Both the position numbers and the translations under genes were made by a program. From a virus, in IMG/VR virus record IMGVR_UViG_3300027706_000269, positions 27,817-91,816 of that record: a DNA stretch of 64,000 nucleotides, one strand, 5' to 3'. How positions within the stretch are numbered: the stretch's first letter is position 1; every line of letters starts with the position of its first letter. Shown piece after piece: positions 1 to 64,000 of this stretch. The notes under the pieces are model-generated. The model made no database searches and was not told where the DNA came from. It saw only the letters and a list, made by a program, of their open reading frames with translations.

Positions 1-674
1 CGCCCGGCAACGTCGCCGAGTTGAAGCTCTCCCTCAAGACCGACGTCTTGGAGCACTACGAGAGCCAGACCGGCCAGCGCTCGCTCGACCACCGCATGGT
101 CAAGCAGAAGTCGGCGACCGTGAACCTCACCATCGAGGAGTTCACCAAGGAGAACCTGGCGCTCGCCCTTTACGGCACCCATGTGGTCGGCACGCCGGGA
201 ACCGTCACCGACGAGCCCATCGGCGGGGCCACGCCGACGGTCGGCGACCGCTACTTCCTCGCACACCCGAAGGTCTCTTCGCTGGTGGTGGTCGACTCGG
301 CCGGCACACCCGCCACGCTGACGGCCGGCACCCACTACACGGCCGATCTGGACTTCGGTGCCCTCCAGTTCTTGGATACCACCGGCTTCACCGCGCCTTT
401 CAAGGCGAGCTACGCCTACGGCGTCGCTACCGAGATCGGCATCTTCACGCAGGCGCTGCCCGAGCGGTACCTGCGGCTCGAAGGCGTCAACACCGCCCAG
501 GGCAACGCCAAGGTGCTGGTCGAGCTCTACCGCGTGGCCTTCGACCCGCTCAAGGAGATCTCCTTCATCTCCGACGAGTACAACAAGTTCGAACTGGAAG
601 GCTCGCTGCTGGCCGACAGCACCAAGCCCTTCGACGCGGTGCTCGGCCAGTTCGGCCGCATCGTGCAGCTCTGA
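1..674 (+). CDS. Major tail tube protein, 5' truncated by window
   Basis: Frame open from position 3 (PGNVAELKLSL...); clear paralog of 50360-51112 (GNVxELKxSL, FELxGxxLAD, GQFGRxV). Confidence 0.85.
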   Translation, partial: PGNVAELKLSLKTDVLEHYESQTGQRSLDHRMVKQKSATVNLTIEEFTKENLALALYGTHVVGTPGTVTDEPIGGATPTVGDRYFLAHPKVSSLVVVDSAGTPATLTAGTHYTADLDFGALQFLDTTGFTAPFKASYAYGVATEIGIFTQALPERYLRLEGVNTAQGNAKVLVELYRVAFDPLKEISFISDEYNKFELEGSLLADSTKPFDAVLGQFGRIVQL

Positions 675-688
675 GGAATGGGTGAGCC

Positions 689-1090
689 ATGAACGATCTG
701 GACACCCTCGTCCCCCAAGGGATCGAACTCGTCATCGACGGCGAGCCCCTGGTCATCAAGCCGCTCAAGGTCGGGCAGTTGCCCGGCTTTCTGCGCGCCA
801 TCTCGCCGGTGATGCAGCAGATCTCGTCCACCGAGATCGACTGGCTGACCCTCTTCGGTGAGCGCGGCGATGACCTTTTGTCCGCCATCGCCATTGCGGT
901 CAACAAGCCCCGGGCATGGGTCGACGAACTGGCCGCCGACGAGGCGATCCTGTTGGCGGCCAAGGTGATCGAGGTGAACGCCGATTTTTTTACTCGGACG
1001 GTGATGCCGAGGCTCGACGGGGTGCTCGCACCGGGCCTGAAGGTGCCCACGACGACGGCGGCGGGTGGTTCGACGTCGTCCAGCACCTGA
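689..1090 (+). CDS. Tail assembly chaperone (lambda gpG analogue)
   Basis: Follows tail tube; paralog of 51117-51551; contains T TTT TTT slippery heptamer. Confidence 0.75.
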   Translation: MNDLDTLVPQGIELVIDGEPLVIKPLKVGQLPGFLRAISPVMQQISSTEIDWLTLFGERGDDLLSAIAIAVNKPRAWVDELAADEAILLAAKVIEVNADFFTRTVMPRLDGVLAPGLKVPTTTAAGGSTSSST

Positions 1091-1296
1091 TCAACCACGG
1101 CCACCGACTGCCCGACGTCCTCGACTACACGCTGGCGCAGTTGCGCGGCTTCATGGCGGCCACGACCCGGTCCGACGCCACACGGGACGCCCGACTGTTG
1201 TCGCTGATCGCTATCGGCTCCCGCGGCGACACGCGCCAGCTCGACAAGACCCTCGACCGCCTGACAGACCATGCGCATCTCGATCCGCATCGATAG
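985..1296 (+). CDS. -1 frameshift extension of tail chaperone (gpGT analogue)
   Basis: Open -1 frame from heptamer 985-991; GWxDxVxxLxxxGHR..YTLAQxRG conserved with the prophage B copy. Confidence 0.7.
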   Translation, partial: FFYSDGDAEARRGARTGPEGAHDDGGGWFDVVQHLINHGHRLPDVLDYTLAQLRGFMAATTRSDATRDARLLSLIAIGSRGDTRQLDKTLDRLTDHAHLDPHR

Positions 1297-1915
1297 CGCC
1301 GCCGGCAACGCACAGTTGCGCCGCTGGGGCGGCGAGTTCCGGACCAAGGTGCAGAGAGCGGTGGAGCGCGCCATGCGCACCGAGGCCACCGAGATCAAGG
1401 ACGACGTGCGTGCCCATGTGGCCGGTCAGATGTCGGTGGTCAGGAAGTCCTTCCTCAAGGGCTTCACCGCCAAGGTGCTGGCCAAGGACCCGAAACGGCT
1501 GCCGGCGCTCTACGTCGGCTCGCGGATTCCGTGGTCGGCCATGCACGAGACCGGTGGACAGATCGCCGGGCGGATGCTGATCCCCTTGCACGGACGGGTC
1601 GGACGCAAGCGCTTCAAGGCGCAAGTGGCCGAACTCATGCGCGGCGGCAACGCCTACTTCATCAAGAACGCCAAGGGGAACATCGTCCTGATGGCCGAGA
1701 ACATCAAGGAGCACGACCGGCCGCTGTCGGGCTTCAAGCGCCGCTACCGCAAGGCCGAAGGCGTCAAGCGGCTGAAGCGCGGCGCCGACATTCCCATCGC
1801 CGTGCTCGTGCCCAAGGTGGTGCTCAAGAAGCGCCTGAACGTTGAGCGCCTGGTGGCGGGCCGGATTCCGCGTCTGTCGGCTGCCGTCGAGCGCGAGATT
1901 AGCGTCGTCGACTGA
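1271..1915 (+). CDS. Conserved phage tail-region protein (DUF6441-like)
   Basis: Basic 214-aa protein, paralog of 51712-52353 (RLPALxVGSRIPW, GRMLIPL, LMAEN). Confidence 0.75.
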   Translation: MRISIRIDSAAGNAQLRRWGGEFRTKVQRAVERAMRTEATEIKDDVRAHVAGQMSVVRKSFLKGFTAKVLAKDPKRLPALYVGSRIPWSAMHETGGQIAGRMLIPLHGRVGRKRFKAQVAELMRGGNAYFIKNAKGNIVLMAENIKEHDRPLSGFKRRYRKAEGVKRLKRGADIPIAVLVPKVVLKKRLNVERLVAGRIPRLSAAVEREISVVD

Positions 1916-1918
1916 CCC

Positions 1919-4900
1919 ATGGCCAAGCGAATCTCCATCCTCGTCGCGCTGGAAGGTGCCGACGAGGGGCTCAAGCGCGCCATCACGTCGGCCGAGCGCA
2001 GCCTCGGCGAACTGTCCAACACGGCCAAGACCAGCGGCGCCAAGGCCGCGTCGGGCATCGCCGAAGTGCGCGCGGGCATGTCCGCCTTCGGCGAGCAGGT
2101 CAACCGGGCCAAGACCCAGTTGCTGGCTTTCCTGACGATCAATTGGGCTGGCGGCAAGGTCCAGGAGATCGTCCAGATCGCTGACGCGTGGAACATGATG
2201 TCCGCGCGCCTGAAGCTGGCCACTGCCGGGCAGCGCGAGTACGTCACTGCGCAGAAGGAACTCTTCGCCATCGCGCAGCGCAGCGGCTTAGCCGTCCAGG
2301 AGACGGCCACGCTGTACGGCAAGCTGCAGCAGGCCGTGCGCATGCTCGGCGGCGAACAGCAGGACGCGCTGTCCATCACCGAGAGCATCTCGCAGGCGCT
2401 GCGGCTGTCGGGCGCGTCCGCCACCGAAGCCCAGTCGTCGCTGCTGCAGTTCGGCCAGGCGCTGGCCTCGGGCGTGCTGCGCGGCGAGGAGTTCAACTCC
2501 GTCGTCGAGAACAGCCCGCGCTTGGCGCAGGCCCTGGCCGATGGCCTGAACGTCCCCATCGGCCGGCTGCGCAAGCTCGCCGAAGAAGGCCGCCTGACCG
2601 CCGACGTGGTGGTCAACGCGCTGATGAGCCAGAAGGACAAGCTGGCCACCGAATACGCGCAGTTGCCGCAGACGGTCAGCCAGAGCTTCGAGCGCCTGCG
2701 CAACGCCTTCGCCCAATGGGTCAGCAAGGTCGACGAGTCCACCGGCTTCACCAAGAAGCTGGCCGAGGCGCTCACATTCCTCGCCAACAACCTCGACACG
2801 GTGATGCAATGGTTGAAACGCATCGCCGAAGTCGGGCTGGCGGTGCTGATCTACCGTCTGATCCCGGCCCTGATCACCGCCTGGCAGACGGCGGGAGCGG
2901 CGGCGGTCACGGCGGCCACCGCCACGTCGGCGGCGTGGGCGACTGCGAACCTGTCTGTGTCGGCAGCGGTGGCCAGCGTCGGCCTGCTCAAGACCGCGTT
3001 CGCGGTCCTGGGCGCCTTCCTCGTCGGCTGGGAGATTGGCACCTGGCTGTCCGAGAAGTTCGAGATCGTGCGCAAGGCCGGCATCTTCATGGTGGAGATG
3101 CTGGTCAAGGGCATCGAGCAGCTGCGCTACCGCTGGGAGGTCTTCGCCGCCATCTTCACCTCGGACACGATTGCCGAGGCCACGAAGCACCACGAGGCTC
3201 GGCTCGCGGAGATGAACCAGATCTTCGCGCAGATGTATGCCGACGCCTCTCGCGGGGCGGAAGCGGTCAAGGGCGCGATGAACACCGCCGCGACCACCGC
3301 CGAGGAGATCGCCAAGCGGCTGGAGGCCGTGCGCCAGGGCACGCAGGAGGCGGTCGGCCGGGGCATCGAGGCGGTGCACACCGCGCTGGAGCGCCTGAAG
3401 ACCCGGCTCGGCGAGGTCGAGCAGGCTGTCGGCAAGGCCAACCAGACGGTCTTTGAGGCCACCGCCAAGATGGCCGAGGCGTACAAGGGCCTCACGTCCA
3501 TCGTCGAGGCCAATCTGCTGCGGCAGATCGAGGCGGTGAAGGCGCGCTACCAGCAAGAGCAGTCGGCGCTGGAGACCACCAAGCAGTCCGAGGCGGCGCT
3601 GATCACCAAGGCGACGCAGCTGCTTACCGAGGCGCTGACCCATCAGACGACGTTGCGCCGGCAGGCGACGACGGACACCCTCAAGCTGATCGATGACGAG
3701 TCACGAGCCCGCGTCGAGGCCGCGCGCCGGCAGGGGCAGACCGAGGAGGAGCGTCGAGCCAACGTCCAGCGCGTCGAGAACGAGATCCTGGCGACCAAGC
3801 GCCAGACGATGACGCAGGCGCTGGCCGATTACCGGCAGCACATCGACGCCCTCAACGCCGAGGCCAACCGGCACCTCGCCGAGATCAAGCGCATCGAGGA
3901 GGAGAAACGCCAGCTCTCGATGACGACGGAGGAGCGCATCCGCGACATCCGCCGTCAGGGCATGACCGAGTTCGAGGCCACCGAGGACCGCAAGCGCCAG
4001 GTCGCCGAGTACCAGGAGAAGGCACGCACGGCGCTGGCCAACGGCGAGTTCGAGCAGGCCCGGCAGCTCGCGCAGAAGGCGATGGACCTCGCCTCGCAGG
4101 TGGCGAGTGCCCAGACCAGCGAGGCCAAGCGCGGCGAGGATGCGCGCAAGGCTTCCGAGCAAGCGGTCACCCAGGTCACCCAGCTCGAGGCGCAGTCACG
4201 AGAGGCGTACCGCAAGCAGGAGTACGCGCAGGCCGAGGCCCTGATGCGTCAGGCCGACCAACTGCGCGCGGAACTGGCGCAGCGGACCAAGGAGGCGGAC
4301 GCCCAGATCGCCCAAGGCAAGGACGGCGTCAACCAGGCCATCCAGCGCATCCGGGAGTCCGAGGAGATCCTCAACCAGACCCTGGACGCCGAGGCCAAGG
4401 CGCACCAGCGCGCCGCGCAGGCGGCGCTTTCGGCGCGCGACGAGATCCAGCGCACGCTCACCGAGACTTCCAACCAGATCGACCAGATCACGGCGAAGCT
4501 CGCCGAAGGGCTCAAGGTCACGCTCGACGCGGACACCTCGCGGTTCGACCAGGCGATTGCCGATCTCGACAAGGCCATCGCCGAGAAGCAGTACCTGCTG
4601 GCGATCCAGGCCGATCTGCAGGAGGCGGAGAAGAAGCTCAAGGAGTACGAGCAGCTGCTCAAGGAGGGCAAGACGCTACCGGTCGATGCCGACGTGTCGA
4701 AGGCCAAGGAGGCGCTCGACAAGCTCAAGGTCTACGCCGACCAGAACTCGCAGTTCGAACTCAAGGTGGCCACGGAGAAGGCGCAGGCGGCCATCACCAA
4801 CGTCGAGGGGATGATCAAGGCACTGGATCGCATCCAGACCGAGTCCCGGCATCAGGTCAGCACCAACGCCGATGCGGCTCGCGCCGAGATCATGAGTCTC

Positions 4901-5971
4901 AACGGGGCCAACACCTCGAGCACGCACACGATCTACGTGCGCAAGGTGGAGACGAACGCCACCGGTGGCCTGGTCGGACGCGGTGTGCGCTGGTTTGCCA
5001 GCGGTGGCTTGGCCGCTGCTTCAACGCCAGGTGGGTCGGTGGCGGCCGCGTTCCCAAGGATGAGCGGCGGTTCCGTCCCCGGCTCGGGCCACCACGACAC
5101 GGTGCCACGCACGCTGGAGGCCGGGGCCTTCGTGATCCGCAAGGCGGCGGTGCAGAAGTACGGCAGCGGCACGCTGGCGCGCCTGGCCAACGGGGTGGCG
5201 CGCTTCGCCGTCGGCGGTCCGGTGCGGGTATTCGGTGGCGGTCGCTCGCCGGCCAACGGCGAGCAGCCCAGCACTCCGAAAAAGAACCGCGAGGCTGCCG
5301 AAGCGCTGAAGATGATCGAGCTCGGCCTGAAGGCAATGAATGAGTACACCGGCTGGCTGGAGTGGAACTACGGCGCCTCGGTCAGTCTGGACATGAAGCG
5401 CAAGACGATGGCGTACTGGGGCGAGATGGCGCAGTCCGACCGCCGCGCCATCGAGGGGTTCATCGACCGCAAGACGCTGACCGGCAACGAGCGCCAGACG
5501 CTGGATCGCATCAAACAGAACTGGCGACAGGCAATGGCGCAGCCTCTGGTCTACGGCAAGGACGTCGAGCGCGAGCTGATCGACTACATGGAGCAGAACC
5601 AGGGCGAGTTCTACCGGCTCGGTGGTATCGCCAAGTCGGACAGCGTGCCCGCCATGCTCACGCCGGGCGAGTACGTGGTGAACAAGGAGGCGGTGGCGCG
5701 CTACGGCGCGGGCTTCTTCGAGGCGGTCAACAGCCTGTCGGTGCCCGCCAAGGCGCTCGCGCAACGCGTGCAGGGCTTCGCCACCGGTGGCCTCGTTCGG
5801 CCTTCGGGTGCGGCACCAGTGCGTCCCGTTCTGCCGCCTGAAGGTGCGCCGTCCCGCACCGTCCGGGTTGAACTGGCTGCAGGCGACCGCAAGGTCACCG
5901 CCTCGGTCGATGCGCGCGACGAGTCGCGCCTGCTGCAACTGCTGGAAGTCGCCCGGGCCCGGGCGGTCTGA
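1919..5971 (+). CDS. Tail tape measure protein
   Basis: 1350 aa, Ala/Glu/Gln-rich helical; LQFGQALASGVLRGEEFNSV tape-measure motif; C-terminal FATGG / DxVPxxLxxGExV motifs. Confidence 0.92.
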   Translation: MAKRISILVALEGADEGLKRAITSAERSLGELSNTAKTSGAKAASGIAEVRAGMSAFGEQVNRAKTQLLAFLTINWAGGKVQEIVQIADAWNMMSARLKLATAGQREYVTAQKELFAIAQRSGLAVQETATLYGKLQQAVRMLGGEQQDALSITESISQALRLSGASATEAQSSLLQFGQALASGVLRGEEFNSVVENSPRLAQALADGLNVPIGRLRKLAEEGRLTADVVVNALMSQKDKLATEYAQLPQTVSQSFERLRNAFAQWVSKVDESTGFTKKLAEALTFLANNLDTVMQWLKRIAEVGLAVLIYRLIPALITAWQTAGAAAVTAATATSAAWATANLSVSAAVASVGLLKTAFAVLGAFLVGWEIGTWLSEKFEIVRKAGIFMVEMLVKGIEQLRYRWEVFAAIFTSDTIAEATKHHEARLAEMNQIFAQMYADASRGAEAVKGAMNTAATTAEEIAKRLEAVRQGTQEAVGRGIEAVHTALERLKTRLGEVEQAVGKANQTVFEATAKMAEAYKGLTSIVEANLLRQIEAVKARYQQEQSALETTKQSEAALITKATQLLTEALTHQTTLRRQATTDTLKLIDDESRARVEAARRQGQTEEERRANVQRVENEILATKRQTMTQALADYRQHIDALNAEANRHLAEIKRIEEEKRQLSMTTEERIRDIRRQGMTEFEATEDRKRQVAEYQEKARTALANGEFEQARQLAQKAMDLASQVASAQTSEAKRGEDARKASEQAVTQVTQLEAQSREAYRKQEYAQAEALMRQADQLRAELAQRTKEADAQIAQGKDGVNQAIQRIRESEEILNQTLDAEAKAHQRAAQAALSARDEIQRTLTETSNQIDQITAKLAEGLKVTLDADTSRFDQAIADLDKAIAEKQYLLAIQADLQEAEKKLKEYEQLLKEGKTLPVDADVSKAKEALDKLKVYADQNSQFELKVATEKAQAAITNVEGMIKALDRIQTESRHQVSTNADAARAEIMSLNGANTSSTHTIYVRKVETNATGGLVGRGVRWFASGGLAAASTPGGSVAAAFPRMSGGSVPGSGHHDTVPRTLEAGAFVIRKAAVQKYGSGTLARLANGVARFAVGGPVRVFGGGRSPANGEQPSTPKKNREAAEALKMIELGLKAMNEYTGWLEWNYGASVSLDMKRKTMAYWGEMAQSDRRAIEGFIDRKTLTGNERQTLDRIKQNWRQAMAQPLVYGKDVERELIDYMEQNQGEFYRLGGIAKSDSVPAMLTPGEYVVNKEAVARYGAGFFEAVNSLSVPAKALAQRVQGFATGGLVRPSGAAPVRPVLPPEGAPSRTVRVELAAGDRKVTASVDARDESRLLQLLEVARARAV

Positions 5972-5982
5972 GTCCCATTCCC

Positions 5983-6390
5983 ATGCAACTGAAGAACCTC
6001 GCGACCGGGGTGGCTCTGCTATTGCCCGACGACTTGCTGTGGACCGACGAGCACGCCTGGACGCCGGCCGTGGCTTCGATGTCCTACCTCGTGACCGGCG
6101 CGCTGCTCGTGCAGTCCGCTGTGCGCCAAGCCGGTCGGCCGATCACGCTGGCCGGTGCCATCGACATGGCCTGGGTGACGCGGGCGACGGTTGCCGCGCT
6201 CTACGAGTGGGCCGCCGTCCCGCTGGGCGTGAGCAGCGGCCGCTTCGAGCTGACGCTGGCCGACAGGCGTGTGTTCGAGGTGGCCTTTCGGCACGGCGAG
6301 ACACCTGTCGAGGCCGAGCCCGTCGCCGGCTTCCCCGCCCGATCCGACGACGACTTCTACCGACTGACCCTGCGATTCCTGGAGCTCTGA
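5983..6390 (+). CDS. Tail tip (distal tail-like) protein
   Basis: Directly after TMP; LPDDLLWTDE..GRPITL pattern. Confidence 0.6.
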   Translation: MQLKNLATGVALLLPDDLLWTDEHAWTPAVASMSYLVTGALLVQSAVRQAGRPITLAGAIDMAWVTRATVAALYEWAAVPLGVSSGRFELTLADRRVFEVAFRHGETPVEAEPVAGFPARSDDDFYRLTLRFLEL

Positions 6391-6391
6391 C

Positions 6392-9300
6392 ATGCCGATC
6401 CAATCCGGCGACGTGAAACTGCTGAAGTCCGCCGTGATGGCGGACGTGCCGGAAGGCGGCGGTGCGCCCACCGGAATCACCATCGCTGATGGCGTTTCCA
6501 ACGCCATCTTCCCGGACATCTCCGAACTGGATCGTGCGGGCGGCCGGGTGAACCTGCGCAAGTCCTTCGTCTCGGTGCAGACGGGCGACACCGACACCTA
6601 CTTCGGCGCGAACGTGATCGTCGCCGAGCCGCCTCAGGACCCGCGCGTCAGCGTAACGCTGTTCAGCACGGCCAAGACCTTCGATACCCGCGAGCAGGCG
6701 CAGGTGCGCATCGAGGCCTATCTCAACAAGGGTCCGGAGTGGGCCGGCTATCTGTTCGAGAACCACATCGCCGGCCAGCGCGTGATCCAGTTGTTTCAGC
6801 GCACGACCGACACCGTGCCCAACGTCGGGCAGACGCTGGTGCTGATCGAGAACGAGGGGCTCGGCACGCAGAAGGAGCAGTACGTGCGAGCGACGTCGGT
6901 CTCCGTCGTCGAGCGCACGTTCACCTACAACAACGACCAGGACTACAAGGCCTGCGTCGTCACGGTCAGCATCAGCGACGCGCTGCGGTACGACTTCACT
7001 GGCTCGCCGGCGAGTCGCACGTTCACGCGCATCGGCAGCGCTACCCGCGTGCGCGACACCGTGGTGGCCGACGCCGGTACCTACGTCGGCGTGGTGCCGC
7101 TCACGCAGCCAGCGTCCGTTGGTGACTTCACCATCAAGGGCGCCTCGATTTACACCCAGCTCGTGCCGAGTGCGCAGACCGAGACACCGATCTCGGGCGT
7201 AGCCCCGTATGCCGCTGCGGGTCTACCGGTGCCCGGCGCCGTGGCGGTGAGCTACACGGCAAGTCACGCCTGGACGCCGACCGTGGCGTTCAACCTGCCG
7301 GGCGGCTGCTTGCCGGGATCGCTCTCCATCCAGACGGCTGGCATCACGATCTTCGACGACGCGGGTCTGCTCAAGACGGCGAGCGGAACCATCGGCACCA
7401 TCGACTACGCCAACGGCATCCTGACCCTGAACTCGGGCTCGATGTCGGGCTCCAAGGCCGTCACCTACACCCCGGCTGCCCGCATCCTGCGCGCTCCGCA
7501 AAGCTCCGAGGTTCCGATCACCCCGGAGTCGCGCAGCCAGTCCTACGTCGGTACGGTGTTGCCCGTGCCGCAGCCTGGAACGCTGTCGATCAGCTACATG
7601 GCGCAGGGTCGCTGGTACGTGCTGTCCGACGGCGGCAACGGCTCGCTCAAGGGGCTGGATGCCAGCTACGGTGCTGGAACGATCAATCGCAACACTGGCG
7701 CGTTCGTCGTGACGCTGGGCGCGCTGCCCGACGTCGGTTCCTCGCTCATCCTGACGTGGAACGTCCCGACGCAAGAGACGCAGCAACCTTCGACGGCTCT
7801 CAAGGCGGCCCAGACCCTGACCCTGAATCCACCGGCCGAGAAGGCGGTGCAGCCAGGCACGCTGTCGGTGTCCTGGCAAGAGCACGGCGGAAGCGACGGC
7901 ACCAAGACGGCAACGGCCAACGCGGCTGGAGATCTCTCGGGTGCGGCAACGGGCCGGGTGAACATCGCGGGCAGCCGCGTCGAGTTCGCGCCCAACGTTC
8001 TACCCGCGGTGGGGACGCTGCTCACCGTGAGCTACGTGGCGGGGCCGAAGCAGGAGGACAGCTTCGCCCACCCGTCGCGCAACGGCGCGGGGCAGTTGCC
8101 GGTGACCGCGACGCTCGGCGCCATCGAGCCGGGCTCCCTGGAAGTCGAGTGGAACACCCTGACCGACGAGGCGGTACTCGGGGCGTACACCTTCCAGCAG
8201 TTGCTGGAGATGGGCGTGGCGGTGTCGATCTGGCGTGATCCCATCCAGATCGCACGAGACAACGGTGCTGGCGCGGTCGTGCTCAACGGGGTCAGCATCG
8301 GCACGGTCAACTACGCCACCGGGCAGGTGGCGTTCAACCCCGATGTGACCATCCGGATTCCGCGGCCGAACTACACGGCAGTGGCCATCAACGGCACCGG
8401 ACGCTGGCGCCTGAACTACAGCGGCATGTCGTACGTCGACGCGCCTTCGGTGTACCCGAACGACGAGTCGGGCTTCGTGAAGCTGCGCTACAACAGCCCG
8501 GGCGCGACGAGCACGCTGACCGAGACCTTTGCGTTCGCGCCCTCGTTCAAGCTGGTGCCTGGCGTCAACGCGCAGGTGGTGAGCGGCACCGTGCTGCTCA
8601 CCGTCCCCGGCGCGCAGCCCTGGGGTGACAACGGTCAGGGCACTTTGCGGGAGTTCACGCCCAGCGGCTGGGTGACGCGCGGCTCGATCAACTATCTCTC
8701 CGGCGACGTCACGCTCACCTCGTGGACGGCCGGCACCGATAACGCGATCACGCGCGCCAGCTGCGTGACCACGGTCGGCGAAAACATCTCCAGCGAGTAC
8801 GTGTTCCGGACGGGCGCAGCGCCCCTGCGCCCGGGTTCGCTCTCCGTCCAATTCGCCCGCGCGGTGGGTGGCACGCAGAGTGTGAACGCAGGCATCGACG
8901 GCAAGATCGAGGCGACCGGCGTCTCCGGCACAGTGGACTACGAGAGCGGATTGGTTCGCCTGCGCTTCGGCCGAATGGTGACCGCCGCCGGCAACGAGAG
9001 TCAGCCCTGGTACGCCGCCGAAGGGGTGGGCGCCGACGGCAAGATCTTCAAGCCCGAGCCGGTGGCGGCCTCCAGCGTGCGCTACAGCGCGGTGGCCTAC
9101 AGCTACCTCCCGCTGGACGCGAACCTGCTGGGTATCGACCCGGTGCGCCTGCCGAGCGATGGTCGCGTTCCCATCTTCCGGCCCGGGGGCTTCGCGGTGG
9201 TTGGGCACACCGGGCGCATCACCACATCGGTCAGCAACGGTCAGACCATCAACTGCGCGCGGGTTCGTCTTTCGCGCGTGCGGGTGGTGGGACACGACGG

Positions 9301-9991
9301 CACGGTCATCCACAGCGGCTACACCGCCGACCTCGAGGCCGGCACCGTCACGTTCACCAACGTCACCGGCTACAGCCAGCCGGTGACCATCGAGCACCGC
9401 GTCGAGGACATGGCCGTCGTTCGGGACGTGCAGATCAGCGGCGAGATCAGCTTCACGCGGGCGCTGACGCATGAGTACCCGGTGGCGAGTCCTGGTGACC
9501 CTTCATCCGGGAGTTTCGTCTCCAGCGCTCTGGTTGCCGGTGATCTCTTCGCCCGCGTCAGCCTGGTGTTCGACCAGGCCACTTGGAACGGCGCGTGGTC
9601 GGATGCGCTGGTCGGCAGCGCCGCCACCGCGACCTTCAACAACACGCAGTACCCGATCCAGGTCACCAATCGCGGTGCGCTGACCGAGCGCTGGATCGTG
9701 CGCTTCACCAACAACACCTCGTTCGAGGTGATCGGCGAGAACGTCGGCGTCATCGCCACCGGCAACACCAGCGCTGACTGCGCGCCGAACAACCCGGCGA
9801 CCGGCGTCCCGTACTTCCACCTCCCCGCGCTGGGCTGGGGCAATGGCTGGGCGACCGGCAACGTCCTGCGCTTCAACACCATCGGCGCGCAGTTCCCGGT
9901 GTGGGTGGTGCGCACCGTCCAGCAGGGCCCGGAGAGCGTGCCCGACGACAACTTCACGTTGCTGATCCGCGGCGACGTGGATACCCCCTGA
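6392..9991 (+). CDS. Large virion structural / tail protein
   Basis: 1199 aa, beta-rich Gly/Thr/Val composition with repeated GTxxYxTG motifs; in tail operon. Confidence 0.75.
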   Translation: MPIQSGDVKLLKSAVMADVPEGGGAPTGITIADGVSNAIFPDISELDRAGGRVNLRKSFVSVQTGDTDTYFGANVIVAEPPQDPRVSVTLFSTAKTFDTREQAQVRIEAYLNKGPEWAGYLFENHIAGQRVIQLFQRTTDTVPNVGQTLVLIENEGLGTQKEQYVRATSVSVVERTFTYNNDQDYKACVVTVSISDALRYDFTGSPASRTFTRIGSATRVRDTVVADAGTYVGVVPLTQPASVGDFTIKGASIYTQLVPSAQTETPISGVAPYAAAGLPVPGAVAVSYTASHAWTPTVAFNLPGGCLPGSLSIQTAGITIFDDAGLLKTASGTIGTIDYANGILTLNSGSMSGSKAVTYTPAARILRAPQSSEVPITPESRSQSYVGTVLPVPQPGTLSISYMAQGRWYVLSDGGNGSLKGLDASYGAGTINRNTGAFVVTLGALPDVGSSLILTWNVPTQETQQPSTALKAAQTLTLNPPAEKAVQPGTLSVSWQEHGGSDGTKTATANAAGDLSGAATGRVNIAGSRVEFAPNVLPAVGTLLTVSYVAGPKQEDSFAHPSRNGAGQLPVTATLGAIEPGSLEVEWNTLTDEAVLGAYTFQQLLEMGVAVSIWRDPIQIARDNGAGAVVLNGVSIGTVNYATGQVAFNPDVTIRIPRPNYTAVAINGTGRWRLNYSGMSYVDAPSVYPNDESGFVKLRYNSPGATSTLTETFAFAPSFKLVPGVNAQVVSGTVLLTVPGAQPWGDNGQGTLREFTPSGWVTRGSINYLSGDVTLTSWTAGTDNAITRASCVTTVGENISSEYVFRTGAAPLRPGSLSVQFARAVGGTQSVNAGIDGKIEATGVSGTVDYESGLVRLRFGRMVTAAGNESQPWYAAEGVGADGKIFKPEPVAASSVRYSAVAYSYLPLDANLLGIDPVRLPSDGRVPIFRPGGFAVVGHTGRITTSVSNGQTINCARVRLSRVRVVGHDGTVIHSGYTADLEAGTVTFTNVTGYSQPVTIEHRVEDMAVVRDVQISGEISFTRALTHEYPVASPGDPSSGSFVSSALVAGDLFARVSLVFDQATWNGAWSDALVGSAATATFNNTQYPIQVTNRGALTERWIVRFTNNTSFEVIGENVGVIATGNTSADCAPNNPATGVPYFHLPALGWGNGWATGNVLRFNTIGAQFPVWVVRTVQQGPESVPDDNFTLLIRGDVDTP

Positions 9992-10014
9992 ACTCGCAGA
10001 CTGGAACTCACGAC

Positions 10015-11286
10015 ATGCCTGATCTCACCGTCAAGTACTTCAACAGCGGGATGACCGGTGCCCCTCAGATCGCCAACAACTGGGGCGATCTGGTGAGCAT
10101 GCTCGACGCCTGCCTGGTCAACGGCTTCGCGCTGAAGGCCATCGACACGCTGACCTCGGTGGGCGGTATCGCCACGGCCACCATCTCCTCCGGACATGCC
10201 TACCGCCCGGATCAGGTCGTGCTGATCGCCGGCGCCGAGCAGCCCGAGTACAACGGGCAGTTCCGCGTCCTCACGACGACCACCACCACCTTCACCTTCG
10301 CGGTGTCGGGCACGCCGGCCTCGCCCGCGACGACCACGTCGAGCCTCAGTGCCAAGGTGGCGCCGCTCGGCTGGGAGAAGCCGTTCGCCGGCACGAACAA
10401 GGCGGCCTACCGGAGCAAGAACCCGCAGTCGCCGCAGAACCTGCTGTTGATCGACAACAGCCTCAAGACGCCGGGCTACACCACGTCCTGGGCGAAATGG
10501 GCCAACGTCGGCATCGTGGAGGACCTCACCGACATCGACACCATCGTCGGTGCCCAAGCTCCCTACGACCCGAACAACCCGACGCAGAACTGGAAGCAAG
10601 CTCAAGCTGGCCAGTGGGGTTGGTACAAGTGGTACCACGCGCGCCAGGCTGGCTACGACAACTCCGGTGACGGAGGCGGCGGCAACCGCAACTGGGTGCT
10701 GATCGGCGACGACCGGATCTTCTACCTGTTCCTTACCCACCAGGCCGGCTACAACTGGTACGGCCGCACGAGCTACTGCTTCGGCGATATCACAAGCTTC
10801 AAGCCCGGCGACAACTACGCCACGGTGCTGGCTGCGGACGACATCTACTGGAGCAACAACAACGCCGGCTACGCGAGCTACCCCGGCCAGAGCAGCGGCT
10901 ACGGCCTTGCCATGTCATTGGACTTCACCGGCAAGGTCCTGCTGCGCAACCACACGCAGTTGGGCAACCCGGTCCGCTTCGGCGTCACCTCCCTCAACAC
11001 CAACAACGGGCAGCAGATCTGCGGTCGCGGGCCGACGCCGTTTCCGAATGGCGCGGACTACAGCCTCTGGCTCTTGCCGACCTACGTGCGTCAGGAGGAC
11101 GGACACATCCGGGGTCTGATGCCCGGGATGCTGTGGATCCCGCAGGACCGCCCCTACAGCGACCAGACCATCGTCGACAACGTGGTCGGCCAGGCTGGCA
11201 AGCGTTTCCTGCTGGTGCGCACGCAATACAGCTCCGAGACCGAGGGTGCGCAGATCGCCTTCGACATCACCGGACCCTGGAGGTGA
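10015..11286 (+). CDS. Tail fibre / receptor-binding-associated protein
   Basis: Start MPDLTVKYFNSGMTGAPQ; LDACLVNGF and APLGWEKPF motifs; Trp/Tyr/Asn-rich C-terminus. Confidence 0.65.
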   Translation: MPDLTVKYFNSGMTGAPQIANNWGDLVSMLDACLVNGFALKAIDTLTSVGGIATATISSGHAYRPDQVVLIAGAEQPEYNGQFRVLTTTTTTFTFAVSGTPASPATTTSSLSAKVAPLGWEKPFAGTNKAAYRSKNPQSPQNLLLIDNSLKTPGYTTSWAKWANVGIVEDLTDIDTIVGAQAPYDPNNPTQNWKQAQAGQWGWYKWYHARQAGYDNSGDGGGGNRNWVLIGDDRIFYLFLTHQAGYNWYGRTSYCFGDITSFKPGDNYATVLAADDIYWSNNNAGYASYPGQSSGYGLAMSLDFTGKVLLRNHTQLGNPVRFGVTSLNTNNGQQICGRGPTPFPNGADYSLWLLPTYVRQEDGHIRGLMPGMLWIPQDRPYSDQTIVDNVVGQAGKRFLLVRTQYSSETEGAQIAFDITGPWR

Positions 11287-11289
11287 TCG

Positions 11290-12375
11290 ATGAGCTACCC
11301 GCTCAATGACACCTTCGCTACTGCGCCGGCGGCGGGCTACACCACCGTCCTCGGCGGGATGTCCGCCAGCCACAACGCCGCGCAGCAGGCTCTTGACCTC
11401 TCGGCGCCCAGCACGCAATCCATCCTTCGCTTCAACGAAGCGGCGAATGGGGACTTCTGGTTCGAGGCCGACATCGAACTGTTGACCGACCCGAGTGGGC
11501 GCAAGCACGTCGGCCTGTGGATGACCACCGGCAACGCCGCGGAGGGTTACCGCTTTGCGCATCTGGACGGTGCCTGGAGCGTTTCGCGCTGGAGCAGCGG
11601 ATTTGGCGACGGCGCTGCAGTCACCGGAAGCGTCAACGACGGGGCCCGGCCAATAGCCGGCATTGCTGCCACGGCGCCGACGTTCAACGTGGGACAGCGC
11701 CGGACTCTGCGCTGCGAAGTCATCACCGGTGCGCCCGATGCGAGTGGCGTGCCGTGGTCGCGGCTGCTCCAGTTCTCGGCCGGCGGTGTCGTGCTGTTCC
11801 AGGTGGCCGACGCGACGTACCGAGGCAAGCTCGTGCCGGGCGTGTTCCTCTACGGTGCGACCGCCCGCGTTCATGCCATCGCGGGCGACACGCCATCGGG
11901 CCTGCCTGCGTTTCCCGCTGTCGTTGCGGTCAACACGGCAGACGATCTGCAGCCGCTGACGGGCGGCTCGACCTCGGTGCTGTCCAGCCCCGGCGACAGC
12001 ATTGGGGTCAGCGTCGATGCGGAGTTGATGCGCCTGAACAGCCCGGCGTCCGAGCGCTGGGATGACCCGGGCGCCTACGACCGCCACTTCCGAGCGATCC
12101 CGTCCGGTCGCAAGAACATCCACTTCAGCGGTATCGGCGTGATCGCGGGCACGGTCAAGGAGAAGGGCGTCCCCGACCAGCCGCTGGAGCGGCGCGTCCA
12201 ACTCTTCAGCGAGAACACCCGCCTGCTGGTGGCTGAGACCTGGAGCGATGCCAATGGGGACTATCGCTTCGAGGTCATCGATCCGACCCAGCGCTACACG
12301 GTCGTGAGCTACGACCACAAGCACCTGTACCGCGCCGTGATCGCGGACAACCTTCAGCCGCAGTTGATGTCATGA
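11290..12375 (+). CDS. Tail protein (beta-sandwich N-terminus, carboxypeptidase-regulatory-like C-terminus)
   Basis: C-terminal IAGTVKE..RRVQL..ETWSDANGDYRF. Confidence 0.6.
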   Translation: MSYPLNDTFATAPAAGYTTVLGGMSASHNAAQQALDLSAPSTQSILRFNEAANGDFWFEADIELLTDPSGRKHVGLWMTTGNAAEGYRFAHLDGAWSVSRWSSGFGDGAAVTGSVNDGARPIAGIAATAPTFNVGQRRTLRCEVITGAPDASGVPWSRLLQFSAGGVVLFQVADATYRGKLVPGVFLYGATARVHAIAGDTPSGLPAFPAVVAVNTADDLQPLTGGSTSVLSSPGDSIGVSVDAELMRLNSPASERWDDPGAYDRHFRAIPSGRKNIHFSGIGVIAGTVKEKGVPDQPLERRVQLFSENTRLLVAETWSDANGDYRFEVIDPTQRYTVVSYDHKHLYRAVIADNLQPQLMS

Positions 12376-12767
12376 CCGTCGCCATCACCGTCGAGCACAA
12401 CGAGGCCCGGCTGGCCGGCACGCTGAACTTCCTGGATACCGGCAGCAACCCGGCGCGCCTGCGCATCTACGGGGGTGTGCGCCCGGCCACGCCGGCCACA
12501 ACACCCACCAGCGCGATGCTGGTCGAGATCCGTCTGACCAAGCCCGCGGGCACGATCTCGAACGGGCTTCTGACACTGACGCAGCAGGAAGACGGCCTGA
12601 TCACCGCCAGCGGCGTCGCCACCTGGGCCCGGCTGGTCAATGGCGATGACGTCACGGCGCTCGACCTGGACTGCAGCGGCACTGATGGCAACGGCGATGT
12701 GAAGCTGGCCAGCACCACGCTGTACCTGGGCGGCGACGCCCGCATGGTCTCCGCCATCCTGGGCTGA
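12372..12767 (+). CDS. Phage tail-associated hypothetical protein
   Basis: ATGA overlap with upstream gene; LRIYGG.RPA..GxATWARL motif. Confidence 0.65.
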   Translation: MTVAITVEHNEARLAGTLNFLDTGSNPARLRIYGGVRPATPATTPTSAMLVEIRLTKPAGTISNGLLTLTQQEDGLITASGVATWARLVNGDDVTALDLDCSGTDGNGDVKLASTTLYLGGDARMVSAILG

Positions 12768-12771
12768 AGTC

Positions 12772-14739
12772 ATGCCAGATCTCGGGTCGCCGCAGGTCCA
12801 TCTGCGGTTCGACCGACCGGCGCCGACCGACGCGGACTTGCTGTTCGGCGCGGACTTCATCGCGCCTCGGAATGACCTGACGGTTCAGGCCGTCCTGCCC
12901 TTACCGGGCGTCGATGTTCGGTTCATCCCGCCCGCGCGGCTTGAACTGCAAGTGCTGTTGCCGGCGCCCACGGTGAGCTCGGTGCTGCTGCGCCCGAGCG
13001 TGCCGTTGAACGTCGGGAGTGGCGAGAGCGCGATCTTGCCTGGGGTCGTGTTCGCCTCCGAGGTGCGTTACTTCTCGTGCGCCCAGCGCCCGACCGTGGG
13101 CCAGACGAAGCCTCTCTGGCAAGTAGCCCAGCGAAAGGAGGACGGGCCGACGCAAGCTCAGCAGGACGCGACTGCCAAGCCATCGGGCTGGGCTGCGCCC
13201 TGGCATCGCGCAAGCTCCCAACCGCAGGGCATCTCGCACCGACTGCCGCCCGTGCTGTCGGCTTCACGCGAACAGCGGCTTGGGCTCCACCAGGACGCCT
13301 CGCCGTTGCGACACGCGACCTGGTTCGGCCACCAGATCGCCACACACATCGAGGCCGTCCGCCTGGCTCTGTTCCAGAACGCGGGCGCTGTCCGTGATGC
13401 CACGCAGTTCCGGCACCAAGACGGCGACCGCAGCAAGCGGGCAAGCCGCTCAGGCGTCTGGCAAGGCGGTCGACGGGTCACGCGCGGCCAAGGCTCGGAC
13501 TTTCAGAGCGCGTGGGCTGACCGTCGAGGCTGGCGAGGTCGCTACCAAGACGCCGTGCCGCCGCCCGCAGGGATCAGCCTGCTGGTGGTGCCCGAGCCTC
13601 CTGCGACGACGCCTTGCTACACGCCGAGCGCGGCCCTGCTGTTCGCCGCGTTGGCCGCGACCGATGGCCACCTGCTGTTCATCTGTGAGAACCACGACAA
13701 CCCGCCTCCCGCCGAGGAGCCGGTGGTCGTTCCCATCCGGAGGCTTTACTTCGTGATCAACAACGTGACCCTGCATCGCGTGCTGGATGGCGCGGAGGTG
13801 CCGGTGTTCAGCCTGTCGCTGTCGCTGGATGCGGCGTCGTGGACCTGGGGTTTCGAGGCGTCGCTGCCGGCGAGTGCCGAGTCGTTGGTCGATCCCGGCG
13901 CCGCATCCGGACCGGTGGAGTTGCTGGCCAGCGTGAACGGCACGACGTTCCGCGTGCTGGCCGAGAACATCAGCCGCGAGCGCATCTTCGGCGACGCCAG
14001 CATCCGCATCTCAGGCCGGGGACGCAACGCCGTACTGGCCGCACCCTATGCGCCGGTGATGACCTTCTCGAACACCGAGGGCTGCACAGCCCGGCAACTG
14101 ATGGACGACGTGCTGACCATCAACGGCGTGCCGCTCGGGTGGTCCGTCGATTGGGGCCTGACCGACTGGAACGTCCCGGCCGGCGCGTTTGCCCACCAGG
14201 GGACGTGGATCGAGGCCCTGGCCGCCATCGCGGGCGCCGCGGGCGGCTACCTGATGCCCCATCCGACCGCGCAGAGCCTGCGAGTCCGACATCGCTACCC
14301 GGTGGCACCCTGGGAGTGGGGCTCCGTCACCCCGGACTTCGTGCTGCCCGTCGACGCGGTGGCCCGCGAGTCCCGGCGATGGCTGGAGAAGCCGGCCTAC
14401 AACCGGGTGTTCGTCTCCGGACAAGGGGTGGGCGTGCTCGGCCAGGTCACGCGCGCCGGCACTGCAGGCGACGTGCTGGCACCGATGGTCGTGGATGCAC
14501 TGATCACCGAGGCGGCCGCCGCGCGCCAGCGCGGCATCGCGGTGCTCGCCGACACCGGCCGGCAAATCGAAGTCAGCCTGCGCCTGCCCGTGCTCGCGGA
14601 GACCGGAATCATCGAACCGGGAGCCTTCGTCGAGTACCAGGACGGCAGCGTGACCCGGCTCGGGCTGGTGCGCGCCACGCAGGTGCAGGCCGGCTTCCCC
14701 GAGGTCTGGCAGACGCTGGGGGTGCAGGCCTATGCATAA
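12772..14739 (+). CDS. Tail/baseplate hub-like protein
   Basis: 655-aa ORF in tail operon with good codon bias. Confidence 0.65.
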   Translation: MPDLGSPQVHLRFDRPAPTDADLLFGADFIAPRNDLTVQAVLPLPGVDVRFIPPARLELQVLLPAPTVSSVLLRPSVPLNVGSGESAILPGVVFASEVRYFSCAQRPTVGQTKPLWQVAQRKEDGPTQAQQDATAKPSGWAAPWHRASSQPQGISHRLPPVLSASREQRLGLHQDASPLRHATWFGHQIATHIEAVRLALFQNAGAVRDATQFRHQDGDRSKRASRSGVWQGGRRVTRGQGSDFQSAWADRRGWRGRYQDAVPPPAGISLLVVPEPPATTPCYTPSAALLFAALAATDGHLLFICENHDNPPPAEEPVVVPIRRLYFVINNVTLHRVLDGAEVPVFSLSLSLDAASWTWGFEASLPASAESLVDPGAASGPVELLASVNGTTFRVLAENISRERIFGDASIRISGRGRNAVLAAPYAPVMTFSNTEGCTARQLMDDVLTINGVPLGWSVDWGLTDWNVPAGAFAHQGTWIEALAAIAGAAGGYLMPHPTAQSLRVRHRYPVAPWEWGSVTPDFVLPVDAVARESRRWLEKPAYNRVFVSGQGVGVLGQVTRAGTAGDVLAPMVVDALITEAAAARQRGIAVLADTGRQIEVSLRLPVLAETGIIEPGAFVEYQDGSVTRLGLVRATQVQAGFPEVWQTLGVQAYA

Positions 14740-14953
14740 CGTCTACCAGCAGTTCCGCCAACTGCTGCCCGACGCGCCGCTGCAGGCGGGCACGGTGACC
14801 GAGGTCGCCGTCGGCGTCATCACCGTTCAACTACCGGGTGGCGGTGTCCTGAAGGCGCGCGGCACCGCCAACCTCGGCCAGAAAGTGTTCGTGCGGGACG
14901 GCGTTGTCGAAGCCGTCGCGCCCAGCCTGCCGCTCGAACTCATCGAGGTCTGA
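14732..14953 (+). CDS. Small tail tip protein (OB-fold-like spike candidate)
   Basis: 73 aa, overlaps upstream stop; last tail gene. Confidence 0.6.
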   Translation: MHNVYQQFRQLLPDAPLQAGTVTEVAVGVITVQLPGGGVLKARGTANLGQKVFVRDGVVEAVAPSLPLELIEV

Positions 14954-14976
14954 CCCACCGCTGATTCATCCCTGAG

Positions 14977-15010
14977 GCCCGCCCAGTTGCACACGCGCTG
15001 GGCGGGCTTT
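14977..15010 (+). terminator. GC hairpin / terminator-like element before lysis cassette A
   Basis: GCCCGCCCAG...CTGGGCGGGC followed by TTT. Confidence 0.55.
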
Positions 15011-15051
15011 GCATTTGGCTTCGCCGCAACTTCGTTGACCTGGAGGAAACG

Positions 15052-15360
15052 ATGACCGATCCCATCCCGACCGATCCGCCCGCGCTGGTGGAGAACATGC
15101 TGCTTCTGAGACGCGAGGACTTCGACGACTTGCTCGACCGCGCCGCCGAACGTGGGGCCGAGCGTGTCCTGTCCCATCTCGGCCTGGAAAACGGCAGTGC
15201 CGCCAAGGACATCCGCGAGCTGCGCGATCTGCTGGAAGCCTGGCGCGATGCCCGCCGCACCGCATGGCGAACCGCCGTCAAGGTCATCACCACCGGCATC
15301 CTGGCCGCGCTGTTAGTCGGCGCTGCCATCAAGTTGAAGCTCATGGGAGGTGGCCAATGA
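15052..15360 (+). CDS. DUF6127-like membrane protein (holin/antiholin candidate)
   Basis: GGAGG RBS; C-terminal TM segment; near-identical to 62225-62527. Confidence 0.75.
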   Translation: MTDPIPTDPPALVENMLLLRREDFDDLLDRAAERGAERVLSHLGLENGSAAKDIRELRDLLEAWRDARRTAWRTAVKVITTGILAALLVGAAIKLKLMGGGQ

Positions 15361-15833
15361 TCGAGACCTTGCTCGGCGGCCTCCTGGGAGGAGCCTTCCG
15401 TCTGGCGCCCGAAGTGCTGAAGTGGCTGGACCGCAAGGGCGAGCGCGCCCACGAGCTGGCAATGCAGGACAAGGCGCTGGAGTTCGAGAAGCTGCGCGGC
15501 GCCCAGCGCATGGCCGAGATCGGTGCCGGGGCCGATGCCGCATGGAACGTGGGCGCCCTCGAGACCCTGCGCGAGGCGGTCGCCGCCCAGGGGCAGCGAT
15601 CGGGCGCCCGCTGGGCCGATGCGCTGTCGGCGAGCGTGCGGCCCATCATCACCTACTGGTTCATGGCGCTCTACTGCGCGGCCAAGACCGCGGCGTACGT
15701 GGGCGCCCTCGAGGCCGGTGCGGATTGGATTCTGGCCATCCAGGCGGCCTGGACCGAGGCCGACCAGGCCCTGTGGGCGGGCGTCCTGAACTTCTGGTTC
15801 TTGGGCCGGGTGTTCGAACGGGTGAGAGCATGA
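15357..15833 (+). CDS. Holin-like membrane protein
   Basis: MIETLLGGLLGG start; hydrophobic segments, VRPIITY and FWFLGR; near-identical to 62524-63000. Confidence 0.7.
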   Translation: MIETLLGGLLGGAFRLAPEVLKWLDRKGERAHELAMQDKALEFEKLRGAQRMAEIGAGADAAWNVGALETLREAVAAQGQRSGARWADALSASVRPIITYWFMALYCAAKTAAYVGALEAGADWILAIQAAWTEADQALWAGVLNFWFLGRVFERVRA

Positions 15834-16312
15834 CGTCGGGGGTGATCGCCGTCCCGCAGGCGGCCATCGAGCTGGCCAAGCGCTTCGAGGGCTTCCACCG
15901 CGTGCCAAAGAACGATCCCGGCCGCGCGCATCCTTACATCTGCCCGGCCGGCTACTGGACCATCGGCTACGGGCATCTGTGCGATCCGAAGCACCCGCCG
16001 ATCACGAAAGGCGAGGCCGAGGCCTACCTCGCCCAGGACCTGAAGGTGGCGCTCGCCGCCACGCTTCGCTACTGCCCGGTGCTGGCTACGGAGCCCGAGA
16101 ACCGACTCGCGGCCATCGTGGACTTCACCTTCAACCTTGGCGCGGGGCGGCTGCAGACATCGACGCTGCGGCGGCGGGTCAATCAGCGGGACTGGGATGC
16201 TTCTGCGCGTGAGCTAAGAAGGTGGGTATACGGCGGAGGTGGGGTGCTGTCGGGGTTGGTAACACGCCGCGAGGCGGAAATCGAACTGCTGAAAGCTGGA
16301 GACTTGGGGTGA
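15830..16312 (+). CDS. Endolysin, GH24 lysozyme
   Basis: FEG...YICPAGYWTIGYGH, DFTFNLGAG, STLRRRVN, GLVTRREAE. Confidence 0.92.
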   Translation: MTSGVIAVPQAAIELAKRFEGFHRVPKNDPGRAHPYICPAGYWTIGYGHLCDPKHPPITKGEAEAYLAQDLKVALAATLRYCPVLATEPENRLAAIVDFTFNLGAGRLQTSTLRRRVNQRDWDASARELRRWVYGGGGVLSGLVTRREAEIELLKAGDLG

Positions 16313-16672
16313 CTTCGTTCTGGCTGTCATCTGCCTCAGATCCCTTACTGCCTGCTAGCTCCAGAAGCTCCCTGACGCTACAATCAGAATCCTGAGCGTT
16401 CGGAGAGTAAAAGTGGATCACGAGTTTTCGGGGAAGCTCGTGAACATGACAAAACACTCGGTTCTGTGCGCTTACTGGGCGCCTTAGCTTTAACCGCCAT
16501 CCCGTTCGATGTGGGGTGATTAAAGGATTTCCTAGCGCCTCACCATTTGCCCGCTCCGGCGAAATAGCCATTGGCGAGCTCTCCGCCGCTAAACAGGCGA
16601 TTGGAACGTCAGTCTCATAAATAACCACAAATTAGCCATGGCATCAAATAGCGTAGCAGGAAGGTTCTTCAA

Positions 16673-17629
16673 GTGATGCGACAGATTAAGAGTGCAGATG
16701 CAGTGACGATACTGCATAACGATGCGCCGAAAGTGATCGAAGAGATCAACGATTTCACATCGCAGACGTTCAAGACACGAGGGGGACGCCTAGGCAGTGG
16801 CATGGGTAGCCTGCTCGAAGCCCTGTGGGTCTATTACATGAACAAAACCCTCATGAATGAGGGTGGATTGGCACGGGAATGTGAACTTGCGTGGATGCAA
16901 GATCACGAGCCCTCCGATTTTGCCTGCCTGCAAAGAGGGGCCGAATGGGAGCCTCGGAGTCGACGTGGCGAGTTGTTTCGTATCGAAGCCAAGTCCATGA
17001 ATATTGGCGTAGACGAAGCCAAAGGACACTTCACAAACCTTGCCAAGGAAACGGCAGAGCATGATCAGCTTCTTGTGCTCATCTGGTCATGGACCGAGCT
17101 GGGAAATAATTATTCATGGCCAAGAATTCACGATTACTTCCTTGGCCCTTCGCTGCCGATTATCAGGGCGCGAGATCAGCTTCACCTCGCGCGAGGAGGG
17201 TTGTTCGTTGATAGAAGAGAATGCCCTGATGGGTGTGCGCCAGAAGCATGTACACACGATGGAGAGCCACTAAACGCAGCAAGGAAGCGCGAGCGCCGAT
17301 CAGGTCCGCAGTCATGCAAGCCAGCAAACGTCGAGTATGCTGCCAATTTTGGCGGCCTCGTGCGGATGCTGAAGACCGACAATGATGCTGCGCGTTCGGT
17401 CTTTCGGAGACTGCGGAAGGCCGATGATGTGGTTCATGCCTATATATCCTTCATTCACACGCACTTTCCGTCCGAGGAGATCAACCACTTTAAGAAAGCT
17501 GAATGGCAATCTGTGTTGAAATCCCTTGGGATCAAAGCTAACAATGTGACCGCCGCCGAAGCTAATAAACTGTTGCGGGAGCATGTGCCCGACTACCAAG
17601 ATCACCTGCGGAGATTATTCTATAGTTAG
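16673..17629 (+). CDS. Putative Type II restriction endonuclease (PD-(D/E)xK fold)
   Basis: E..PSDF...IEAKS catalytic-like motif; lower GC; convergent with M/S genes with 4-bp stop overlap. Confidence 0.65.
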   Translation: MMRQIKSADAVTILHNDAPKVIEEINDFTSQTFKTRGGRLGSGMGSLLEALWVYYMNKTLMNEGGLARECELAWMQDHEPSDFACLQRGAEWEPRSRRGELFRIEAKSMNIGVDEAKGHFTNLAKETAEHDQLLVLIWSWTELGNNYSWPRIHDYFLGPSLPIIRARDQLHLARGGLFVDRRECPDGCAPEACTHDGEPLNAARKRERRSGPQSCKPANVEYAANFGGLVRMLKTDNDAARSVFRRLRKADDVVHAYISFIHTHFPSEEINHFKKAEWQSVLKSLGIKANNVTAAEANKLLREHVPDYQDHLRRLFYS

Positions 17630-18324
17630 GTCGCCACCTCAATTTCGATGACCGGTGTTCCTGACGAGAGCGCAGCCAAGAGTCCTTTAGCCTGTTGTGC
17701 AGGAAGCGTATCCAAGCGCGAACGCAAGGCGATGATCTCTTGATCGATCTGGGCAAGCTGTTCAACCAGTTTTGCTTGCACATCGAGAGGTGGAACGGGA
17801 ACTTCGATGTCGAGTAGATCCCGCGTTGACATGCGCGGCAGAGATGCGCCTACGGTGAACTTGCTTGCAAACTGTGTGACGAATGACGAAGCGAGGATGT
17901 GTCGCAAATAGCGTGAGAGAACAACGTCTTTGCGTGGAGAAAGTACGATGAACTCGCCGGAACACATGCCTTCGGACACCGGGGGGTGTGCCAGATAGAC
18001 TTTGTTTAACTCAGGGCGCAGACGTCCATAGAGAACGTCGCCGACCCGAAACGTCTTCGACCGAGACTTTATCGACGACGCAGGTCGTGGAGAGAATTCC
18101 ACCAACTCTCCGGTCGTCGATCGGACGTTTTCGAGGCCCACGTAGACAATGGGCTCGCTCCCGTACTGCCGGGGGTCGACTGTGGAGCGGCGCTCGTCGG
18201 CCAACTCTTTCAAGGGACGCATCCGGTAAGCAGATTTCCCGGCGAACTTCGTCTCAGTGAAATAAGAAACCGTCCACCGATCAGCCCGAAACAGTTTTGC
18301 ACTTTCGACTACCATCGTCCACAT
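17626..18324 (-). CDS. hsdS: Half-size HsdS-like specificity subunit (single TRD)
   Basis: GDVLYGRLRPELNK, CSGEFIVL, GASLPR, IEVPVPPLDVQ; about 232 aa; TGATG-coupled to M. Confidence 0.88.
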   Translation of the reverse strand: MWTMVVESAKLFRADRWTVSYFTETKFAGKSAYRMRPLKELADERRSTVDPRQYGSEPIVYVGLENVRSTTGELVEFSPRPASSIKSRSKTFRVGDVLYGRLRPELNKVYLAHPPVSEGMCSGEFIVLSPRKDVVLSRYLRHILASSFVTQFASKFTVGASLPRMSTRDLLDIEVPVPPLDVQAKLVEQLAQIDQEIIALRSRLDTLPAQQAKGLLAALSSGTPVIEIEVAT

Positions 18325-19940
18325 CACCAACCCTCCTTATCAATGAATGCCTTGAAGCGATCCGCAACCGCATTGAGGTTGCTTTCGCCGCACGTGCGGC
18401 CGCTGGCGTCATAGCCAATGGAATCAACATCGGCCAAAAAGATGTTGTAGTTACGTGTATACGTTTCACTAACCTCGTGCTTTCTGAGAATCAGAACGCT
18501 GGTCTTGATGTTTGCCCCGAAGGGGGAAAACGTCTCGATAGGGAGGCTAATGATTGCGCGAACACGTGCATGTCGTTCAATCCAACTGCGAACTTTCGCG
18601 GTGTTTCGATTGCTCAATACACTATCGGGAAGGACGATGGCGAGGCGCCCTCCGTGGCGAAGTAGCTGGAGGCAACGTTCCAGAGCCACGATTTCTAGCG
18701 AGACTGTTGATCCGCATACTGTTGCAAGCTCAAATGGTCCAAGTTGTGTAAGGCTGTCACGCGGTAGATCTATGCCAAATGGCGGATTGGTCATCACGAG
18801 GTCGAACGTTTCGCGATAAAGGTCTGGGTAATTGGAGAACGGCAAGAGCGAATCGCTGCACCGGATGTTGCTATGCCCGTCGCCATGTAGCCGCATGTCG
18901 GTCATGGCGATTCTGACCATACGATCGCTCTTCTCGATGCCGTGCAGCCGCGTGAAGGCAAACTCGTGGAACAGCTTGTCGGCCTTGGCGTGCATTCGTC
19001 GCACGTAATCGATAGCAGAGGTCAAGAAGTGGCCGGAGCCGCAGAATGGATCAATGATTAGCTCGCGAACGTTTGGCTGCATTACCCTCACGATGAAGTC
19101 GATGACTTCTTTTGGTGTGAAGTACTGCCCCATTCCTGCGCGGATAGCTGGAGCTAGGACGTTTTGGAATGCGCGGCCCTTGATATCTACGGGTGATGCG
19201 GTCAGGTCGTGGTGTTGTAGGAGCTCAACTGCTCGAACGATGGCTGGACTTGATAGAAGCAATGGCTCACGAAAGACGCCACGGGAACGTTCATATGTCG
19301 GTATCTTATTGGAGAAAATTGCTCTGTCTTCATCGATCGCTCGCAGATAGAGCTGACGGATTTCGGCCGCGCATTCTTCGACCGATCTGTAGCGTGAACG
19401 TTGGAATAAGAGTTCGCCCGTCTTAACGCTTTGCTCCTCATCGAAAAGCTTGGCGTAGATTAACTTGCAAATTTCGTCCAGTGCATCGGGTGCGTGAAGT
19501 CCATCGATGTCTCGGAACGCGCTGTGCACTTCAAACAGTACGTTTTCAAGATTGCTTGTAAGGGGTTTGAGAGATTTAGGCTCAAGGCGATAAGCGGATG
19601 CCAGAATGTTTGGTTTCTCGAACGATGCGACGTAGTCGAAGTCGCCCGTGCGGAAACTGCGCCGGATGATCTTTGTGACTTGCCCTGTGGCGTCTAGCTG
19701 AATCCCTATGCTGGCAGTGGGCACGGAAAGGAGACACTTTCGAAGATGCGCGTCGGCATCCGGCGCAGCCCCCTTGGCAACTCCGCAGACTATGTACTTG
19801 GTCCCTCGGTCGTTGTGAACGACATAGACATCGTTGTCTGACTCTTGTGCGTAGCGGGAAATAACGTGGCCGCTGTCGGCTGGCAGCGAGAGCGCCGCAG
19901 CGATGAGTTGTTGAACCGTGGTGAGCAAGGGCCACTCCAT
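18324..19940 (-). CDS. hsdM: Type I-like N6-adenine DNA methyltransferase, M subunit
   Basis: GQYFTP, IIDPFCGSGHFL (motif I), TNPPFG (motif IV), GRLAIVLPD. Confidence 0.93.
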   Translation of the reverse strand: MEWPLLTTVQQLIAAALSLPADSGHVISRYAQESDNDVYVVHNDRGTKYIVCGVAKGAAPDADAHLRKCLLSVPTASIGIQLDATGQVTKIIRRSFRTGDFDYVASFEKPNILASAYRLEPKSLKPLTSNLENVLFEVHSAFRDIDGLHAPDALDEICKLIYAKLFDEEQSVKTGELLFQRSRYRSVEECAAEIRQLYLRAIDEDRAIFSNKIPTYERSRGVFREPLLLSSPAIVRAVELLQHHDLTASPVDIKGRAFQNVLAPAIRAGMGQYFTPKEVIDFIVRVMQPNVRELIIDPFCGSGHFLTSAIDYVRRMHAKADKLFHEFAFTRLHGIEKSDRMVRIAMTDMRLHGDGHSNIRCSDSLLPFSNYPDLYRETFDLVMTNPPFGIDLPRDSLTQLGPFELATVCGSTVSLEIVALERCLQLLRHGGRLAIVLPDSVLSNRNTAKVRSWIERHARVRAIISLPIETFSPFGANIKTSVLILRKHEVSETYTRNYNIFLADVDSIGYDASGRTCGESNLNAVADRFKAFIDKEGW

Positions 19941-19942
19941 GA

Positions 19943-19976
19943 GACTATACGTCTGAGTGAGTTAGGACATCTTGTC
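19943..19976. promoter_or_regulatory. Two GAC-N5-GTC sites directly upstream of the M gene
   Basis: GACTATACGTC (19943-19953) and GACATCTTGTC (19966-19976); -10-like TATAGT and TAAAAT on the minus strand overlap or flank them. Confidence 0.65.
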
Positions 19977-20016
19977 GCATTTTAGCCCATGAGTCCACAG
20001 ACAACACCCCTTTGTG

Positions 20017-20214
20017 CCGGCCAAGTCATAATCCCCCAACGGCCCGCAGGCGATTGCCAACGTCGAGGTACTGGCCGCGATCGCCGAGCAGACCGGCCGA
20101 CCGGTGCGACTGGTGGCGATCAGCCATGCACAAGCGGTTGCAGGCATGCGCCAAGCCGGGAGGTCTGAGCTCCTCGTACAGGTCATGTCCAACCTCAACC
20201 GCTTCATTCAGTGA
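20017..20214 (+). pseudogene. Decayed fragment of an NmrA/SDR-family NAD(P)-binding protein
   Basis: AGQV-(frameshift/stop)-GPQAIANVEVLAAIAEQTGRPVRLVAISHAQAVAGMRQAG..., typical NmrA C-terminal pattern; no start codon. Confidence 0.55.
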
Positions 20215-20323
20215 GTCCGTGTGCAGCGAGGCTACAGCGCGCTCCCGCAGGTTCGGCGGGAAACGGACATACGCCCTAAACTTTCCGGTCTGGTCCGATG
20301 GATTGCGCAGGGGTTTGGGAAAT

Positions 20324-20355
20324 GAGTTCGAAATCGGTGGTTGTCTGCACCACCA
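20324..20355 (+). other. Candidate att junction between prophages A and B (degenerate tRNA 3'-end-like)
   Basis: GAGTTCGAAATCGGTGGTTGTCTGCACCACCA ends in CCACCA, contains a GGTGGT/ACCACC inverted repeat, followed by a terminator. Confidence 0.35.
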
Positions 20356-20362
20356 ATACCCC

Positions 20363-20392
20363 AAGGCCAACCGATCTCGGTTGGCCTTTTTT
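20363..20392 (+). terminator. Rho-independent terminator
   Basis: AAGGCCAACCGA-TC-TCGGTTGGCCTT followed by T-run. Confidence 0.8.
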
Positions 20393-20615
20393 CATGCCCG
20401 CAACGCCAGTATTGGCGCGGTTTCCGGGCGGCGCCTTGCGGACGCGCACGCCGTCTGGGCGCCGTTCCCGCCCCGACAGCGCCTCTCTGTTCTCGGTTTT
20501 TCTCTGCGGCCCGTGGTGGGAACCAGGGGCCACCTCCTTGTCTGACAAGGACTTAGAGACCCCCGGTTGTAGTCAGAAACTGCCTTGCGGCGGCGACCCG
20601 GGCGCGACGAAGCGC

Positions 20616-20644
20616 AAAAAAGCCGCCCGCAGGCGGGTGCGGCG
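20616..20644 (-). terminator. Terminator of the recombinase operon
   Basis: Minus strand GCCGCACCCGCCTGCGGGCGGC then TTTTTT. Confidence 0.6.
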
Positions 20645-20652
20645 GCGTGACA

Positions 20653-21117
20653 TCAGTCAAGCAACCGCACCTGCTCGCGCCAGCCGTAAGGCCAGGGGCG
20701 GCCCAGCACCTTCTCGACGGCGAGGTCGGGCGATCCGATCAGCCGCTCGACCACCTCGGGCGCGAGCAGCGTCAGCCGCATCAGGCGATGCACTTTGGAT
20801 ACATCCAGCCCTTCGGCCTGGGCGATCTCGGCCGCCGACGCCACCCGCCCCTCATGGAGCAGCCGTTGCCAGTGGTGCGCCAGCCCGAGCGCGCGCATCA
20901 ACGCCGTGTCCTTGGCCTCGGTGCGCGCCGGGCCGGCCCACGTCGAGTGAACCTCCACACCTTTCGGTGCGCCGGGCGGCGCGATCACCGCGCGCCGGAT
21001 GCCGCGCTGCACCAGCCGCCAGGGCACGAAGGTTTCCAGTTTCACGCCGCCCGCCGGCGTCGGCAGTTTCTGGGTGACCGGCGCTCCCTCGATGCGTCCC
21101 CGGTGCTTCGTGCTCAC
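20653..21117 (-). CDS. Recombinase-associated HTH protein, paralog 2
   Basis: ALGLAHHWQRLLHEGRVASAAEIAQAEGL..RLTLLAPEVVE. Confidence 0.8.
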   Translation of the reverse strand: MSTKHRGRIEGAPVTQKLPTPAGGVKLETFVPWRLVQRGIRRAVIAPPGAPKGVEVHSTWAGPARTEAKDTALMRALGLAHHWQRLLHEGRVASAAEIAQAEGLDVSKVHRLMRLTLLAPEVVERLIGSPDLAVEKVLGRPWPYGWREQVRLLD

Positions 21118-21497
21118 GCTTTCTCCTCGAAGCGCCGCACGATCTCGCGCTGGGCCGCCCAGTCCACCGGCAGCGGGTGGCGCTGGAACCAGATCAGGCT
21201 CATCCGGCGTGGCTGCCGCCCGGCCATCAGCATCTCGACGATGTCGGGCGCGAGCAGCGTCAGGCGCAGCAGCTCGTTGACCACCGAGTGGTGCAGCCCT
21301 TCGGCACGCGCGATGGCCGAGCCGCTGGGCATCGCGCCGCTGTCTAGCAGCCGTTGCCAGTGGAAGGCCCGTGCCATCCCTTCGATGAGCGTGCTGTCGT
21401 GCGCGTCCCGGTCCTCGGCCTGGTGCTGAACCAGCCGGCGCACGCCGCGCCGCCGCAGGGTCAGCGGCACGAAGGTCTCGAGCGTCCCGTCCTTCAT
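21114..21497 (-). CDS. Recombinase-associated HTH protein, paralog 1
   Basis: ARAFHWQRLLDSG..AIARAEGL..RLTLLAPDIVE; overlapping start/stop coupling. Confidence 0.8.
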   Translation of the reverse strand: MKDGTLETFVPLTLRRRGVRRLVQHQAEDRDAHDSTLIEGMARAFHWQRLLDSGAMPSGSAIARAEGLHHSVVNELLRLTLLAPDIVEMLMAGRQPRRMSLIWFQRHPLPVDWAAQREIVRRFEEKA

Positions 21498-22873
21498 GCC
21501 TCGACCTCCAGCAGCTCGGCGCCGATGCTCCTGGGCGCGAACTCGCCGATCAAGGCGTCCCAGCCCAGTTCGCGCCACTTCACCCGGATGCCCTGCATCT
21601 CGTCGGTGTGGACGAGATCGATGCGCTCGATCATCAGGTTGGCGATGCGGTGCTGCTCAACCGGGAAGAGCTGATCCCACACGTCGTTGAGGCGCCCCAT
21701 CGCCATCACGACCGTGGCCTCGTCGATCGGTGCGCCCTGGCGTTGGATGTGGCGCACGACGGCGGCGATGGATTCGGGGCTGGTCAGCACGGTGCGGATC
21801 TGGGCCACGACCGCCGCCTCGATCTCGCGGGCGGGCAGGCGCTCGTAGCTCTTGCCCGGCGCGCCGAAGCGGCTCTCGGACTTGGAGACGTAGTACTGGT
21901 ACTTGCGGCCGTTCTTGCGCGAGTACGTGGGGTACATGCGTTCGCCCGTCGGCGCGTACAGCAGCCCGCGCAGCAGCGCATCGTTGCGCGAGCGGATCTT
22001 GGTGTCCACCGACCGCGCGTGGCTGTCGCGGGCCAGCACCGCGTGAACCTGGTTCCACAGCTGGCGTTCGATGATCGGCTCGTGCACGCCGGGGTACCAC
22101 TGGCCCCGGTTCGACAACTCCCCGAGGTATATGCGGTTGCGCAGCACCTTGTGGATGTACTTCTTGTCGATGCGCGTGCCGGTCCGCACCCGCCCGTCCT
22201 GCGTCGTCCACGCCTTGGTCGTGATGCCCTCGGCGGTCAGGCGCGCTGCGATCTGCGTGGGTGAGCCAATGGTCAACATCTCCTCGAAGATGCGGCGCAC
22301 CACCGCCGCCTCGGCGGGGTTGACCACCAACTGGCGATTGACCACGTCGTAGCCGATGGTGGGCACGCCGCCCATCCACAGCCCCTTCTTCTTGGCCGCG
22401 GCGATCTTGTCGCGGATGCGCTCGCCCGTGACCTCGCGCTCGAACTGGGCGAAGGACAGCAGGATGTTGAGCGTGAGCCGCCCCATCGAGGTCGTGGTGT
22501 TGAACTGCTGCGTGACCGAGACGAAGGACACGCCGTGGCGCTCGAACACCTCGACCATCTTGGAGAAGTCGGCGAGGCTCCTCGTCAGGCGGTCGATCTT
22601 GTAGACCACCACGATGTCGATCAGCCCGCGCTGGATATCGGCCATCAGGCGCTTCAAGGCCGGGCGCTCGGTGTTGCCGCCGGAGTAGCCGGGGTCGTCG
22701 TAGTCGTCGGCCACCGGAATCCATCCCTCGGCGCGCTGGCTGGCGATGAAGGCGTGCCCGGCTTCCTTTTGCGCATCGATGGAGTTGAACTCCTGGTCGA
22801 GCCGCTCGTCCGACGACACCCGGCAGTAGACCGCACAGCGCTTGCGCGCCTTGGTGGAGGCGATTTCCGTCAT
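21494..22873 (-). CDS. Large serine recombinase (integrase)
   Basis: AVYCRVSS catalytic motif, YKIDRLTR, LLSFAQFERE, recombinase domain (NRIYLG, HEPII). Confidence 0.95.
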   Translation of the reverse strand: MTEIASTKARKRCAVYCRVSSDERLDQEFNSIDAQKEAGHAFIASQRAEGWIPVADDYDDPGYSGGNTERPALKRLMADIQRGLIDIVVVYKIDRLTRSLADFSKMVEVFERHGVSFVSVTQQFNTTTSMGRLTLNILLSFAQFEREVTGERIRDKIAAAKKKGLWMGGVPTIGYDVVNRQLVVNPAEAAVVRRIFEEMLTIGSPTQIAARLTAEGITTKAWTTQDGRVRTGTRIDKKYIHKVLRNRIYLGELSNRGQWYPGVHEPIIERQLWNQVHAVLARDSHARSVDTKIRSRNDALLRGLLYAPTGERMYPTYSRKNGRKYQYYVSKSESRFGAPGKSYERLPAREIEAAVVAQIRTVLTSPESIAAVVRHIQRQGAPIDEATVVMAMGRLNDVWDQLFPVEQHRIANLMIERIDLVHTDEMQGIRVKWRELGWDALIGEFAPRSIGAELLEVEA

Positions 22874-23316
22874 CAGGCGCCTCCCTTCAGGCCGAAGAAC
22901 AGCGGGCCGCTCCAATGCTGGCCGGTGATGTGCCGCGCCACGGCGGTCAGGCTCTTGAAGCGGCGGCCTTCGTATTCGAAGTGACCATCGGCGTCAACCG
23001 TCACCCGGTGCTCGCGCTCGCCCCATTCGCGTAGCAGCACGGTGCCCGGTGCGAAGTCGAACTTGCGCGGGCGCGCGCGCAGTTTGATCTTGGAGTGCTT
23101 CGCGCCGATGGCCTCAAGGCGCTGGCGCGTTTCGGGTGCGAGTCCGCCGAAGGCTTCTTCCTGCAGCTTGTAGGCGATACGGGATTCGACATGGGTGCGG
23201 TTCGGAAACTCCGGGCGCCGCTCGAAGTACCGATCCCAGAGCACCCAGAGTTCGGCCATCGGCAGGTGACTCAGCTCGGCGATCCGCGCCGCGATGGAAG
23301 CTTGTTTCTCGTTCAT
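22873..23316 (-). CDS. DUF2924 protein
   Basis: IAYKLQEEAFGGL, PGTVLLREW, SLTAVARHITGQHWSGPLFFGL. Confidence 0.88.
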   Translation of the reverse strand: MNEKQASIAARIAELSHLPMAELWVLWDRYFERRPEFPNRTHVESRIAYKLQEEAFGGLAPETRQRLEAIGAKHSKIKLRARPRKFDFAPGTVLLREWGEREHRVTVDADGHFEYEGRRFKSLTAVARHITGQHWSGPLFFGLKGGA

Positions 23317-23507
23317 CACAACTTCTCCTGTTGAGAGGGGGTTGTATGAACGCGCTGGTCGGGCAAGAAGCCAAGGCGAACCGCGCTCTGTTCCAGCCCG
23401 GAAGACCCGAGGGTACGGACGATGGCGGCCGCAAGGATGGTGGTGATTTCGCCAGCACGGGCGCTGGCGCTCATCTCTGCCGGAGATGCAAGTTCGAGGT
23501 TCTTCAT
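23316..23507 (-). CDS. Small hypothetical protein (contains motif copy 1)
   Basis: GGAG RBS, MKNLELASP..., stop overlaps DUF2924 start. Confidence 0.5.
   Translation of the reverse strand: MKNLELASPAEMSASARAGEITTILAAAIVRTLGSSGLEQSAVRLGFLPDQRVHTTPSQQEKL
23346..23375 (-). promoter_or_regulatory. Conserved bipartite motif, copy 1
   Basis: CTTGGCTT-CTTGCCCGAC-CAGCGCGTTCAT, about 30 nt upstream of DUF2924. Confidence 0.7.
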
Positions 23508-23611
23508 GACGGCTCCAGGGAATAGAAACCGCCAGGGATGATGTGCGCAGCTTTCCGAAGCGGATCGCAACGCCGATCAATCGGCGCGGCGCGCTGACGC
23601 CTCAACGGCGG

Positions 23612-25867
23612 TCAGACGTCTTCGGTGACTGCTTCGATCGCAGCGCTGCGCGTGTCGCTGTCATCGACGATCACTCGATCGAGTGGGGTCAGCTTCAGCT
23701 GCCACGCCCGCGTGCCTGGGACCTTTTCGAGATAGTCGCGCCAGGGCGAGTGCTTGCCGGTGAAGAGGTTGGCCGGAGACGTGCAGCCCGTGCCGGCCAT
23801 CAGCGCCTTCGTGTTGACGTGGGGCGTTCCTGCGGCCCAGGCCTCCACCAGCCGCTGCAAGACGGCGATCCTTGCTTTGCCCGTGACCCGCCACGGCGCC
23901 TTGCCCGGAAGGTACAGCGTCGCCGCGTGACCATCGGGGGCGACCTTGAGCGTCACCGTCGACCCGCCCATGGCCGCCAGTTGCCCGTGGCGATAGGCCA
24001 CCTTCAGCCGGTCCAGGTCGATGGCGCTGCCGTTGCCCGCATCGGCGAGCACATCCTCGATGGGAATGACGACATTGGTGCCGGCGAATGGCAGCGGCGT
24101 CGAGGTCGTCGTCAACACCACGCCCGCCACCGGGCGCGGACGAAGCCTCAGCGCAGCGTCGACTTTCGCGTACGCGCGCTCGTGGGACATCCTGGAGGCG
24201 AAGTACAGCGCCACGGCATGGCCGTCGATGTCGATCTCGCCAAGGAACACCGGCTCGTCGTCGAAGTGCCGACTGCGGGGTCCTTTCAAGGCCGATCCCA
24301 GCGCCGTGATCAATTCCTCGCGCAACCAGTCCAGCTGCACCTTCCAGCGCCGGGCGAGACGGGCCGGCATGACCACGTCGTTGCCCGTCAGAGGATCGCG
24401 GTAGCGCACGGTGTCGGCATCGGCGCAGCGTTCGAGCACCACCTTCATCGGCTCGCCTTCGTCGACGGGGACCGACAGCTCGGCGATGCGCTCGCCTTCG
24501 ATGAGGATGCCTTCGTCCTGCAGCCGCTCGATGTCGATGCCGAGCTTATGCAGTGCGAAGCCGTCCATCGGGCTGCTGGCGCTCTCCAGAAGCCGGGCCA
24601 CCTGCGCGATCAGGCTCGGATCGTCCCGCCCGCAGCCCGGGTGCAGCGGTTTGCGCACCCCCAGGGCCTCGAGCAGTTGCATCCCGGCGCGGCGCAGGCG
24701 TTGGTCTTTCTCGCCAGCCAGACTGCAGCGACCGGGCTCGGCCAGCACGATGGCCAGCGGGGTGGCCGCCGTCTCCCCCTCGAACACCAGTTCGGCCACC
24801 AGGGTCACACCGAGCAAGGCACCAGGCTGCGCGAAGGGGTGGTTGCCCCAGCGCTCGTCGATCACCTCGTGCAGTTCTGCGCCGCTGTCGATGTGCAGCG
24901 TGACGGCGTCCGTGGCATGCCCAAGCAAAGCCTTGGCTTCGGTCAGATACAGCCGCTCGATGCGGCCCCCGTCGATGCGCGGCTTGGTGTCCTTCAGTGG
25001 CCGCGCAAAGCGCGACAGATCGTAGCGCGAGCGGTCCAGCGGACGGTTCGACAAGGGGGCCTTGAAGCCGTGCCGGGACAGCACGTTGGCCAGCGGCGCA
25101 CGGGTGCCCAGCGTCGGGGCAAAGACTTCGACGAGCCCACGATGAGGCGCGTAGATGAGGGTGGCGTCGCGCGCCGGGAAGTAGAAGAAGCTCTTGCGCT
25201 GGCGGTTGCGCATCTCCACCGCGGCCACCTGATCGCCGGCGAAGCGCACCACGAGGTAGTGCGTCGTCTGGGTCTGGCCTTGCCGGTCCGGCTCCTCCAC
25301 GGCCACGTGGATGACCTCGCAGGGCTCAGCCAGCCGCATCGCCTCGGTGAGTTGCGCTTCCAGCCGGTCCTTGACCGCATCGTTCCACAGGAAGGGCGGC
25401 GCCTCGCCAGGCACGTCGAACGCGTCGTGCAGGCGTTTGAGCCCCTTCAGGTCCTGGGTGTTGACGATGGACTCGGCAGTGTCGAAGAGCTTGATCGAGG
25501 CCTCGCTGTGCGTGCGCATCCACACCGCGCGACCGACCTCGCCGCCTTCTTGCGCACGAAACCGTGCGAGCAGGTCCTCGTCGTAGAGCTGCTCGGCGAC
25601 GGTGGCGAGGATGGCGGCCCCGCGTGCGGTGCTCAGGCGCAGCACCCGCAAGGCTTCGCGCTCGGCCGGATCGCGCCGCTCCTTGCGCAGGTGCTTGATG
25701 TGCTCGATGAGGGCAGCGCTCAGCTCCTTGTCCGCCCGCGTCCAATCAAACCCGCGCTGCAGTCCCAGGCACTCGGGCAGGCCGGCGAACAGCTTGAGGA
25801 CTGAGGCCGGCACGCGCTCGACCAGCTCCAGCAGACAGTGTGCGTTGGTCAGGGTCTTCTTGCCCAT
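23612..25867 (-). CDS. Large conserved hypothetical protein, C-terminal winged-HTH-like; candidate regulator
   Basis: 751 aa, strong codon bias, GGAGG RBS; 25 bp downstream of PIN gene. Confidence 0.75.
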   Translation of the reverse strand: MGKKTLTNAHCLLELVERVPASVLKLFAGLPECLGLQRGFDWTRADKELSAALIEHIKHLRKERRDPAEREALRVLRLSTARGAAILATVAEQLYDEDLLARFRAQEGGEVGRAVWMRTHSEASIKLFDTAESIVNTQDLKGLKRLHDAFDVPGEAPPFLWNDAVKDRLEAQLTEAMRLAEPCEVIHVAVEEPDRQGQTQTTHYLVVRFAGDQVAAVEMRNRQRKSFFYFPARDATLIYAPHRGLVEVFAPTLGTRAPLANVLSRHGFKAPLSNRPLDRSRYDLSRFARPLKDTKPRIDGGRIERLYLTEAKALLGHATDAVTLHIDSGAELHEVIDERWGNHPFAQPGALLGVTLVAELVFEGETAATPLAIVLAEPGRCSLAGEKDQRLRRAGMQLLEALGVRKPLHPGCGRDDPSLIAQVARLLESASSPMDGFALHKLGIDIERLQDEGILIEGERIAELSVPVDEGEPMKVVLERCADADTVRYRDPLTGNDVVMPARLARRWKVQLDWLREELITALGSALKGPRSRHFDDEPVFLGEIDIDGHAVALYFASRMSHERAYAKVDAALRLRPRPVAGVVLTTTSTPLPFAGTNVVIPIEDVLADAGNGSAIDLDRLKVAYRHGQLAAMGGSTVTLKVAPDGHAATLYLPGKAPWRVTGKARIAVLQRLVEAWAAGTPHVNTKALMAGTGCTSPANLFTGKHSPWRDYLEKVPGTRAWQLKLTPLDRVIVDDSDTRSAAIEAVTEDV

Positions 25868-25892
25868 GCTCCCTCCGATACAGCGCGGTGCC

Positions 25893-26465
25893 TCACATGG
25901 CCATGACCCATGGGCGCATCACCGCCACCGATTGCGTCAGCCCCTGCGCCAGCAGGGTGTCCAGGTAGTCGTCCGCCGACTTGGGCGGGTTCTTCAGACT
26001 GCGGCGGTGGCGGGCGACTGCTTCGAGCACGCCGGCCGGGTGCAGATCCAGCAGATCGACGATGAAGTCGTCCGGATGCTGCGCCGCGAGGTTGTAGGGC
26101 TTGAGCGCCTCGGGCGGGAAGTCCTTGAGGTTGAAGGTCACGATGAGGCTGGCGCCGGCGTGGATGGCGGCCGCCACCACATGGCGGTCGCTGGGGTCGG
26201 GCAACTCGATCGAGGCAATCAGGTACTCGAAGCCGGTGACCAGGCAGTCGCGGACGTGGGCGTTCATCAGCCGCCGCGTGCGCTCGAGCTGTTCGACCGA
26301 GAGATCGGGACGGCTGGCCAGCACGTGGCGCATCCACTCGTCGTGAATCATGTCGCTCCAGCGCGCCCGGTACAGGTCCGACAGCGCCAGATGCATCAAC
26401 AGATCGCGCAGGGGCGCGGGATAGAGCACGCAGGCGTCGTAGACGACGGTGAAGTGCGAGCTCAT
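25893..26465 (-). CDS. PIN-domain ribonuclease toxin (PIN_3 family)
   Basis: VVYDACVLYP, LPDPSDRHVVAAA, IVTFNLKDFP. Confidence 0.92.
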   Translation of the reverse strand: MSSHFTVVYDACVLYPAPLRDLLMHLALSDLYRARWSDMIHDEWMRHVLASRPDLSVEQLERTRRLMNAHVRDCLVTGFEYLIASIELPDPSDRHVVAAAIHAGASLIVTFNLKDFPPEALKPYNLAAQHPDDFIVDLLDLHPAGVLEAVARHRRSLKNPPKSADDYLDTLLAQGLTQSVAVMRPWVMAM

Positions 26466-26469
26466 CCGC

Positions 26470-26931
26470 TCAGTACCCCATGCCGAGTTCCTGGGCCTGC
26501 GCGGCCAGTTCGTCGAGGGCCTTGCGGCGCTCGGCATCGATCCGGTGCTTGTAGGCGATCACGTCCTGGTAACGCACCCGACGATGCGTGCCGATCTTGT
26601 GGAACGGGATCTCGCCTTTTTCCAGCAACTGCACGAGGAAGGGCCGCGAGACGTTGAGCAGGTCGGCCGCTTCCTGCGTGGTCAGTTCGGCGTGGATGGG
26701 GATGACGGTGACGGCATTGCCCTGGCCGATCTCGGTCAGCACGTCCAGCAGCAACCGCAGCGCCGTCGTCGGCAGCGTCACTGAGCGCACGGCGCCCTTG
26801 TCGTCGTGGAAGTCGATCTGCTGGGTCTCGGCGCGCGTTTGCAGCACCGTCGAGAGCACGCGCCCGGATTCCCGAGCCAGCGCGACGTCCTCGGCTGAGG
26901 GCAGCACCTTGGGGATGGTGGGGGTCGTCAT
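26470..26931 (-). CDS. Excisionase-like HTH_17 DNA-binding protein (antitoxin partner of PIN)
   Basis: ELTTQEAADLLNVSRPFLVQLLEKGEIPFHKIGTHRRV. Confidence 0.92.
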   Translation of the reverse strand: MTTPTIPKVLPSAEDVALARESGRVLSTVLQTRAETQQIDFHDDKGAVRSVTLPTTALRLLLDVLTEIGQGNAVTVIPIHAELTTQEAADLLNVSRPFLVQLLEKGEIPFHKIGTHRRVRYQDVIAYKHRIDAERRKALDELAAQAQELGMGY

Positions 26932-26967
26932 GGGGCTCTCCTGGTCGGATCGGATGCGATAGGGGTC

Positions 26968-27004
26968 ATTGTAAACGAAACAAACGAAATCGCAATAACC
27001 GAAA
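26968..27004 (-). promoter_or_regulatory. Sigma70 promoter of the HTH-PIN-751aa operon with direct-repeat operator
   Basis: TTGCGA-16bp-TACAAT; AAACGAAA repeats at 26973 and 26982 fill the spacer; AACCGAAA at 26997. Confidence 0.7.
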
Positions 27005-27025
27005 AGACATTGTTCTAACCATACA

Positions 27026-27038
27026 AATCAAAGACTTA
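27026..27038 (+). promoter_or_regulatory. IHF-binding consensus
   Basis: AATCAA-AGAC-TTA matches WATCAANNNNTTR in an AT-rich switch region. Confidence 0.5.
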
Positions 27039-27157
27039 AGGCGCATGCCTGGCTCGCCACCGGTCGGGCCGCGCCCCGTGATCGCCTAAAAAGCACTCGC
27101 CCAAGCCCAAAGCGCCGGGCAATTCAATGAGGGCTCCCAAACAGAAGGAGCCCCGCC

Positions 27158-27421
27158 ATGCAGAAACACCCTGCATCTGTTCGATCCACCCGGAACTTCT
27201 ATCCGGCACCACCCGAAGGCACGACGCCGGTCGCGCTCAACGAGTTCGAACTCGCCGCCCGCTGGCGACTGTCCGTCCACACCCTGCGCCGCTGGCGGCA
27301 GGAGCAGCTGGGCCCGGTCTTTTGCAAGCTGGGCGCACGCGTCACCTACCTGATCAGCGACGTCGAGGCCTTCGAGCGGCGCGTCTCGCGCTACTCGACC
27401 TTCGCTCGGGCATACCAGTGA
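27158..27421 (+). CDS. AlpA/excisionase-like HTH regulator, first early gene
   Basis: LNEFELAARWRLSVHTLRRWR..GPVFCKLGARVTY. Confidence 0.85.
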   Translation: MQKHPASVRSTRNFYPAPPEGTTPVALNEFELAARWRLSVHTLRRWRQEQLGPVFCKLGARVTYLISDVEAFERRVSRYSTFARAYQ

Positions 27422-27431
27422 GGGGGCGGCC

Positions 27432-27911
27432 ATGAGCGACCTCACCCTCTACCCCGCCGACATCGCCGCGATGTCCGTCGGCCAGCTGGCTCAACTCCCG
27501 CCCGCCCAGAAGGCGCAGATCAGCCGCAACCTCGACGAAGCGCTCGCCTGGCTCAAGCAAGCCCGCGCCAAGTTCGACGCTGCGCTGGAGGCCGCCTACG
27601 GCGAGCAGGCCCGTGCTGCCCGCCTCGAGGCGGGCAAGGACTTCGGCGTCGTGCACCTGCAGGACGGTGCGCTGCGCGTGACGGTCGATGTCCCGAAGCG
27701 CGTGTCCTGGGACCAGGCGCAACTGGCGGCGATTGCCCGGCGCATCGCCGCCGCCGGCGAGAAGGTCGAGGACTACCTCGACGTCGAGTACTCCGTCTCG
27801 GAATCGCGCTTCTCCAACTGGCCGCCGGCACTGCGCGCCGGGTTCGAGGCCGCCCGCACCGTCAAGCCCGGCAAGCCCACGTTCCGGCTGGCCCTCGTCT
27901 CGGAGGAGTGA
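27432..27911 (+). CDS. Conserved phage early protein
   Basis: PKRVSWDQAQL, ARTVKPGKPTFRL; operonic. Confidence 0.8.
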   Translation: MSDLTLYPADIAAMSVGQLAQLPPAQKAQISRNLDEALAWLKQARAKFDAALEAAYGEQARAARLEAGKDFGVVHLQDGALRVTVDVPKRVSWDQAQLAAIARRIAAAGEKVEDYLDVEYSVSESRFSNWPPALRAGFEAARTVKPGKPTFRLALVSEE

Positions 27912-27914
27912 TCC

Positions 27915-28688
27915 ATGAGCACCGAACTGATCCCGTTTGATTTCGAAGGCCGTCCGGTCCGGGTCGTCACGGATGCCCAAGGCGAACCGTGGTTCGTCGC
28001 GGCGGATGTGTGCGCGGTTCTTGAACTGCCGAACACCACCCGCGCCCTGGCGCGGCTGGACCCTGACGAGCAAGCCCTGATCTCGATTCAGGGCATCTCG
28101 CGCGGCAATGACCAGGTCAACGTCGTCAACGAGCCCGGGCTGTACAGCCTGGTCCTCGGCAGCCGCAAGCGCGAGGCCAAGCGCTTCAAGCGCTGGGTCA
28201 CCCACGAGGTGCTGCCGGCGATCCGCAAGACGGGCAGCTACACGGCGCCAAGTGCACGCCCGACCCTGCCGGCACCCACCCAGGACCGCGTCGCCGCTCT
28301 GCTGCTGATCGGCGAGGCCGTGGCCAAGGTGCCGGGGGTCAAACCCGGCATCGCGATGGCGGCCACGCTCTCCTGCATCCAGGAGAACACGGGCTTGGCG
28401 GTCGAGACGCTGCGCCGCGCCCTTCCTGCCAGGGACACTGCCGCGAACGAGGCGATCTGCTCGCTCAACGCCACCCAGCTCGGCAGGCTGCTCGGCCTGT
28501 CGGCCAAGGCCACCAACCAGCGTCTGGCCACGCACGGCCTGCAGTTGCGCAACGAACGCGACGAGTGGGAACTGACCGAGGCCGGCGAGGCCTGGGCCGA
28601 AGCCATGCCGTACTCGCGCAACGGGCACAGCGGCTACCAGATCCTCTGGAACCCGGCGGTCGCGGAGCGGCTGAAGGAGGTGGCGTGA
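27915..28688 (+). CDS. BRO-N domain antirepressor-like protein
   Basis: FDFEGRPVRVV..EPWFVAADVC..VNEPGLYSLVLGSRKREAKRFKRWVTHEVLPAIRKTGSY. Confidence 0.9.
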   Translation: MSTELIPFDFEGRPVRVVTDAQGEPWFVAADVCAVLELPNTTRALARLDPDEQALISIQGISRGNDQVNVVNEPGLYSLVLGSRKREAKRFKRWVTHEVLPAIRKTGSYTAPSARPTLPAPTQDRVAALLLIGEAVAKVPGVKPGIAMAATLSCIQENTGLAVETLRRALPARDTAANEAICSLNATQLGRLLGLSAKATNQRLATHGLQLRNERDEWELTEAGEAWAEAMPYSRNGHSGYQILWNPAVAERLKEVA

Positions 28689-29518
28689 TGGCCCTCCCCA
28701 TCATCACCGCCGACCAGCGGCTGCGCGAGAAGCAGGGCGTGAAGCTCGTGCTTCTAGGCAAGAGCGGCATCGGCAAGACCAGCCAGCTCAAGACGCTGCC
28801 GGAAGGATCGACCCTGTTCGTCGACCTCGAGGCTGGCGACTTGGCCGTCAAGGACTGGCGCGGCGACTGCGTGCGCCCGAGCACCTGGCCGGAGTTCCGC
28901 GATCTCGTGGTGTTCCTCGCCGGCCCGAACCCGGCGCTGCCCGCCGACGCGCCGTTCTCCGAGGCGCACTACCGGCATGTGTGCGAGCGCTACGGCGATC
29001 CCGGTCAACTCGCCAAGTACGACACCTACTTCGTCGACTCGATCACGGTACTCGCGCGCCTGGCGCTCGTCTGGGCCAAGACCCAGCCGCAGGCCTACAG
29101 CGAGCGCAACGGCAAGCCCGACACCCGGGGCGCCTACGGCCTGCTCGGCTCGGAACTCATCGGGGCGCTGACCCACCTGCAGCACGCGCGCGGCAAGCAC
29201 GTGGTGTTCGTGGCCATCCTCGACGAGCGCCTGGACGACTTCAACCGCAAGGTCTTCGTGCCGCAGATCGAGGGCGCCAAGACCGCGGCGGAACTGCCCG
29301 GCATCGTCGATGAAGTCGTGACGCTGGCCGAGATCAAGGCCGAGGACGGATCGTCCTACCGCGCCTTCGTCTGCCACACGGTGAACCCCTACGGCGTCCC
29401 GGCCAAGGACCGCTCCGGCCAGCTCGAGTTGCTGGAGCCGCCGAACCTGCGCGCGCTGATCGACAAGTGCGCCGCCGCCACTCGAATCCCGCCATCCCCC
29501 ACTGCATCCCAGGAGTAA
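28688..29518 (+). CDS. AAA_24 / Sak4-like ATPase
   Basis: Walker A GKSGIGKT, Walker B FVDSIT, AKDRSG. Confidence 0.85.
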   Translation: MALPIITADQRLREKQGVKLVLLGKSGIGKTSQLKTLPEGSTLFVDLEAGDLAVKDWRGDCVRPSTWPEFRDLVVFLAGPNPALPADAPFSEAHYRHVCERYGDPGQLAKYDTYFVDSITVLARLALVWAKTQPQAYSERNGKPDTRGAYGLLGSELIGALTHLQHARGKHVVFVAILDERLDDFNRKVFVPQIEGAKTAAELPGIVDEVVTLAEIKAEDGSSYRAFVCHTVNPYGVPAKDRSGQLELLEPPNLRALIDKCAAATRIPPSPTASQE

Positions 29519-29521
29519 GCC

Positions 29522-30148
29522 ATGACCCATTGGTCCGATTTCAACGACGCCGAACAGCAGCAGCACTTCGACCTGATCCCCAAGGGCACGCTCGCCCGCG
29601 TGCGCATGACCCTCAAGCCCGGGGGCTACGACGACCCGGCCCAGGGTTGGACCGGCGGCTACGCCACGCAGAGCTTTGAAACTGGCTCGGTGTATCTGGC
29701 GGCCGAGTTCGTGGTGCTGGAGGGCGAGTACGCCCGGCGCAAGCTGTGGTCGAACATCGGCTTGCACAGCGCGAAGGGCCCGGCCTGGGGCCAGATGGGG
29801 CGCAGCTTCGTGCGCGCCGTGCTCAATTCCGCCCGCAACGTCCATCCGCAGGACATGAGCCCGCAGGCCGCCGCCGCGCGGCGCATCCAGGGCTTCCACG
29901 AGCTCGACGGCATCGAGTTTGCGGCCCGCATCGACGTCGAGAAGGACGGCCGCGGCGAGTTGAAGAACGTCATCCGAAACGCCGTCGAGCCCGACCACCC
30001 GGACTACGCCCGCCTGATGGGGCTGCCGCCGAAGAACCCCGGCAGTGGTTCCACCGGCGCGCCCGCCGCAGCAACCCCGCCGCGCACGACGCCGCCCGTC
30101 AACCCGCAACGCCCCGCCATGCCGGGCAAGCCCGCCTGGGCGCAGTGA
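29522..30148 (+). CDS. Phage ssDNA-binding protein (DUF669-like)
   Basis: FDLIPKG, EGEYARRKLW, Pro-rich tail ending KPAWAQ; adjacent to Sak4-like gene. Confidence 0.7.
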   Translation: MTHWSDFNDAEQQQHFDLIPKGTLARVRMTLKPGGYDDPAQGWTGGYATQSFETGSVYLAAEFVVLEGEYARRKLWSNIGLHSAKGPAWGQMGRSFVRAVLNSARNVHPQDMSPQAAAARRIQGFHELDGIEFAARIDVEKDGRGELKNVIRNAVEPDHPDYARLMGLPPKNPGSGSTGAPAAATPPRTTPPVNPQRPAMPGKPAWAQ

Positions 30149-30159
30149 GAGGAGGGTCA

Positions 30160-30675
30160 GTGAAGTGTTGGGTCTGCAAACGACAGGCGCGCGGCTACGG
30201 CCACTCGGACCTTCGGCATCCGGTGGGCGACGCCCGGCGCTATCCGATCGACTGGGTGTTCTGCTCGCGGCGTTGCCAGGAGGCGTTTCATGCGCTCTAC
30301 GGTCAGTGGCTGCGGGTGCGGGACGGACGCCCACCCCTCGGGGAGGTCGCGATGATCGACCCGTCTGACGTCGAAATGGCCGCGATGAGGAAGTGCCTCA
30401 AGGCCTTCGGCGCGGCGGCAGAACGCATCGGCTTCGACAAGCCCCTCGGCGCGTACTCCGAGGACGAGGCGCTCCAGGTGATCGACGCCATCGTCACCTG
30501 CTACACGGACGCGATGGTCGAGCACCACGAAGCGACCAAGTACCCGCCGGTGCGGGGCTTGAAAGACCCGGTGTCCGACCCCTTCGCCGACCTCGAGGAC
30601 GATCTGCCGTGGGAGGAGCCGAAGGCTCAAGCGCAGACGGCACGCACGGCAGCACCCAAGGAGGCGCGGCGATGA
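30160..30675 (+). CDS. Cys-rich hypothetical protein (DUF6511-like)
   Basis: GTG start after GGAGG; CWVC...FCSRRC. Confidence 0.7.
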   Translation: MKCWVCKRQARGYGHSDLRHPVGDARRYPIDWVFCSRRCQEAFHALYGQWLRVRDGRPPLGEVAMIDPSDVEMAAMRKCLKAFGAAAERIGFDKPLGAYSEDEALQVIDAIVTCYTDAMVEHHEATKYPPVRGLKDPVSDPFADLEDDLPWEEPKAQAQTARTAAPKEARR

Positions 30676-31418
30676 TGGACTTCAACGCCTCCAAGAGCCT
30701 GTCGGGTCAGGTCACGGCGCTGATCGATGCCGGGATGCAGCAGTCTCGCGCGGCGCAGCCTCGCCGCACGTACCTGGGCGCCTCGCGCCTCGGGGCCGCG
30801 TGCGAGCGCGCGCTGCAATACGAGGTCGCCGACGCCCCGGTCGATCCGGGTCGCGAGACCGACGGTCGCATGCTGCGCGTCTTCGAGCGCGGCCACCTTA
30901 TGGAGGACTGCATGGTCGGATGGCTGCGCGCGGCGGGCTTCGATCTGCGCACGCGCGACGACGCGGGCGAGCAATTCGGCTTCTCGGCGCTGGACGGGCG
31001 CCTGCAGGGCCACGTCGATGGCGTGCTCGTCGCCGGGCCCGACCTCGGCTTTGGGGCCGGCTATCCCGCGCTGTGGGAGAACAAGTGCCTGGGCGCCAAA
31101 TCGTGGCGCGAGTTGGAGAGACATCGCCTCGCGGTCGCCAAGCCCGTCTATGCCGCCCAGGTCGCGCTCTACCAGGCCTATCTCGAACTGCACGCGCACC
31201 CGGCCCTGTTCACGGCGGTAAACGCCGACACCATGGAGATCCACGCCGAGCTGGTGCCGTTCGATGCGGCGTTGGCGCAGCGCATGTCCGACCGGGCGGT
31301 GAAGGTCATCACGGCCACCGAGGCGGGCGAACTGCTGCCGCGCTCGTTCTCCGATCCCACCCATGTCGAGTGCCGGATGTGCCCGTGGCAGGACCGGTGC
31401 TGGAGGGCTGCGGCATGA
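30672..31418 (+). CDS. Cas4-like PD-(D/E)xK exonuclease
   Basis: YLGASRLGAACER, GHVDG, WENKC, QVALY, CRMCPWQDRC. Confidence 0.85.
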   Translation: MMDFNASKSLSGQVTALIDAGMQQSRAAQPRRTYLGASRLGAACERALQYEVADAPVDPGRETDGRMLRVFERGHLMEDCMVGWLRAAGFDLRTRDDAGEQFGFSALDGRLQGHVDGVLVAGPDLGFGAGYPALWENKCLGAKSWRELERHRLAVAKPVYAAQVALYQAYLELHAHPALFTAVNADTMEIHAELVPFDAALAQRMSDRAVKVITATEAGELLPRSFSDPTHVECRMCPWQDRCWRAAA

Positions 31419-31669
31419 GGACCCGATCCGTATCGACGACGGGCGCGATTGGCGAGCCCATGATCGACGCCAAGCAAGCCGCGGCCAGCCTGCGCCTGCC
31501 GTACTACTGGTTCGCCGATCCAATGATGCGCGCCAAGCACCGCATCCCGCACTACCTTCTGGGTGGGCTGGTGCGCTACCGGCTGTCGGAACTGCAGGTT
31601 TGGGCCTCGCACCACGCGAGAGCCATGGCCCGCAGCGCGTCGGATGGCAGCGAGGAGGGCGGTGCATGA
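31415..31669 (+). CDS. Small HTH (excisionase-like) protein
   Basis: MIDAKQAAASL..IPHYLLGGLVRYRLSEL. Confidence 0.7.
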   Translation: MRTRSVSTTGAIGEPMIDAKQAAASLRLPYYWFADPMMRAKHRIPHYLLGGLVRYRLSELQVWASHHARAMARSASDGSEEGGA

Positions 31670-33936
31670 TCGATTTCAACGCTCTCCCGGACCCGCCCGC
31701 CGACGCCGACCCCACCGCGCGCCGCGAGGAGATTCGCGCCGCCCTGCTCGCGAGGCTGGAGTCGGTGCTGTTCACCCTGTTCCCCGCTGGAAAGAAGCGC
31801 CGCGGCAAGTTCTTCATCGGCGACGTGCTCGGCAGCCCGGGCGACAGCCTGGAGGTCGTGCTCGACGGCGACAAGGCGGGACTCTGGACCGACCGTGCCG
31901 AAGGCTCCGGCGGCGATGTGTTCCACCTGATCGGCGCCCACTTCGGCGTGGACGTGCACGGCGACTTCGCCCGCGTCCTCGACCTGGCCGAGGACCTCGT
32001 CGGCCGAGCGCCCACGGCGCCGCCGCGCAAGGCGGCCAAGAAGGCCCCGATCGACGACCTCGGCCCGGCCACCGCCAAGTGGGACTACCTCGACGCACAA
32101 GGGCGCCTCATCGCCGTGGTCTACCGCTACGACCCGCCCGGGCGCAAGAAGGAATTCCGGCCCTGGGACGCCAAACGGCGCAAGATGGCCCCGCCCGAGC
32201 CGCGGCCGCTGTACAACCAGCCGGGGATCCAGGACGCCGCCCAGGTCGTGCTGGTCGAGGGCGAGAAATGCGCCCAGGCCTTGATCGAGCTCGGGATCGT
32301 GGCCACCACCGCGATGCACGGGGCGAATGCGCCCGTGGACAAGACCGATTGGTCGCCGCTGGCGGGCAAGGCCGTCCTCCTCTGGCCCGATCGCGACAAA
32401 CCCGGCTGGGACTATGCGATGGCCGCGGCGCAGGCCGCACTCGCCGCCGGCGCCGCCTCCTGCGACGTGCTGCTGCCGCCCGACGACAAGCCCGAGGGGT
32501 GGGACGCGGCCGACGCCGTCGCCCAAGGCTTCGACGTCGCCGCCTTCATCGCCTCGGGCCCGCGGATGAGCATCAAGCCAGCACTTGGGCAGCCCACGCA
32601 GGAGCCTTCCGTCTGGGCCACCGACGACGCGCTGGCGCTGAGCTTCACCAGCCGCTACAGCGAAGACTGGCGCTACTGCGCCGCCTGGGGCAAGTGGCTG
32701 GTGTGGGACGGCCGGCGCTGGCAGGCGGACGAGACGCTGTTGGTGCACCACCTCATCCGGGCGATCTGCCGCGAGGCCGCCCTCAAGGCCGACTCCCACC
32801 GGCTGGCGGCCAAGCTCGCCGCGAGCAGCACGGTCGGCGGCGTGGAGCGGCTGGCGCGCACCGACCGGCGGCACGCCTCCACCTCGCAGGAGTGGGACGC
32901 GGATCTGTTCGCGCTCAACACGCCGGGCGGCGTGGTCGACCTGCGCACCGGGCGGCTGCGTCCCCACGACCGCGCCGACCGCATGACCAAGCTCGCCACC
33001 GCCACGCCCCGCGGCGACTGCCCCCGCTGGCGGGCGTTCCTGGCCGACGTCACCGGGGGCGATACCGACCTGCAGGCCTACCTGCAGCGCATGGTGGGCT
33101 ATTGCCTCACCGGCTCGACGGCGGCGCATGCGCTGTTCTTCCTCTACGGCACCGGCGCCAACGGCAAGTCGGTGTTCGTGAACACCTTGGCCACGATCCT
33201 CGGCGACTACGCCACCAGCGCGCCGATGGACACCTTCATGGAGGCGCGCGGCGACCGGCATCCGACCGATCTCGCGGGCCTGCGCGGGGCGCGCTTCGTC
33301 TCCTCCATCGAGACCGAGCAGGGCCGGCGCTGGAACGAGTCCAAGGTCAAGGCGATCACCGGCGGCGACAAGGTCTCGGCGCGCTTCATGCGCCAGGACT
33401 TCTTCGAGTACACGCCCCAGTTCAAGCTGGTCATCGCCGGCAACCACAAGCCCGCGATCCGCAACGTGGACGAGGCGATGAAGCGCCGGCTGCACCTGAT
33501 CCCCTTCACCGTGACCATCCCGCCCGAGCGGCGCGACGCCGGGCTCACCGACAAGCTCCTGGCCGAACGCGACGGGATCCTCGCCTGGGCGGTGCAGGGC
33601 TGTCTGGCCTGGCAGCGCGAGGGGCTCCGGCCCCCGGCCAGCGTGGTGTCGGCCACCGCCGAGTACTTCGACGAGGAGGACGCCGTCGGCGACTTCCTGG
33701 ACGAAGAGGCGCAGCGCCACCCGCAGGCCCGCGTGGCCGTGGCCGACGTGTTCCAGCGCTGGCAGGACTGGGCCGGCCGGCGCGGCGAGTACGTGGGCAC
33801 AAGCCGCTGGCTCGCGCAGCAACTGGCCAACCGCGGCTTCGAGCGCACGCGCATCCACGGCGGCGTCAAGGCCCTGGCGGGCCTGTCGCTCAAGCCCAAG
33901 GACTCCGGCGTACGGCTCCCGTACCGCGACGACTGA
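31666..33936 (+). CDS. P4-family primase-helicase (Toprim + D5/SF3 helicase)
   Basis: LVEGEKCA, WPDRDKPG, Walker A GTGANGKS, KAITGGD, RRLHLIPF. Confidence 0.93.
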   Translation: MIDFNALPDPPADADPTARREEIRAALLARLESVLFTLFPAGKKRRGKFFIGDVLGSPGDSLEVVLDGDKAGLWTDRAEGSGGDVFHLIGAHFGVDVHGDFARVLDLAEDLVGRAPTAPPRKAAKKAPIDDLGPATAKWDYLDAQGRLIAVVYRYDPPGRKKEFRPWDAKRRKMAPPEPRPLYNQPGIQDAAQVVLVEGEKCAQALIELGIVATTAMHGANAPVDKTDWSPLAGKAVLLWPDRDKPGWDYAMAAAQAALAAGAASCDVLLPPDDKPEGWDAADAVAQGFDVAAFIASGPRMSIKPALGQPTQEPSVWATDDALALSFTSRYSEDWRYCAAWGKWLVWDGRRWQADETLLVHHLIRAICREAALKADSHRLAAKLAASSTVGGVERLARTDRRHASTSQEWDADLFALNTPGGVVDLRTGRLRPHDRADRMTKLATATPRGDCPRWRAFLADVTGGDTDLQAYLQRMVGYCLTGSTAAHALFFLYGTGANGKSVFVNTLATILGDYATSAPMDTFMEARGDRHPTDLAGLRGARFVSSIETEQGRRWNESKVKAITGGDKVSARFMRQDFFEYTPQFKLVIAGNHKPAIRNVDEAMKRRLHLIPFTVTIPPERRDAGLTDKLLAERDGILAWAVQGCLAWQREGLRPPASVVSATAEYFDEEDAVGDFLDEEAQRHPQARVAVADVFQRWQDWAGRRGEYVGTSRWLAQQLANRGFERTRIHGGVKALAGLSLKPKDSGVRLPYRDD

Positions 33937-33943
33937 CCACCCA

Positions 33944-34044
33944 CGGTGACCGAAGGTGACTGGCCCAGGGATTGAATCGCTTTACGCGCGTACGCGCGCG
34001 CGGGCGGAAGGGATATTCCCCACGGCGGTCACCTTCGGTCACCG
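33944..34044. repeat. Perfect 17-bp inverted repeats around a CG-alternating core (candidate replication origin)
   Basis: CGGTGACCGAAGGTGAC (33944-33960) / GTCACCTTCGGTCACCG (34028-34044); core TACGCGCGTACGCGCGCGCG. Confidence 0.75.
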
Positions 34045-34074
34045 GCATGAGAACACGAACGAAGGACTGCAACG

Positions 34075-34551
34075 ATGACAGCAACGATCCTGGCCCTCGA
34101 CCTGGGCACCACCAGCGGTTGGGCGCTGCGCGACCGCACCGGCCGCATCACCAGCGGCAGCCAATCCTTCAAGCCACAGCGATTCGAAGGCGGCGGCATG
34201 CGCTACCTGCGCTTTGGCCGTTGGATTTCTGAAATTCAGACATCGGTTTCTGAACTTCAGTTTTTGTACTTCGAGGAAGTGCGCCGCCACGCCTCCACCG
34301 ATGCCGCGCACGCCTACGGCGGGTTCCTCGCCACGCTCACGGCCTGGTGCGAGCACCACGGCGTCCCCTACCAGGGCGTGCCGGTGGGCACGATCAAGAA
34401 GCACGTCACCGGTAAGGGCAATGCGAGCAAGGACGAGATGATGGCGGCCATGCGCGCGCGCGGCTACCTGCCCACCGACGACAACGAAGCCGACGCCCTG
34501 GCGCTGTTGCACTGGGCCATCCAGCAGCACGACGCGGCGCAGGAGGCGTGA
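34075..34551 (+). CDS. RuvC-like Holliday junction resolvase
   Basis: ILALDLGTTSGWA, FEEVRRH, IKKHVTGKGNASK, DDNEADALAL. Confidence 0.88.
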   Translation: MTATILALDLGTTSGWALRDRTGRITSGSQSFKPQRFEGGGMRYLRFGRWISEIQTSVSELQFLYFEEVRRHASTDAAHAYGGFLATLTAWCEHHGVPYQGVPVGTIKKHVTGKGNASKDEMMAAMRARGYLPTDDNEADALALLHWAIQQHDAAQEA

Positions 34552-34552
34552 G

Positions 34553-34762
34553 ATGGACATCCCGACTCCTCGCTACCGCTGCCCGCTGGGGCGCCTGCAG
34601 CCCGAGCCGATGGACGTGGAGGCCGTCAAACGCCGCGGCTGGCGCGAGCAACGCCTGCTCGTCGTCTGCCTCGACGACGACCGGCTCGACGGGATGGAAC
34701 GCGAGCTGATCCGCCGAATCGGCGAGCGGCTCTACGGTGCACGGGAGGCGCGCCATGGCTGA
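34553..34762 (+). CDS. Small conserved phage protein
   Basis: GGAGG RBS, operonic. Confidence 0.7.
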   Translation: MDIPTPRYRCPLGRLQPEPMDVEAVKRRGWREQRLLVVCLDDDRLDGMERELIRRIGERLYGAREARHG

Positions 34763-35174
34763 GTGGACCGTCGAGCGGGTGGCCGAACGCTTCCGGGAGG
34801 CGGCCATCACCGCCCACCGATTGCCGCCCGTGCGCGTGCAGGGCTACTTCAACACCTGGCCCGCGATCCGGCGCATGCCCTGGGAGACGCTGGGGGCCGA
34901 GCCGACGATCCGGCGCTTCCCGCCCAGCCCCGAGGCCATCGAGCGCATGCTCGAGACCATGCGCTGGGTCTTGTGGCTGGAGGAAGAGGAACGCCACCTG
35001 GTATGGATGCGCGCCGAGCGCCACCGCTGGCGCGAGATCTGCGCCCGCTTCGGCTGCGACCGGACCACCGCCTGGCGGCGGTGGCAGCGGGCGCTCTCGA
35101 TCGTGGCCGACCGTCTGAACGGAGAGCAAGGAACTTCTCGACACATGGTGCCACTAAGTGGCATACTTCGCTAA
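34755..35174 (+). CDS. DUF6362-like protein with C-terminal HTH; candidate late regulator
   Basis: RLPPVRVQGYFNTWP, WREICARFGCDRTTAWRRW; last early gene (lambda Q position). Confidence 0.7.
   Translation: MAEWTVERVAERFREAAITAHRLPPVRVQGYFNTWPAIRRMPWETLGAEPTIRRFPPSPEAIERMLETMRWVLWLEEEERHLVWMRAERHRWREICARFGCDRTTAWRRWQRALSIVADRLNGEQGTSRHMVPLSGILR
35138..35167 (+). promoter_or_regulatory. TA promoter with palindromic operator; probably a leaderless transcript
   Basis: TCGACA-18bp-CATACT, ATG 6 nt after the -10; TGCCACT-A-AGTGGCA at 35149-35163. Confidence 0.6.
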
Positions 35175-35557
35175 TGAGAAGAGTCTTCAAGACGCGCCAC
35201 TTCGCTCGTTGGATGCGCAAGACCGAACTGACAGACGCCGGGTTGTGTCAAGCGGTCGAGGAGATGGCCGCGGGCCTCATCGATGCCGACCTGGGCGGTG
35301 GCGTGGTGAAAAAGCGCGTGGGCTTGGCTGGCCGCGGCAAGCGTGGTGGCGCGCGCACCTTGATCGCCACCAACAAGGGCGATCGCTGGTTCTTCGTCTA
35401 CGGCTTCGAGAAAAACGAGCGGGCCAACATCGATGACGAGGAACTGGAAGCGCTGCAGGATCTGGCCGCCGATCTGCTGGCCCGTCCCGCGCGCCAGTTG
35501 GATGAATCCGTTGCCGACGGAACATTGCAGGAGATTTGCCATGACAAACGAGCCTAA
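35174..35557 (+). CDS. RelE/HigB-family toxin (COG4737-like)
   Basis: RVFKTRHFARW, DADLGGGVVKKR, GKRGGAR, YGFEKNERANI. Confidence 0.9.
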   Translation: MRRVFKTRHFARWMRKTELTDAGLCQAVEEMAAGLIDADLGGGVVKKRVGLAGRGKRGGARTLIATNKGDRWFFVYGFEKNERANIDDEELEALQDLAADLLARPARQLDESVADGTLQEICHDKRA

Positions 35558-35864
35558 GTCCAAGAGCCGCCTGCTCGAAGCCGTTCACGAAACGGCGCGC
35601 GACCTGCATCGCCTGGGCTTCATCGACAAGCGCAAGATGCGCAAGTACGACGCGCTGTGCCTGGAGCCGGTGCATGAATACGACGCTGAGAAAGTGCGCG
35701 CCTTGCGCGAACGCCTGCACTTGAGTCAGGCCGTGCTGGCATCGGTCCTCAACACCAGCGTCTCGACCGTGCGCAAGTGGGAAGTGGGCGACAAGAAGCC
35801 CAGTGGTCCCTCGCAGAAGCTGCTCGACCTCATCGAACGCAAGGGGCTGGAGGCGGTGCTCTGA
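35541..35864 (+). CDS. HigA-like XRE-HTH antitoxin
   Basis: LRERLHLSQAVLASVLNTSVSTVRKWEVGDKKPSGPS. Confidence 0.9.
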   Translation: MTNEPKSKSRLLEAVHETARDLHRLGFIDKRKMRKYDALCLEPVHEYDAEKVRALRERLHLSQAVLASVLNTSVSTVRKWEVGDKKPSGPSQKLLDLIERKGLEAVL

Positions 35865-36044
35865 TGGGGTAGCTCTTCCAAACCCATGCGCAACGTTGAT
35901 GAACGCAGGGCGCGCTGACAGACAGTTTCGGACTGGATGCAAATCCGGGGTCGTTCAGGGGTGCAACAAAGCAGGCCGATCAGGGGTAGTATCTCGGCTA
36001 ACTTCTGGACAGCGGTGACGGTCGAGGAAGCCGCCCGGCCATTC

Positions 36045-36142
36045 ACGGGTCCTTCCTGGCGACCCAGCCATGCGGGGGGCGCGAGCGCGGCGCTTCGATA
36101 GCGTCAGGGTGCAAACCGAGGTTTGCAGGGTTTGCGGTTTGC
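36045..36142 (+). other. Lambda-like cos (cosQ, cosN, candidate terminase-binding repeats)
   Basis: ACGGGTCCTT (cosQ = GGGTCCT) ... TGCGGGGGGCGCGAGCGCGG; then TGCAAACCGAGGTTTGCA palindrome and 3x GGTTTGC. Confidence 0.65.
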
Positions 36143-36228
36143 AGCCCTCCAGCCCGAGACCTTCTCCCCGACACCCCCAGCCCGCCCACGGTCCGCCGTC
36201 GGCGGGCTTCTTCGTTTCCGAGGCACCG

Positions 36229-37674
36229 ATTCTGGACACGCTCGCCGTCACGTACCGCAAGGTCGAGACGCTGATCCCCTACGCCCGCAATCCGCGCACG
36301 CACAGCGACGAGCAGATCGCGCGCATCGCCGCCAGCATCGCCGAGTTCGGCTGGACCAACCCGATCCTGGTCGATGGCGAGCACGGTGTGATCGCCGGTC
36401 ACGGCCGGCTGCTGGCCGCACGCAAGCTGGGGCTCGCCGAGGTGCCGGTGATCGAGCTTGCGCACCTGACGCCTGCGCAGAAGCGCGCCTACGTGATCGC
36501 CGACAACCGGCTCGCGCTCGATGCCGGCTGGGACCAGGCGATGTTGGCGCTGGAGTTCGCCGAACTGGCCGACGCCGGCTTCGATCTGGACCTGACCGGC
36601 TTCTCGGCCTCCGAGATCGAAGGCCTGCTCGACGCCATCGAGAAGACGGAACCGTCCGCCGAAGAGGACACGAGCGCTTTGGTCCGCGACCCGGACGAGG
36701 ACGACGTCACACCGCCCGCGGTGGCGGTCACACGCCCCCGCGATCTGTGGCTGATCGGTGAACACCGACTGCTCTGCGCCGACAGCCGCGACGCGGCCGC
36801 CGTCGCGCGCCTCCTCGAGGGCGAGCGGGCGCACCTGCTCTTCACCAGCCCACCGTATGCCAACCAGCGCGACTACACCACCGGCGGCATCGCGGACTGG
36901 GACGCGTTGATGCAGGGCGTGTTCGGCGCTGCCCGCGCGGCACTGCGCGAGGACGCGCAACTCCTGGTCAACCTCGGGCTCGTGCATCGCGACAACGAGT
37001 GGCAGCCGTACTGGGACGGCTGGATCGAGTGGATGCGCACGCAGGGCTTTCGGCGCTTCGGCTGGTACGTGTGGGACCAGTCGGTGACCGTGCCCGGCGA
37101 CTGGGCCGGGCGGCTGGCGCCCCGCCACGAGTTCGTCTTCCACTTCAACCGACGCTCGCGCAAGCCGAACAAGATCGTGCCCTGCAAGTGGGCCGGGCAC
37201 GAGACGCACCTGCGCGCCGACGGATCGTCCACCGCGATGCGCGGCAAGGACGGCAAGGTCGGCGCCTGGAACCATGCCGGACAGCCCACGCAGGCGTTCC
37301 GCATCCCGGACTCGGTCGTCGAGGTGACGCGCCAGCGCGGCCGCATCGGTGAAGGCATCGATCATCCGGCGGTGTTCCCGCTGGGCCTGCCGAAGTTCTT
37401 CATCGAGGCCTACACCGACGCGGGCGAGATCGTCTTCGAGCCGTTCGCGGGCTCGGGCACCACGCTGCTGGCCGGCCAACTCACCGGCCGCCCGGTACGC
37501 GCCATCGAACTCGCTCCAGAGTACGTGGACGTCGCGCTGCGCCGCTGGCTGCAGCACCACCCGGGCACGGTGCCGGTGCTGGAGGGCAGCGGCCGGACCT
37601 TCGACGAGGTGGCGGCCGAACGTACCGTCAGTAGTGGTAGCGCCCCTGGAGGAACTCGACGCGATCGGCCTTGA
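36229..37674 (+). CDS. ParB-N fused DNA methyltransferase 1 (beta class, SPPY); probable non-AUG start
   Basis: YARNPRTH..IAGHGRL..IADNRL; FTSPPY; FEPFAGSGTT. Confidence 0.9.
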   Translation: MLDTLAVTYRKVETLIPYARNPRTHSDEQIARIAASIAEFGWTNPILVDGEHGVIAGHGRLLAARKLGLAEVPVIELAHLTPAQKRAYVIADNRLALDAGWDQAMLALEFAELADAGFDLDLTGFSASEIEGLLDAIEKTEPSAEEDTSALVRDPDEDDVTPPAVAVTRPRDLWLIGEHRLLCADSRDAAAVARLLEGERAHLLFTSPPYANQRDYTTGGIADWDALMQGVFGAARAALREDAQLLVNLGLVHRDNEWQPYWDGWIEWMRTQGFRRFGWYVWDQSVTVPGDWAGRLAPRHEFVFHFNRRSRKPNKIVPCKWAGHETHLRADGSSTAMRGKDGKVGAWNHAGQPTQAFRIPDSVVEVTRQRGRIGEGIDHPAVFPLGLPKFFIEAYTDAGEIVFEPFAGSGTTLLAGQLTGRPVRAIELAPEYVDVALRRWLQHHPGTVPVLEGSGRTFDEVAAERTVSSGSAPGGTRRDRP

Positions 37675-37900
37675 CCAGATAGACGCAGCGATGCTCCTGG
37701 GTGATGCGTCGCGACCAGACGTCCGGGCCGAGGTATTTCAGCGGCTCGGGTTTGCCGATGCCATCGAAGGGATCGCGCAGCACCGCCTCGACGAGTTCGA
37801 GCAAGCGGCGGGCGGTGCGACGGTCGGTCTCCACCCAATGACGCAGGTCTTCGAGAAATTCCGGATGGCAGACCGCAAGCCGCGAGGCCTCACGCTTCAA
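37628..37900 (-). CDS. yoeB: Txe/YoeB-family toxin
   Basis: DPFDGIGKPEPLKYL..WSRRITQEHRCVY..QGRYHY. Confidence 0.93.
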   Translation of the reverse strand: MKREASRLAVCHPEFLEDLRHWVETDRRTARRLLELVEAVLRDPFDGIGKPEPLKYLGPDVWSRRITQEHRCVYLVKADRVEFLQGRYHY

Positions 37901-38171
37901 GGTCGGCGTCCTGCTTGAGCTGGGCGAGCGTCGTGGGCTTCAGGCTTGTCGTGCGTGCCCGGTTGAGGGCCGTGAGCAGCCGTTCGGCGTTCTTGGCCGA
38001 GCGCAGCAGGTGCGCCGTTTCCATCAAGCCTTCGAGCTCATCGGCCGCGATCATCGCCACGGCTCCTCCCGAGCGACGGCGCACCACGATGACCTCGCGA
38101 TCGTCCACGGCGCGGTCCATCAGCGCCTTGAGCTGCTCGCGCGCCTGGCTGTAGGTGGTTTCGATGGTCAT
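37890..38171 (-). CDS. yefM: Phd/YefM antitoxin
   Basis: TTYSQAREQLKALMDRAVDD, ETAHLLRSAKNAERL. Confidence 0.93.
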   Translation of the reverse strand: MTIETTYSQAREQLKALMDRAVDDREVIVVRRRSGGAVAMIAADELEGLMETAHLLRSAKNAERLLTALNRARTTSLKPTTLAQLKQDADLEA

Positions 38172-38187
38172 GGCGGCACCTCTGGAA

Positions 38188-38208
38188 TTGGACAGAAGTA
38201 TTGTACAG
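38188..38208 (-). promoter_or_regulatory. yefM-yoeB -10 and operator
   Basis: TGTACA and TGTCCA cores 13 bp apart; TACAAT -10; overlaps the RBS of MTase 2. Confidence 0.65.
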
Positions 38209-38211
38209 GAA

Positions 38212-39483
38212 ATGAACGCCCACTGGCTGGCCGATCGCATCGAGCTCTGGCCGATCGACAAGCTGCTGCCCTACGTGCGCAATGCCCGCCAGCACTCGGA
38301 CGAGCAGATCGCCCAGATCGCGGCCTCCATCGCGGAGTTCGGCTTCGTCAATCCCATTCTCACCGGCGCCGACGGTGTGCTGGTCGCGGGCCATGGGCGG
38401 CTTGCCGCCGCGCGCAAGCTGGGCCTGCCCACAGTGCCGGTGGTCGTGCTCGATCACCTCACGCCGACCCAGCGCCGCGCCCTGGTGCTCGCGGACAACC
38501 GGCTCGCGGAACTCGCGACCTGGGACGATGCCCTGCTGCGCATCGAACTGGAGGCGCTGCAGGACGATGGCTTCGATCTCGATCTCACCGGATTCGACGC
38601 CGATGCACTGGCAGAACTGCTGGCCGATGAGGAACCACAGATCGAGGGCCGGACGGAGGACGATGCCATCCCGGAGATGCCGGAAGAGCCGGTGTCTCGG
38701 CCGGGCGACGTCTGGCGGCTCGGGCCGCACCGCCTGGTCTGCGGGGACGCGACCACCGCCGAGGCCTATGCGCGCCTGTTTCCGGACGGCGAGCGGGCGG
38801 ACATGGTGTTCACCGATCCGCCCTACAACGTGAACTACGCCAACAGCGCGAAGGACAAGCTGCGCGGCAAACACCGCCCCATCCTCAACGATGCGCTGGG
38901 CGAAGGCTTCTACGATTTCCTCTTTGATGCGCTGGCGCTGATCATGGCGCACACCCGAGGCGCGATCTACGTCGCCATGTCCTCCAGCGAACTGGACACG
39001 CTGCAAGCGGCCTTCCGCGCCGCCGGCGGGCACTGGTCGACCTTCATCATCTGGGCCAAGAACACCTTCACGCTGGGCCGCTCGGACTACCAGCGCCAGT
39101 ACGAGCCGATCCTCTACGGCTGGCCCGAAGGCGCGACGCGCCACTGGTGCGGCGACCGCGACCAGGGCGACGTCTGGCAGATCAAGAAGCCAGCGAAGAA
39201 CGATCTGCACCCGACCATGAAGCCGGTGGATCTGGTCGAGCGGGCCATCCGCAACTCCAGCCGCCCCGGCGACGTGGTGCTCGACCCCTTCGGCGGCTCG
39301 GGCACGACCTTGATCGCCGCTGAGAAGGCCGGGCGCGTGGCGCGGCTGATCGAGCTCGACCCGAAGTATGCGGACGTGATCGTGCGGCGCTGGCAGGACT
39401 GGACGGGCCAGCAAGCCACCCGCGAGGCGGATGGCCTGGCCTTCGATCAGGCGGCGAGCGACTCGTCGGCGATCGCGCAGTGA
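38212..39483 (+). CDS. ParB-N fused DNA methyltransferase 2 (DPPY, N6-adenine)
   Basis: YVRNARQH, AGHGRL, FTDPPYNV, HPTMKP, LDPFGGSGTT. Confidence 0.93.
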   Translation: MNAHWLADRIELWPIDKLLPYVRNARQHSDEQIAQIAASIAEFGFVNPILTGADGVLVAGHGRLAAARKLGLPTVPVVVLDHLTPTQRRALVLADNRLAELATWDDALLRIELEALQDDGFDLDLTGFDADALAELLADEEPQIEGRTEDDAIPEMPEEPVSRPGDVWRLGPHRLVCGDATTAEAYARLFPDGERADMVFTDPPYNVNYANSAKDKLRGKHRPILNDALGEGFYDFLFDALALIMAHTRGAIYVAMSSSELDTLQAAFRAAGGHWSTFIIWAKNTFTLGRSDYQRQYEPILYGWPEGATRHWCGDRDQGDVWQIKKPAKNDLHPTMKPVDLVERAIRNSSRPGDVVLDPFGGSGTTLIAAEKAGRVARLIELDPKYADVIVRRWQDWTGQQATREADGLAFDQAASDSSAIAQ

Positions 39484-39533
39484 ATCACGAACCCGGTCAG
39501 ATTGGGCAGCCCGCGCGGGATGTGCTGCCCCAT
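39447..39533 (-). pseudogene. C-terminal remnant of a conserved phage hypothetical gene
   Basis: MGQHIPRGLPNLTGFVIHCAIADESLAA*; resembles (from recall) the C-terminus of a gene usually at this position. Confidence 0.4.
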
Positions 39534-39539
39534 CGCGAC

Positions 39540-40127
39540 TCAGGCAAGCCGGTAGACGCGCTCGCCGCCCGGGGATCTCTCGGAGACGATCGTCAGGCCC
39601 AGTTTCTTCTTCAGCGCCCCGGCCAAGGTGCCGCGCACCGTGTGCGCCTGCCAGCCGGTGCTGTCCATGATCTGGCGGAGGGTGGCGCCTTCGGGACGCT
39701 GCAGCATCGCGATCACCTGCGCCTGCTTGCTGTGGGCGCGGGGGCGGCGCGGCTCGGCGCTGCGATGCGCATCCTGCGCCCAGGCCGATTCGGCGGCGTT
39801 CACCGCCGCCTCCAGGTCGGCCTCGTCGCGCGCCGTCTGCGCCTGCTCGGCCCGGGCGATCACCGCACCGAGTTTCGCAACGAAGGACTGGCGCGGGGCG
39901 GTGCGGGCACCCGGGCGCGGCACGCCCAAGGCCTCGTAGCCTGCGTCGGCAACGACCCAGACCTCGCCCTGGCGGGCGATCAGGGCGCGGTTGGCCAGGC
40001 CGTCGAGCACCTTGCGGCGGGCACCGCCTTGGATGTGCTCGGGGAACCAGTCGATTCGGCCGTCGCTGTGCTCGAGCGCATGGGCCAGGATCGCGTGCTG
40101 GGCGGGGGTCAGGGTGATGGTGCTCAT
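39540..40127 (-). CDS. DUF3489 winged-HTH protein
   Basis: SKQAQVIAMLQRPEGATL..TGWQAHTVRG..KKKLGL..RVYRL. Confidence 0.9.
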   Translation of the reverse strand: MSTITLTPAQHAILAHALEHSDGRIDWFPEHIQGGARRKVLDGLANRALIARQGEVWVVADAGYEALGVPRPGARTAPRQSFVAKLGAVIARAEQAQTARDEADLEAAVNAAESAWAQDAHRSAEPRRPRAHSKQAQVIAMLQRPEGATLRQIMDSTGWQAHTVRGTLAGALKKKLGLTIVSERSPGGERVYRLA

Positions 40128-40161
40128 GGTCTGCTCCTGGATAGGGATGGATCGGCGCGAG

Positions 40162-40407
40162 TCAGTCTTCCCAGAGGTGCTCGCCATCGAGGCTGATCCA
40201 CAGGCGCGCATCGCGCGCGGTGGCCATCTCGCGCACCGCCAAGCCGGTTTTGAGGTGGGTGCCGGTCTTGCCGGTGAAGTCGTAACGCTGGCCGTCGTGC
40301 ATCACGGTCGCTGGGCCTTGCTCGTCGAACTCGATTCGGATCAGGCGGGTGCCGAGGGCGTTTCCGTTGGTGTCGGTGACCTGGGGTTGGCGGATGCGCA
40401 GGGTCAT
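40162..40407 (-). CDS. Small hypothetical protein
   Basis: AAGGAGCAGACCATG RBS/start; preceded by motif copy 2. Confidence 0.75.
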   Translation of the reverse strand: MTLRIRQPQVTDTNGNALGTRLIRIEFDEQGPATVMHDGQRYDFTGKTGTHLKTGLAVREMATARDARLWISLDGEHLWED

Positions 40408-40443
40408 GGTCTGCTCCTTGGTGCGTGGTGATTGGGTGAGGTG

Positions 40444-40473
40444 ATGAACGCGCTGTTCGCGTGAGAAGCCAAG
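40444..40473 (-). promoter_or_regulatory. Conserved bipartite motif, copy 2
   Basis: CTTGGCTT-CTCACGCGAA-CAGCGCGTTCAT. Confidence 0.75.
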
Positions 40474-40500
40474 CGTTCTTGCTTGGCTTCGCATTGCTCG

Positions 40501-40767
40501 TCAGACCTTGCGCAACACCGAGATGCCGGCCTGCGCCAGTTCGAGCGCGGCGGCGTGGAAGGCCATCTCGCCGACCCAGGGCGCAGCCCTTGCGTCGTCA
40601 AACAAGCGGTCGATGACCGGCCGGGCCTTGGCGCGCATCGCGGCGCAGGCGGCTTCGAGCTCGTCGCGGCTGGCGGCGGCCACCTCCTTGCGGCAAGTGC
40701 GCACCAGCACGGTCAGGGCGGCCTCGGCGAGCTTGGTGGCGAGAAGGTCGGGGATGTGGGGGTTCAT
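40501..40767 (-). CDS. Small helical hypothetical protein
   Basis: AAAGGA RBS, MNPHIPDLL...; preceded by motif copy 3. Confidence 0.7.
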   Translation of the reverse strand: MNPHIPDLLATKLAEAALTVLVRTCRKEVAAASRDELEAACAAMRAKARPVIDRLFDDARAAPWVGEMAFHAAALELAQAGISVLRKV

Positions 40768-40804
40768 CGGGCGTCCTTTCGGTCGGGTGGTTCGGAGTGA
40801 CGTG

Positions 40805-40834
40805 ATGAACGCGCTTCTCGCCCGTGAAGCCAAG
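40805..40834 (-). promoter_or_regulatory. Conserved bipartite motif, copy 3
   Basis: CTTGGCTT-CACGGGCGAG-AAGCGCGTTCAT. Confidence 0.75.
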
Positions 40835-40887
40835 CGTTTTCTGCGGGTGTTGGCCAAGAACTGACGATGACTTGATCGAAGAGGGCC

Positions 40888-41418
40888 ATGGGCATCTCGA
40901 TTCGCGCCTACGCCCGCCACCGTGGGGTATCGGACACCGCCGTGCACAAGGCCATCCGCACCGGGCGCATCACGCCCGAGGCGGACGGCACCATCGACCC
41001 AGACCGGGCCGACCGCGACTGGACCCGGAACTCCGAGCCGCCGAAGGCGGGAACGGGCTCCCGGACCGTGAAGGTGCGGGTGGCGGAGGATCCGGCCCCC
41101 AACCTCGCCACCGGCCTGCCCGCTGGCGGCACCACGCTCGTGCAGGCGCGCACGGTCAACGAGGTGGTCAAGGCGCAGACCAACAAGGTGCGGCTGGCCC
41201 GCCTCAAGGGCGAACTGGTCGATCGCCACCAGGCCATCGCGCATGTGTTCAAGCTCGCCCGTACGGAGCGCGACGCTTGGCTCAACTGGCCGGCGCGGAT
41301 CTCGGCGCAGATGGCGGCCCGGCTCGGCGTGGAGGCTCACACCCTGCACGTGGCCCTGGATGCCGCCGTGCGCGAGCACCTCGCCGAGCTCGGGGAACTC
41401 AAGGTTCGGGTCGATTGA
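40888..41418 (+). CDS. Terminase small subunit (Nu1-like)
   Basis: N-terminal HTH (SIRAYARHRGVSDTAVHKAI), coiled coil, GELVD; coupled to the large subunit. Confidence 0.8.
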   Translation: MGISIRAYARHRGVSDTAVHKAIRTGRITPEADGTIDPDRADRDWTRNSEPPKAGTGSRTVKVRVAEDPAPNLATGLPAGGTTLVQARTVNEVVKAQTNKVRLARLKGELVDRHQAIAHVFKLARTERDAWLNWPARISAQMAARLGVEAHTLHVALDAAVREHLAELGELKVRVD

Positions 41419-43379
41419 TGGACGAGTTCGCCTATGAGGGCTGGGACGTCATCGAGCGCGCTTGGCGCGAGGGCCTCACGCCGGACCCGCTGCTCACCGT
41501 CTCCGAATGGGCCGACCGTCACCGGGTGCTGTCGAGCAAGGCCTCGAGCGAGCCGGGGCGCTGGCGCACCGCGCGCACGCCGTATCTGAAGGCGATCATG
41601 GACTGCCTGTCGCCGACCTCGCCCGTCGAGCGCGTGGTGTTCATGAAGGGCGCGCAGGTGGGCGCGACCGAGACCGGCTCGAACTGGATCGGCTACGTGA
41701 TCCACCACGCCCCCGGGCCGATGATGGCGGTGTGGCCCACCGTGGAGATGGCCAAGCGCAACTCCAAGCAGCGCATCGACCCGCTGATCGAGGAGTCGCC
41801 GGTGCTCTGCGAACTCATCGCCCCGGCGAGAAGCCGCGACTCGGGCAACACCGTGCTGATGAAGGAGTTTCGCGGCGGGGTGCTGGTGATGACCGGGGCC
41901 AACTCGGCCGTGGGCCTGCGCTCGATGCCGGTGCGCTACCTGTTCCTCGACGAGGTGGACGCCTACCCGCTGGACGTGGATGGCGAGGGCGATGCGATCA
42001 TTCTCTCCGAAGCCCGCACCCGGACGTTTGCCCGACGCAAGATCCTGCTGGTCTCCACCCCCACCATCGCCGGGGCCTCGATCATCGAGCGCGAGTACGA
42101 GGCGAGCGATCAGCGCCGCTACTTCGTGCCCTGCCCGCATTGCGCGCACCGGCAGTGGCTGCGCTTCGAGCAGCTGCGTTGGGAGCCGGGGCGGCCGCAA
42201 GACGCGGCCTACGTGTGCGAGGCCTGCGAGGAGCCCATCGCCGAGCACCACAAGCCGCGCATGCTCGAACTCGGCCAGTGGCAGGCGCAGGCCGAGAGCC
42301 GCACCGCGGGCTTCCACCTGTCCTCGCTCTACAGCCCCTGGCGCCGCTGGCGCGAGATCGCGGAGTCCTGGGAGAAGGCCACCCGCGCCGAAGGCCGGTC
42401 GGTGGCGATGATCAAGACCTTCAAGAACAACGAGCTCGGCGAGACCTGGGTCGAGGAGGGCGAGGCGCCGGACTGGCAGCGCCTGCTGGAGCGGCGCGAG
42501 GATTACCCGATCGGCACCGTCCCCGCCGGAGGGCTCTTGCTCACCGCCGGCGCCGACGTGCAGAAGGACCGCGTCGAGGTGTCGGTGTGGGCCTTCGGGC
42601 GCGGCAAGGAGTGTTGGCTCGTCGAGCACCGGGTGCTGATGGGGGACACGGCGCGCGAAGCGGTCTGGCAGCGGCTGGCCGACCTGCTCGCCGAGACCTG
42701 GACGCACGAGAGCGGCGCGCAGCTGCCGCTGGCCCGCCTGGCGGTGGACACGGGCTTTGCGACGCAGGAGGCCTACGCCTTCGTGCGCCGGGTGCGCGAC
42801 GGCCGGGTGATGGCGGTCAAGGGCGCGCCCAAAGGGGTGGCGCTGATCGGCACCCCCACCGCGGTCGACGTGACCCAGGGCGGCAAGCGGCTGCGCCGGG
42901 GCGTGAAAGTGTTCTCGGTGGCGGTGGGCATCGCCAAGCGCGAGCTCTACGACCACCTGCGCCTCGCCCCCGAGGTGGCCGAGGACGGCGTGAGGCCGGC
43001 CTACCCTGCCGGCTACGTGCACCTGCCGAAGATCGACGCCGAGTTCCTGCAGCAACTGTGCGCCGAGCAGCTCGTCACCCGGCGTAATCGCCACGGCTTT
43101 GCGGTGCGCGAGTGGCAGAAGATGCGCGAGCGCAACGAGGCCCTCGACTGCTACGTCTACGCCCGCGCCGCGGCCAGTGCCGCGGGGCTGGATCGTTTCG
43201 AGGAACGCCACTGGCGCGAACTGGAGCGGCAACTGGGGCTGCCGCCGCCCGGCGAATCCATGCCGTCGAACGAAATGCCCATCGAACGACCTCCCGAGGC
43301 CACCCATCGCGGTGGCCTCGAGGTTTCTGCAACCCGCCACCCCGGCCGGCGTGTCATCCGCAGCCCCTGGCTGCGCTGA
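41418..43379 (+). CDS. Terminase large subunit (lambda GpA family)
   Basis: MKGAQVGATE, LFLDEVDAYP, VSTPT, CPHC/CEAC, GADVQKDR, RNEALDC. Confidence 0.95.
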   Translation: MDEFAYEGWDVIERAWREGLTPDPLLTVSEWADRHRVLSSKASSEPGRWRTARTPYLKAIMDCLSPTSPVERVVFMKGAQVGATETGSNWIGYVIHHAPGPMMAVWPTVEMAKRNSKQRIDPLIEESPVLCELIAPARSRDSGNTVLMKEFRGGVLVMTGANSAVGLRSMPVRYLFLDEVDAYPLDVDGEGDAIILSEARTRTFARRKILLVSTPTIAGASIIEREYEASDQRRYFVPCPHCAHRQWLRFEQLRWEPGRPQDAAYVCEACEEPIAEHHKPRMLELGQWQAQAESRTAGFHLSSLYSPWRRWREIAESWEKATRAEGRSVAMIKTFKNNELGETWVEEGEAPDWQRLLERREDYPIGTVPAGGLLLTAGADVQKDRVEVSVWAFGRGKECWLVEHRVLMGDTAREAVWQRLADLLAETWTHESGAQLPLARLAVDTGFATQEAYAFVRRVRDGRVMAVKGAPKGVALIGTPTAVDVTQGGKRLRRGVKVFSVAVGIAKRELYDHLRLAPEVAEDGVRPAYPAGYVHLPKIDAEFLQQLCAEQLVTRRNRHGFAVREWQKMRERNEALDCYVYARAAASAAGLDRFEERHWRELERQLGLPPPGESMPSNEMPIERPPEATHRGGLEVSATRHPGRRVIRSPWLR

Positions 43380-43415
43380 TCCCCGCCGGCCGTCCCGAAC
43401 CCCGAAGGAGAACCC

Positions 43416-43907
43416 ATGTCCCTGGCCACCCGCATCGAGAGCCTCGTCATCCGCGTCGCGCAGGAGTTCAACGACGTCCGCGCGAAGGCCGGGAATCTCG
43501 CCAACCTCACCACCACCGACAAGTCCAGCCTGGTGGCGGCCATCAACGAGCTGAAGGCCGCGGTGGTGGCCTCGGGTGCGATCGACGACACCCAGGTCGC
43601 CACCACCAGCACCTACTCGTCGAGCAAGATCGTCACGCTGCTCGACACGCTCAAGGCCGAGATCCTGGGCGGGGCCGATGCCGCCTACGACACGTTGCTG
43701 GAGATCCAGCAGCTGCTGCAGGATGGCACCAGCGGCCTGGATGCCTTGCTCACTGCGGTCAACCACCGCGTGCGCTTCGACGCGGCGCAGTCCCTGACGG
43801 CTGCCGAGCAGGCCCAGGCGCGCAGCAACATCGGCGCCGTGGCCGCCGCCGAGGTGGGCGACACCGACACCGACTTCGTCGCGATCTTCGAAGGGGCCCT
43901 GGTCTGA
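43416..43907 (+). CDS. Virion fibre-like protein
   Basis: LTTTDKSSLVAAINEL, YDTLLEI, QAQARSNIGA. Confidence 0.7.
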   Translation: MSLATRIESLVIRVAQEFNDVRAKAGNLANLTTTDKSSLVAAINELKAAVVASGAIDDTQVATTSTYSSSKIVTLLDTLKAEILGGADAAYDTLLEIQQLLQDGTSGLDALLTAVNHRVRFDAAQSLTAAEQAQARSNIGAVAAAEVGDTDTDFVAIFEGALV

Positions 43908-44299
43908 TGAGCCTGGCCTTGCGCCTTGCCGCCCTGGCCAGCCGCATCGGCCTGGAGGTCAAGACCAAGATCGATGTCAGCCATCCGGGGCTGGCCCGTG
44001 CCTGGGTGTGCTTTGGCCATGTCGGCAACCAGATCGTCGTGCGGGCCGCGCACAACGTCGCCTCGGTCACGCGGCTCGCCCCAGGCCGCTACCGCGTGAG
44101 CTTCGCCAGCCCGCTGCCGGACGCGAACTACTGCTGGGTGGGCGTCGCACGCAGCAACACCAACACGGGCACGCAGCGGCTGCTGATCGTGCGCTCGACC
44201 GCCGACGAGAAAACGCCGACGCACGTCGATGTGGGCTGCGCGACCACCGCCGCGTCCTTCGCCGACTCCCCCGAGATCGACCTCGTGGTCTACCGCTGA
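43907..44299 (+). CDS. Virion beta-rich fibre-tip-like protein
   Basis: ARAWVCF, HNVASVTRLAPGRYRVSF..PDANY; TGATG-coupled. Confidence 0.65.
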   Translation: MSLALRLAALASRIGLEVKTKIDVSHPGLARAWVCFGHVGNQIVVRAAHNVASVTRLAPGRYRVSFASPLPDANYCWVGVARSNTNTGTQRLLIVRSTADEKTPTHVDVGCATTAASFADSPEIDLVVYR

Positions 44300-44520
44300 T
44301 GGCCTACACCCAAGCCGACCTCGAGGCCCTGCAAGCCGCACTCGCCAAGGGCGAGAAGCGCGTGAGCTTCGGCGACAAGACGGTCGAGTACCGCAGCGTG
44401 GAGGAACTGCAAGCTGCTATTCGCCAGGTGAAACGCGACCTCTTCGAGCAGGCCGTGGCCACGGGGCTGTGGCCCGGCGCGCCGCGGCAGATCCGCCTTC
44501 ACACGACCAAGGGGACGTGA
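44299..44520 (+). CDS. Head-to-tail joining protein (gpW-like)
   Basis: LAKGEKRVSFGDKTVEYRSVEEL; before the portal. Confidence 0.85.
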   Translation: MAYTQADLEALQAALAKGEKRVSFGDKTVEYRSVEELQAAIRQVKRDLFEQAVATGLWPGAPRQIRLHTTKGT

Positions 44521-46061
44521 TGGGTTGGCGCACCTCACAAACGCCAGCAAGCTGGCTCAGCACCCTCAAGCGCCGGCTGCTCGGCACCAGCCCCACCTAC
44601 GACGGCGTGGGCGGCGGCCGCAGGGCCGTGGCCTGGCAGGTGGGCAACCCCGGGGCGGTCGCGGCGCTGGCTTTCACGCAGAACGAACTGCGCGCCAAGA
44701 GCCGCGATCTCGCCCGGCGCAACGCCTGGGCGGCCGCGGGCATCGAGGCGTTCGTGGCGAATGCCATCGGCACCGGCATCAAGCCGCAGAGCATGGTGCA
44801 GGACCCGGCCGTGCGCGAGGCCATCCACGCGTTATGGTGGGACTGGGTGGAGGAGGCCGACGCCGCAGGACTCACCGACTTCTACGGCCTGCAGGCGCTC
44901 GCCTGCCGCGCGATGCTCGAAGGCGGCGAGGCGCTGGTGCGCCTGCGCTGGCGCCGTCTCGAGGACGGTCTGCCGGTGGGCCTGCAGCTGCAGGTGCTCG
45001 AGCCGGAACACCTGCCGACGACGCTCGACCGCGACCTGCCCTCGGGCCACGTCATCCGCGCCGGCATCGAGTTCGACCGGCTCGGGCGGCGCGTGGCCTA
45101 TCACCTGACCCGCTCGCATCCGGGCGACGGGAGCCTGGCGCCGATGTCGGGCACGGGCGCCTCCGCGGGAGGTCTCGACACCGTGCGCGTGGGTGCCTCC
45201 GAGGTCATCCACCTGTTCCGCCCGCTGCGCCCGGGGCAGATCCGCGGCGAGCCGTGGCTTGCGCGGGCGCTGGTGAAGCTGCACGAGCTCGACCAGTACG
45301 ACGACGCGGAACTGGTGCGCAAGAAGACCGCGGCGATGTTCGCCGGCTTCATCACGCGGCTCGCCCCCGAGGACACCCTGATGGGCGAAGGGCTGCCGGA
45401 CGCGCAGGGCGCGGCGCTCGCCGGACTGGAACCCGGCACGTTGCAGATCCTGGAGCCGGGCGAGGACATCAAGTTCTCGGCGCCGGCCGACGTGGGCGCG
45501 AGCTACGGCGAGTTCATGCGCCAGCAGTTCCGGGCCGTGGCCGCCGCCATGGGCATCACCTACGAGATGCTCACCGGTGATCTCACCCAGGTGAACTACT
45601 CCAGCATCCGCGCGGGGCTGCTGGAGTTCCGCCGCCGTTGCGAGGCCATCCAGCACGGGGTGATCGTGCACCAGCTGTGCCGCCCGGTGTGGCGGGCCTG
45701 GATGGAGCAGGCCGTGCTCGAAGGGGCGCTGAGCCTGCCCGGCTACGCCCGCCGCCGGCGCGCGTACCAGGCCGCCAAGTGGATCCCGCAGGGCTGGCAG
45801 TGGGTCGATCCCTTGAAGGAGTTCAACGCGCTCAAGCTCGCGATCCGCGCAGGGCTGATGAGCCGCTCGGAGGCGATCTCGGCCTACGGCTACGACGCCG
45901 AGGACATCGACCGCGAGATCGCGGCGGACAACGCCCGCGCCGATGAACTGGGGCTGGTCTTCGACTCGGATCCGCGGCACGACCAGACACCGGCTGCCGC
46001 GCCTCAATCACCGCAGAAGGATGGTTCAGATGCTGATGCCGTAGAGCCTACGAGCGCTTGA
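44520..46061 (+). CDS. Portal protein, lambda family
   Basis: LRAKSRDLARRN, RPGQIRGEPW, VNYSSIRAGL, WVDPLKE. Confidence 0.95.
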   Translation: MGWRTSQTPASWLSTLKRRLLGTSPTYDGVGGGRRAVAWQVGNPGAVAALAFTQNELRAKSRDLARRNAWAAAGIEAFVANAIGTGIKPQSMVQDPAVREAIHALWWDWVEEADAAGLTDFYGLQALACRAMLEGGEALVRLRWRRLEDGLPVGLQLQVLEPEHLPTTLDRDLPSGHVIRAGIEFDRLGRRVAYHLTRSHPGDGSLAPMSGTGASAGGLDTVRVGASEVIHLFRPLRPGQIRGEPWLARALVKLHELDQYDDAELVRKKTAAMFAGFITRLAPEDTLMGEGLPDAQGAALAGLEPGTLQILEPGEDIKFSAPADVGASYGEFMRQQFRAVAAAMGITYEMLTGDLTQVNYSSIRAGLLEFRRRCEAIQHGVIVHQLCRPVWRAWMEQAVLEGALSLPGYARRRRAYQAAKWIPQGWQWVDPLKEFNALKLAIRAGLMSRSEAISAYGYDAEDIDREIAADNARADELGLVFDSDPRHDQTPAAAPQSPQKDGSDADAVEPTSA

Positions 46062-46329
46062 GGTCGCGATAGAAGTTCTCGTGCGGGCCAACCGCTTCGA
46101 GATAGATCAAGCGGACTTCGTGATCGACGGTATAGCCCAGCAGGTAGAGCTGATTCTGGCTGCGGAACTTGTAGACGAACAGATCGGCGAGATCACCCTT
46201 CTTGCGTTCCCCGACGTTCGGGTCGGCCGCGATGACTTCGGTGGCGGCATCGACATCGGCCGCGACGTTGTCATGCAGCTTCTTGTAGGCCCGGGCAAAC
46301 CGACGGGTTTGCTTGAGACCGTAGCTCAT
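46048..46329 (-). CDS. RelE/ParE-family toxin
   Basis: QTRRFARAYKKL, GERKKGDL, VYKF, GPHENFYRDLKR. Confidence 0.9.
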   Translation of the reverse strand: MSYGLKQTRRFARAYKKLHDNVAADVDAATEVIAADPNVGERKKGDLADLFVYKFRSQNQLYLLGYTVDHEVRLIYLEAVGPHENFYRDLKRS

Positions 46330-46562
46330 GCCTTGCGGCGGGACCGGGGCACGAAGAGGGTCGCGTCCTCACGCGGCTCGGCCATCGACGCCAGCGATTC
46401 GGCGATGAAGCCGACCGGCAGATCGGGGTTGTCCAGCGCGGCCCGGCCGACCTTGGCCCAGTACTCGACTTGGCCGGCGATGGTTCGATGCTCGGCCAGC
46501 GCCTCGGCGCGCGCTTGTTCGTAAAGCTTTTGGTCGATGCGGATGGAAATCGACGTCGTCAT
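46326..46562 (-). CDS. ParD-like RHH antitoxin
   Basis: SIRID..RTIAGQVEYWAKVGRAALDNPDLP. Confidence 0.88.
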   Translation of the reverse strand: MTTSISIRIDQKLYEQARAEALAEHRTIAGQVEYWAKVGRAALDNPDLPVGFIAESLASMAEPREDATLFVPRSRRKA

Positions 46563-46588
46563 GGCGTCACCTGGGTAGGCCCTGCAAC

Positions 46589-46620
46589 GAATTTACCACA
46601 ATTGTAGTAGCGTCTCGCAA
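46589..46620 (-). promoter_or_regulatory. TA promoter/operator
   Basis: Near-palindrome TACCACAATTGTAGTA; minus-strand TTGCGA ... TGnTAAATT extended -10. Confidence 0.55.
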
Positions 46621-46633
46621 GGCGTTCAATCCC

Positions 46634-47857
46634 ATGCTCCCCCACCTCGCCGCCCGCCTGTTCGGGACGCCCTTGCTCGTCCAGCGCGCCAAGCTCGACC
46701 TGATCCTCGCGGTGCTCTCCGAGCGCCTCCATCTCGCCGCGCCGGACGTCGAACTCGCGCCGCCGCTGCCGCGGCCCGCGACCCCCCAGGCGTTTCCGGA
46801 AGCTTCGATCGCCGTCCTGCCGATCCACGGCACCCTGGTCAAGCGCACGCTGGGGCTGGAGGCGGCCTCGGGGCTGACGAGCTACGCCGACATCGGCGCG
46901 CGGCTGGAGGCGGCGCTGGCCGACCCTCTGGTGGCCGGCATCGTGCTCGACATCGACTCGCCCGGCGGCGAGACCGGCGGCTGCTTCGAGCTCGCCCGCC
47001 GCGTGCGTGAGGCGGCCGGCCTCAAGCCGGTCTGGGCCGTGGCCAACGACGCCGCCTTCTCCGCGGCCTACGCGATCGGCTGCGCCGCCGAGCGGCTCTA
47101 CGTCACCGAGACCGGCGGCGTGGGCTCGATCGGCGTGATCGCGCTGCACGTGGACCAATCGGCCAAGGACGCCCAGGACGGCTACCGCTACACGGCGATC
47201 ACCGCGGGCGCGCGCAAGAACGACTACTCGCCGCACGAGCCGCTTCACGACGCCGCGCGCGCGGCGCTGCAGGCCGAGGTAGACCGGCTCCACGGCCTCT
47301 TCGTCGCGCACGTGGCGGCGATGCGCGGCCTCCCTGAGGACGCGGTGCGCGCGACCGAGGCCGCGCTCTTCTTCGGCCCGCAGGCCCTCGAGACGGGGCT
47401 GGCCGACGGGGTGGCCACGCTTGCCGCGGTGCTCGCCGAGTTCGACCGACATCTTTCTGCCGCGCGGCGTCCGTCTTCCCCGCCGCGCCAAGCCCCGACC
47501 GGGAAGGCGACCGTTCTCCGAGGAACCCCCTCCATGACCGACACCCCGCCCGAGACGCTCGGCGTGGATGAAGCCGCCGCCCTGGTGGCCGAGGCCCGCC
47601 GCGAAGTGGCGCAGTCCGCGCAAGCGATCGCGGAACTGTGTCTGATCGCCGGCTGCCCCGAGCGCGCCGCCGAGTTCATCGCGGCCGGCCACACCGAGGC
47701 CGCGGTGCGCCGCACCCTGATCGAAGCGCGCGCTGAGCGCAGCACGGAGTCCGCCGTGCGCTCGACCCATAGCCCCGAGGACTGGGCCGCCCCTGGCGCA
47801 GACCCCGCCGCCTCGCCCGTGGTCGCCGCCGTCAAGAAACTCGTCACCCGGGAGTGA
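46634..47857 (+). CDS. S49 head maturation protease with scaffold-like C-terminus (gpC/Nu3-like)
   Basis: LDIDSPGG, SAAYAIG, GSIGV; internal AGGA-ATG (MTDTPP) near 47534 may give a scaffold product. Confidence 0.92.
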   Translation: MLPHLAARLFGTPLLVQRAKLDLILAVLSERLHLAAPDVELAPPLPRPATPQAFPEASIAVLPIHGTLVKRTLGLEAASGLTSYADIGARLEAALADPLVAGIVLDIDSPGGETGGCFELARRVREAAGLKPVWAVANDAAFSAAYAIGCAAERLYVTETGGVGSIGVIALHVDQSAKDAQDGYRYTAITAGARKNDYSPHEPLHDAARAALQAEVDRLHGLFVAHVAAMRGLPEDAVRATEAALFFGPQALETGLADGVATLAAVLAEFDRHLSAARRPSSPPRQAPTGKATVLRGTPSMTDTPPETLGVDEAAALVAEARREVAQSAQAIAELCLIAGCPERAAEFIAAGHTEAAVRRTLIEARAERSTESAVRSTHSPEDWAAPGADPAASPVVAAVKKLVTRE

Positions 47858-47860
47858 ACC

Positions 47861-48238
47861 ATGCCCACGCTCACCCAAGCCCCCCACCTCGGCGACCTCG
47901 TGAAGTACGAGGCGCCGAACCTGTACTCGCGCGAGCAGGCGACCGTGGCCGCCGGGCAGAACCTACCGCTGGGCGCCGTGGTCGGGCGCGTGACGGCCAC
48001 GGGCAAGCTCAAGGCCCTCGACCCCAGCGCCACCGACGGCACGGAAGTGGCCGCGGGCGTCCTGGGCAACGCGGTCGATGCAACGCTGATCGACCGCGAG
48101 GATGCGATCCTGATCGCTCGCCATGCCATCGTCGCGCGCCACGCGCTCGTCTGGCCCGCGGGGATCACCACCGCGCAGCAGCTCGCTGCGATCGCCCAAC
48201 TCGAAGCGCGCGGCATCGTGGTGCGCGACAGCGCCTGA
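47861..48238 (+). CDS. Head decoration protein (gpD-like)
   Basis: YSREQATVAAGQNLPLGAVVG, DGTEVAAGVL. Confidence 0.88.
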   Translation: MPTLTQAPHLGDLVKYEAPNLYSREQATVAAGQNLPLGAVVGRVTATGKLKALDPSATDGTEVAAGVLGNAVDATLIDREDAILIARHAIVARHALVWPAGITTAQQLAAIAQLEARGIVVRDSA

Positions 48239-48260
48239 TTCCGCCCCTCCCCACACCTCG

Positions 48261-48292
48261 GACGACCCGCCATTCGGCGGGTTCGTCGTTTC
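48261..48292 (+). terminator. Hairpin before the capsid gene
   Basis: GACGACCCGCC-ATTC-GGCGGGTTCGTC then GTTT. Confidence 0.5.
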
Positions 48293-48304
48293 TGGAGTCT
48301 CCCG

Positions 48305-49306
48305 ATGCTCAACCCCTTCGATTCCCCCGGCTTCTCGATGGCGAGCCTGACCGCCGCCATCAACCTGATCCCCAACCGCTACGGGCGGCTGGAAGCCTTG
48401 AACCTGTTTCCGGCCAAGCCCGTGCGCACGCGCCAGGTCGTCATCGAGGAGTACGCCGGGCGCCTGAACCTCTTGCCCACCCGGCCGCCCGGCTCGCCGG
48501 GCACGGTGGGCGAACGCGGCCGGCGCCGGCTGCGTTCCTTCGTCGTCCCGCACATCCCGCACGACGACGTGGTGTTGCCCGAGGAGGTGCAGGGCATCCG
48601 GGCCTTCGGCTCGGAAACCGAGATGGAGGCGGTCGCCGGCGTGCTCGCTCGACATCTCGAGACCATGCGCAACAAGCACGCGATCACCCTCGAGCACCTG
48701 CGCATGGGCGCGCTCAAGGGCCAGATCCTGGACGCCGACGGCAGCATCATCTACGACCTGTTCGACGAGTTCGAGCTCAGTCAGGCCACCATCGCCTTCG
48801 ATCTGGCCAATGCCAACAGCGACGTCAAGGGCCACTGCTACGAGGTGCTGGCGCACATCGAGGAGAACTTGAAGGGCGAGTTCATGACCGGCGTGCACGT
48901 CCTCTGTTCGCCCGAGTTCTTCCGGGCGCTCACCGGCCACAAGTCGGTCAAGGAGGCCTATACCCAGTGGCAACAGGGCGCGATCCTGATCAACGACGTG
49001 CGCGCGGGCTTCGTCTTCGCCGGCATCACCTTCGAGGAGTACCGCGGCCAGGCGACCGATGCCAACGGCAACGCGCGCCGCTTCATCGCCGCGGGCGAGG
49101 CTCACGCCTTCCCGCTGGGGACGGTGGACACCTTCGCCACGTATTTCGCGCCTGCCGACTTCAACGAGACCGTCAACACCTTGGGCCAGCCGCTCTACGC
49201 CAAGCAGGAGCCGCGCAAGTTCGACCGCGGCACCGATCTGCACACCCAGAGCAACCCGCTGCCGATGTGCCACCGGCCCGGCGTGCTGGTGAAGCTCACC
49301 GTCTGA
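48305..49306 (+). CDS. Major capsid protein (lambda gpE family)
   Basis: SLTAAINLIP, VQGIRAFG, FAPADFNETVNTLG, QSNPLPMCHRP. Confidence 0.95.
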   Translation: MLNPFDSPGFSMASLTAAINLIPNRYGRLEALNLFPAKPVRTRQVVIEEYAGRLNLLPTRPPGSPGTVGERGRRRLRSFVVPHIPHDDVVLPEEVQGIRAFGSETEMEAVAGVLARHLETMRNKHAITLEHLRMGALKGQILDADGSIIYDLFDEFELSQATIAFDLANANSDVKGHCYEVLAHIEENLKGEFMTGVHVLCSPEFFRALTGHKSVKEAYTQWQQGAILINDVRAGFVFAGITFEEYRGQATDANGNARRFIAAGEAHAFPLGTVDTFATYFAPADFNETVNTLGQPLYAKQEPRKFDRGTDLHTQSNPLPMCHRPGVLVKLTV

Positions 49307-49318
49307 GGGTCCTGTCCG

Positions 49319-49603
49319 ATGGTCTGTGTGGAGGATCTGTACGACGCCGCCGAGCGCGCGGGACTCTTGACGCCCGTCGTGGTGGGCACCACCACCGTGT
49401 CCTGCGCGTTCCGTGCGCCGGACGAGACGGTGCTCGACGGCCTGGCGCTGGCGCGCGACTTCGAGATCGAATACGCGGCCTCGCGCATCCATCTCGCACC
49501 GGGCGACGTGGTCACCATCGCCGGCGAGTCCTACCGCGTGCGCGAGGTGAGGGCGCTCGGCGACGGCCGCGAGTGCCGGGCCCAGCTTGCGAGGCTGCCA
49601 TGA
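49319..49603 (+). CDS. Head-tail joining protein
   Basis: GDVVTIAGESYRV; after the capsid gene. Confidence 0.75.
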   Translation: MVCVEDLYDAAERAGLLTPVVVGTTTVSCAFRAPDETVLDGLALARDFEIEYAASRIHLAPGDVVTIAGESYRVREVRALGDGRECRAQLARLP

Positions 49604-50025
49604 ACTCGGTGCGCGAGCGCCTGCTGCGCACCCTCGTCGATCGGCTCACGGCGGCCCTGGCCCCGGCGCCCGTGCTGCGCCAGCCGGCGACACCGCTGCC
49701 CCGCGAGGCCGGCCCTGCGTTGCTCGTCTTCGTCGAGGGTGACGCCCTCATCGCACATGCCAACCGGCTGACGGACCGGGCGCTCACCGTGCGCCTGGTC
49801 GCGCTCGCGCGCGGCATGGACGCCTTCGACGCGGCCGACCGGCTGATCGTCGCCGCTCACGCCGCCGTGCTCGCGGACCCGAACCTGGGCGGCCTGGCGC
49901 TCGCGGTGCGCGAGCTCGACGCCGACTGGGACGCCGACGACCTCGATGCCGGCACGGTGACGCTGCCGGCGCGCTACGAGATCCGCTACCGCACCGCCCT
50001 GACCGACCTCACGACCCCGGGATGA
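49600..50025 (+). CDS. Tail terminator-like protein
   Basis: ATGA-coupled; LGGLAL..YEIRYRT; before the tail tube. Confidence 0.7.
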   Translation: MNSVRERLLRTLVDRLTAALAPAPVLRQPATPLPREAGPALLVFVEGDALIAHANRLTDRALTVRLVALARGMDAFDAADRLIVAAHAAVLADPNLGGLALAVRELDADWDADDLDAGTVTLPARYEIRYRTALTDLTTPG

Positions 50026-50234
50026 CCCCCATGCACATCGAACTGCTCCAACCCCACACCCACGCCGGTCGGCGCCTGCCCGCGGGCGCGCGGCTGGACC
50101 TGCCCGAGGCCAGCGCCCGCTGGCTGATCGCCCAGGGCGTGGCTCGGATCGTCACGCCGGATTCCTTGATCCCACCCCCCAAACCCTCGCGCCGTGACGG
50201 TCCCGCTGTCCCGGCAAGCTCCACGGGAGACTGA
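50022..50234 (+). CDS. Small phage protein
   Basis: LLQPHTHAG..ARWLIAQGVA. Confidence 0.65.
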   Translation: MTPMHIELLQPHTHAGRRLPAGARLDLPEASARWLIAQGVARIVTPDSLIPPPKPSRRDGPAVPASSTGD

Positions 50235-50236
50235 CC

Positions 50237-50362
50237 ATGGCCTACTTCTGGCTTCGGCCGCTTCGCTTAACGCCCGCTACGCGGGCATTAGCCTTCGCCG
50301 CAACGCGCCGACACGGCGCGTTGTCCGGACACATTGCCGATCGCTGAGGAGGGACGGCAATG
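50237..50362 (+). other. Duplicated tail-tube gene start with a 75-bp in-frame multi-hairpin insertion (36-aa leader ORF 50237-50347)
   Basis: ATGGCCTACTTC[75 bp]TCCGGACA versus ATGGCCTATTTCTCTGGACA at 50360; four hairpins. Confidence 0.75.
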
Positions 50363-51112
50363 GCCTATTTCTCTGGACAAGGGCGCGTCTACATCGGCGC
50401 GCGCGACTCGGCAGGCAACCCCGCCGGCCTCACCTTCGTCGGCAACGTGCCGGAACTGAAGGTGTCGCTGTCGGTGGAGACGCTGGAACACCAGGAGGCG
50501 CAGTCCGGCCAGCGCCTGACCGACCTGCAGCTCATCAAGACCAAGAAGGGCGAGTTCGCCTGCACGCTGGAGGAACTCAGCGCCGGCAACCTCGCGCTCG
50601 CCCTCTACGGCCACTCGACCACGGTGGCGCCAGGCACGGTCACGGGCGAGGCGCTGCCCAACCCGGTCACCGCGGGCCACCTCTATCCGCTCGCGCACCA
50701 GAACGTCTCGGCGGTGCAGATCCAGGACGGGAGCAGCCCGCCCAAGACCCTGCCGGCGACGCAGGTCCAGGTGCACGCCCGGCACGGCTCGGTGCTGATC
50801 CTCGACGCCACGACCGGCGGCCCCTATGTCGAGCCCTTCACCGTGGATTACGCCTTTGGTGCCGCGCAGAGCACGGCGATGTTCACCCGGCCGCTGCCCG
50901 AGCGCTGGATCCGTTTCGAGGGCCTCAACACCGCCGACGCCAACCGCGAGGTGGTGATCGACCTCTATCGCGTGGCGATCAACCCGGCCAAGGAGCTTTC
51001 GATCATCACCGACGAACTGCTGAAGTTCGAACTCTCCGGCCAGGTGCTGGCGGACCTCTCCAAGCCCGCCGACGGCGAACTCGGCCAGTTCGGCCGCCTG
51101 GTGCTCTTGTAA
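50360..51112 (+). CDS. Major tail tube protein
   Basis: MAYFSGQGRVYIG; paralog of 1-674. Confidence 0.88.
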   Translation: MAYFSGQGRVYIGARDSAGNPAGLTFVGNVPELKVSLSVETLEHQEAQSGQRLTDLQLIKTKKGEFACTLEELSAGNLALALYGHSTTVAPGTVTGEALPNPVTAGHLYPLAHQNVSAVQIQDGSSPPKTLPATQVQVHARHGSVLILDATTGGPYVEPFTVDYAFGAAQSTAMFTRPLPERWIRFEGLNTADANREVVIDLYRVAINPAKELSIITDELLKFELSGQVLADLSKPADGELGQFGRLVLL

Positions 51113-51116
51113 GGGG

Positions 51117-51551
51117 ATGGCGATGACCGATAGCAATACCGACTTCCAGACCTTCCCGCCCGTGCCCCAGGTGGTCACGGTGGCCGGCACCGCGCTGGAA
51201 CTCACGCCGATCCGGCTGGGCGAGTTACCCCGGATCCTCGCCGCGGTGCGGCCCATCGCCGCCGACCTCTCGACCGAGCCGGATTGGCTCGACCTCTTGG
51301 GACGACACGGCGAAGCGGTGCTGGAGCTGCTCGCGCTCGCCACCCGGCGCGAGCGCGCCTGGATCGAGGGGCTGGCGCTCGACGAGGCCGTCACCTTGGC
51401 CTGTGCCGTGTTCGAGGTGAACGCGGATTTTTTCGTGCGGCAGGTGGCGCCGAGCATCGCGCAGGTGGGCGAGCGGCTGGCGCCGATCCTCTCGGCTGGG
51501 ACGATGCCGTCGCCCGGCTCGTCGCCTGCGGCCACCGCCACACCGAGGTGA
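51117..51551 (+). CDS. Tail assembly chaperone (gpG analogue)
   Basis: Paralog of 689-1090; T TTT TTC at 51428-51434. Confidence 0.75.
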   Translation: MAMTDSNTDFQTFPPVPQVVTVAGTALELTPIRLGELPRILAAVRPIAADLSTEPDWLDLLGRHGEAVLELLALATRRERAWIEGLALDEAVTLACAVFEVNADFFVRQVAPSIAQVGERLAPILSAGTMPSPGSSPAATATPR

Positions 51552-51715
51552 TGGGCTACACGCTCGCGCAAGTGCGCGGCTTGCTGGCCGCCCACGGCCG
51601 GCTGGAACGTAGGCAGAACGCCTTGCGGCTGGCCTTGCACGCGGTGGCGGCCCAGGGCGACCGGGCGGCCATCGAGCGGCTGCAGCGCGACTTGTGGGAG
51701 GACATGCAGCCATGA
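51428..51715 (+). CDS. -1 frameshift extension (gpGT analogue)
   Basis: Open -1 frame with GHR..YTLAQVRG. Confidence 0.7.
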   Translation, partial: FFRAAGGAEHRAGGRAAGADPLGWDDAVARLVACGHRHTEVMGYTLAQVRGLLAAHGRLERRQNALRLALHAVAAQGDRAAIERLQRDLWEDMQP

Positions 51716-52353
51716 AACTGACGCTGGCCACCTCCGGACTGCTCGATCCGAGGCGGCTCTCGGCCTGGAGCGCCGAACGCCGACGGGCGATCCATGCCGC
51801 CGTCGCCAAAGGGATGGTCTCGGGCGGCCGCGAGGTGCGCGAGGCCGCCCGCGCCCAGATGCGCAGCGCCTTCCAGATCCGGCGCGCGAGCTTCGTCGCC
51901 TCGCTGCAGGCCAAGGTGTTCGACCGCAAGCCCGATCGCCTGCCCGCGCTGTGGGTGGGCAGCCGCATCCCCTGGCTGGGCATCCACACCCAGGGTGGCA
52001 CGGTCGCGGGCCGGATGCTGATCCCGCTGCTACCGGGACGGATCGGCCCCAAGCGCTTCCGTCAGGTCATCGACGGCCTGATGCGCTCGGGCAATGCCTT
52101 CTTCGTCGAGAAGAACGGCCGCGTGCTGCTGATGGCCGAGAACCTCCGCGAGAACGCCGCGCAGCTCAACCGCTTCAAGCGCGCCGAGCGCGAGCGCCGC
52201 GGCGTCAAGCGCCTGCAGCGCGGCCAGGAGATCCCCATCGCCGTGCTGGTGCGGCGGGTGGATCTGAAGCGCCGGTTCGATCTCGCAGCAGGCGTGCAAG
52301 GCGCCTTGCCCAAGCTCGCTGCCGCGATCGGGCGTGAATTGGACAAACTCTAA
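51712..52353 (+). CDS. DUF6441-like tail-region protein
   Basis: Paralog of 1271-1915. Confidence 0.75.
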   Translation: MKLTLATSGLLDPRRLSAWSAERRRAIHAAVAKGMVSGGREVREAARAQMRSAFQIRRASFVASLQAKVFDRKPDRLPALWVGSRIPWLGIHTQGGTVAGRMLIPLLPGRIGPKRFRQVIDGLMRSGNAFFVEKNGRVLLMAENLRENAAQLNRFKRAERERRGVKRLQRGQEIPIAVLVRRVDLKRRFDLAAGVQGALPKLAAAIGRELDKL

Positions 52354-55052
52354 TGGCAACCGAGCGAGCCCAGATCCTCATCCGCGCCGTCGACGAGACG
52401 CGCGCGGCCTTCGGCTCGATCCAGCGCAACCTCGGCGGCCTGGCCGACGCCGCACGCCGGGTCAACGGCGTGCTGGCCGGGCTCGGCGTGGCCTTGTCGG
52501 CGGCGGGCTTGGCGGCGATGGTCAGGTCGGCGCTGGAGTCGGCCGATGCGCTGAACAAGCTCTCGCAGCGCGTGGGCATCACGGTGGAGGCTCTGTCCAC
52601 CCTGGTGCCGGCGGCGGAACTGTCCGGTGTCTCCGCCCAGACCTTCGAGACCGGGCTCAAGAAGCTCGCCACCACGATGTTCGAGGCGGCCACGGGCTCG
52701 GAGGAGTCCGCCCGGCGCCTCAAAGCGCTGGGCGTGGCGTTCCAGAACCAGGACGGCACGCTGCGCGCGACCGATGCGGTGCTGCTCGATCTGGCCGACC
52801 GTTTCCAGGCCATGCCCGACGGGGCGCAGAAGTCGGCGCTGGCGGTGCAGCTCTTCGGCAAGAGCGGCGCGGAGCTCATCCCCTTCCTGAACCAGGGACG
52901 CGAAGGCATCGCGGCATTGACCGGCGAGATGGAAGCGCTCGGCGTGCAGATCGGCGGCGACACCGCGGCGCAGGCCGAGGTGTTCAACGACTCGCTGGCC
53001 AAGCTGCGGCTGGCTGCGACGAGTCTGGCCAACCGGGTGATCGAGGCCTTCCTGCCGGCCCTGAACGAGATGGCCGGCGGCATGGTCGAGTCGGCCAAGC
53101 AGGGCGGCACGCTGCGCGCGATCCTGGACGGCGTGGTGCTGGTGCTCAAGACCCTGGCGCTGGGTGCCGCCACGGTCGGCAAGGCCTTCGTCGCACTCGG
53201 CGAGGCGATCGGCGCTGGTGTCGCGGCGGCGGTCGAGGCCCTGCGCGGCAACACCGCCGGGGCCAAGGCCATCATCGCCGAACTCAAGGGCAGCCTCGTG
53301 CGGCGTCTGGACGAGTTGGCCGAGTTCCGGGACAGCCTGTTCGACCCCAAGCCCATCGAGGTCCAGGCGCCCAAGGTGCAGGCCGACCCGGCGCTGCTGC
53401 AACGGCTCACGGCTCCGGGCCAGGCCCGCGAGGCCGCCAGCGCCCTGGCGGCCCTGCGCAAGGCGCAGATGGACGCCGAGTTCGCCCTGCTCAAAGACGG
53501 CCTCGAGCGCCAACAGCGCGCGCTCGATCAAGCACTGGAAGACCGGCTGCTGTCGGTGCGCGACTACCACGGCCGCAAGACTGCGCTGGAGCAGCGCGAA
53601 CTCGACGCCGAGATCGCCCGTCGCCGGCTGGCACTCGCAGCTAGCCAAGCCGTCGCGACCAACCCGCGCGCTGCCGAATCGGACCGCCTGCGAGCCAAAG
53701 CGGAGATCGCCAAGCTCGAGGCCGACCTCATCGTCCTCAACGACCGCCGCGCCGACATCGAGGTCGCCAACGCCCGCGCCGCCGCCCGGGCCGAGCGGGA
53801 ACTGGCCGAGGCCCTGGCCCAGGCGCGCGAGGAACTCGCCCAGCTCACCGGCACCGACACGGCGGAAGACCGGCGCGCCGCGATCGAGCGCAGCGTCCGG
53901 GATCTTCGCGCACGCCTGGCGGCCGAGAACGACGCCGCGGGCGTGGCGCTGATCGACCGGCTCATCGACGTGAAGGCCGCCCAGGCCAACCTCGCCCGGC
54001 TGGAACAGGAGTGGCGGCTCGTCACCGAGCGGCTGCGCAATGCCCAGGAGGCGATCCAGATCCAGCAGCAGGCCGGGCTGCTCACCGAAGCCCAGGCCCG
54101 CGAACGGATCGTCGCCTTGCAGCGCGAGTCCGCCGATGAGATGCAGCGCCTGCTGCCCGCGATGCAGCAGGCCGCGCAGGCGATCGGGCCGGAGGCGGTG
54201 AACCGCGTGGCCGCCTGGCGCAACGAACTGGAGCGCACGCGGCTGGTCACCGACGAACTCGCGCCGCTGTGGAACCGCATCGGCGAGGGCTTCGGCAACG
54301 CCCTGCAGGGCATGGTCACCGGCGCGCAAAGCTTCCGCGAGGCGCTGTCGAACCTGTTCCGCCAAGTGGCCGACGCCTTCCTGCAGCAGATGGTGATCCA
54401 GCCCTTCCAGAAGTGGGTGGCGATGCAGGCGCGGATGCTGGCGCTCAAGCTCGGCTTCGTGCAGCAGGAGCAGGCGATCGAGCAAGCGGCGGCCGCCCAG
54501 TCGGTGGCGCAGAAGTCCGCCGAGACCACCGCCAAGGTGTCGATGGACGCGGCCCAGGCCGGCGCGGGCGCGGCGGCCTCGCAGGCATCCATCCCCATCG
54601 CCGGGCCGGCGCTGGCCATCGCCGCGATGGCGGCGATGGTGGCCGCCGTCATGGCCTTGCTGGGCGGGATCAAGAAGTTCGCGGCCGGCGGCTTCGTCAC
54701 GGGTCCCGGCACGGCGACCTCGGATTCGATCCCGGCACGGCTGTCGGCCGGCGAATACGTGGTGCGTGCGGCGGCGGTCCGGCGTGTCGGCGTGGCCTTC
54801 CTCGATGCCCTCAACGGCCTGCACGCCCCGCCGGTGTGGGACGGGCGGCGTCTGGCCCTGGCCGCCGGGGGCCTCGTGCCCCAGGTCCAGGTGCAGCCGG
54901 CCGCACCGCAGGTCAGCCAGGCCGTGCGCATCGTCAACGCCATCGACCCGGGCGTCACCCACGACCACCTGCAGACCCCCGCGGGCGAGCGGGTGATCCT
55001 CAACATCATCGGGCGCAACGCGCGCGCGGTGCGCGCGGCGCTCCAGGGATAG
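52353..55052 (+). CDS. Tail tape measure protein
   Basis: 899 aa, Ala-rich; LFGKSGAELIPFLNQG; FAAGG..SDSIPARLSAGEYV. Confidence 0.92.
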   Translation: MATERAQILIRAVDETRAAFGSIQRNLGGLADAARRVNGVLAGLGVALSAAGLAAMVRSALESADALNKLSQRVGITVEALSTLVPAAELSGVSAQTFETGLKKLATTMFEAATGSEESARRLKALGVAFQNQDGTLRATDAVLLDLADRFQAMPDGAQKSALAVQLFGKSGAELIPFLNQGREGIAALTGEMEALGVQIGGDTAAQAEVFNDSLAKLRLAATSLANRVIEAFLPALNEMAGGMVESAKQGGTLRAILDGVVLVLKTLALGAATVGKAFVALGEAIGAGVAAAVEALRGNTAGAKAIIAELKGSLVRRLDELAEFRDSLFDPKPIEVQAPKVQADPALLQRLTAPGQAREAASALAALRKAQMDAEFALLKDGLERQQRALDQALEDRLLSVRDYHGRKTALEQRELDAEIARRRLALAASQAVATNPRAAESDRLRAKAEIAKLEADLIVLNDRRADIEVANARAAARAERELAEALAQAREELAQLTGTDTAEDRRAAIERSVRDLRARLAAENDAAGVALIDRLIDVKAAQANLARLEQEWRLVTERLRNAQEAIQIQQQAGLLTEAQARERIVALQRESADEMQRLLPAMQQAAQAIGPEAVNRVAAWRNELERTRLVTDELAPLWNRIGEGFGNALQGMVTGAQSFREALSNLFRQVADAFLQQMVIQPFQKWVAMQARMLALKLGFVQQEQAIEQAAAAQSVAQKSAETTAKVSMDAAQAGAGAAASQASIPIAGPALAIAAMAAMVAAVMALLGGIKKFAAGGFVTGPGTATSDSIPARLSAGEYVVRAAAVRRVGVAFLDALNGLHAPPVWDGRRLALAAGGLVPQVQVQPAAPQVSQAVRIVNAIDPGVTHDHLQTPAGERVILNIIGRNARAVRAALQG

Positions 55053-55054
55053 CC

Positions 55055-56122
55055 ATGGCCTTGCTCTTCATCGACGGTTTCGATCACTACGACCCACAGG
55101 CACTCGACCCCTTCGGCGATCCGTGGCTCGCGCGCGGCAAGGCGGCGTACCTGTCGCCGCAGGCGCAGCGCATCCAGGGCCGGCGACCCTCGTCCTACGC
55201 CTTGCGTCTGCCGGCAGGTGCCGGCGGCGGCTACGTCAAGAACCTGGAGACCGGGCGCACCAGCCTCATCGTGGGTGCGGCGCTGCGCGTGGCGCCGTTC
55301 GAGAACACCGGCGAGGAGCCGGTGCTGCTCGGCGTGCGCGACACCACCGCGCAGGTGGCGCACCTCGTCAAGATCGGCGAGGACGGGCGCCTGAAGCTCT
55401 ACCGGCGGATGGGATGGGAGGGCGGCTGGGACCAGTTGATCTCGACCTCGGTCATGACGGCGGCCGTGCGGGGGTGGCACTACGTCGAACTGCAGGTCGT
55501 GCAGGGCACGAGCAACGGCACGTTGAACGTGCGCCTCAACGGCGTGCTCGCGATCACCCTGTCGGCGCAGAACACCACCCAGGGCGGCGGGCCGCTGCTC
55601 ACCGCCTTCGCAGGCAGCGTGCCGGGCCAACCCTGCCCGGTCACCGTCGATGTGGACGACCTCTACCTCGCCGACACCTCGGGCACGATCAACAACACCT
55701 TCCTCGGCGACGTGCGGGTCGATGCGCTGAAGCCGCAAGCGTCTGGGGCACTGAACCAATGGACGGTCGAGCCCGCGGGACTGCCCGCTTGGGCTGCGGT
55801 GAGCGACGGCGATGAGACGACGGCGCTGCGCGCGGCCACGGCGGGCCTGCGCCAGACGTTCGACGTCGAGGCGCTGCCCGTGATGACCACCCCGGCGATC
55901 CACGGCGTGCAGGTGACCCTGCTCGCGCGCAAGACGGATGCGGGCAGCGGCCGCGTGCGTGGGCTCGTGGCGAGCGGTGCGCAGACCGCCGTGAGCACCG
56001 ACATCAATCTGCAAGAGCAACTGGCCTGGCACACGGCGCTGTTCGAGCGCAACCCGAACGGCAACGTCCAGTGGACGGAAGGCGCCTTCAACGCCGCCGA
56101 GTTCGGGCTGGAGTCGGCATGA
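55055..56122 (+). CDS. Tail tip protein with LamG/ConA-like domain
   Basis: MALLFIDGFDHY, WHYVEL, DDLYLAD..FLGDVRV. Confidence 0.7.
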   Translation: MALLFIDGFDHYDPQALDPFGDPWLARGKAAYLSPQAQRIQGRRPSSYALRLPAGAGGGYVKNLETGRTSLIVGAALRVAPFENTGEEPVLLGVRDTTAQVAHLVKIGEDGRLKLYRRMGWEGGWDQLISTSVMTAAVRGWHYVELQVVQGTSNGTLNVRLNGVLAITLSAQNTTQGGGPLLTAFAGSVPGQPCPVTVDVDDLYLADTSGTINNTFLGDVRVDALKPQASGALNQWTVEPAGLPAWAAVSDGDETTALRAATAGLRQTFDVEALPVMTTPAIHGVQVTLLARKTDAGSGRVRGLVASGAQTAVSTDINLQEQLAWHTALFERNPNGNVQWTEGAFNAAEFGLESA

Positions 56123-57678
56123 CGGATCGGGTCCTGCCTGAGGTGGTGGCCGAGGTCGGTGGCCAACCCACGCCGGGGGTGAGCGTTGTCGAGCAACGGG
56201 CCGAGGCAATCTCGCGCGCGGCCTTCGGGGCGCTGGCCGCCACGGCGCTGGCCGAGACCTCGGCCCAGCCGCTGCCGGCCCCCCATCTCTCGACGCTGTG
56301 GGCCGAGACGCTGGCGGAGCACGCGCCGCCGCTGCACGCACCCGCCTTGCTCGTCGAGGTGTTGCGCCGCGACACCGCCGCGGCGGCGATCGTCGCCACC
56401 GCGATGGACGCCTTCGGCGAGACGCCCTGGCCCGAGGCCCAGCGCGGTGTGTTCGCCTTCCGTCACGACTGGGCCGAGCCCCTGGTCGAGCGCCTGCAAT
56501 GGGCCACCGGCGTGGTGCGGCTCGCCTCGGGCAACGAGGCGCGGCAGGGGCTGCGGCGCGTGCCGCGGCGCTTCCTGACCTACCACGTGGGCCACGGGCG
56601 CGCGAGCGACGCGCTGGCGGCCGAATGGCTGGCCGACCATCTGGGCCGGCTCGCGTGGTGGCCGCTGCCGCAGCACGTGGTGAGGCTGACCTCGGCGGCG
56701 GACACCGGCGCGCGGCTGCTTCCGGTGACGCCGGTGGATGAGGCGGACTTTGCGCCGGCCGCAGCCAAGCTGCGCCTGGAGGAGGACGGCCTGCACTGGC
56801 CTGCGGATCGTCGCTTCGCGCTGCTGATGGCCCCGGACGGCTGGCAGGTGCTGGCGCTCGCCGAGGTGGAGCCCGAGCGGCTCTGGCTCACCGAGCCGCT
56901 GGCGCGGGCGGTCCCCGCGGGCGCGACCGTCCTACCCCTGGTCGAGGGCCTCGCGGTGGAGCCGGCCGAGTTCGCGCAGTGGGTGCCCGGTATCGTCGCG
57001 GGCAGCGTCACCGCGCAGGTCGCCTTCGCGCCGCTGCCCGACGAAGGGCTGCTCGACGATCCCTGGCTCGACGGCCTGCCCGTCTGGCCCGACGGCAACT
57101 GGCGCGACGACCCTTCCGTCACGGCGCAGGGCGTGGTCACCCGGCAGGACGTCTCGCCGGCCGACCCCTGGGTCCGCCGTGACGACCCGTGGCCGACGAC
57201 GAGCTTCCAGCGGCGGTTTCTGGCTGCCGGGCGTGAAGACATCGCCCGCTGGCGCGCGCGGCTGTACCGCGCCCAGGGGCGGCTCGGTGCCTGTTGGCTG
57301 CCCGACGGTCTGGCGCCGGTGCTGCGCGTGACGCGTGAGGCTGATGGAGAAGACGGCTTCCTGCGCGTCACAGGTGAGGACCTCTCGGCCTTCTGGCACC
57401 GCCCGGCCGGTGCGCTGATCGTGCATCCCGACGGCCAGCGCCAGCACGTGCTCACCGCCACCTGCCATCACGACGGCGGCGGCGTGCTGGTGCTGTGCTC
57501 CGGGCTCGAAGCCCCCGTCCCGGCCGGCAGCCGCGTCCTGCGTCTTTCGCGCTGCCGGCTCGACCACGACGCGGTGGAGCTCCACTGGCACACCCCCGAG
57601 CTGGTCGAGATGCCCCTGACCCTGCGCCGGCTGCCCGAGCCGCGCGGCAACGATCTCATCACGTACACCCCGTCCTGA
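56119..57678 (+). CDS. Tail tip structural protein
   Basis: ERLQWATGV..SGNEAR..LRRVPRR; GRLGACWLP; operonic. Confidence 0.7.
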   Translation: MTDRVLPEVVAEVGGQPTPGVSVVEQRAEAISRAAFGALAATALAETSAQPLPAPHLSTLWAETLAEHAPPLHAPALLVEVLRRDTAAAAIVATAMDAFGETPWPEAQRGVFAFRHDWAEPLVERLQWATGVVRLASGNEARQGLRRVPRRFLTYHVGHGRASDALAAEWLADHLGRLAWWPLPQHVVRLTSAADTGARLLPVTPVDEADFAPAAAKLRLEEDGLHWPADRRFALLMAPDGWQVLALAEVEPERLWLTEPLARAVPAGATVLPLVEGLAVEPAEFAQWVPGIVAGSVTAQVAFAPLPDEGLLDDPWLDGLPVWPDGNWRDDPSVTAQGVVTRQDVSPADPWVRRDDPWPTTSFQRRFLAAGREDIARWRARLYRAQGRLGACWLPDGLAPVLRVTREADGEDGFLRVTGEDLSAFWHRPAGALIVHPDGQRQHVLTATCHHDGGGVLVLCSGLEAPVPAGSRVLRLSRCRLDHDAVELHWHTPELVEMPLTLRRLPEPRGNDLITYTPS

Positions 57679-57680
57679 CC

Positions 57681-58466
57681 ATGAGCGAGAGCCCCCTGTT
57701 CGAGGTCGAGCTCTACGCCTTCGAGGGCACGAGCGGCAGCTTCCGGCTCACCCCGCACGAGTTCGACGTGGAGATCGGCGGCCAGCGCTACGAGCGCTGC
57801 CCCCTCGAGCGCAGCGCGCTCGCGCTCGGGGCCGAGGCGGCCAAGTCGGCGCTGGAGTTGAAGCTGCCACCCGACCACGCGCTCGTGCGGCATCTGCTGC
57901 AGGCGACCCTCACCGGCGAGGCGACCGCGGTGCGGCTACGGATCGCCCGACGTGACGCCTGGGGCGATGCCTGGTGGCTTTCCGGCACGCGCTGGATGGG
58001 CCGCGTGCTCGGGGTGGAGGTGGCCGATGACTCTGCGCGCATCCGCTGCGAGTCCGCCCAGGTGAGCTTGAAGCGCATTGGTCTCAGGCGGCTCTACAGC
58101 CGCGCCTGCTCGCACGTGCTGTATTCGGCCGCGTGCGGGGCGACGCCGATCTCGGCCACCGCCGAAGTGATCCGCTCCGAAGGCCGCCAGGTGGAACTGG
58201 CGAGCCTCCCGCCCGAGGTGGCCGGCATGCTCGCCGGCGGCTGGTTGCAGACGCCGGCAGGCGCGCGCCACATGATCGTCAGCGAATCATATGCGGGCGT
58301 GGAACTGCTCTATCCGGTGGGGCTTGCGCCGCAGACGCCGGTCGAGCTCGTGGCCGGCTGCGATCACAGCATGCCCACCTGCGCCGCGCGCTTCGACAAC
58401 CTCGCCAACTACGGCGGCTTCCCCTTCATTCCGACGAAGAACCCGTTCTCGACGGGCGTCTTCTGA
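57681..58466 (+). CDS. BR0599-family baseplate hub protein
   Basis: AGCDHSMPTCAARFDNLANYGGFPFIP. Confidence 0.9.
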   Translation: MSESPLFEVELYAFEGTSGSFRLTPHEFDVEIGGQRYERCPLERSALALGAEAAKSALELKLPPDHALVRHLLQATLTGEATAVRLRIARRDAWGDAWWLSGTRWMGRVLGVEVADDSARIRCESAQVSLKRIGLRRLYSRACSHVLYSAACGATPISATAEVIRSEGRQVELASLPPEVAGMLAGGWLQTPAGARHMIVSESYAGVELLYPVGLAPQTPVELVAGCDHSMPTCAARFDNLANYGGFPFIPTKNPFSTGVF

Positions 58467-58483
58467 AACCCGCAGGACCTCCC

Positions 58484-58711
58484 ATGTGGTACCTGGTCGT
58501 CATCGTCGTGGCGGCGCTGGTCTCCGTCGCCCTCGCGCCCAAACCGCCCACCCCGAAACCCGCCGAACTCTCCGACCTCGACGCGCCCACGGCCGAGGAG
58601 GGCCGACCGATCCCGGTCGTCTTCGGCGCGGTGCTGCTGCGCGGGGCGAACGTCGTGTGGTACGGGGATCTTTCGGCCGAACCGATCAAGAAGAAGGGCG
58701 GCAAGAAATGA
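58484..58711 (+). CDS. Small tail assembly protein
   Basis: PTAEEGRPIPVVFG..NVVWYGD. Confidence 0.8.
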   Translation: MWYLVVIVVAALVSVALAPKPPTPKPAELSDLDAPTAEEGRPIPVVFGAVLLRGANVVWYGDLSAEPIKKKGGKK

Positions 58712-58917
58712 GCAAGGACGTGACCGTCACCATCGCCCACGTGCGCGCCGCAGGCCTGTGCGTGCACGGCACGCGCACCTGGTTCGCGCGCCAAGGCCTG
58801 GACTTCCGTGACTTCCTCGCCCGGGGGCTGCCCGCCTCCGTGCTGCTGGCCACCGGCGACGCGATGGCCGCACGCGTGGTCGAGGTCGCGCAGGCCTGCC
58901 ATGAGGAGCCGCGCTGA
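58708..58917 (+). CDS. Small tail protein
   Basis: GLCVHGTRTWF..LLATGDAMA. Confidence 0.75.
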   Translation: MSKDVTVTIAHVRAAGLCVHGTRTWFARQGLDFRDFLARGLPASVLLATGDAMAARVVEVAQACHEEPR

Positions 58918-61190
58918 TGGGCGGCCGCCGCAAGAAGCAGACCGTCGGCTACCGCTACCGCATCGGCATGCACCTGGTGCTGTGCCAGGGGCCGGTGGAT
59001 GCGGTGCAGGAGATCCAGGTCGGCGATCGCAGCGCCTGGGGCGATGCGAGCCGCGCGCCGCTGGCGAGCGGCCATGGGCTGGGGCGGCTCTCGATCCACA
59101 AGCCCACGCTCTTCGGCGGCGACGAACGCGAAGGCGGCGTGGTGGGTGAGGTGGATGTGCTCAGCGGCGATGCGACGCAAGGCCGCAACGACTACCTGAT
59201 GAGCCGCCTGGGCGCGGCCATCCCGGCGTTTCGCGGGGTGCTGTCGCTGGTGGCGCGCAAGATCCTGTTCGCCGCGAACAACCCCTACCTCAAGCCTTGG
59301 GCGGTGCGGGTGCGGCGCTTCACGGCGGGCTGGCACGGCGAACCCTGGATGCCCTGGAACGCCGAGGTGCGGACCTGGGATGCCGACACCGGCACCTCTC
59401 TCACCGTCGGCATGAACCCGGCCCACATCCTGGTGCAGTGCCTCACCGACCCGCACTGGGGCATGGGCTATCCGCCATCCACCCTCGGCGCAAGCTTCTG
59501 GAACGCGGCCTGGGCGCTCGAAGCCGAAGGCTTCGGCCTGAACCTGGTCTGGACGCGCCAGCAGCCGATCGAGGCATTCATCGCCCAGGTGCTCGACCAC
59601 GTCGGCGGCATCCTCTACCTCGACCCCGAACGGGGCCGCTTCGAGCTCAAGCTCCTGCGCGACGATTACTGGATCGAGGGCCTGCCGCTCCTGGGCCCCG
59701 ACGAGATCGTGCGCGTGGAACGCTTCGAGCGCGCGCAGTGGGGGGAACTGCCCAACGAGATCACCGTGGTCTACACCGACTGGGCGACGGCCAAGGAGTC
59801 CACCGTCACGGTGGAGAACCTCGCCGCGATCCAACTGCAAGGCGGGGTGATCAACCAGCGGCGCGACTATCCGGGCGTGAACTTTGGTCCGCTGGCCGCA
59901 CGGCTCGCGCTGCGCGACCTGCGCGCACTCGGCTCGCCCCTGGCGCGCATGAGCTTGACCATCGTCCCCGGCGCCCTGGAGCGTCCGCCCCTGCCGGGAG
60001 ACGTGTTCCTGCTGCATTGGCCACGCCTTGGCATCGAGCGCATGGTGGTGCGCGTCACCGGCATCGACACCGGCACGCTGGGCGCCACCGAATGGCGCAT
60101 CGAGGCCGTGGAGGACGTCTTCGGCATGAACGACACGGTGCTGTCTCCCCCGCCGCCACCGGTCGAGGAGCCGCCCCTCGTGCCCATGTCGCCGGCCCTG
60201 GTGCTGGCCGTCGAGGTGCCGTACTGGGAACTCGCGCGGCGCCTGAGCCGGGCCGATCTCGCCACCCTCACCGACACCGACACCTACGTGGGAGCCCTGG
60301 CCTGCGCGGGCGGCACGGGGCAGTTGAACTGGCAGCTCGCCACCGGGCCCACGGGCGGTGAGCTCGAGGCGGTGGCCCCGGAGGACTACGCGCCTTTGCT
60401 CACGCTCGGCCAGGCGCTGCCGGCCACCGAAGCCGATGCGCTGGCCGTGCCGGTGACGGCGCTGGCCCAGCCCGAGCGCCTGGCGGTCGGCGACTACGCC
60501 TACCTGGTCGATGCGCTTGGTGCGATCCGCGAGGCCGTGGCGATCCTCGCCTTCGATGCCGCCGCGGGCACGGTGGATCTCGCCCGCGGAGTGCTCGACA
60601 CCACGCCACAGATGCATCCGGTCGGCACCCGGCTGGTGGGCGTGGGCGAGTGGCTGGCCGCCGAGACCACCGAGCGCGCGCCGGGCGAGTCGGTCTTCGT
60701 CGCCGCCATCCCGCGCACGGCCAGCGACGATGGCGATGCGGTGCTGGCCGCCAACGGCGCGCCCCTCGTGCTCGCGGGGCGCCAGGCGAGGCCGTACCCA
60801 CCGGGGCGAGTGCGGCTCAACGGCCAGCGCGAGCCAGCCGTGGTCGCCGGCGACCTGATCCTGACCTGGGCACACCGCGACCGCACCCTCCAGACCGCCT
60901 ACCTCGTGCGGCAGGACGAGGGCGACATCGGCCCCGAGCCGGGCACGACCTACACCGTGCGCATCAGAGACCGCAACGGCACCCTCGTGCGCAGCGAGAC
61001 CGGCCTCACCGGCCACGCCTGGACCTGGGACGTGGCGAGTAGCGCGACGGACGCCGGCGTCGCAGGCGACCGCGTCACCGTCGAGATCGAGGCCGAACGC
61101 GACGGGCTCGTGAGTTGGCAGGCGCAGGTGCGCACCGTCGAGCGCGCGGGCTACGGCCTGCGCTGGGGGCAGTACTGGGGCAGGGTGTGA
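58917..61190 (+). CDS. Central tail (host-specificity) protein, Phage-tail_3-like
   Basis: VGYRY, PAFRG, NNPYLKPW, MNPAHIL, RPYPPG. Confidence 0.88.
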   Translation: MGGRRKKQTVGYRYRIGMHLVLCQGPVDAVQEIQVGDRSAWGDASRAPLASGHGLGRLSIHKPTLFGGDEREGGVVGEVDVLSGDATQGRNDYLMSRLGAAIPAFRGVLSLVARKILFAANNPYLKPWAVRVRRFTAGWHGEPWMPWNAEVRTWDADTGTSLTVGMNPAHILVQCLTDPHWGMGYPPSTLGASFWNAAWALEAEGFGLNLVWTRQQPIEAFIAQVLDHVGGILYLDPERGRFELKLLRDDYWIEGLPLLGPDEIVRVERFERAQWGELPNEITVVYTDWATAKESTVTVENLAAIQLQGGVINQRRDYPGVNFGPLAARLALRDLRALGSPLARMSLTIVPGALERPPLPGDVFLLHWPRLGIERMVVRVTGIDTGTLGATEWRIEAVEDVFGMNDTVLSPPPPPVEEPPLVPMSPALVLAVEVPYWELARRLSRADLATLTDTDTYVGALACAGGTGQLNWQLATGPTGGELEAVAPEDYAPLLTLGQALPATEADALAVPVTALAQPERLAVGDYAYLVDALGAIREAVAILAFDAAAGTVDLARGVLDTTPQMHPVGTRLVGVGEWLAAETTERAPGESVFVAAIPRTASDDGDAVLAANGAPLVLAGRQARPYPPGRVRLNGQREPAVVAGDLILTWAHRDRTLQTAYLVRQDEGDIGPEPGTTYTVRIRDRNGTLVRSETGLTGHAWTWDVASSATDAGVAGDRVTVEIEAERDGLVSWQAQVRTVERAGYGLRWGQYWGRV

Positions 61191-61801
61191 TGGAGACCAC
61201 CCTCGACCTGCACCCGCAGCCGCGCATCGACGTGCACTTGCTCACCCTCGACGAGCCCCAACACTGGCGCGAGGAATGTCTGGCGAGCCTCGTCGGCGCG
61301 CCGATCCGCCTGCATCTGCTGCCAGGCATCCCGGGGCGTGTGGGGCAGGCCCGCGCGGCAGGCTTCGCGCGAGGGGCCTTGCCGCTCGTGTCCTTCGTCG
61401 ATCCCGACGACCGCTATGAGGCTGCGGCCTTCGCGGCCCTGGCCGATGCGCTCGATGCCTACCCGCAGGCGGTGCTGGCCTACACCGACGAGGCCCTGAT
61501 CGACGAGCACGGCGACAGCCTCGGCGTGCGGCGACTGGCCTACAGCGCCTTGCAACACGCCCACTCGGCCAGCCACGTCCACGGCCTGATCGTGATGCGC
61601 CGAAGCGCCGTCGAGCCGGTGCTGACACGCATCGCCGATCTCGACGCCGGCACCGACTGGCTGCTCACCCGCCTCGTGGCCCGGCAGGGCAGCGTGTTGC
61701 ACCTGCCCCTCGTCGGCCGCCACTGGCGGCAGCACCCGAACCAACACCACCGCCGCGCTCTGCCTGACCGGCGGGCGATGACCCACCTTGAGAGGAGTTG
61801 A
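61190..61801 (+). CDS. Glycosyltransferase family 2 (GT-A)
   Basis: ARAAGF..VSFVDPDDRY DxD motif; TGATG-coupled to the tail gene. Confidence 0.75.
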   Translation: METTLDLHPQPRIDVHLLTLDEPQHWREECLASLVGAPIRLHLLPGIPGRVGQARAAGFARGALPLVSFVDPDDRYEAAAFAALADALDAYPQAVLAYTDEALIDEHGDSLGVRRLAYSALQHAHSASHVHGLIVMRRSAVEPVLTRIADLDAGTDWLLTRLVARQGSVLHLPLVGRHWRQHPNQHHRRALPDRRAMTHLERS

Positions 61802-61805
61802 ACCC

Positions 61806-62156
61806 ATGCCACAGACCGATCCGAACCTGGGCCTCGTCTACGGCTGGACGCTGGGCGAATCCGGCTGGCACACCGGGATGGACGCGAACCTGAAGCGCCT
61901 GGGCGCCATCGTGGGCCTGTCGGTGACGAGCCGCACCACGACCACGCCGCCCGCTAGTCCCACCGAGGGCGATCGCTACATCGTGTCGGCCGGTGCCACC
62001 GGCGCCTGGGCCGGCAGGACCGACCAGATTGCAGTGTGGGTCAATGGTGCCTGGGAGTACCACGCCCCGAAGGTCGGCTGGCTGGCCTTTATTGCCGCCG
62101 AGGACAGGCTCGCCGTCTACAAGGCCGTCGGCTGGAGCGCCGGCATTTCCGTCTGA
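61806..62156 (+). CDS. DUF2793 tail-associated protein
   Basis: PPASPTEGDRYIV..ATGAWAG..QIA..W..P..GW. Confidence 0.88.
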   Translation: MPQTDPNLGLVYGWTLGESGWHTGMDANLKRLGAIVGLSVTSRTTTTPPASPTEGDRYIVSAGATGAWAGRTDQIAVWVNGAWEYHAPKVGWLAFIAAEDRLAVYKAVGWSAGISV

Positions 62157-62179
62157 ACCCTTACCCCGATCCGTCATCC

Positions 62180-62213
62180 CCGAACCCGCCCGCGTGGCGG
62201 GTTCGTCGTTTTT
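62180..62213 (+). terminator. Hairpin / terminator before lysis cassette B
   Basis: CGAACCCGCC-CGCGT-GGCGGGTTCG then TCGTTTTT. Confidence 0.6.
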
Positions 62214-62224
62214 GGAGACCGCCC

Positions 62225-62527
62225 ATGACTGAACCGACCCAAGCTCCCGCCCTCGTCGAGAACATGCTGCTCCTGCGCCGCGAGGACTTCGAAGACCTGC
62301 TCGACCGCGCCGCCGAACGCGGGGCCGAGCGGGTGCTCGCGCACCTCGGCCTCGAGAATGGCCACGCAGCAAGGGACATCCGCGAACTGCGCGATCTGCT
62401 CGAAGCCTGGCGCGACGCGCGCCGCACGGCATGGCAGACCACCATCAAGGTGGCCACGACCGCCATCCTCGCCGCCCTGCTGGTCGGGGGCGCCCTCAAG
62501 CTGAAGCTGATGGGAGGTGGCCAATGA
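62225..62527 (+). CDS. DUF6127-like membrane protein
   Basis: Near-identical to 15052-15360. Confidence 0.75.
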   Translation: MTEPTQAPALVENMLLLRREDFEDLLDRAAERGAERVLAHLGLENGHAARDIRELRDLLEAWRDARRTAWQTTIKVATTAILAALLVGGALKLKLMGGGQ

Positions 62528-63000
62528 TCGAGACCCTGCTCGGTGGGCTGCTGGGCGGGGCCTTCCGCCTCGCGCCGGAGATCCTCAAGTGGCTCGACCG
62601 CAAGGGCGAGCGCAGTCACGAACTCGCCATGCAGGACAAGGCCTTGGAGTTCGAGAAACTGCGCGGGGCAAGCCGCATGGCCGAGATCGGCGCGAGTGCA
62701 GATGCGGCGTGGAATACCGGGGCCATCGAGGCCTTGCGCGAGGCCGTGGCCGCCCAGGGACAGCGATCGGGCGCGCGCTGGGCCGATGCGCTCTCAAGCA
62801 GCGTGCGGCCCGTCATCACCTACTGGTTCATGGCGCTGTACTGCGCGGCCAAGACTGCCGCCTTCGTGGGCGCCGTCGAGGCCGGGGCGGACTGGATCCC
62901 GGCGATCCAGGCGGCCTGGACCGAGGCCGACCAGGCCCTGTGGGCCGGGGTGCTGAACTTCTGGTTCCTCGGCCGCGTGTTCGACCGGGTGCGGCCGTGA
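62524..63000 (+). CDS. Holin-like membrane protein
   Basis: Near-identical to 15357-15833. Confidence 0.7.
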   Translation: MIETLLGGLLGGAFRLAPEILKWLDRKGERSHELAMQDKALEFEKLRGASRMAEIGASADAAWNTGAIEALREAVAAQGQRSGARWADALSSSVRPVITYWFMALYCAAKTAAFVGAVEAGADWIPAIQAAWTEADQALWAGVLNFWFLGRVFDRVRP

Positions 63001-63461
63001 TTGCGGTACCCCAAGCGGCCATCGAGCTGGCCAAACGCTTCGAGGGCTTCCACCGCGTGCCCAAGCACGATCCCAACCGCGCCTATCCGTACATCTGTCC
63101 GGCCGGCTATCCGACGATCGGCTATGGTCACCTCTGCGATCCGAAGCACCCGCCGATCACGGAAGGCGAGGCCGAGGCCTACCTCGCCCAGGATCTGAGG
63201 GTGGCGCTCGCCGCCACGTTGCGCTACTGCCCTGTACTGGCAATCGAGCCGGAAGGGCGGCTCGCGGCCATCGTGGACTTCACCTTCAACCTCGGCGCCG
63301 GGCGGCTGCAGACATCGACGTTGCGGCGGCGGGTCAATCAACGGGATTGGATCGCAGCAGCAACGGAACTGCGCCGATGGATCTACGGCGGCGGAAAGGT
63401 ACTCCCGGGCTTGGTAGCGCGCCGAGCTGCCGAAGCCACCTGGCTGCTCGGCAACACCTGA
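62997..63461 (+). CDS. Endolysin, GH24 lysozyme
   Basis: FEG..YICPAGYPTIGYGH..FNLGAG..GLVARR. Confidence 0.92.
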   Translation: MIAVPQAAIELAKRFEGFHRVPKHDPNRAYPYICPAGYPTIGYGHLCDPKHPPITEGEAEAYLAQDLRVALAATLRYCPVLAIEPEGRLAAIVDFTFNLGAGRLQTSTLRRRVNQRDWIAAATELRRWIYGGGKVLPGLVARRAAEATWLLGNT

Positions 63462-63481
63462 TGCAAGGCAGGTCAGACGCG

Positions 63482-63511
63482 CTTGGCTTTTCGCCGGAAC
63501 AGCGCGTTCAT
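63482..63511 (+). promoter_or_regulatory. Conserved bipartite motif, copy 4
   Basis: CTTGGCTT-TTCGCCGGAA-CAGCGCGTTCAT, 29 nt upstream of 63540. Confidence 0.75.
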
Positions 63512-63539
63512 GTCATCCCATCGATCCCGGAGCGATTCT

Positions 63540-63830
63540 ATGACCCCCCGATTCAGGAAAGCCATCATCGACGACGTCACCGCAGCGAACATCGACGACA
63601 AGCTGCAGAGCAGCCTGCTCGAATTCTTTGAGTATGCCATGAAGTCAGTCGCGCCCACGCTGGTGAGAGAGGCACGATTCGACACCACCGACTTCGCCAC
63701 GTCTCGTCAACGCGGATGCGAGGGCTTCGCCATGCTCATCAGCCGCGCCCGCGCCGATTCGAGAGACTCCTGGTTCGGCGCGTTCCAGCGTGGTGACCAG
63801 CGGCTCGACGTGGTCGGGCACCTCGAGTAG
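63540..63830 (+). CDS. Small hypothetical protein
   Basis: GGAG RBS; MTPRFRKAIIDDV..., 96 aa. Confidence 0.7.
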   Translation: MTPRFRKAIIDDVTAANIDDKLQSSLLEFFEYAMKSVAPTLVREARFDTTDFATSRQRGCEGFAMLISRARADSRDSWFGAFQRGDQRLDVVGHLE

Positions 63831-64000
63831 CGCGGGCAGACAGTCGCCGTGGGCAGATCCCAGTCCGCCGCGCGCGTCTCGCCGGTCTGGTAGAACTGCT
63901 TGACGAGCTTCACGAAGCCGAGGAAGTCCTTGTTCTCGGTCGCCAGACGATTGGCCATGTCCCAATCGATCTCGTCCCGCTCGCGCGCCGGAATCAACAC
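63707..64000 (-). CDS. C-terminus of a COG2958/HrgA-like (restriction-associated) protein, partial
   Basis: IPARERDEIDWDMANRLATENKDF pattern; 5' end outside the window. Confidence 0.6.
   Translation of the reverse strand: MLIPARERDEIDWDMANRLATENKDFLGFVKLVKQFYQTGETRAADWDLPTATVCPRYSRCPTTSSRWSPRWNAPNQESLESARARLMSMAKPSHPR

Follow-up and report, generated by a model that had tools for sequence, protein, structure and literature searches.

Stoperators, 13-bp asymmetric gp71 sites, were reportedly described in mycobacteriophage L5, together with the P-left operator, by Brown and colleagues in 1997. These contiguous 13-bp sites are scattered through both genome arms, and elongation is blocked when the repressor binds them as a monomer. 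In phage lambda, the CII promoters P_I, P_RE, and P_aQ have a CII site, TTGC-N6-TTGC, around a poor -35 element, together with a usable -10 element. Each acr operon has a single promoter, a strong one of the ordinary sigma70 type with inverted-repeat operators, and ECF promoters are exemplified by GGAAC-N16/17-CGTT of EcfG and GGAAT-N18-GTT of SigR. Integron cassettes carry no promoter and have at their 3' end an attC site, an imperfect inverted repeat (R''/L''...L'/R') that a tyrosine integrase handles; serine recombinase sites need dyad symmetry around a central dinucleotide. In T4-type phages, promoter-early stem-loop (PeSL) cassettes undergo homologous recombination at a short repeat, as shown by Arbiol et al. 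2010 (PMC2839356).

Here, we describe a strictly conserved 30-base signal that is common to two tandem prophages and to hundreds of related phages. A preliminary description of this DNA had taken the motif to mark a candidate undescribed phage regulon, and in line with this, a literature search found no description of the motif. We consider it probable (at about 0.68) that the motif forms the center of a family-specific, portable module for starting and controlling transcription in AcaML1-like temperate phages, which doubles as a joint for cassette exchange.

Motif copies and the genes behind them

The window, the whole stretch of 64,000 nucleotides that was analyzed, comprises bases 27817-91816 of a 91,816-bp provirus record (IMG/VR IMGVR_UViG_3300027706_000269). 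The pattern CTTGGCTT-N10-MAGCGCGTTCAT was matched exactly at four places in the window (Table 1); no extra match appeared when up to 3 mismatches were allowed, and 100 shuffles gave none. The 10-bp spacer was variable in sequence, and 19 of the 20 specified positions were invariant, so that the positions, strands, spacer length, and invariance first reported for the four copies were all borne out. Every copy had the same orientation as an ATG with an SD-like sequence, which lay 29, 36, 37, and 28 nt past the end of copies 1, 2, 3, and 4, respectively; the claim that the copies sit co-oriented just 5' of start codons thus held, with the ATG 28-37 nt past the motif end. The full 91.8-kb record contained eight exact copies because it contains two related prophages in tandem (A and B).

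Table 1. Features of the window that carry, surround, or follow the motif copies
Feature	Position	Strand	Remarks
Motif copy 1	23346..23375	-	Exact match; heads DUF2924/serine recombinase operon
Motif copy 2	40444..40473	-	Exact match; heads two-gene unit (81-aa gene + DUF3489)
Motif copy 3	40805..40834	-	Exact match; head of antisense cassette array
Motif copy 4	63482..63511	+	Exact match; past tail genes, right end of prophage B
ORF containing copy 1	23316-23570	-	84 aa, mechanical ORF
DUF2924 protein	22873..23316	-	147 aa; Pfam DUF2924, E 9e-50; first gene of integration operon
Large serine recombinase	21494..22915	-	473 aa; Pfam Resolvase + Recombinase + Zn_ribbon_recom
Third integration-module gene	20653..21117	-	154 aa; phrog_14161, E 2e-44
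Terminator-like hairpin	20623-20636		3' of third integration-module gene
Tandem winged-helix protein	39540..40127	-	195 aa; Pfam DUF3489, C-terminal; candidate regulator
81-aa cassette gene	40162..40407	-	Family c8; behind copy 2
Perfect 10-bp hairpin	40465..40490	-	Begins 11 nt past stop codon of 88-aa gene
88-aa cassette gene	40501..40767	-	Family c6, phrog_36268; behind copy 3
terS	40888-41418		phrog_57; divergent from copy 3
96-aa cassette gene	63540..63830	+	Family c7; behind copy 4

At the integration operon, AGGAG precedes the ATG behind copy 1. The 30-mer of this copy, including the spacer, is identical to the copy before the integration module in AcaML1 and in several GTDB genomes. 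Copy 1 had been said to lie inside an ORF. Such an ORF exists mechanically; however, it is probably not a gene, because the region upstream of DUF2924-type copies shows no GC3 enrichment in this frame: GC by codon position was 0.67/0.51/0.66 there, whereas position 3 reached 0.77-0.86 in the true genes downstream. The DUF2924 copy of prophage A is located in a divergent intergenic region. The third integration-module gene is conserved in prophage A, and a homologue of prophage A's third gene adjoins the integration module in 7 of 14 single-copy loci.

In the antisense array, the 3' arm of the 10-bp hairpin behind the 88-aa gene is the CTTGGCTT block of copy 2, and a 66-nt stretch containing this hairpin folds at -26.3 kcal/mol (z -3.8). 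Of 73 DUF3489-type copies, 36 had an inverted AAGCCAAG no more than 40 nt upstream, and in 33 of these it stood 9 nt upstream; among 77 DUF2924-type copies, only 9 had one in that range. Relative to prophage A, the 81-aa gene is inserted between the leader and DUF3489, and both it and DUF3489 have GGAGCAGACCATG at their starts. The gene behind copy 4, at the far prophage end, had been described as a post-lysis gene, a placement that was not confirmed; the genes preceding copy 4 encode tail proteins, a DUF2793 tail-fibre-like protein, and an unknown PHROG. Pfam and PHROG searches with this 96-aa gene gave no match; it has 12 relatives, every one behind its own motif copy. Anti-defence roles of the small cassette genes are conjecture.

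Spread, confinement to prophages, and mosaic joints

Scans of IMG/VR and of GTDB genomes located the 30-mer in at least 119 and at least 120 stretches, respectively, mostly with Burkholderiales, Rhodocyclales, and Xanthomonadales as hosts, and the published Acidithiobacillus phage AcaML1 carries four exact copies. Carrier phages extend even to Nitrospira. Among 372 unique motif instances, 359 had a downstream ORF, with the start codon mostly 28-43 nt downstream, and an SD was present in 332. When 62 unique upstream regions collected via the DUF3489 protein, and not via the motif, were aligned, the information peaked exactly at the two motif blocks and at the SD/ATG. Co-oriented motifs were present in all 77 new loci retrieved via the same protein, and all 240 copies lay on the strand of the genes, with none on the opposite strand. 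In complete genomes, motif copies occurred only inside one prophage, and a reversed-pattern control in 38 genomes gave 0 matches, reaffirming that the motif is a DNA-level signal and not a host repeat.

The proposal that the motif joins the DUF2924-recombinase operon with small accessory cassettes was supported by the recurrence of the same gene families across the phage family: DUF2924 with the serine recombinase, the tandem winged-helix DUF3489, DUF6900, and several small ORFans. The cargo also includes a DUF499 gene encoding 1160 aa and DUF932. The array order of few gene families is canonical, with cassettes inserted or deleted; one copy always adjoins the recombinase operon, and most copies have a co-oriented gene upstream. 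The motif marks accessory cargo genes, predicts their start sites within a few bases, and provides a simple, highly specific tag for a putatively co-regulated gene set in a very common, almost unstudied prophage family.

The suggestion that the repeats act as exchange points gained support from comparisons of related loci, in which the motif lay at mosaic joints. Among 929 pairs with the same downstream gene and different upstream DNA, homology stopped within 5 nt of the 5' edge of the motif in 392, and for 20 of 63 pairs with the same upstream DNA and different downstream genes, it ended no more than 5 nt from the 3' edge, although many such breakpoints would also be expected near the motif from rapid divergence of intergenic DNA. 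The two indels between prophages A and B did not run from motif to motif; one stopped within a gene, the other at a duplicated RBS.

Promoter-like layout, candidate readers, and alternatives

The motif has the layout of a sigma70-family promoter. TTGGCT occupies -35 to -30 and is followed by a 17-bp spacer and a hexamer at -12 to -7, GTT(C/A)(A/C)T, with an invariant AGCGC at -17 to -13. T30 is invariant; it was fixed in the search pattern, yet it was kept in a looser scan. Nearly all instances (99%) have a pyrimidine at position 36, and 76% have a purine at position 37, which fits a -1/+1 step 7 nt past the hexamer. TTGGCT matches four of the six positions of the sigma70 -35 element TTGACA, including TTG. 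A sigma70 -10 element lies 16-18 bp past the -35 element and needs an A at -11 and a T at -7. GTTCAT or GTTACT, at 17 bp, has the T at -7 but a T at -11 and does not fit TAnnnT, as had been noted for GTTCAT from the sequence at the outset, and a consensus promoter scan found a sigma70 site at none of the motif copies. The early switch region of the phage contains a canonical TTGCGA-16-TACAAT site.

Other sigma classes were also considered. Sigma54 promoters possess GG at -24 and GC at -12, 10 bp apart (TGGCAC-N5-TTGC); block 1 contains TGGC, but in the motif consensus GA rather than GC stands 12 nt past the first G. Compared by hand with textbook consensus sequences, none of sigma54, sigma32, sigma28, and sigmaE fits. 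ECF sigma factors read an AAC-containing -35 element and a CGT-type -10 element 16-18 bp apart; the motif has CGTT 17 bp past TTGGC, and its -35 block lacks AAC. A search of the phage proteins for Sigma70_r2/r4 domains found only a sub-threshold Sigma70_r4_2 match in DUF6362, and the phage was found to encode neither a sigma factor nor an RNA polymerase. A promoter is needed at copy 3, where the divergent terminase small-subunit start is 53 bp away and no sigma70-like site was found in 39400-41000, and at the prophage A DUF2924 copy with its divergent position.

Two gene products are candidates for reading the motif. The AF2 model of the DUF3489 protein (pLDDT 85.5) has two winged-helix domains linked by a long helix, with Foldseek matches to MarR/ArsR/Fur/TFE winged helices, and the modeled C-terminal domain of DUF2924 resembles the DNA-binding RAMA domain of MPND (Foldseek probability, 0.97-0.99). 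Both had been put forward as readers in the preliminary description, and the predicted DNA-binding folds agree with this; however, neither was seen to co-vary with the motif among relatives. AcaML1 carries the identical motif although its DUF3489 protein has a different N-domain, and related class 2 phages carry DUF2924 and tandem winged-helix genes and no motif. A 751-aa protein, also proposed, cannot be the reader because prophage A lacks its gene but keeps the motif; it is missing from most relatives checked as well and was excluded. DUF6362, another proposed reader, is unlikely, since AcaML1 lacks it yet has four exact motif copies.

From these features we infer a module of about 65 nt comprising the motif, a C/A-rich leader, the SD, and the ATG. 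One copy heads the integration operon (DUF2924, serine recombinase, and third gene), and each accessory cassette, in the antisense array beside the terminase genes and at the far prophage end, is headed by its own copy. RNA polymerase with a sigma70-family factor would start about 7 nt past the motif, with block 1 (TTGGCT) in the -35 position and GTT(C/A)(A/C)T at -12 to -7. With no A at -11 and the invariant AGCGC taking up -17 to -13, a sequence-specific factor is probably required for initiation or gates it; the two blocks are about 20 bp apart, center to center, and the factor would read both on one helix face. The shared 30-mer would also offer a patch of identity for cassette exchange by recombination. 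The motif would be a direct handle on the regulator coupling integration with cargo expression, and if host polymerase reads it alone, it would be an unusual promoter working across bacterial classes.

A more radical proposal, which we regard as doubtful, is that the motif specifies a promoter class of its own, unusable by host sigma70 holoenzyme alone. An unrecognized phage factor, e.g., DUF3489 or DUF2924, would switch on the integrase and the cassettes, with the motif doubling as a recombination joint. This factor would be a monomeric two-domain DNA binder acting as a sigma or an obligate activator; the integrase and the swappable, possibly anti-defence array would form one regulon, in a very widespread prophage family, that any gene could join. 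If a phage-encoded factor does read the motif, host RNA polymerase would be directed by a novel mechanism.

The motif could instead be an operator only, a stoperator-like or Aca-like repressor site bound by DUF3489 or DUF2924, with the cassettes silenced or pulsed and transcription beginning elsewhere or from a weak overlapping promoter. In favor of this are the asymmetry of the site, its many copies, and its strictly uniform orientation with respect to transcription, as well as the predicted DNA-binding folds of both proteins. Read-through is possible at most copies, where a co-oriented gene lies upstream. The DUF3489 gene belongs to the set, and its own copy often has an extra inverted block 1 (36/73; 9 nt upstream in 33), but this block may be the terminator hairpin of the preceding cassette. 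We consider an operator alone unlikely: no other promoter-like sequence accompanies the head-of-array copies or the prophage A DUF2924 copy, which lie in divergent intergenic DNA, 16 of 38 genomes with the motif before DUF2924, many of them incomplete MAGs, have no DUF3489 homologue, and the fixed -35/17-bp/-10/YR layout would be left unexplained.

Action in RNA, as a 5' leader or processing site of polycistronic transcripts that affects stability or translation, is very improbable. The fixed distance to the SD/ATG, the partly conserved leader past the motif, and the co-oriented tandem arrays would suit it; however, the two invariant blocks flank a variable spacer with no conserved pairing between or around them, the only possible pairing is a 4-bp GAAC/GTTC in which GAAC is not invariant, a stable hairpin occurs at only one class of copies, an Rfam search gave no family match, and the head-of-array copy would still need a promoter. 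Least probable of all is a site-specific recombination site at which the serine recombinase and DUF2924 capture and shuffle cassettes as in an integron. Cassette content does differ among relatives, with mosaic joints at the motif, one copy always stands beside the recombinase operon, and DUF2924 includes a domain resembling the DNA-binding RAMA domain. Against this, the motif lacks dyad symmetry about a central dinucleotide, the A/B indels do not run from motif to motif, and homologous recombination at a 30- to 65-bp repeat would be enough, as shown for PeSL cassettes of T4-type phages (PMC2839356).

Comparison with described repeat and promoter systems

Unlike integron attC sites, the motif is not an inverted repeat, precedes each gene at a constant distance from the SD, and is accompanied by a serine recombinase. 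ECF-type promoters share the spacing of the blocks, CGTT/GTT in the -10 block, and high conservation of both blocks; however, the motif -35 is without the AAC core, the phage genes include none for an ECF sigma, and the hosts span several classes with different ECF sets. Anti-CRISPR/Aca operons likewise place small, fast-evolving ORFans beside a conserved small DNA-binding protein gene, with a shared promoter type and near head genes, whereas here every cassette has its own asymmetric copy of the motif.

The lambda CII promoters likewise couple the integrase with leftward (antisense) transcripts through a few non-consensus promoters with a shared signal around -35. The motif does not contain their TTGC-N6-TTGC pattern; an HTH_3 protein at 35433-35864 gave a weak CII-like PHROG match. 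L5 stoperators are likewise numerous asymmetric sites of a temperate phage, placed in short intergenic spaces in one orientation relative to transcription, a trait also found here (240 versus 0 copies in 77 loci). In contrast to stoperators, the motif is a 30-bp bipartite element with promoter geometry and a fixed distance to the start codons of defined accessory genes.

PeSLs are likewise short, conserved regulatory units repeated before many small, non-essential ORFans of T4-type phages (PMC2839356); they likewise border the segments inserted, deleted, or replaced between related phages, and, as here, some copies carry a stem-loop next to the promoter. They are strong sigma70-like early promoters of lytic T4-type phages (PMC2839356), whereas the motif lacks a sigma70 -10 element. 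The motif resides in temperate lambda-like and AcaML1-like prophages of Beta- and Gammaproteobacteria, and, unlike PeSL units, each with a terminator stem-loop, it has a stem-loop mainly at one array position (DUF3489 copies, 36/73). In a further difference from PeSLs, the motif also heads the integration operon.

Motif copies in the window and the tandem prophages

The pattern CTTGGCTT-N10-MAGCGCGTTCAT, a 30-base signal with a variable 10-bp spacer between two conserved blocks, was found exactly four times in the window. All four copies are exact matches at the positions and on the strands assigned in the preliminary description; no fifth match appeared when up to three mismatches were allowed, and 100 shuffles of the window yielded none. 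Downstream of each copy, on the same strand, come an SD-like sequence and, 28 to 37 nt past the motif, an ATG. Coding on the strand opposite the motif (ATGAACGCGCTG...) was ruled out because of an in-frame stop in copy 2, and coding signal is absent from the ORF spanning copy 1, which is probably not a gene.

The window makes up the right-hand 64 kb of a 91,816-bp IMG/VR provirus record. Comparison of the whole record with itself revealed two related prophages in tandem, A (about 1 to 44,000) and B (about 48,500 to 91,816), which are 73 to 88% identical across aligning stretches and are separated by a 4-kb low-GC stretch. The record holds eight exact motif copies. Three window copies, all members of B, have a homologous partner in A; one extra cassette is found in A, and the motif copy at the right end in B. 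The two prophages are AcaML1-like, after a published Acidithiobacillus phage, and differ both in cassette array and in which cargo adjoins the integration module. The ParB-N/DNA methylase fusion genes of B are arranged in the same way in AcaML1, and the motif contains GCGC.

Motif copies and neighbouring features of the window
Feature	Position in window	Strand	Genes or remarks
Motif copy 1	23346-23375	-	Serves DUF2924, then large serine recombinase
Motif copy 2	40444-40473	-	Serves 81-aa gene, then DUF3489 protein
Motif copy 3	40805-40834	-	Serves 88-aa gene
Motif copy 4	63482-63511	+	Serves 96-aa gene
Prophage A	1-16200		Record 1-44011
Low-GC island	16200-20600		GC 53-56%; separates the prophages
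HsdS-like specificity protein	17626-18330	-	In low-GC island
Type I R-M-like N6 DNA methylase	18324-19940	-	In low-GC island
318-aa protein			In low-GC island
Prophage B	20600-64000		Record 48476-91816
DUF2924	22873-23316	-	Predicted N-terminal helical domain and C-terminal RAMA-like domain (MPND-DNA complex, Foldseek prob 0.97-0.99)
Variable cargo block	23612-26931	-	Adjoins integration module; 751-aa protein (phrog_37634 sole match), PIN_3 protein, HTH_17 protein; replaced by other genes in A
ParB-N/DNA methylase fusions (two)	36070-37674, 38155-39483	+	Just upstream of antisense array
ParE-like toxin/ParD-like antitoxin	46048-46562	-	Antisense insertion between portal and S49 protease genes of late operon; no motif copy

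Distribution and downstream genes

A search with the exact 30-mer, 11 positions of which are left free, matched at least 119 stretches in IMG/VR and, among GTDB species genomes, at least 120. Named hosts among the matches listed are mainly Burkholderiales, Rhodocyclales and Xanthomonadales/Lysobacterales, with a few Alphaproteobacteria; Candidatus Nitrospira defluvii and a few MAGs of other phyla are listed as well, and some of the latter look like chance matches. The sole characterised phage with the motif among the matches listed is AcaML1 (JX507079), whose four exact copies all lie on one strand and whose copy before the integration module equals window copy 1, spacer included. Tepidicella xavieri DSM 19605 (NZ_SNYL01000005.1; locus L176, genome G037) carries motif spacers identical to those of window copies 1, 2 and 3, at distances of 361 and about 17,000 bp that nearly match those in the window, and is likely to harbour a prophage very close to B. 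Further culturable lysogens are Acidithiobacillus caldus ATCC 51756 (AcaML1), Caldimonas manganoxidans ATCC BAA-369, Thiomonas bhubaneswarensis DSM 18181 and Cupriavidus cauae MKL-01.

In N. defluvii, five copies fall within one 50-kb stretch and none in the rest of the 4.3 Mb. A further 38 genomes carry 1 to 11 copies apiece, while a reversed-pattern control in the same genomes gave none. The preliminary description had named a common host repeat as one finding that would refute its proposal; in N. defluvii and the 38 genomes the motif was confined to these prophages, and it is therefore not a common host repeat.

Among 372 unique motif instances, a downstream ORF was found in 359 and an SD in 332, with start codons mostly 28 to 43 nt past the motif end. 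The downstream proteins cluster into few families, led by DUF2924 with the recombinase (c0; 77 instances), the two-domain DUF3489 protein (c1; 73), DUF6900 (c2; 53) and ORFans of 119 aa (c3; 29) and 122 aa (c4; 26); the 88-, 81- and 96-aa genes of the window are among the rarer families. The canonical array order is DUF6900 or the 88-aa gene, DUF3489, optional cassettes and the 122-aa gene, with insertions and deletions. An ESM Atlas search with the small cassette proteins returned nothing usable. Rarer motif-headed cargo includes DUF932 and a 1160-aa DUF499 protein. In three loci (L138:831-4310(-); also L179), one of them the N. defluvii prophage, the latter immediately follows a motif copy, so large cargo can enter the motif-headed set; DUF499 occurs in BREX-type defence loci.

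Retrieval by the DUF3489 protein, without use of the motif, gave 77 loci, all of which contain the motif; its 240 copies there all lie on the gene strand and none on the opposite one. When 62 unique upstream regions of these loci were aligned, information peaked at the two blocks and at the SD/ATG. The signal is real, highly non-random and family-wide, and no description of it was found in the literature searched (by motif letters, DUFs and AcaML1).

Candidate readers and motif-free relatives

Of the proteins previously put forward as recognising the motif, the 751-aa protein was excluded, as it is missing from prophage A and most relatives checked; it has neither a Pfam match nor a polymerase motif. 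The proposal of DUF6362 was not borne out either: this protein has a sigma-region-4-like HTH (match below threshold) and is present in 16 of 20 long records, and it is absent from AcaML1, where another HTH protein takes the corresponding position.

Co-variation with the motif could be shown for neither DUF3489 nor DUF2924. The DUF3489 protein fails because motif-free phages encode relatives, and because in AcaML1 the protein has another, 'class 2'-like type of N-domain beside an identical motif. Its distant tandem winged-helix homologues (about 40% identity), with genomic contexts taken from IMG/VR, come from motif-free phages. Conversely, of the 38 genomes in which the motif precedes DUF2924, 16 have no DUF3489 homologue and, mostly, just that one motif copy; the gamma proteobacterium HdN1 is a complete genome of this kind, and many others are incomplete MAGs. 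The predicted model of the DUF3489 protein has, with good confidence, two winged-helix domains and a long connecting helix, and there are invariant helices in both domains. An inverted block 1, the TTGGCT-containing 5' half of the motif, lies near 36 of 73 DUF3489 copies (9 nt upstream in 33 of them) as against 9 of 77 DUF2924 copies; since it forms a stable hairpin immediately past the preceding gene's stop codon, it may be no more than a terminator. The C-terminal domain of DUF2924 resembles the DNA-binding RAMA domain of MPND, and this predicted fold suggests an accessory DNA-binding role beside the serine recombinase.

In class 2 phages, relatives that lack the motif, it was found in 0 of 16 records at up to three mismatches, although both DUF2924 and genes for tandem winged-helix proteins are present. 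In front of the DUF2924 gene of class 2 phages (loci L406-L417) lies a diverged homologue of the motif 3' half (GCCCGACCAATGCCGTCATGCAAC), preceded by a sigma70-like CTGACG-N18-TACACT. The class 2 winged-helix gene has its own conserved upstream element, single-copy, distinct from the motif and forming no regulon. This element (L326-L405, about 55 nt before the gene) comprises a terminator hairpin, CTYGRSSTCGTAGAAGG and then a CCGCGATGGTCGCGG-type palindrome.

Promoter-like anatomy and probable cassette exchange

In a looser scan, positions 28-29 vary between GCGTTCAT and GCGTTACT, the second form chiefly before the 122-aa family, while CTTGGCTT(C), AGCGCGTT and the last base, T30, are invariant and GAAC is semi-conserved. 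Taking TTGGCT as -35 to -30 gives a 17-bp spacer and places GTT(C/A)(A/C)T at -12 to -7. In the same register, positions 36 and 37 make a Y-R step at -1/+1; pyrimidines account for 99% of instances at position 36, the best conserved in the leader, and purines for 76% at position 37. Judged from sequence, this geometry is that of a sigma70-family promoter. The base at -11 is T, not A, and a consensus scan found no sigma70-type site at any copy, in agreement with the earlier remark that a sigma70 -10 is missing; in contrast, the phage early switch region contains TTGCGA-16-TACAAT. Set by hand against textbook consensus sequences, the motif fitted none of sigma54, sigma32, sigma28, sigmaE, LexA boxes, CtrA and MerR-type long-spacer promoters. 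ECF-type promoters share the CGTT/GTT of their -10 elements with the motif at the right spacing, whereas their AAC -35 is absent from it.

The motif might instead be a pure operator. However, 53 bp separate copy 3 from the gene of the terminase small subunit, which is divergent, and the DUF2924 copy of prophage A falls within a divergent intergenic region, so some copies need a promoter.

A recombination site is a further alternative, and mosaic joints lie at the motif. Compared with A, prophage B has an 81-aa gene that separates the leader from DUF3489 and bears GGAGCAGACCATG at either end, and the 122-aa cassette of A is mostly deleted in B, leaving a remnant. For 929 pairs with a common downstream gene and unrelated upstream DNA, similarity stops no more than 5 nt from the motif 5' edge in 392 and no more than 20 nt from it in 800; for 63 pairs with common upstream DNA and different downstream genes, it stops no more than 5 nt from the 3' edge in 20. 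These indels and endpoints support the earlier idea of the motif as a cassette exchange point. An RNA leader would be a third alternative; an RNA family search gave no match.

We favour, with a probability of about 0.68, the reading that the motif would be a portable promoter/operator module of sigma70-family geometry and non-consensus -10, which serves the integration operon together with exchangeable accessory cassettes. It would belong with repeated phage promoter cassettes, a known kind, and its putative exchange joints have a parallel in the PeSL cassettes of T4-type phages (PMC2839356).

Follow-up and report, generated by a model that had tools for sequence, protein, structure and literature searches.

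Why does the major tail protein gene of a lambda-like prophage begin twice? The DNA analysed here, hereafter the window, is a 64,000-nucleotide part of an IMG/VR provirus record. The second start, ATG GCC TAT TTC TCT GGA CAA at 50360, opens a reading frame of 250 amino acids, the product of which matches phrog_807, 'major tail protein with Ig-like domain'. Upstream are head genes of the lambda type (decoration D, capsid E, head-tail attachment protein and DUF7210); downstream, a tail assembly chaperone gene comes next. The first ATG, at 50237, follows the TGA stop of the DUF7210 gene by only 2 nt. From here, ATG GCC TAC TTC (50237-50248) is read, followed by 75 nt with three hairpins. The resulting leader ORF consists of the first four codons of the ancestral gene and the repeat that is read through behind them; its TGA stop overlaps the GAGGAGG of the new Shine-Dalgarno (SD) region. 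A 13-nt segment of the original gene start, Xp, returns as Xr at the second start, with 12 of 13 positions identical (Table 1). The 123 extra bases are, with high probability, the footprint of a single insertion of a non-coding structured mobile repeat, dispersed in Burkholderiales, around which the start of the gene was rebuilt.

A preliminary description of positions 50237-50362 had reported the leader, the 75-bp interruption with its three hairpins, the second start with its GAGGAGG ribosome-binding site and the enclosing inverted repeat. Direct reading of the sequence finds each of these coordinates to be exact.

Table 1. Features of the tail-gene start region and of two related polymorphic sites, in window coordinates.
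Feature	Position	Strand	Basis
DUF7210 upstream gene, 70 aa	50022..50234	+	ORF list; Pfam PF23843, E=3e-15
Ancestral Shine-Dalgarno GGGAGA, now serving the leader ORF	50225..50230	+	same SD-ATG context in ~73 empty-site relatives
Xp, displaced original gene start ATGGCCTACTTCT, left copy of 13-nt direct repeat	50237..50249	+	direct repeat
Leader ORF, 36 codons	50237..50347	+	ORF list; frame open in 18/18 distinct filled alleles
Structured-repeat core (P1 arms, shortened P2, P3)	50250..50300	+	model R1 match
GGC-TTCG-GCC hairpin	50250-50259	+	
Shortened P2, GC-TTC-GC	50260-50266	+	
P3 hairpin	50267-50291	+	
Second hairpin, arms 90% complementary	50268-50277/50281-50290	+	inverted-repeat search
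Third hairpin, extra, 10 bp, loop ACA, 100% complementary	50301..50323	+	arms 50301-50310/50314-50323
Inverted copy of start region, 5' arm of predicted masking hairpin	50321..50339	+	inverted repeats; folds
Hairpin loop with leader stop TGA (50345-50347) and new SD GAGGAGG (50346-50352)	50340..50354	+	sequence
3' arm of predicted masking hairpin: new ATG (50360), Xr (50360-50372, right copy of direct repeat), codons 5-7	50355..50380	+	inverted repeats; folds
Major tail protein gene, 250 aa	50360..51112	+	phrog_807, E=1.2e-81
D-E spacer, second polymorphic site	48266-48304, empty		66-nt copy in relatives
Third polymorphic site, 3' end of distal tail gene ending ...NYGGFPFIPTKNPFSTGVF and stop	~58406-58460, empty	+	

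The tail protein has 305 relatives in IMG/VR. In about 73 of the best 80 of these 305 loci, the gene starts only once, in the context GGGAGACTGACC-ATG GCC TAC TTC TCC GGA CAA. The SD and the spacing of these empty relatives are the same as those ahead of the first ATG of the window; hence, the upstream start is the ancestral one, and the downstream start with its SD arrived with the insert. The codon usage of Xp is also identical to that of the empty-site relatives. For annotation purposes, the true start of the tail gene is 50360, and the upstream ATG should not be called the gene start.

The same 123-bp insert is found at the same place in 20 records, representing 18 distinct alleles: the window, seven IMG/VR loci, four metagenome contigs and eight species-representative genomes (Thiofaba, Caldimonas manganoxidans, Thermomonas, Tepidicella xavieri, Ralstonia mannitolilytica and three MAGs). 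Since 20 records share these 123 bp while about 73 of the 80 closest relatives are empty, the double start is more than a chance event. Filled prophages occur in at least six host genera. Neither a donor form nor an intermediate of the tail-site insert was encountered in IMG/VR, the GTDB genomes or the metagenome contigs, and the 28-nt filler that bears the SD has no other match within the window.

The core of the insert belongs to a family of repeats. A scan of metagenomes with a 19-mer from the insert recovered five related copies in long bacterial contigs of one sample, and BLAST with those copies led to a further related element of 66 nt, which some relatives of the phage carry in the D-E spacer. 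The preliminary description had suspected a palindromic mobile element and had proposed a covariance model as a check. Such a model, R1, with a 71-position consensus, was built from 25 copies located elsewhere, excluding the tail-site copy. It matches the window at 50243-50307 with 55.5 bits (E=1.3e-13), and the next best match in the 64 kb scores 17.7 bits. Together with the further sites in the phage family and the tens of copies present in some genomes, this match supports the 75-mer as a palindromic mobile element.

The repeat has a three-way structure: P1, which pairs the ends and has a three-pair inner closing stem, and the hairpins P2 and P3. P2 is an invariant GCCGC/GCGGC hairpin, and P3 is a TTAAC...GTTAG hairpin, in which six of nine pairs show compensatory changes. 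Across the 25 copies, 86% of the cells are paired, compared to 31-45% with the partners slid. The covariation amounts to 0.239 vs. at most 0.093, and the observed value is reached by none of 500 shuffles. In the tail copy, P2 reads CGGCC-GC-TTC-GC, a symmetric shortening by 3+3 nt of CGGCC + GCCGC-nnn-GCGGC. This short form recurs in several copies of genome G062, which suggests a subfamily trait rather than decay. The TTAAC/GTTAG (or ATTAG) base of P3, its variable, compensating apex and the GCCTKCGCCG that follows are all present at 50267-50300; the C.A mismatch in the fourth pair is common to 10 of the 25 family members. The extra perfect hairpin is likewise a trait of one subfamily, with homologs at the same position in the copies of metagenome Ga0180732 and in L142 and L148; core and hairpin together make up the 75-mer that had been described as the interruption.

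The strict two-hairpin motif was detected in 35 of 401 sampled Burkholderiales genomes (GTDB order), with controls near zero, and in 20 IMG/VR records. It often occurs in multiple copies per genome, sometimes in tandem arrays with a period of 89-153. Five genomes contain at least 63, 52, 32, 26 and 14 copies according to model R1; these numbers are lower bounds, because 150 candidates were scored per genome. The family is also modular, since the core forms part, in some genomes, of longer composite repeats (~230-250 nt) with both flanks in common (L169, L171, L193 and L200-L202 in G062; L105-L114 in Ga0180732). Two tandem repeat units lie by an intact tRNA gene in L142:1376-1800, each with a copy of the tRNA 5' half and its leader. 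No Rfam match was obtained at E<=10 for window positions 49900-50700, nor for other copies of the repeat, and no paper describing the family was found with MITE terms or motif strings. The R1 repeat family of Burkholderiales is apparently undescribed. One contig with a repeat copy also carries an Rfam anti-hemB sRNA (Burkholderia RNA 7; L112:2908-2997, 61 bits), which is unrelated.

As to the search for other copies that the preliminary description had suggested, a second 75-mer is absent from the provirus record, and related copies are present in Burkholderiales genomes and in phage relatives. A BLAST of the 111-nt insert against five host genomes of filled prophages returned the tail copy only, plus one true relative in Tepidicella. 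With model R1, Thiofaba and Ralstonia likewise yield the tail copy alone, and Tepidicella and Caldimonas a few more. Phage mosaic joints cluster at gene borders, and, given the single 75-mer of the provirus, a neutral recombination scar at such a joint, formed with no mobile element involved, might be considered. This explanation is hardly credible, as it is contradicted by the model match, the census of the family and the two other polymorphic sites in the same phages.

The resemblance to GTAG-family REPs that had been pointed out on the minus strand did not hold. The GTAG corresponds to the loop of P3, which differs between family members and shows an A/G polymorphism in the filled phages. 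Moreover, no link with a RAYT was found.

The copies of the family share a characteristic footprint. On its left, the core is nearly always joined directly to a T-run of the target: the junction is ACTTCT/GGCTTCGG at the tail site and TTTT/GGCT, TTGT/GGCT or TTT/GGCT elsewhere. Of 27 chromosomal copies sampled in one genome, 11 are flanked by direct repeats, of ~20-80 nt, above the 99th percentile of mismatched controls. Across the family, the target duplications range from 3 to ~80 nt and often comprise the end of a gene, such as the first 15 codons of a dehydrogenase gene with a new SD or the last 13-25 codons of other genes. Furthermore, the core is frequently followed, immediately on its 3' side, by an inverted copy of the target flank. 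Column 3, in the flank, and column 71 covary, and several copies form perfect rc(x)-loop-x-TTTT hairpins. The tail site bears the same marks, a 13-nt direct repeat and an inverted copy (50321-50339) that pairs with 50355-50380. In this case, the inverted copy is separated from the core by the subfamily hairpin, its usual position being directly after the core.

One further copy seems to be an in-frame insertion in a coding region (L196, G062:C1:2117650-2118550). The heptapeptide NIYRHRE is present on both of its sides, by eye with synonymous differences, and the inverted copy is perfect with respect to one side.

Two other sites in the phage family are polymorphic for the repeat. At the D-E site, the 66-nt copy immediately follows the T-run of the decoration-gene terminator and closely precedes the major capsid gene. 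This site is filled in L006:856-915, L008:956-1015, L019, L024, L029 and L207-L220, with two tandem copies in L218. Matched pairs (L014 vs. L008/L019 and L021 vs. L029) reveal a clean insertion, with TTT alone duplicated. All four combinations of tail-site and D-E-site states occur. The third site is filled in the viral contigs L209, L212, L213, L215, L217, L221, L222 and L224, as well as in the Tepidicella prophage L158 and the G062 prophage L188. Here, 43 nt of the window (58406-58448) match both flanks, extending by eye to ~65 nt including the stop. The gene-end copy adjoining the downstream gene retains the ancestral C-terminus, and the two copies are, by eye, ~25% diverged. Within one phage family, the duplication thus measures 3, 13 and ~43-65 nt at the three sites.

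The simple insertion at the D-E site, made by a member of the same family, is in line with a tail site formed by two unrelated events: a local 48-bp duplication with filler, which would have created the second start and SD, and a separate, simple 75-bp insertion at ACTTC^TCC, free of target duplication, into the first copy, by then dispensable. Directly after the 75-mer, TCCGGACA is exactly the next 8 nt of the interrupted gene. However, the 3' part of the insert is always accompanied by the 75-mer in IMG/VR, the 75-mer alone in an otherwise intact gene was never found, and no intermediate was encountered. Long flanking duplications and inverted target copies, moreover, recur at many unrelated sites of the family, which ties them to the element. 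Two events are, for these reasons, unlikely, even if the tail site by itself does not separate them from one: because TCCGGA is palindromic, TCCGGACA can be read as a direct continuation or as an inverted copy.

In the preferred reading of one insertion, the repeat would have landed after the T-rich end of codon 4 (ACTTCT) in the tail gene. The order of the product would be Xp, core, inverted target copy, filler, Xr and the rest of the gene, as at many sites of the family; at the tail site, the subfamily hairpin would come between core and inverted copy, with the loop carrying the leader stop and the new SD behind them. The second copy of the target would rebuild the first four codons and the filler would supply a strong SD, so the full-length tail protein (MAYFSGQ...) would still be made. 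The tail gene, thus, probably survives because its start has been duplicated behind a new ribosome-binding site, and the old SD and ATG would now serve to start the leader through the repeat.

Afterwards, the insert would have spread among related phages by recombination. Tail genes with 95-97% nucleotide identity exist in phages without the insert. The filled state requires at least three changes on the tail-gene tree, which indicates that the insert has moved between phage backgrounds by recombination. Over the 18 filled alleles, three sites vary in the 75-mer and six in the following 36 nt. All filled alleles other than that of the window share a synonymous C-to-T change at gene positions 6 and 12, and have T (or A)/G/A at positions 15/21/24.

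A group of prophages (L089-L096) have tail genes close to that of the window (Caldimonas at 0.035; Thiofaba in the same clade, by tree path). The large contigs that contain them come from hosts of different orders (Thiofaba, Thermomonas, Ralstonia, Caldimonas, Tepidicella and Rhodocyclales), which suggests a host range that is unusually broad or has expanded recently.

Between most filled alleles and the nearest empty ones, five synonymous differences lie in the first 24 nt, the next 75 nt being identical. Such a pattern could point to an imported allele, for which the repeat would first have been located in the spacer ahead of the tail gene of another phage lineage; one homologous crossover within the gene and one illegitimate joint would then have brought repeat, SD and gene start next to the resident start. 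In line with this, the divergence of the two gene-end copies at the distal site is close to that between a filled phage and the window (74-82% identity). This scenario is, nevertheless, quite improbable. None of the 20 records, from three collections, has the repeat without the pseudo-start, and the same architecture is present at single-copy chromosomal genes. In addition, TTGTCCGGA, in the 5' arm, is the exact complement of the resident, ancestral TCCGGACAA and not of the allele now in the gene.

The inverted copy may also have consequences for translation. Its CATTGCCG (50332-50339) and the CGGCAATG around the new start (50355-50362) are 100% complementary, and a two-tier hairpin of 63 nt with -19 to -28 kcal/mol is predicted around this start in all seven filled alleles that were folded. 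In these predicted folds, the new AUG has a probability of only 0.00-0.11 of being unpaired, and the SD, in the loop, is ~0.6 unpaired. For the three empty relatives that were folded, the corresponding probability of the AUG is 0.40-0.67. With the allele now in the gene, the modelled hairpin is ~2 kcal/mol weaker than with the ancestral start allele. The inner stem is imperfect (C.A or G.U) in several alleles, without compensation.

The leader ORF crosses the whole 5' arm of this hairpin and ends in the loop, 12 nt before the AUG. If the inverted copy masks the new AUG, the hairpin would, therefore, be melted by a ribosome that arrives from the upstream gene and translates the leader, and this ribosome could reinitiate at the new start. 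Reinitiation would keep tail-protein synthesis coupled to the upstream gene, as it was ancestrally. Translational coupling via the leader is plausible on the basis of these models. Three of the four changes in the last codons of the leader are synonymous, with a chance probability of ~0.11; the filled alleles are very similar and few substitutions are available.

It had been proposed that the element is frame-preserving and/or acts as a leader-peptide switch for tail tube supply. The first property appears incidental, as the leader ends before the real start and two of the three frames of the core are open anyway. As to the second, the 171-nt region folds at -73.3 kcal/mol, 3.1 standard deviations better than shuffled sequences (z=-3.1), and the insert is nearly invariant in the 18 alleles. 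Both features, as well as the predicted masking of an AUG that the leader would unmask, would suit an attenuator or translational switch evolved for this gene, with a secondary likeness to the repeats. Yet, model R1 scores the core as a member of a repeat that is present at dozens of unrelated loci, and the low variation also fits a recent origin; an Rfam match is lacking. The nearly identical phages without the insert weaken the proposal further. A leader dedicated to regulation is, hence, very improbable, and the same phages argue for the accommodation of a selfish insertion rather than an evolved switch.

Several candidates for the mobilising enzyme were examined in the five genomes with high copy numbers. 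Y1_Tnp genes are present in four of the five, with no R1 copy within 1.5 kb; they are flanked by other inverted repeats, and a RAYT was rejected. Box-like motifs and a literature match raised the possibility of integron attC sites, which was rejected as well, the cassette arrays carrying other attCs: no R1 match lies beside intI in any of the five genomes, and the arrays of G062 and G089 were read. The five richest genomes (G062, G394, G089, G061 and G201) all encode a bona fide IntI, the integron integrase, at 475-485 bits for a cut-off of 265, and this association with the repeat may reflect shared ancestry, not function. The reverse transcriptase domain RVT_1 was detected in only one of the five genomes, some of the assemblies being incomplete, and a retroelement moving by target-primed reverse transcription was set aside on this count. 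A MITE derived from a DDE insertion sequence was rejected, as the duplications of 3, 13 and ~43-65 nt have no fixed length and no parent IS lies between paired copies. The 1.3-kb intervals between such copies hold toxin-antitoxin or housekeeping genes (rnf/nth), and no autonomous parent.

The footprint, with its T-run junction, duplications of 3 to ~65 nt and inverted target copy, fits no transposition chemistry that was found described. Polymerase-based, target-primed copying, with a snap-back via the terminal stem of the repeat, is a hypothesis for its movement that would explain why the junction lies at a T-run, why the target is copied in inverted form and why the duplication varies. More speculatively, and with little confidence, a class of mobile DNA without an element-encoded transposase can be envisaged: a nascent end at a T-run would switch template onto the folded repeat, snap back via the terminal stem while copying the target in reverse, and rejoin upstream. 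Such a class would produce target duplications of any length together with an inverted copy of the target. If this is true, a repeat that rebuilds gene ends upon insertion could spread into the first and last codons of essential genes and of phage structural genes, leaving bridging mini-ORFs behind.

Small palindromic repeats are usually seen as intergenic passengers. Here, such a repeat interrupts, four codons in, what is taken to be the tail gene with the highest expression in a temperate phage, and this gene has been rebuilt around the repeat. Within the family, phages with and without the insertion can be matched at three sites, some of these phages being only a few percent diverged, which gives an unusually clean view of the insertion footprint. 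It also provides a natural case of a DNA insertion that creates a leader ORF and a predicted masked start codon. This case is directly testable, since the filled prophage is available in the cultured strains Caldimonas manganoxidans ATCC BAA-369, Ralstonia mannitolilytica LMG 6866 and Tepidicella xavieri DSM 19605.

Compared with known systems, the R1 repeat resembles REPs, BIMEs and REPINs in being short, G+C-rich, hairpin-forming and non-coding, with tens of copies that lie mostly by gene ends and sometimes in tandem. Unlike REPs and REPINs, it lacks the conserved GTAG/GTGG head and the inverted doublets, and it has a three-way fold of 57-75 nt. In contrast to the REPIN/RAYT pair, no R1 copy is found near the Y1_Tnp genes of four high-copy genomes. 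For REPs, no duplication of tens of target bases is known. Rickettsia palindromic elements (RPE) and intragenic REPs provide examples of a palindromic repeat inside a coding gene that is read through by the ribosome. The R1 repeat is comparably open to being read as a leader at the tail site, and L196 is an apparent in-frame insertion. It has, however, no sequence relation to RPEs, and the tail gene is probably rescued by duplication of its end, whereas the host of an RPE tolerates an internal peptide.

With MITEs (Correia/NEMIS, ERIC and RUP), the repeat shares ends that pair as terminal inverted repeats, the absence of a gene, the duplication of the target and the possibility of being co-transcribed with neighbouring genes. 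It differs from them by the variable length of the duplication, by the inverted target copy that often follows the core and by the lack of an identified parent IS. That 15-28 bp can be duplicated in bacterial transposition is shown by the IS1202 family, the duplications of which have fixed lengths of 27-28, 15-17 or 5-6 bp (bioRxiv 10.1101/2022.12.17.520857). The R1 duplications, on the contrary, vary from 3 to ~80 nt. The base of P3, GCTTAAC ... GTTAGCC, is near the RYYYAAC/GTTRRRY of attC sites, and GCCGC-TTC-GCGGC ... GGCTTAAC is present in the aadA1 attC (supplementary sequence of bioRxiv 10.1101/620195; PMC2117344). Unlike attC sites, R1 copies are dispersed, do not lie at cassette ends and are not inserted at G^TT.

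The tail site finally recalls the unmasking of start codons in RNA phage MS2 and in many operons: a hairpin sequesters the start codon, the other arm of this hairpin belongs to an upstream ORF, and that ORF terminates a few bases ahead of the start. Unlike coupling of the MS2 type, the arrangement at the tail site, predicted from sequence, would be a by-product of a DNA insertion. Among described kinds of elements, the REP/BIME/REPIN group, the MITEs and the IS1202 family are the nearest to the R1 repeat, and each of them differs from it in a defining feature.
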